A stretch of 20,000 nucleotides of DNA from an uncultured virus (IMG/VR IMGVR_UViG_3300026488_000245) (IMGVR_UViG_3300026488_000245), one strand, 5' to 3'; positions 1-20,000 are shown, counted from the first letter of the stretch. The notes: generated by a model from the sequence alone, not told the origin. Made by a program: numbers and translations.

Positions 1-49
1 TTCATACTTTAATTAATAATCTACTTATTTTCTAAATAATATCATTCAT
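1..49 (-). CDS. 5' end of a hypothetical protein running off the left edge
   Basis: ATG at 49-47, 39 nt downstream of the galE stop. Reads MNDII[TAG]KISRLLIKV[TGA]. Only 16 codons are visible. Confidence 0.35.
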
Positions 50-87
50 CGCAATTTTTAATTTTATTTAAAAATAATAAGTAAACT

Positions 88-1188
88 TTAATTTATCCCG
101 TAAAACCTCAAACCATTTCTAATACTCTCTTCTAAACTCCTTTTAGCTTTCCACCCCAATTCCTTCTCTGCTTTAGATGCATCACACTAAACTTCTGCTA
201 AATCTCCTGGTCTTCTTTCTACTATTTTGTAAGGAACTTTTTTTCAACTAACTTTTTCAACTAATCTAACCATTTCTAAAACACTAACTCCTCTACCAAC
301 TCATAAATTAAATACCTCAAAAAATCATTCTTTTTTTCAGACCTCTTTTAACTCTTCAGACCTCTCTCCACTCTTCAGACCTCTATCTTCTAAATATTTC
401 CACGCTTTAATATGTCCATCTACCAAATCCATTATATCTATATAATCTCTTACTCCAGTTCAATCTTTTGTAGGATAATCTCTGCCAAAAATTTTTAAAT
501 ATTCTAACTCTCATTTCAACACTTTCATTATATAAGGAAACAAATTATTTGGTATTCAGTTTGGGTCTTCTCATAAAAATCAAGAAGGATGTGCTCCAAT
601 AGGATTAAAATATCTCAAACTAATGACTCTAAATCAACTAAATCTAGCTAAATCTTGTAATATTTGCTCTATTATAAATTTTGTTCTTCCATAAGGATTT
701 GTTGTATTTCATACTGGATCAGTTTCTTTCAATCATCTTTTCAAAATAAAATCAGTTCATACTCTATTAATAGCATTGTCTGGTAAACTTGATATATCAT
801 ACACAGTAGCACTACTTGAAAAAATAATATTTTTAACTCAATATTTATTCATCAATTCAAATAAATTTAAACTTCAAGTTATATTGTTTTGAAAATATTT
901 CAAAGGCAATTCACAACTTTCTCAAACTGCTTTTAATCAAGCAAAATGTATTACTCAATCAAATTTATTTTCTTGAAAAACTCTTTCTAATCAATTTCTA
1001 TCTAACAAATCAACTTTATAAAACTTCGGTTTATATCATAAAATCTTTTTAATTCTATCTAATACTTCTATTTTTGAATTTGACAAATTATCAACTATAA
1101 CAGTCTTATAACCTAACTTTTCAAATTCTACTACTGCATGAGAACCTATATAACCTAATCAACCTGTTATAAGTAAAGTTTTTCACAT
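88..1188 (-). CDS. galE: UDP-glucose 4-epimerase (366 aa; TGA=Gly, one in-frame TAG)
   Basis: Motifs: MGKTLLITGGLGYIGSH (NAD-binding), VDNLSNS, VIHFAGLKAVGES, IFSSSATVY, NPYGRTK (YxxxK), LRYFNPIGAHPSG, EDPNGIPNNL, DYPTKDGTGVRDYI, RRPGDLAEV[TAG]CDASKAEKELGW. Many of the conserved Gly are TGA. Ends at TAA 90-88. Confidence 0.97.
336..384. repeat. Three-copy tandem repeat with 19-bp period inside galE
   Basis: TTCAGACCTCT at 336, 355 and 374. The second and third copies extend to ACTCTTCAGACCTCT (351-365, 370-384). Confidence 0.85.
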
Positions 1189-1278
1189 TTACTATCAGTT
1201 TTTTATTTTTATAAAAATCTTTATATTTTAATATAGAAAAATAATAAAAAAATTTTTATAAAAGTAAAATAAATAAAA

Positions 1279-2208
1279 ATGAAAAAAATTATTTTAGTAA
1301 CTTTTATTATATTTTTAAATTTTTCATTTTGATTTTTTGATTATATTTATAAAAATATAAATAAAAATAATTTTAAAAAAGAAACTATTTATGTATGAAA
1401 TTTAATAGAAAATTATTTAAATAAAAAAGTGAAAGACAATTATAAAAAAATAGAAAAATTATATCAAATAGAAAAAACTTTAGAAAAAGTTAAATAGAAA
1501 TATAAAAATAATAGATTCGTTTTTCAAGTAATAAATGAATTAGAAATTTATCTATATAAAGATTATTTAAACAAGCTTTGATTTGAAGAAATAAAAATTG
1601 AAAAAATTATTGACTGAGATACAGTAAAATATAGAAGTATTTTAACAAATAAAAAATGATATTTAAGAATGATATGACTAGATACACCAGAATCAAATCC
1701 TACTAGATTTTGATATATAGAATGTTTTTGAAAAGAAGCTAAAGAGCATTTAAAAAAATTGATTAAACATTGAAAATATTTCTTTATAGAATATGATAAA
1801 ACTCAATGATATAAAGATAAATATTGAAGAACATTATGATATTTAATAGAATGAATAATGTTTAAAAATTGAAAATTAAAATTAATTAATTTAAATTGAA
1901 AACAAATAAAAGATTGATATTGATAGGAATATACTTTCAATTTACCATATAAATATATGGAATCATTTAAAAAATATCAAAAATATGCTAGAAATAATAA
2001 TTTATGATTATAGTCGCCAAATACTTGTAATTGAAAAAGAAAGAAAATTAACAATTCTAAAAACAATCTTTTAAACTGTAATAGAAAAGTTTATTGCTAT
2101 CAATTAAAAACTTGTAATTTAGCTAAACAATATTTAAATAATTGTAATTTTTATTAGTTAGATAAAGACTGAGATTGAATACCTTGTGAAAAATTATGCA
2201 GAAATTAA
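1279..2208 (+). CDS. Secreted thermonuclease (SNase family) with C-terminal Excalibur Ca-binding domain (309 aa)
   Basis: Signal peptide MKKIILVTFIIFLNFSFG. SNase motifs IIDGDT, LRMIGLDTPE, ECFGKEAKEHL, DKYGRTLGY, YG[TAG]EYTFNLPYKY, GL[TAG]SPNTCNG. Excalibur-like CYQLKTC...LDKDGDGIPCEKLC. In-frame TAG at 1495, 1924, 2011 and 2155. Ends in TAA. Confidence 0.93.
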
Positions 2209-2232
2209 AATTCAATTATTTTTAATAAATTT

Positions 2233-3192
2233 TTAGCTTCACATTTTTAAAAGAAAACTTATATATGTTATATCAATAAAAAAGAAGAAAGCAAAAATAA
2301 AAGTTAATAAAAGTAAAAAATTAAAATATTGAAAACTATAATTTTTAAATTTTATATAAAAAACTAATAATATATAAATTACTGGTATAAGTAAAGTAAT
2401 TAATTCAGATATAAATAAATTGTTAAAATAATTAGTTAAAAAATCAACAACTAATTTATAATAAAAATTTAGAAATAATCAATAAATAAGAATGAATGAA
2501 AATATAAAAAATAAAGAAGAAAACATTTTTTTTAAAAATTTTAAATAATTTTTAAATGATATATAAATTATTGAAATACTTATTAATTGAAATAAAAATA
2601 TAAAAAATAACAACTTAGATATATCTATTCATTTTGAAATAAAAGACAACGAATTAAATATATAATCTTGTTTTGTTAATAAAAATCAAAAAAAAGCAAA
2701 ATTGAATAAATTAATTATAAATATAAATAAGTTTTCTCAAAAGCTTCATGTGTTAAATAAAGGGATTTTTATTTTTAACTTTAAAGGGAAAAACATATAT
2801 TTTAATCAATTGTTAGTTAATATATCTCATAATAAATGTCAAAAAATAAAAATAAAAGAAAAAATAAATTCATGTAATAATATTTTTTTAAATATTTCAT
2901 AATTAATAATTAGTCAAAGTTTAGTAAAAAATAAAAATAAAATTCAAAAAAATAGAAATAAGAACGACAATATAAAAAGTATAGAATGCGTTATTTTTCT
3001 ATGTGTAAAAAAATTATTAAAACTAAAAGTTTTTTTAGCAATCTTTGAATCGTTATGGTCTATATCAGGTAATAATGATAATAAAATTATTAAAGATAAA
3101 CTAATTATAGGAAAATAATTAAATTTTAATATAAAAAAATATGTTATAAAAAATAAAAAAACATTAAAAGATATATGCGAATTATATATCAT
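2233..3192 (-). CDS. YdjM-like membrane-bound metal-dependent hydrolase (319 aa)
   Basis: Extends the track ORF 2944-3192 through TGA. Motifs MIYNSH, SLLPDIDH, THRKITHS, GHLLGDILTNNG..FFP, FNTGSFGE, plus multiple hydrophobic helices. Ends at TAA 2235-2233. Confidence 0.85.
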
Positions 3193-3209
3193 TTTATATT
3201 TTTTACATA

Positions 3210-3422
3210 TTAAAAATTATCATTAAAAATTTTTTCATCATTTTTTCTTTGCTTTCATCATAAAATATATTCTATTCTTTTTAAATATAATATAAATTCT
3301 TCTATAATTTCTCAATTATCTTTATTTTTCCCGCATTTATTTTTTATTTTTTTTAAAGATTTTTTCAGAGTTTTAAATTTTTTCTCTTCTTCTTTTGTTA
3401 TAATATTGTTATTATTATTCAT
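3210..3422 (-). CDS. Small basic hypothetical protein (70 aa)
   Basis: ATG to TAA frame (MNNNNNYITKEEEKKFKTLKK...) that neatly fills the gap between two co-oriented genes. Confidence 0.6.
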
Positions 3423-3440
3423 TTTCAATTATTTAATTAA

Positions 3441-5843
3441 TTAAATCTAAAATATTCAATTGAATATCTACATAATAATTATAAAAATAATTAATCTGAC
3501 AGAAAATTCTAAAAGAATTATTTGCAAACTTTCTTTTTTATCTAAATCCTTATTTCTTTTTAATTCTATTATTCATTCAAACAAATTATAAATTCAACTA
3601 ATTTTTAAAAATATTATTATCTATCAAATAAAAATTATGAAGTAAAATACTTTCATAAAAAGCATATTTCAAAAATTAAATACTGGTATGAAAAATATTG
3701 TTGGATAAACTGGCAAAAATTTTCACTCATCAGTATATTTATAGTATACTAAATATTTTGAATTTTCTTTTTTATTTTTATTTTCTAACTCTAAATATTT
3801 TTCTAATAATTCTCAATTAAAATTTGTGATATATCAGCTTCATAATAAATCTGAAAAAGACGTTTTTAAAAAATTCTAGTATTGTCTAGTCATCTTATCT
3901 TTATTATCTAAATATTCAAACTAAAACAAATTATTTAATTTTTGTGAATTACCATTTATAAAATATTTATCTAATAAATAATATTTAATATCTAAAGTAA
4001 TTCATAATTGTTTTAAATAATTATCATTGTAAATTAATCTTAATCATCATAATTTATAATCATAAATTTTATTTAATTCATTATAGTCTTTTACTATATT
4101 TTTTCAGTTAACAAATAGTATTAATTTTGGCTGTGCCTATATATAAGTATCCAAAAGATTTTTATCAAATAATTTTATCACTCAAGATAAATAATTTTTA
4201 TAATTTTCTAATATATTTCTATTTGATAATAACACAGTTCAATTATAATTTAATTGTTTATACTTATCGTTATCAATAATAATTTTATTTAAATCATACT
4301 ATGTTTTTACGTAAGCTAAATTATATTTTTTGTTATAAAATAAAAGGTATAAATAATTAAGTTTATAATCATATTTTGATTTAAATAATCTTAAAAAACC
4401 GTCAAAAATTTGTTTATCAATTAAATAATTATTATCGTCAATTTTTATAATAAAAGGTAATCAAAGTCAATAACAATTTTCTTCTCATATGTAACAAATG
4501 TTAGTATTCTTTCTTACATTTTTATATAAAATCATTTTTTTTATCTTTTCTTTAATTCATATTTTTTTTAGATTCTACTTATCAATAATAACTAAATTAG
4601 AATTTCTTAAACTTTTATAAACATCTCTTTTTATTTCTTCTATTTTTTTATTTAAATATTTTCTTATTTTTTTTCTTTTAATATTATCAATTCAAAATGT
4701 ATAATTATTGTGATTTTCTAAATACTATTCATATTTATTATCATAATAAATATTTTCTTTTCTAAATTTTTTTACTTTTATAATTTTTTCTAATCATTTA
4801 ATATTTTTTTTATATTTTTTAATAAAATTATTTATTGTAGGTTTTTCTTTAATAGAGAAATCAGAATTAACTAAATTAATGAAATAAGGAAAATAAAAAG
4901 AATTTGTTTTTACACTTATATTTCATATTTTTAAATTTGAATTTCAATTAAAAATTTTATCTATAAAATTTGATTGCATTATCTTTTTTCTCATAATCTC
5001 AGAAAAATTCACTTCTTGTTGATTTACTTTAAACATAAATGATAGAGTAGTATAGTAATACTATTTTGTTATAAATCAATAAATTCAATTATAAAAATTT
5101 ATTTGATTATCTTCAATAAAAAAATTATTAACTTTATTTACTAAATTTCTAAATTTACTATTATTTTCATAATAATATTTTTCTAAGTCATATAAAGTAG
5201 TTATTTTATATCAATTTATATATATACTTTTGTTATATATAAAAAATAAAAATAAAACTCATAAAAAAACAACAAATAATTTTCATTTATCAAAATATAA
5301 ATTCTTTAAATATTCTAATAAATTTTTTAACCTGATTATTCATAATTGAAATAAAGAAAAAACAATAAATATTCATATTCATTTATCTTGTAATTTATTC
5401 ATATCAAACTCTTTTTTTCATATAACACTCAAATAAGCCTCTTTTATTATAGATGAAAAATAGTAATAAAATGCTAAGATTTTTTTATCTAAAGATGTAG
5501 AACTAAAATATATATTTTTAACTTCTTCTTTTTTTATATAGTTAATAGCTATTATTAATCAAAATAATCAATTTAAAAAAATCGTTAATATAAAAATTAT
5601 TAAAGAAAATATGAAAATTAATCATAAAAAACTAAGCTAAATATTGTTGAATTTTAAAGATATCAGATTATAAAAAAAATTAGGGTCAATAAAAACTTTA
5701 CTTAAAGCATCTAATCAAAATCAAATTCAAATTATCTTTGATATTAAAATAAAAAATCAGCTAAATAAAAGATATATAACTTTAAATTTAGTTAAAATAA
5801 GCAAAACTAATAATATTCAAACAATATATATTCAAAAATTCAT
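3441..5843 (-). CDS. Large hypothetical membrane protein (800 aa) with N- and C-terminal TM segments around a soluble domain
   Basis: 2403-nt frame with no TAA. About 11 in-frame TAG and no TGG seen. Hydrophobic N-terminal helices and C-terminal helices (FYFIIFIG[TAG]IIIFLK). Confidence 0.8.
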
Positions 5844-5957
5844 TTTTTACATAAAAGATTATAAAATTATTTATTTTATTATATATAATAATAATATCAA
5901 TCAAAGTTAAGTACTATATTAAATCAAAAATATATTTATAAAGTAATTTTAGCTTTT

Positions 5958-8753
5958 ATGAATGATTTTCTAAGTGAAAAACTTTCAAAGATAAGAAGTG
6001 TATTAAATAATAATATTAGAAATAAAAACATAGATTTAAATAACATACTAAAAAAAATAGATGAAGATATTTAGAATCATAATTATCTATTTTTTGATAG
6101 ATTAATTAAAAAAATAGAAGATAGTTTAATTAAATGAAAAAATATTTTATTGCATTGAGATTATGATGTAGATTGAATTTTTTCTTCTATTTGATTATAT
6201 TTAATTTTAATTTATTTAAAAAATAAATACAAGTCAAATTCTGAAATTTATCTAAACATTAATAACAGATTAATTTGATATTGAAACGATATAGAAAAAA
6301 TTGTTTTTGAACGTGAAAAAATTTTGAATAAAAAAATAGATATTGTTATATTGTTAGACCAATGATGAACTGTAAAATATGATACTGATTTTTTAATAAA
6401 AAAAGATATCGTTGTTATAGACCATCATCATGCTACAAATAATTTTTATGAAAATATAAAAGATATTGATAAAGTAAATAAAGAAAAAATAGAATTTATA
6501 ATAGATAAATTAAAAAAATGAAATATAATTTATCTAAATTATTTTCTTTTAACTGACAGAGAAAAATTTATTAATTTTTTTGATTGAATAATAGATGAAA
6601 ATGAAATAAATAAATTACATTTTTGCGAAGAATGTAGTGCTACTACATGATGAATAATACTTTTATTTTCAATTTTTTTATACAAAAATTATTTTTATAA
6701 TGATGAAAACTTTAAAATTATTTTATTAACAAATTATATTCTTTGATATATTACTTTTATATCAGATGCATTTTGATTTAATGAAAAATATATAAATATA
6801 AAAATAATTGCTGAAAATTTAATTTTTTTATTAACTGAAAGATATTATTATTTTTTCAATATATTAGAAAAAAAAATAGAAGAACTCTGAAATATAAATG
6901 ATAAATTTCTTTATATTTTAAATAAATTAGATTTAACAAAAAAAGAAAAAAAATTAATCAAACATTTAAAAAATATATTTAAAAGTAAAGATTTAGATTG
7001 AAATAATAGTATTACAGAAAGAATATTTAATTTTAATGATTATATAATACATTGAGCATTTTCAAGCAGTAATCAAGATATATTTAACTTAATTTTTAAA
7101 AGAAAAACTCACTTAAATAATATCGAAAATTTTAAAGAAATAAATAATAATATTAATGAATTAGTTTTAAAAGAAAGAGAATTCTTAAAAATATATATTG
7201 ATTTATGCAAAAAACATTTAAAAGAAATAGAACAAAATAAAGAAAAAAATAAGATTTTTAAACAAATAGATGAATATTTTAATGTTAAGAATGAATATAT
7301 AAACAATAATAATAGAAAAGGTTATAAAAATAAAATAACTAATTGAAATAACTTTTTATTACACAATTTATTTTTTGAATTTGATTTTAATTTTGAAGAT
7401 GAAAAATTAATAGATTATATTTCTAATATTTTAAAATTTATTTTTTCATTTATAGAAGATTATTCAAATTTTTCTGTATCTATATGATTTAAATTAAATC
7501 CTTCAATTAATGCTTTTTGAAGAGTTTCTTTATGAAATTTATTTATATATTATCTTTTAAGTAAAAAAACATGATTTATAAAAAAAATTGATTTAATAAA
7601 TAATATAAGAAAGAAAGTACAAAGCACTTTTCTTATTGATTGCAATTCAAACAGCTGAGTAGAAAACATATATAAAGATAATTGAATAAGTAATTTTTAT
7701 AAATTATATTGAGAAAAAATAAACAATAAAAAAATATTAATTTGAAAATTAAATCATTTAGTTAAAAATTTTGATAATATAAAAATTTGAGTTTTTTGAT
7801 ATAAAATAAATGAAAAAAATTTAATTTATGATAAACTAGATATCTATTTATTTTATGTAAATAATAAAGAAAAAAATAAAATTTTTTCTATTTTAGATTT
7901 TGAAAAGATTAAATGAATTATCGAAGAGGTAATTTATAAAGAAAATGTTATTTTTAACTCTGCAAGATGAATTTATTGAATATTAGCAGCTAGATATTTG
8001 AATAAACATAATTTAGATATTGCTCTTGTTTGAGAATTATGAAAAAAATTTTTATGAGGTTCATGAAGAAGTAATATAAATATTGATATTAAAAAAATAA
8101 AATGAAAAGTAGAATTTAAATGACATTCAAAAGCATTTTGATTTAATATTAAATTTAATAATAAAGATGAAATATTAGAATTATTAAACAAATTTATTAA
8201 AAAAGAAAATATTATTCCAGAAGAAGATGAAACTCATAAGATAATTATTAATATTGAAGATATAATAGAAAAAGATATAAAAAATTTATTAGTAAAAATT
8301 AAATTACTAGAACTTTTTAACTATTCTTTAGTATTTACAGCTGATTTAAAAAAATTAAACAAATATAAAGATTTGTTTAAAATAAATAAAAATTGAGTTA
8401 CTTTAAATTATAATGATTACTTCATTTTTATTAGTAAAGATAATATTAAAAACTTTTTAGAAATTGCTTTATGAATAGAAAAAGAAATAATTTTTAAGAA
8501 TAATATAAATAAAAATAATATAAAAGTTGTATTATCATTTTTTAAAACTGATAAAGAATATAAATTTTTAGATTATACACCTTATTGAATAGATTATGAA
8601 TTTTATTCAAATAAAAATATTTATTCTTTTCTAAATAATAATATTTTTGTTGATTACGATTTATCTATTTTTGAACAAGAAAATATATACAAGAAAATAG
8701 AATTTCTTTTAAATAATATCAATAACATCAAAAAAATAAAATTTTTTATTTAA
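5958..8753 (+). CDS. recJ: RecJ-like single-stranded DNA exonuclease, DHH/DHHA1 family, with large insertions (931 aa)
   Basis: Motifs in canonical order: LHGDYDVDG (GDYDVDG at 6156-6176), NRLIGYG, ILLDQG, VIDHH (about 6420), ITFISD, IGFKLNPSINAFGR, NNIRKKVQ, GIYGILAARY, GSGRS, KGHSKAFG. One in-frame TAG (6072). Ends in TAA. Confidence 0.88.
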
Positions 8754-8760
8754 TAAATCA

Positions 8761-10029
8761 TTAATAATCATATTGATTCATTTTTATCTTTTGTAATTTT
8801 TCATATTCATCTTTCTATAAGTTAAACTACCGAGGATATTTTCACATAATTTCAACTTCTCATTCTTTTCATCATTCATTATATATTTCATATCATGCTT
8901 CTACTTTTTGTATTAAATCCTTATAATTTTTTTCTATCTGCTTTCTAAAATTTAAAGCTTCTCTTAATAAAATTTTTTTATACTCTTCTTTTAACTATTT
9001 TAAATAATAATCTCTAATCTATTTTATAAACTCATAATAAGTATTATAAGCATATAAATAAACTTTTTTATTTCAACTTGTTTCAAACTCTTCTTTCATC
9101 ATATTTAACTAATAAGGATTTAATAAGATTGCTAACTCATTATTAAAATATCAATATAGATTACCGTGTATACTTCAATTAGCTAATTTTTTTTCTGTTA
9201 TTGCTAATTTTTTATTCTATTTATCTTTTAAATATTCTAATAATTCCTTATCTACATATCTTTTATCAATATGTTTATCTTTTAATTTTTTATTAATATA
9301 TTCAACTTGCTTTTCATATAATTTATCATAAATTGACAATATAAAGTCATAATTCTTATTTTCTTCATAAATTTTAGGACTATATCAAATAACATACTAT
9401 ATTTTTGTAAAAATTTTAGACAAAAAAGTAGAATAATATTCTAAATTTTCAATAGTATTTACATTCTATAAATCAGAATATATAACTTTTTTTCATAATT
9501 TCGTAATTTTTTTATAAGTATTATCTACCTATTTTATTCATTCTAATATGTTTTTTAAAGATATAGAAACATCTTTATATATATCATAATATGGGTCTAT
9601 ATAAATATATTCCATATGAATTATATTGCTAAACTATAATGAATCAGAATAATCTATTAAATCAGAAAACTTTATTTGTGATAAATAATTTTTTGTATAT
9701 TTTAAAATATCATATTTATTGTATTTTTCGTTTAACTATATATTTTCATCTGACTGAATTTCTCAATTAATTTCTCAAAGCAATTCTGCTTCTTCCTCTT
9801 CGGAAACAGCATATGGATCAAAAGCAAATAAAGGTAATTTAAATGCAGTAAATAAATAAAATAATATAATTCATATACTAGCTCATTTTCAAATTAATTT
9901 TTCTAATCTATTCATCAGTTTATCATCTAATATAAAAATAAAACTTTTTTTATTATAATTTTCTAGGATATTTTGAATTTCATAGTATTCTTTTACTAAC
10001 TTTTTTATATCTTCTTTTTCTTTTCTCAT
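8761..10029 (-). CDS. Hypothetical protein with a single N-proximal hydrophobic segment (422 aa)
   Basis: TAA-free frame from ATG 10029 to TAA 8763-8761, convergent with recJ (7-nt gap). About 11 in-frame TAG. Hydrophobic stretch GASIGIILFYLFTAFKLPLFA. Confidence 0.8.
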
Positions 10030-10166
10030 TTTTAAAATTCTATTAATTAATATAAAAAACGAAAAATAAAATAAACTTTTTTTTATTATTTTTAATTATA
10101 TTAAAATTATATTAATTATTTATAATAATTTAGTATAATTTACTTTTAATTATTTCTTTTTTTAAA

Positions 10167-11741
10167 ATGAATATATTCATTTTTTTAATCTTTATTTTAT
10201 TTTTCTCATTTTGATTTTCAAATTGATATTATCAAGAATTAGAAAAAATTATAGAGCATAAAAATATTTTAAACAATTTAAAATCTAACACAAATACTTG
10301 AGTAAATTTAAAAAACATATTAAAAAATTTTTTAAATTTATTTGAAAAAAATCAAATTTTAGTTGATTCTTTATCACAAGAAGAAATTATATATTTATAT
10401 ATGTTAAAATATAAATGATTTGATTTTGTTATTACTGATACAAGCGACAAATTTTCTCAATTTATTTCATTTTATTCAAATCTAAAAAATTTTCATTTAT
10501 GAATAAAACAATTATTAGCTGTGTCTTATAAATATTGAAATTATGAAGCTGTAAAATCAAAAATTAGCAAAAATCGAAAAAAATAGAAAGAAGTTTAGCA
10601 ACTTAATGAAAAAACTTTATTTATACCTTGAATACTTTCAAGAGAATGATGATATTTTAAAAATTGAATATTAATTTAGCCTTGAAATTGATGAGTTTGA
10701 CAATTAATATATTATTGTGATACTATTAATAATTATGATATATATTTTAACGAAAAAGAAGTTTTATATAAAATTAGTAATAGTTTATGAAATAAATTTA
10801 ATTTTATATTTTATAGACCTACTTATTTATAGTGAAGATTAGATAAATATATTTATTGATATGATTTAAAATGTAACAAACAAAAAGTACAATATAAAGA
10901 TTTTTCATTAAATAAAGATGATTTGATAAAATTATGAAAATATATATACCAAGCTTATAAAGAATATATATCACAAAAAAAATGATTAGCAATAGAATTA
11001 GATAATTATATTTGATTAATTGATTCTTTTTATGAAGAAGAAAATGATAAGTACGAAAGAATTGCTATAGATTTTATTTGAAATATGCAATTAATTAACT
11101 TAATAAGTTTTTTGTATCATAAATGATTATTTTTATATAGTAATACTTTATTTAATACTATATAGGAATGAAATAATTATTGAAAATGAATAAAGTATGT
11201 TTTTAAAAATATTAAATCGAATTGAATTGATTTAGTTATAGAAAAAGAATTATTTAAAAAAGATTTATAGAATATATTAAATAATTTAACAATAAGTAAC
11301 CAATGATTTTATAAAATTAATGAACATAATTTTAAAAAAATTTGAATTTACGAAAAAGATTATATATCATTAGTTTTATCTTTCTTTTATTGAGCTGTAG
11401 CATGATTTTATAATTGATTTTGAAATACAAAAGAGTATATTTTTATTCATGATTACTGAATTACTTTACAAAAAAATTTATGAGAACAAATATTTTGAAA
11501 AGAAAATTATTTAATACTATGAAAAATTGCTAAAGACTGATGAAAAGTTCTTATACCTTCAAAACAAAATTGAATTTTTTAGGTAGTAATGTCTTTTTAT
11601 AAAAAAAATTGAAGAAAAATTTTTATAAATAACTTATATTCAAATTTTATTTTAAGAATTATTTATAAAAGAAATTTGTTTTTATGAATAATGAATCTTT
11701 ATTCCCTTTGAATATATGGTTTTAATTATATTAATCAATAA
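10167..11741 (+). CDS. Secreted protein, probable lysozyme-like peptidoglycan hydrolase (524 aa)
   Basis: Signal peptide MNIFIFLIFILFFSFG. IPGILSREGG (candidate catalytic Glu at 10644), PGNGGVGQL, AGFYNGFG and GKIAKDGG..SKQNG resemble lysozyme-superfamily motifs (E, GxxQ, YNG). About 7 in-frame TAG. The ORF is solid; the function is inferred. Confidence 0.6.
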
Positions 11742-11746
11742 ATAAA

Positions 11747-12037
11747 ATGAAAATTTATAAAAAGAAAAAAAAAGAAATTATAGAAAAAGATTTAAATACT
11801 TGAAAAACAAAAGTTTATTATAAAGAAGAAAAAAAATTAATTTGAATAAAGTGTGATTTTTGTTGAAGATTTTTTAAATGAAATTTTTGAAATCCAGTTA
11901 CTTCATTTAACATAGAGTTTTGATTTTGAAGTGAATTTGATTTAGAAGTATAGCATATAGATATTTGTGATGATTGTGCTAGAAAAATACTTTTAAAAAA
12001 TTGAAAAACTATAAAAAGAAAAAGAAAAATGTTTTAA
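11747..12037 (+). CDS. Small zinc-binding protein with two CxxC motifs (96 aa)
   Basis: KCDFCG...IEFGFGSEFDLEV[TAG]HIDICDDC. TAG at 11951. Ends in TAA. Confidence 0.8.
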
Positions 12038-12074
12038 ATAATAAAAATAATTTATTTTCTTTTAATTTTAATGT

Positions 12075-13259
12075 ATGCTTGTCTATCCTTTTGAAAATGA
12101 AAAAGTCGATAATTAGATAAAACAAATTAAATTAAATATAAATTTACTTGGTAATTATGCTTTAATAAATATTTTTCATTTAAATAAAATATTTTTTAAA
12201 CAATTTTTTCTAAATAAAAATAATTTTTTAAATTGATTAAATTTAGAATTTGAAATAGAATGAGAAAAACATAATGTAATTATTAAAACAGAAGAAATAA
12301 TTAATCTCTATAATGAATTAAAAAAATGATTTATCATACAAACTATAAAAAAAAATGACTTTATTATAGAAATCATTTTTTGAATTCCTTAGTTACTAAA
12401 TTCAGACAAAATTTCTAAATTTTTAAATTGAAATTTATGAATAAACAATTTAAAAATAAACAATTCAATGATTTTTTATAAAAAAAATTGAGAAATAAAA
12501 TTAATTCAAAATTGAATTTATGAAGATAATTTTAGTGAAATAAATTAGTGAATATACCATAGTTATTTAGAAGATAATGAAAATTCTATTTTATTTTCTG
12601 ATTTAAATAAAATAAAGCAAAATTACAGTATTGAAATAAAAAAAATGTTTAATTTTCTTTTTTTTGATTTTTTGTTTTCTAGTATCATAGAAGAAATATG
12701 AACAACTATTTCTGACGATAATAAAGCAATATATAAATTTTTTCAAAGAATAATAAAAGAAAATACCAAACAAAATATTTTTGTAAAAATTATGTCAATA
12801 GAAAATTAGTATAAATTTAATATTTTATTTTTTAAAACATATAAAGATTTATTTAAAAAAATTAATTTGAAGAAAAATAAATATATAAAATCTATATATT
12901 ATTTTGATTTAAAAAATTTTATTGATAAATAGATAACAAAAAATAAACAAGAATTTTTATTTAATTTTTATAAAGATTTATTAAAAAAAAATTTAAAAGA
13001 TTTTAATCAAATAAATTTATTGTTTTTAGAAACTTATGAAAATGACATTTATATAATTTCATTACAAAAAATCTTTATTTATATATATAATTATATATTA
13101 AATTCAAAAATATCTTGATGAGTTCTTACAACACCTATTGAATTTGATGAAAAAGACTTTGCTAAAAAAATTAATGAAAAAAGTTTTAATATTCTTTCTA
13201 AAGAATTAAAAATATATTTTAATTTAGATAATATTAGTGTTATTTATAAATTTAATTAA
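12075..13259 (+). CDS. Hypothetical protein (394 aa)
   Basis: TAA-free frame with 5 in-frame TAG (e.g. GIP[TAG]LL, IN[TAG]GIY). No recognisable motif. Confidence 0.75.
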
Positions 13260-13267
13260 TTAGAATT

Positions 13268-13588
13268 ATGGATGATTTTAATAAAGAATTAATAAAAACT
13301 TATAAAAAGCAAAGTTGAAAAGAATGAGTATTTACACATTATTAGAAAAAAAATAAAAAGAAAATATGATTATATCTTTCATTTTGAATGATTTTTAATT
13401 TTATTGTTTCTTGAATTATTACTTATATTATATATAAAATTGTAACGGAAAATATGGATAATGTACGGGTATTTACAATATAGTAGCTACTATTTTTTAA
13501 TAATTTTTATTTATTTTGGTTTATTTATTTATTTCGGAAAGAAGCAAATAGAATTGATAATTTACACAATAAAAAGAATAAAAAATAA
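13268..13588 (+). CDS. Small two-TM membrane protein (106 aa)
   Basis: Two hydrophobic segments. Contains TAG x3, TGG x1 and CGG x2. The stop overlaps the next start (TAATG). Confidence 0.75.
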
Positions 13589-15366
13589 TGGATAAAACGT
13601 TACTTAATTATAAAAAGAAAATTATATGAAAAAAATTTTTATTCGTATTAATATGAATTTTCTTTATTTAGTAGTTAATTATTTTTTGAACAAATAAATT
13701 ATTAAATTTTTTATTTAATCAAAGAATTGACGTTTATCTAAATGAAAATAAATTTATTACTAATGAAACTGTTAAACAATTCGATATTGATATATGATAT
13801 AAAAGCACAATATTGAAATCGTTATTAGATTAGTGATATATTCTAAAAATATCTGATTTAATTAGCGTTTATTCTAATTGATATAAAGAAAAAGAATTAT
13901 GATGATTATTAAAATTTAAAAATAAAAATATAAAGCAATATTATTTTATTAATAAAAAGAATTTTGAAAAAACATATTTTCTTGATAATCAAAACGAATT
14001 GAGATATATATAGGAAGAGTTTAATTTAATTAATGAAAAATGAAATATAAATTATTTTCTTTCTAATTAGTATTGATTTGATGAAAAAAAATTAATAGAT
14101 AAAAAATATATAGATGAGTATTTTATGAACTTATTTGATAAATTAATTATATGATTTCCTGTTTTTTATTAGATAAAACCTAATTATATTAATATAAGTT
14201 GACTTAATATAATTGACGAATATAATAATATATGAACATGAAATTCTTCTTTAATCGCTATAAGAGATTTCATTTTTTTTAATGATAATTCAACATTAAT
14301 ACTATGCTGAAAATATGAAAAAAATAAAAATAATAATTTATACTATATAAAAAAATTGGATGTTTATAATTCAAAAATAAACAATAATTCTTTTTATTGC
14401 AATAAAAAAGAATATAATTTTCAGTTAATTTTTCCTAAATTTATATTAAAACAAGATAATCAAAATAAAGAAGAAATTAAATATGAATTAAACAAAGAAT
14501 TTAAAAAGTTTGTTAAAAATTTTTTTGATTTGAAATTATGATATGATTTTTGATTTATAATAAAAAAATCAAATATATGATTATACTGAAAAGTAATAAA
14601 TAATATTTATGAATGATTAAAATAGACTAAATTTTGAAATTATATTTAGTGAAATTCTATAAATGAAAGAAAAGCAATCTTAGATTATTTTTGAATTATT
14701 GAAGAACCTGAATTTGTTAAATTAAATTTTGAATTAACATGAAAAGAAAACTTAAAAGAAATAAATTGAAATTATATTTTATTTTTAGACAAAACAGATG
14801 AAAATATCAAAAATGAAATTAAAGATAAAATTGAACAATATTTGATTTTTATACTTTTTAATAAACATAAAAATGAATAGATTCAAGATTATATAAAAAT
14901 TTATAATTATAGAAAAAATTTTTTAGAGAAAAATAATGAAAAATGAATATGAAATGTTATTGAAAATTTTAATGAAAACATTAATGAAAATAACGAGTTA
15001 ATAAAAAAAATATTTCAATGATGAAATAAAATATTTTATACTAAATTAAATACAAAAGTAATATCTGATGAATGAACCTCTATTTGAATATTAATAAAAT
15101 ATTTTTATGTAGATGATAAATGAAAAATTAAAGATAAAATACAATTCTAGTATAACAAAGATATAAATTTATATATAGATAAGATTCCAGAATAGAAAAT
15201 AAATCTCTATTCTATTGGCTGTTTATAGGTTTCATTTATTTTATTTAACTTTTTTCTTGTTATATGATATAAAATTTTAGTATTATTTTTTGTTTTAAGT
15301 ATTTTAGTATTTATAGTTTCTATGCATAGAATAAAAGAAGATATTTTAAGTGAAGATAAACAATAA
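13588..15366 (+). CDS. Hypothetical membrane-anchored protein (592 aa) with N-terminal TM and C-terminal TM segments
   Basis: Coupled to the upstream gene by TAATG. FLFVLIGIFFI[TAG][TAG]LIIFG at the N-terminus and a hydrophobic C-terminus. About 12 in-frame TAG and no TGG seen. Confidence 0.8.
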
Positions 15367-15533
15367 ATAAAAACTTATTGTTTTATCTTTATTTATAATT
15401 GAATTACTAGCATATAAAAACACTTTATTAAAAATCGTATAATAACACATTTATGTTTTATATTAATATTTTTTTACTTTTTTAAAAAAATATATATTAT
15501 TTATAAACCTTTTTACAAAATAAAAATAAAAAA

Positions 15534-16622
15534 ATGAAAAAATATTTTCTCTTCCTTTTATTTATATTTTTGTTAAACTTTTGATTTTGATATTATAATA
15601 AGATTATTTTTACTAAAATTTATGAACCAGAAAAAGAAGATTGCCAGCAAATTATAGATTTACTTAACAATAAAAGAAAATTTATATTTTATAATGTTAA
15701 GAATTTTAAAAAAGCAAAAGAGAAAATTAATTTTTGTTTAAATTGGCAAATATCTGAAAGAGAAAAGAAAATAGCTAAAGCAAAGATGATTTTAATAACA
15801 GATAAAAAAAAATTAGAAAGAATTAAAAAATATTATTTTAAAAAATGAATAAAATTATATATTTTATCTGATAAAAAATGGTATGAATTAAAGAAATTAA
15901 TATATCTTTATAATCTTTTATATAATGAAAATCTAAAAGAAATAATTAAAGACCAATATATAATTTCAAAATTTCAACATTCAATGTTAATAAAAACAGC
16001 AAAATTATATAACAAATTTATTGATATTTATGTGAAAAAAAGAAATTATTTTTTCATAAAAAATAAAATTAAGCAAAATCCTTTAGAATGACGAAAAAAA
16101 TATAGATATAATTTTAAAAAATTAATTGAGTCTGATTGAACAAAATGTACAGTATATGTTTTGGCTGAAATGTTGTGTTTTTTTGACACTTTTATTTCTA
16201 ATATTGAATTTTTAAAATGAGAAAGTAAAAAAATTGATATTAAATGTAATGCAAAAAATGATTATTATGAAGTTTTTAAAGAAGCAGACGAATACAAAAA
16301 ACAAATTGATTTAAAAAGAAAAATAGTTTGATTAACAGCATATGATGAAGTTAGTTATTTATATAGATTTTGATTTTATAATATATATTTAAATAAAACT
16401 TTATATATTAGATTAATTAATAAAAAAATAAACTTTGTTAATTGAATATCTTTAAATTTAAAATTATGACATGCATGAATGTCATTATGTAAAATTTTTG
16501 GTAAATGCTATATGTATTGGCCAGATATTTGAAAATATGAAAAATTGAAAAAAAGAAGAAAATTTTTATGAAAAACTGTAAATATTAAAAATGATTTTAC
16601 AGTATTTTTAAAAACTAATTAA
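15534..16622 (+). CDS. Secreted hypothetical protein (362 aa)
   Basis: Signal peptide MKKYFLFLLFIFLLNFGFG. TAA-free frame with several Cys. Trp is encoded by TGG (15744, 15879, 16518) and there is no in-frame TAG. Confidence 0.8.
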
Positions 16623-16677
16623 TTTCTATATAAAAATTCTATATTATAAAATATATTTATATATTTAAAAATAAAAA

Positions 16678-16985
16678 ATGAGAGCATTTAAAGCAATGGT
16701 TTTATTTTATTTTACATTATGATTATTAGCTACTATTGCTAGAACGTTAGTTAATAAAAATTGAAAAAATAAAAAAATAGAATCGAAAGAAAAAAAAGAA
16801 AAAACAAAAAAAATATTTAATACATCAATTATTAATTTTTTAATTTCATCCTTAGCATTTAGTATATTTTAGGTTTAAAGAAGTTTCGTAAAAAGAAAAA
16901 AAATTCAGAATGAAAGAAGTCATTTAAAAATAATATATTAGATTTTGTAAAAAGAGATGCTGAATTAAAAAAAATTAAAAAGTAA
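16678..16985 (+). CDS. Small two-TM basic protein, apparently frameshifted near 16867-16870
   Basis: The ATG 16678 frame stops at TAA 16876-16878 (66 aa). The -1 frame continues LGLKKFRKKKKNSEGKKSF...KKIKK to TAA 16983-16985, just before the terminator. Confidence 0.5.
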
Positions 16986-17006
16986 TTTTTAAAATTAAAA
17001 CATTTT

Positions 17007-17032
17007 AAAAACCGCTTTTTAGCGGTTTTTTT
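17007..17032 (+). terminator. Intrinsic (Rho-independent) terminator, potentially bidirectional
   Basis: AAAAACCGCT-TTTT-AGCGGTTTTT(TT): perfect 10-bp stem with a GC core and flanking A and T tracts, about 20 nt after TAA 16985. Confidence 0.85.
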
Positions 17033-17111
17033 ATTTTATAATACATATAAAAATACATTTTTTATTTTAAATTATAAAATAAAATTTTATTTATCTATTT
17101 GTTTTTAAAAA

Positions 17112-20000
17112 ATGTAGAAAAATTTTCTAAAAATAGATATTAATTTATTGAAAAAATATTTTAATTTAAACGAATTAAATGAAATATACAATTTCTTAGA
17201 AAAAAAAAATGAACCTTTATATCTGCTTAACTTTTTAATTTATATTGATTCATATAAAAAATTAAAGGAATAGAATGAAAAATATTCAGAAAAATATAAT
17301 ACCTTTTTATAGAGATTATGAATAGATTGAACTGATACTTTTAAAAATGCTTTTTTTCGTTATGATGACATTAATAAATATATATGAATATTAATATGAC
17401 ATTATAATAATGATATTTTATGATTACCAAAAAATATATATAAACAAATTTTTTCTTGATGATTTTCTTTTTCTCAAAATATAAAATGAGAAATTTATAT
17501 TTCTTGATTTGACAAAAATATAGAAGAAGAATTATCTAAAACTTTTTTCTACATAAAAAATTTTTTTATGAATAATAAACATATTCATAAAAGCAAAGTA
17601 AAAATAAAATTAAAAGAAGAAAATAAATATTTATTTTTATTTGATTGAATGTATGATTTTTGAAACTATTTATATTTTGCTGAAAAAAAATAGAAAGTAA
17701 AATTTACAGAAAAATATAAAAATAGTTTTTCAGATTCTTTAGAAAAAGAAATTAATTCATATATTTTATGAAATTTATTAGTTGGGCATATATTATTATG
17801 AAAACTACATTGAAAAAATATCTATCCTAATATATTTAATATCTCTTTAGAATGAGATAAAGTTAATTTAATTAATAATTTTTTATTTTTATGATTTGAT
17901 AGTTATTTCTTGTATTTATGAGAGATACTAAAACATTTTACTTATAATAAATACTTTACATTTTTATGAGAAAGAAAAATAGAAAATTTTTATTTTATAT
18001 TTGAAAATGAAATAAAAAAATTTTTAATGAAAATAAATAATGATGAAAGTATTGAAAATGAAAGTATAAATACAGAAAATATAAATTTTTATTTAGATTC
18101 GAATATTTATTTGTTCAATCATATATTAGAAAATAATGAAATATTTAAATCAGACGAAATAAAAACATTATTATTGTTTCTATATATTGAATTATTAAAT
18201 TGAAAATCTTTAGAAAAAATATATGAAAAATATATATATAAAATATATTCTTCAGAAGAAATTCAAAAATTATTTAAAATAAATAAAAAAGAAACTGAAT
18301 TAATTAATTTAATATTTATTTTAATTTATTTATTCAAAAAATGAAAAATTTCTTCTTGATGATTATTTAATGATTTTATTAAAAAATTTAAAAAAATTAT
18401 TTGAAAAAATGAAGAGAAAGAAAAAGAAGAAAATAATAATTTAATAGAAAAATTCATTAAACAAATTTCAATAATAGAATATATTAATTTAAATAAATAT
18501 TTTAAAAAATTAAAAGAATTAAATAAAGTCGCAAATAAACTTGATTCTTTTGAATCTAACATTATAAATAATTTTTATAAATTATATAAAGAAAATAAAA
18601 ATAAATTTAAAAAAATCGTAGATTTTATTGAAATTACTTACTGATTATTTTATTCACATTTAATATGAATTATACAAAACGAAGAAAAAGATAAAAAAAT
18701 TTTTAAAGAAGAAAAAATAAATAATTTATTTAATAATTTGAAAATAAATAAGATAGTATGAATAAATATCAATGATTACAAAATATTAACTGAAATTGAA
18801 GAAAAAATATATGAAAATAATTTAGAAACTTTTCTTTTAAATGCAGAAAATCATTTAAACAAAGATATATATTTATTACAGAAAATCAGATTATGATTAC
18901 TTAATGAATGATATTTAACCGAACTGATAAAAAAATATTTATTAAAACTTTTTGAATACAGAAAATTTATAAAGGAATAGGACTGATTTACATTATATGA
19001 AAGAATAAAGTATTCTATTAGTTATATTATTTATATGCTTATTTTGATAAGTTTAAATAAATACGATGAATTAAAAAAATTCAATTATATAAATGAAGAG
19101 TAGAAAGAAGAAAATATTTATAATTTATTTATAAGCAATTGAAATGTATGAACTAAATGAAATATTACTTTATTTAAAGACATAACTGAATTGATTAAAG
19201 ATTTAATGAAAGAAAAAAAATATATGAATACTGTTTTATCATTAATAAAAAAATTATTATACAATAAAATAGAATTTGAAAAGATAGATAGTAAAAAAAA
19301 CAATAATAAAGATATTAGTAATTATAATATTTTTTTAAAGAAACTATTAATTATAGAAAAACTTTTATATGATGAAAATATAACAGAAGAAAAATTTAAA
19401 AATTATATCGAAAAAAATATAACATATGAAAAAAAATATAAATTAAAAATTAAAGATAAAGATAATTTTAAAAAGAATATTTTTAGTGAAAACTTAATAT
19501 ATAAAATAATTGCTTTAGAGAATCATGATTGTACATTTAAATATATATCTTGAACTAAAGATTTAAATAAATGAATAAAAGATATTAAAAGATTAAATAG
19601 TGTAAAATTATATTCTGATTCTAATATTAACGATGAGTCAATAATGAATAAAATAATTAATAAACAAATTGATAAAATTATAATCCAAAATCTAAATAAC
19701 AATTTTATAAATAATAATTCATTTGATAGTAAAACATTTTATTTATCATATTTATATTATAACGAAAATGATACAAATAAATTTAAAAAAATAATTATTT
19801 CAAAAATAAAAAAGTACAATATACTTTATTCAGAGTCTCATTTAGAAAATTTTTTCAATTAGATAAAAAAAATAAGTTATATCTGAAAAATTATAAATTG
19901 AATGTATATAAATAGCTATTTTATTGAATGAAATCAATTTCTAAATGAATTTATTAAAAATTTTAAAATATTAAAATATGATGAAAGAGTTTTTGATTAG
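17112..20000 (+). CDS. Very large hypothetical protein (at least 963 aa), probably truncated at the right edge
   Basis: ATG 17112 followed directly by TAG (M[TAG]KNFLKID). No TAA in frame to the window end. About 8 in-frame TAG and no TGG seen. Includes track ORFs 19191-19553 and 19644-19862. N/K/I/E-rich with no recognisable motif. Confidence 0.8.

What the first reader, a model, noticed from the sequence alone, without database searches (positions are those of the whole stretch)
88..20000. Apparent novel genetic code: TAG read as tryptophan on top of TGA=glycine, leaving TAA as the only stop
Seen in sequence (hand counts, approximate): about 65 in-frame TAG codons in about 6,300 codons (about 1%), spread over most genes on both strands. 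These frames run for up to 900+ codons without TAA, and all 14 complete genes end in TAA. TGG occurs only about 6 times (about 0.1%), far too few for Trp, while Gln (CAA) and Tyr (TAT) remain common. From family knowledge, TAG falls at Trp positions: the SNase C-terminal GLW motif is GL[TAG]S (2011), and galE GDLAEV[TAG]CDASKA (189-187) aligns with E. coli GDLPAYWADASKA. Contexts such as FFI[TAG][TAG]LI, GIP[TAG] and NPY[TAG] also suit Trp. Inference: with TGA already taken by Gly, AT pressure drove TGG to TAG instead of the usual TGG to TGA. I know of no numbered translation table with TGA=Gly plus TAG=Trp; the TAG recodings I know in phages and prokaryotes are to Gln or Pyl.
Basis: partly seen in the sequence, partly recalled or inferred. 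Interest (0 to 1): 0.97.

Follow-up and report, generated by a model that had tools for sequence, protein, structure and literature searches.

The report
Bacterial code with one stop codon
This very AT-rich piece of DNA, from a relative of the Absconditabacteria and Gracilibacteria, appears to read two of the three stop codons as amino acids (TGA as glycine, TAG most likely as tryptophan), leaving TAA as the only stop, a combination that I could not find described for any organism.

Summary
The window (15.5% GC) holds 13 long reading frames. They are open only if both TGA (302 in-frame) and TAG (64 in-frame, in 11 of 13 genes) are read as amino acids. TAA never occurs in-frame except as the last codon of all 12 complete long genes and of two small ORFs.

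TGA as Gly is the known code 25, and GalE places the DNA among code-25 bacteria.

Four lines of evidence make Trp the best reading of TAG:
- TAG sits at the one near-invariant Trp of the SNase family (W in 115 of 120 homologs).
- Sibling GalE proteins in the same 90% cluster show W in 6 of 6 where the window has TAG.
- A substitution-matrix likelihood over five alignable TAG columns gives W 11.8 bits, Y 7.8 and F 3.8.
- TGG has almost vanished (6 codons, 0.10%), while TAG (1.03%) fills the Trp budget.

A sibling strain keeps a stop-like codon at the same place in 4 of 4 testable genes.

Not shown: the decoding tRNA, the release factors, the raw reads, and whether the replicon is a chromosome or a mobile element.

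TAG=Trp has a precedent in Balanophoraceae plastids (table 32). My searches found no report of it combined with TGA=Gly, or of it in a bacterium. The scan has an unchecked note of TAG=Trp in a phage on other DNA.

The parts
88..1188 (-). galE (UDP-glucose 4-epimerase), 366 aa; 22 TGA, 17 GGN, 1 TAG (codon 334, bases 189-187), 2 TGG
   Evidence: Pfam Epimerase/GDP_Man_Dehyd, E 1e-47 to 1e-49. PDB GalE, E 6e-105. Best genome match is 65% identical and carries 19 in-frame TGA. The TAG column is Y8 F3 W1 in 12 relatives and W in 6 of 6 siblings of the same 90% cluster. Its composition is an outlier at 27.4% GC.
1279..2208 (+). Secreted SNase-family nuclease with a C-terminal Excalibur domain, 309 aa; 21 TGA, 4 TAG (codons 73, 216, 245, 293)
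   Evidence: Pfam SNase 5.7e-18 and Excalibur 1.7e-4. Alignment A1 with 120 homologs: codon 245 column W115 R5; codon 216 column H62 F28 Y23 W2; codon 293 column R15 K10 with 78 gaps; codon 73 is unaligned.
2233..3192 (-). YdjM-family membrane protein, 319 aa; 11 TGA, no TAG, no TGG
   Evidence: Pfam YdjM 1.7e-18; codon counts.
3441..5843 (-). Orphan membrane protein, 800 aa; 41 TGA, 11 TAG
   Evidence: Open frame. No Pfam, PHROG or NCBIfam match. Matched in 0 of 141 genomes of the order. TAG positions.
5958..8753 (+). RecJ-like DHH/DHHA1 protein, 931 aa; 41 TGA, 1 TAG (codon 39)
   Evidence: Pfam DHH 6.5e-9 and DHHA1 3.2e-6. phrog_2484 RecJ-like. Weak PDB RecJ match, with the TAG opposite Ile in a low-confidence stretch.
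8761..10029 (-). Orphan protein, 422 aa; 16 TGA, 11 TAG
   Evidence: Among 1.84 billion representatives, the only matches are fragments of itself and of a sibling, and both stop at TAG sites.
10167..11741 (+). Orphan secreted protein, 524 aa; 42 TGA, 7 TAG
   Evidence: Matched in 0 of 141 genomes.
11747..12037 (+). Small zinc-ribbon-like protein (phrog_5435), 96 aa; 8 TGA, 1 TAG (codon 69)
   Evidence: PHROG 1.6e-7. The TAG aligns with W in Bacillus phage Mgbh1 gp43 and with Y in an uncultured phage.
12075..13259 (+). Orphan protein, 394 aa; 12 TGA, 5 TAG
13268..13588 (+). Small two-helix membrane protein, 106 aa; 3 TAG (two adjacent, inside a hydrophobic helix), 1 TGG, 2 CGG
13588..15366 (+). 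Orphan membrane-anchored protein, 592 aa; 33 TGA, 12 TAG
   Evidence: No homolog of similar length. Shorter hits are code-4-translated fragments of itself and of a sibling, and they end just before TAG codon 346.
15534..16622 (+). Orphan secreted protein, 362 aa; 13 TGA, no TAG, 3 TGG
   Evidence: The sibling copy differs at 13 of 362 residues, and none of these is at a W.
17112..20000 (+). Orphan protein of more than 963 aa, running off the window; 37 TGA, 8 TAG
16678..16878 (+). Small ORF, 66 aa, with TAG two codons before its TAA
   Evidence: TAG could be sense or the stop here.

Best explanation
The replicon uses a genetic code in which TGA is glycine, TAG is tryptophan and TAA is the only stop.

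Shown here. TGA and TAG are both in-frame sense codons in nearly every gene. TAA alone ends genes. TGA falls where relatives have Gly. TAG falls at aromatic or Trp positions, including the one near-invariant Trp available for testing. TGG and GGN are nearly gone: TAG is 64 of 70 TAG+TGG codons, and TGA is 302 of 329 Gly codons.

Inferred history. The lineage belongs to the code-25 bacteria (class JAEDAM01), which lack release factor 2 and read UGA with tRNA-Gly(UCA). Extreme AT pressure made TGA the main Gly codon. Abundant tRNA-Gly(UCA) then threatened to misread UGG, and AT pressure also disfavoured TGG, so Trp moved to TAG.

Inferred mechanism. A tRNA-Trp copy with anticodon CUA (one base away from CCA) is charged by a TrpRS that tolerates anticodon changes. 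Tolerance of this kind is already implied by the CGA/CGG=Trp reassignment in Absconditabacteria. Release factor 1 would be either restricted to UAA or outcompeted at UAG.

The tRNA, the TrpRS and the release factors were not available for study.
For: TAG and TGA are sense codons:
- There are 64 in-frame TAG and 302 in-frame TGA in 13 frames of up to 963 codons.
- In-frame TAA occurs only at gene ends (12), against 445 and 569 in the other two frames.
- The longest TAA-free run is 964 codons, against at most 180 in shuffles.

TGA is Gly:
- At the 22 TGA codons of galE, 199 of the 252 aligned codons in relatives are TGA or GGN.
- The PDB alignment fits G.

Lineage:
- The galE best hits are 56-65% identical genes with 8-28 in-frame TGA in genomes of the same class. 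Matches were found in 354 of 401 genomes.

TAG is Trp:
1. SNase codon 245 lies in a column with W in 115 and R in 5 of 120 homologs. It is the only W-conserved column of the family.
2. In 6 of 6 GalE sequences of the same 90% cluster, from other contigs, W stands where the window has TAG.
3. In the zinc-ribbon protein, TAG aligns with W in one homolog and Y in the other.
4. A BLOSUM62 likelihood over 5 columns gives W 11.8, Y 7.8, F 3.8 and H 2.8 bits. With the sibling column in place of the relatives' column it gives W 14.8 and Y 5.7.
5. TGG accounts for 0.10% of codons, against 0.2-1.2% in relatives' loci. Poisson P is at most 7e-6 for 6 or fewer TGG codons at a rate of 0.4%. TAG accounts for 1.03%.
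6. Of 63 TAG sites, 7 lie in membrane-helix-like stretches, like F (65 of 539). This is unlike Y (9 of 450, Fisher p 0.0014), K, R, N, E and H, and marginally unlike Q (3 of 97, p 0.05).
7. A genuine TGG of galE sits in a column (TAT/TAC 8, TTT 2, TGG 2) that looks like the TAG column. A Y-rich column is therefore no argument against W.

The TAG codons are conserved and are not assembly noise:
- A sibling strain with 3.6-18.6% amino-acid divergence has its called fragments end at the window's TAG in 4 of 4 genes.
- The same fragments are on record from JGI/IMG, ENA and Logan assemblies.
Against: - Only 5 of the 64 TAG codons could be aligned to homologs. The other 59 lie in orphan proteins or unaligned regions.
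- One aligned column (Excalibur, codon 293) is R15 K10 with no aromatic residue. Codon 216 is mainly H/F/Y (W in 2 of 120). The GalE column in the 12 more distant relatives is mainly Y.
- The sibling W in GalE comes from code-4 translations, in which both TGG and TGA print as W. I did not see the DNA.
- No tRNA lies in the window, and no release-factor or TrpRS gene was available.
- TAG is unevenly spread. RecJ-like has 1 in 932 codons, and YdjM and the gene at 15534 have 0. This would also fit a mobile element with its own suppressor tRNA.
- With TAG as W, Trp use would be 1.13%, about twice that of the most AT-rich relatives (0.4-0.6%).
- In two ORFs, TAG lies 1-2 codons before the TAA, so some use of TAG as a stop cannot be excluded.
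Confidence: 0.85

Rival explanations
1. TAG is a sense codon but encodes another residue, most plausibly tyrosine. A tRNA-Tyr GUA-to-CUA change is the classical amber suppressor. Phenylalanine or histidine are further possibilities.
For: - The GalE column in 12 relatives is Y8 F3 W1.
- SNase codon 216 is H62 F28 Y23 W2.
- The zinc-ribbon column has one Y.
- Y is second in the likelihood ranking, at 7.8 bits against 11.8 for W.
Against: - TAG occupies the SNase Trp column, where none of the 120 homologs has Y, F or H.
- Siblings of the same 90% cluster have W in GalE, 6 of 6.
- TAG sites lie in helix-like hydrophobic stretches far more often than Y does (7 of 63 against 9 of 450, p 0.0014).
- Trp would be left at 0.10% of codons.
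- Tyr already has the AT-rich TAT codon (414 uses).
Confidence: 0.06
2. The recoding belongs to a mobile element and not to the cell. On this reading, the window is part of a large phage, plasmid or island of a code-25 host, and the element carries its own TAG suppressor tRNA. This is what TAG-recoded phages do.
For: - Of the 13 genes, 8 have no accepted family match and a ninth (11747-12037) matches only a phage family of unknown function. The four that were searched have no homolog in relatives or in the large libraries beyond fragments of this DNA and its sibling.
- Two genes hit only PHROG families.
- TAG is rich in the orphans and rare in RecJ-like, YdjM and galE.
- At 15.5% GC, the window is well below every relative's locus seen (21-41%).
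- The scan holds unchecked notes of a phage reading TAG as Trp and of phages using TGA=Gly on other DNA.
Against: - No capsid, portal, terminase, tail or conjugation family was found in the 10 proteins scanned against PHROGs or the 13 scanned against Pfam.
- No match in the viral contig collection.
- TAG also occurs in the cell-type genes galE and SNase, at conserved positions.
- TGG and GGN depletion is uniform across genes on both strands, except in galE.
Confidence: 0.2
3. The DNA says TAG but the mRNA says UGG. A-to-I (or A-to-G) editing of the middle base would restore a normal Trp codon, so the code itself is unchanged.
For: It would give Trp at every TAG, and so fits the alignment evidence equally well. 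Editing of an amber codon to a Trp codon is known in hepatitis delta virus (recalled, not checked here).
Against: - Sixty-four sites show no shared flanking context. The base after TAG is T24 A26 G8 C5, and the preceding codons are varied.
- No bacterial system is known to edit mRNA on this scale (recalled).
- The parallel replacement of GGN by TGA points to a change in decoding.
Confidence: 0.03
4. The TAG codons are not read at all. On this view the genes are pseudogenes, or the TAGs are sequencing or assembly errors.
For: TGG to TAG is a common nonsense mutation. The galE site alone could be read this way, since siblings have W there.
Against: - TAA is excluded from 6,196 in-frame codons, while TAG appears 64 times.
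- Frames stay open for up to 963 codons.
- The same TAG positions are kept in a sibling strain that is 4-19% divergent, in 4 of 4 genes.
- The same fragments occur in three independent assembly sources.
Confidence: 0.01

Closest known systems
NCBI translation table 25 (SR1/Absconditabacteria and Gracilibacteria; GTDB class JAEDAM01): UGA = Gly
   Same: - In-frame TGA falls at Gly positions.
- The nearest galE genes come from genomes of that class and carry in-frame TGA.
- Low GC and many orphan membrane or secreted proteins.
   Different: - In table 25, TAG is a stop, and relatives' loci use it so: 31 of 119 ends of frames of 120 codons or more. One example was read by eye. Here TAG is in-frame 64 times and ends no long gene.
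- TGA is the dominant Gly codon here (92%), against roughly half or less in most relatives.
- GC is 15.5%, below every relative's locus seen.
NCBI translation table 32 (Balanophoraceae plastids): UAG = Trp
   Same: Both are extremely AT-rich genomes in which TAG accumulates in-frame at Trp positions and TAA does nearly all termination (passages of PMC10268348 read).
   Different: - Table 32 is the code of a 15-20-kb plastid genome of a parasitic plant that depends on imported factors, and TGA is not Gly there.
- This is a bacterial-type replicon of at least 87 kb in which TGA is also reassigned.
CGA/CGG = Trp in Absconditabacteria (Shulgina and Eddy 2021, PMC8629427)
   Same: - Same lineage and the same amino acid: Trp gains a codon other than UGG in a low-GC genome that reads UGA as Gly (passages read).
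- Five of 120 SNase homologs print R at the invariant Trp, as that reassignment would predict.
   Different: - The captured codon is a stop codon (TAG), not an arginine codon.
- CGA and CGG are nearly absent here (5 codons).
TAG-recoded phages and elements (code 15, TAG = Gln; Borges et al., bioRxiv 10.1101/2021.08.26.457843, seen only in a search listing)
   Same: TAG is read as sense across many genes of one replicon. Suppressor tRNAs are the usual means.
   Different: - Gln scores -2.1 bits over the aligned columns, against 11.8 for Trp.
- No phage hallmark genes were found.
- TGA is recoded as well.
[quoted passage not shown] 2025, PMC11903333; abstract read)
   Same: One stop codon (UAA), with UAG and UGA both reassigned.
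   Different: - Ochre is synthetic. It needed an engineered RF2 and tRNA-Trp, and it keeps UGG for Trp.
- The present case would be natural. It would have to rely on RF1, since the lineage lacks RF2 according to passages of PMC13695967.

Membership tests
Code 25 (UGA=Gly) organisms | In-frame TGA at glycine positions of conserved proteins | tested here: met
   At the 22 TGA codons of galE, relatives have TGA (117) or GGN (82) in 199 of 252 aligned codons. The GalE and SNase alignments fit G.
Code 25 (UGA=Gly) organisms | TAA and TAG both act as stop codons | tested here: not met
   TAG is in-frame 64 times and ends none of the 12 complete long genes.
Code 25 (UGA=Gly) organisms | tRNA-Gly(UCA) present and release factor 2 absent | not testable with these tools
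   No tRNA lies in the window, and no genome is held for it.
Code 25 (UGA=Gly) organisms | Phylogenetic placement in class JAEDAM01 | tested here: inconclusive
   Only galE could be compared. The best matches (56-65% identity) are genes with in-frame TGA in that class. No tree was built, and galE is a compositional outlier in the window.
Table 32-type reassignment (UAG=Trp) | In-frame TAG at conserved Trp columns | tested here: met
   The SNase column is W in 115 of 120 homologs. GalE siblings have W in 6 of 6. W ranks first over 5 columns. Only 5 of 64 sites were testable.
Table 32-type reassignment (UAG=Trp) | TGA remains a stop; plastid genome | tested here: not met
   TGA is in-frame 302 times. 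The gene content and the galE relatives are bacterial.
Table 32-type reassignment (UAG=Trp) | A Trp-accepting tRNA with anticodon CUA, or another decoder | not testable with these tools
   No tRNA in the window. The rest of the contig could not be fetched.
TAG-recoded phage (code 15) | TAG aligns with Gln | tested here: not met
   Q scores -2.1 bits against 11.8 for W. Q appears in 1 of 120 and 2 of 42 sequences in two columns and in none of the others.
TAG-recoded phage (code 15) | Phage structural or packaging genes on the replicon | tested here: inconclusive
   None was found in this 20-kb window. The other roughly 67 kb of the contig were not seen.

The most novel reading that the evidence does not exclude
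A lineage of hydrothermal-vent bacteria within the UGA=Gly clade has reassigned a second stop codon across its whole genome (UAG to Trp). It would then be the first natural cellular organism I can find described with UAA as its only stop codon. This implies a release factor 1 that no longer acts on UAG. It also implies a tRNA-Trp(CUA)/TrpRS pair that is naturally orthogonal to the CCA anticodon rule. UGG would have been abandoned because the abundant tRNA-Gly(UCA) misreads it.
Probability: 0.6. Interest if true: 0.93.

Novelty: new variant of a known kind. Interest (0 to 1): 0.88.

Why it matters
All bacterial stop-codon reassignments listed in the papers I read affect UGA alone (Shulgina and Eddy; gTranslate; the KACI screen of about 2.7 million assemblies).

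A bacterium that has given up two of three stop codons would matter in several ways:
- It shows that the code can be compressed to a single stop in nature, which so far has been achieved only by engineering (Ochre).
- It offers a natural RF1 with altered specificity and a natural UAG-decoding Trp pair for genetic code expansion.
- It gives a test case for how one reassignment (UGA=Gly) forces the next (Trp leaving UGG).

There is also a practical point. Public gene calls for this DNA are wrong. The protein collection holds it as code-4 translations, with Gly printed as Trp and the genes cut at every TAG. Such organisms are therefore nearly invisible to protein-based surveys.

Tried and rejected
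Fetching more of the genome:
- No genome is held for the window.
- An exact 52-mer of the window was absent from the viral, genome and metagenome contig collections.
- I searched for the EF-Tu motif GHVDHGKTT written with both Gly as TGA. It found 3 ordinary code-25 genomes (27-30% GC) in genome contigs and nothing in metagenome contigs.
- The protein collection shows that the DNA lies on contigs of 87,307 and 87,337 bp, with a sibling on 19,978 bp. I could not fetch their DNA.

Looking for the same code in relatives:
- rpoB (TIGR02013) was found in 140 of 141 genomes of the order of the closest galE relative. The 150 listed matches carry only TGA inside, or no stop at all; 413 further matches were not shown.
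- One galE with an internal TAG (G008) proved to be an ordinary stop in a standard-code genome.

Homologs of TAG-rich orphans:
- None of similar length for 13588-15366.
- 0 of 141 genomes for 3441-5843, 10167-11741 and 11747-12034.
- None in viral contigs for 8761-10029 or for part of 13588-15366.
- Only self and sibling fragments for 8761-10029 among 1.84 billion representatives.
- No NCBIfam match that passes its cut-off.
- No paralogs within the window.

Other attempts:
- The look-up of sequencing runs listed three DNA runs of hydrothermal vent metagenomes. Their word shares were 1.00 (possibly the source), 0.34 and 0.09, and none was laid. No RNA holder was listed.
- Mean hydropathy around TAG sites did not discriminate between residues. 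Only the fraction in helix-like stretches did.
- RecJ codon 39 aligns with Ile in one weak PDB match. I left it out as unreliable.
- SNase codon 73 is unaligned, with 106 of 120 gaps.
- Earlier notes of this scan hold nothing on this genome or on look-alike stretches.

Full report
**What is there**

The window is 15.5% G+C. Under the standard bacterial code, or under code 25, it breaks into short pieces. If TGA and TAG are both read as amino acids, it resolves into 13 long frames on both strands that fill the window. Twelve are complete and one runs off the end.

In these frames I count 6,196 codons:
- 302 TGA and 27 GGN.
- 64 TAG and 6 TGG.
- 12 TAA, each the last codon of a complete gene.

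The contrast with the other frames of the same genes is stark:
- TAA occurs 445 and 569 times out of frame but never inside a frame.
- TAG occurs 63 times in-frame, and 181 and 73 times out of frame.
- The longest TAA-free run is 964 codons, against at most 180 in 50 shuffles.

TAG is therefore tolerated by selection as an ordinary codon, and TAA is not.

**What the genes are**

Four genes have clear families:
- galE.
- A secreted SNase-family nuclease with an Excalibur domain.
- A YdjM membrane protein.
- A RecJ-like DHH/DHHA1 protein.

A 96-aa zinc-ribbon-like protein matches a phage family of unknown function.

The other eight genes match no Pfam, PHROG or NCBIfam family, apart from three marginal hits far below cut-off. 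Four of them were also searched for homologs. Nothing was found in the order of the closest relative, in the viral contigs or in the large protein libraries, apart from fragments of this same DNA and a sibling. No tRNA or other known RNA lies in the window.

**Lineage and TGA**

The galE protein was searched over 401 genomes of the class that holds a Gracilibacteria genome reached through an EF-Tu pattern. It matched in 354 of them. The best matches (56-65% identity) are genes that themselves carry 8 to 28 in-frame TGA.

At the window's 22 galE TGA codons, 199 of the 252 aligned codons in 12 relatives are TGA or GGN. So TGA=Gly, the known code 25, is the background.

What is unusual even for that clade is the degree. 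TGA makes up 92% of Gly codons, and GC is lower than in any relative's locus I saw (21-41%).

The relatives use TGG for Trp (0.2-1.2% of codons) and TAG as a stop. Over the order of the closest relative, rpoB was found in 140 of 141 genomes. The 150 listed matches have only TGA inside, or no stop at all, and 413 further matches were not shown. I found no genome of the reference set that shares the TAG habit.

**Meaning of TAG**

Only five TAG codons fall in columns that can be aligned to homologs.

1. SNase codon 245. W in 115 and R in 5 of 120 homologs. This is the only Trp-conserved column of the family. The five R are what one expects from relatives that read CGA/CGG as Trp but were translated conventionally.
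2. SNase codon 216. H62 F28 Y23 W2.
3. Excalibur codon 293. R15 K10, with no aromatic residue among 42 aligned sequences.
4. galE codon 334. Y8 F3 W1 in 12 relatives.
5. Zinc-ribbon codon 69. W in Bacillus phage Mgbh1 gp43 and Y in an uncultured phage.

I computed a likelihood in which each column is scored by BLOSUM62 odds. It gives W 11.8 bits, Y 7.8, F 3.8 and H 2.8, with every other residue negative.

The strongest single addition came from an exact look-up of the window's own called fragments in the protein collection. The galE fragment that stops at the TAG clusters at 90% identity with six sequences from other contigs that read on. All six have W at that position. With that column in place of the relatives' column, the likelihood is W 14.8 against Y 5.7 bits.

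There is a caveat. These are code-4 translations, in which TGA also prints as W. TGG is one change from TAG and fits the aromatic column. TGA is two changes away and would put Gly where no relative has it. If the sibling codon were TGA, W would still lead, at 8.3 against 3.2 bits.

Three independent lines agree:
- TGG is 0.10% of codons where relatives have 0.2-1.2%. Poisson P is at most 7e-6 for 6 or fewer TGG codons at a rate of 0.4%. TAG is 1.03%. Gln would also fit numerically (1.57% + 1.02%), but that would leave Trp missing.
- **Location in the protein.** Of 63 TAG sites, 7 lie in membrane-helix-like stretches. The rate matches F, L, I and M. It differs from Y (9 of 450, p 0.0014), K, R, N, E and H, and marginally from Q (p 0.05).
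- **A real TGG for comparison.** One TGG of galE sits in a column (Y8 F2 W2 by codon) just like the TAG column. A Y-rich column is thus what a Trp of this organism looks like.

The share of the new codon is nearly the same for both amino acids: TAG is 64 of 70 (91%) for Trp, and TGA is 302 of 329 (92%) for Gly.

**Conservation and reality of the TAG codons**

A sibling strain on a 19,978-bp contig differs from the window by 3.6% to 18.6% of residues, depending on the gene. In 4 of 4 genes where a called fragment can be compared, the fragment ends exactly at the window's TAG. The codon is therefore kept while the surrounding protein changes.

The same fragments are on record from JGI/IMG, ENA and Logan assemblies. 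The DNA is held by three runs of hydrothermal vent metagenomes (the fullest holder may be the source).

**How it most likely works**

*Shown:* the codon usage, the positions of TGA and TAG, and the termination pattern.

*Taken from papers:*
- Code-25 lineages lack RF2 and carry tRNA-Gly(UCA) (gTranslate, passages).
- A U34 tRNA-Gly(UCA) could misread UGG (Shulgina and Eddy, passage).
- Absconditabacteria are predicted to have moved part of their Trp to CGA/CGG, which implies a TrpRS that tolerates anticodon changes (same paper).

*Inferred:*
- Under extreme AT pressure, TGA became the main Gly codon.
- UGG then became both mutationally disfavoured and error-prone.
- A tRNA-Trp copy with anticodon CUA (one base from CCA) captured UAG.
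- RF1, the only class-I release factor left, either lost activity on UAG or is outcompeted there.

Traces of the passage remain. At one galE column, 10 of 12 relatives have TGG and the window has TTG. The conserved RecJ-like and YdjM genes have almost no Trp codon of either kind.

**What remains open**

- *Chromosome or mobile element.* The many orphans, the uneven spread of TAG and the very low GC would also fit a large mobile element of a code-25 host with its own suppressor tRNA. Against this, no phage or conjugation family was found. Nothing matched in viral contigs. The cell-type genes galE and SNase carry TAG at conserved positions.
- *RNA editing.* Editing of UAG to UGG would mimic the result. 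The varied sequence context of the 64 sites speaks against it.
- *TAG as an occasional stop.* In two ORFs, TAG lies one or two codons before TAA, so occasional use as a stop is not excluded.

**Comparison with what is known**

- TGA=Gly is table 25.
- TAG=Trp is table 32, the plastid code of Balanophora and probably Thonningia. These genomes are up to 88% AT and also terminate almost only with TAA (passages of PMC10268348).
- The combination has no NCBI table.

I searched full text for:
- TAG/UAG with tryptophan and Gracilibacteria or Absconditabacteria.
- 'Only stop codon' with UGA and glycine.
- JAEDAM01 with stop codon.
- UAG reassignment with tRNA CUA in bacteria.

None of these searches found a report of the combination.

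Three papers list only UGA reassignments and Arg or Thr sense-codon changes in bacteria, in the passages I read:
- The Codetta screen.
- The gTranslate paper.
- A 2026 preprint that screened about 2.7 million assemblies.

The preprint's full result table was not available to me and could hold such a call. The nearest engineered counterpart is the E. coli strain Ochre, with UAA as its sole stop (abstract).

**Verdict**

- TAG is a sense codon: probability about 0.97.
- TAG means Trp: about 0.9 given that it is sense.
- It is the code of a cellular genome and not of an element: about 0.7.

It is a new variant of a known kind of event (stop-codon reassignment in an AT-rich genome), with an unprecedented outcome for a bacterium.

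Noticed in passing
window 88-1188: galE is a compositional outlier. It is 27.4% GC, against 13-18% for the other 12 genes. It holds 17 of the window's 27 GGN codons and 2 of its 6 TGG. Either it was acquired recently from a less AT-rich code-25 relative, or it is under stronger constraint. It is also the gene on which the lineage assignment rests.
   Followed up: partly
alignment A1, column of SNase codon 245 (proteins P0008, P0009, P0021, P0024, P0028): Five of 120 SNase homologs print R at the otherwise invariant Trp. One is named as Absconditabacteria, and two are clearly code-4 translations. This is what the published CGA/CGG=Trp reassignment predicts, and it suggests these database proteins are mistranslated.
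   Followed up: partly
whole window; proteins P0121-P0144: Public protein collections hold this DNA as code-4 translations. Every TGA glycine is printed as W, and the genes are cut into fragments at each TAG. The proteins of this organism are therefore effectively missing from protein databases.
   Followed up: yes
window 10167-20000: Seven consecutive same-strand genes encode secreted, membrane-anchored or large soluble proteins. Six have no accepted family match and the seventh (11747-12037) matches only a phage family of unknown function. None was found outside this DNA and its sibling strain in the three that were searched. Function unknown; this could be a lineage-specific surface or interaction module, or part of a mobile element.
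   Followed up: partly
window 3449-3451 (second-to-last codon of gene 3441-5843) and 16870-16872 (ORF 16678-16878): In two ORFs, a TAG lies one or two codons before the terminal TAA. TAG could still end translation here, or these may be ordinary C-terminal Trp residues.
   Followed up: no
GalE siblings P0137 and P0138 against the window, residues about 263-310: The sibling GalE proteins of the same 90% cluster differ from the window's in one block: the lineage-specific insertion and the stretch after it. Elsewhere they are nearly identical. This suggests recombination or rapid change in that loop.
   Followed up: no
window galE, alignment column 623: Where 10 of 12 relatives have TGG (Trp), the window has TTG (Leu). 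This may be a trace of Trp loss while TGG was being abandoned.
   Followed up: no
window 13343-13345, 13481-13486, 13669-13674: Adjacent TAG-TAG pairs occur twice, both inside hydrophobic helices, at the end of gene 13268-13588 and at the start of gene 13588-15366. The two genes overlap by one base (13588).
   Followed up: no
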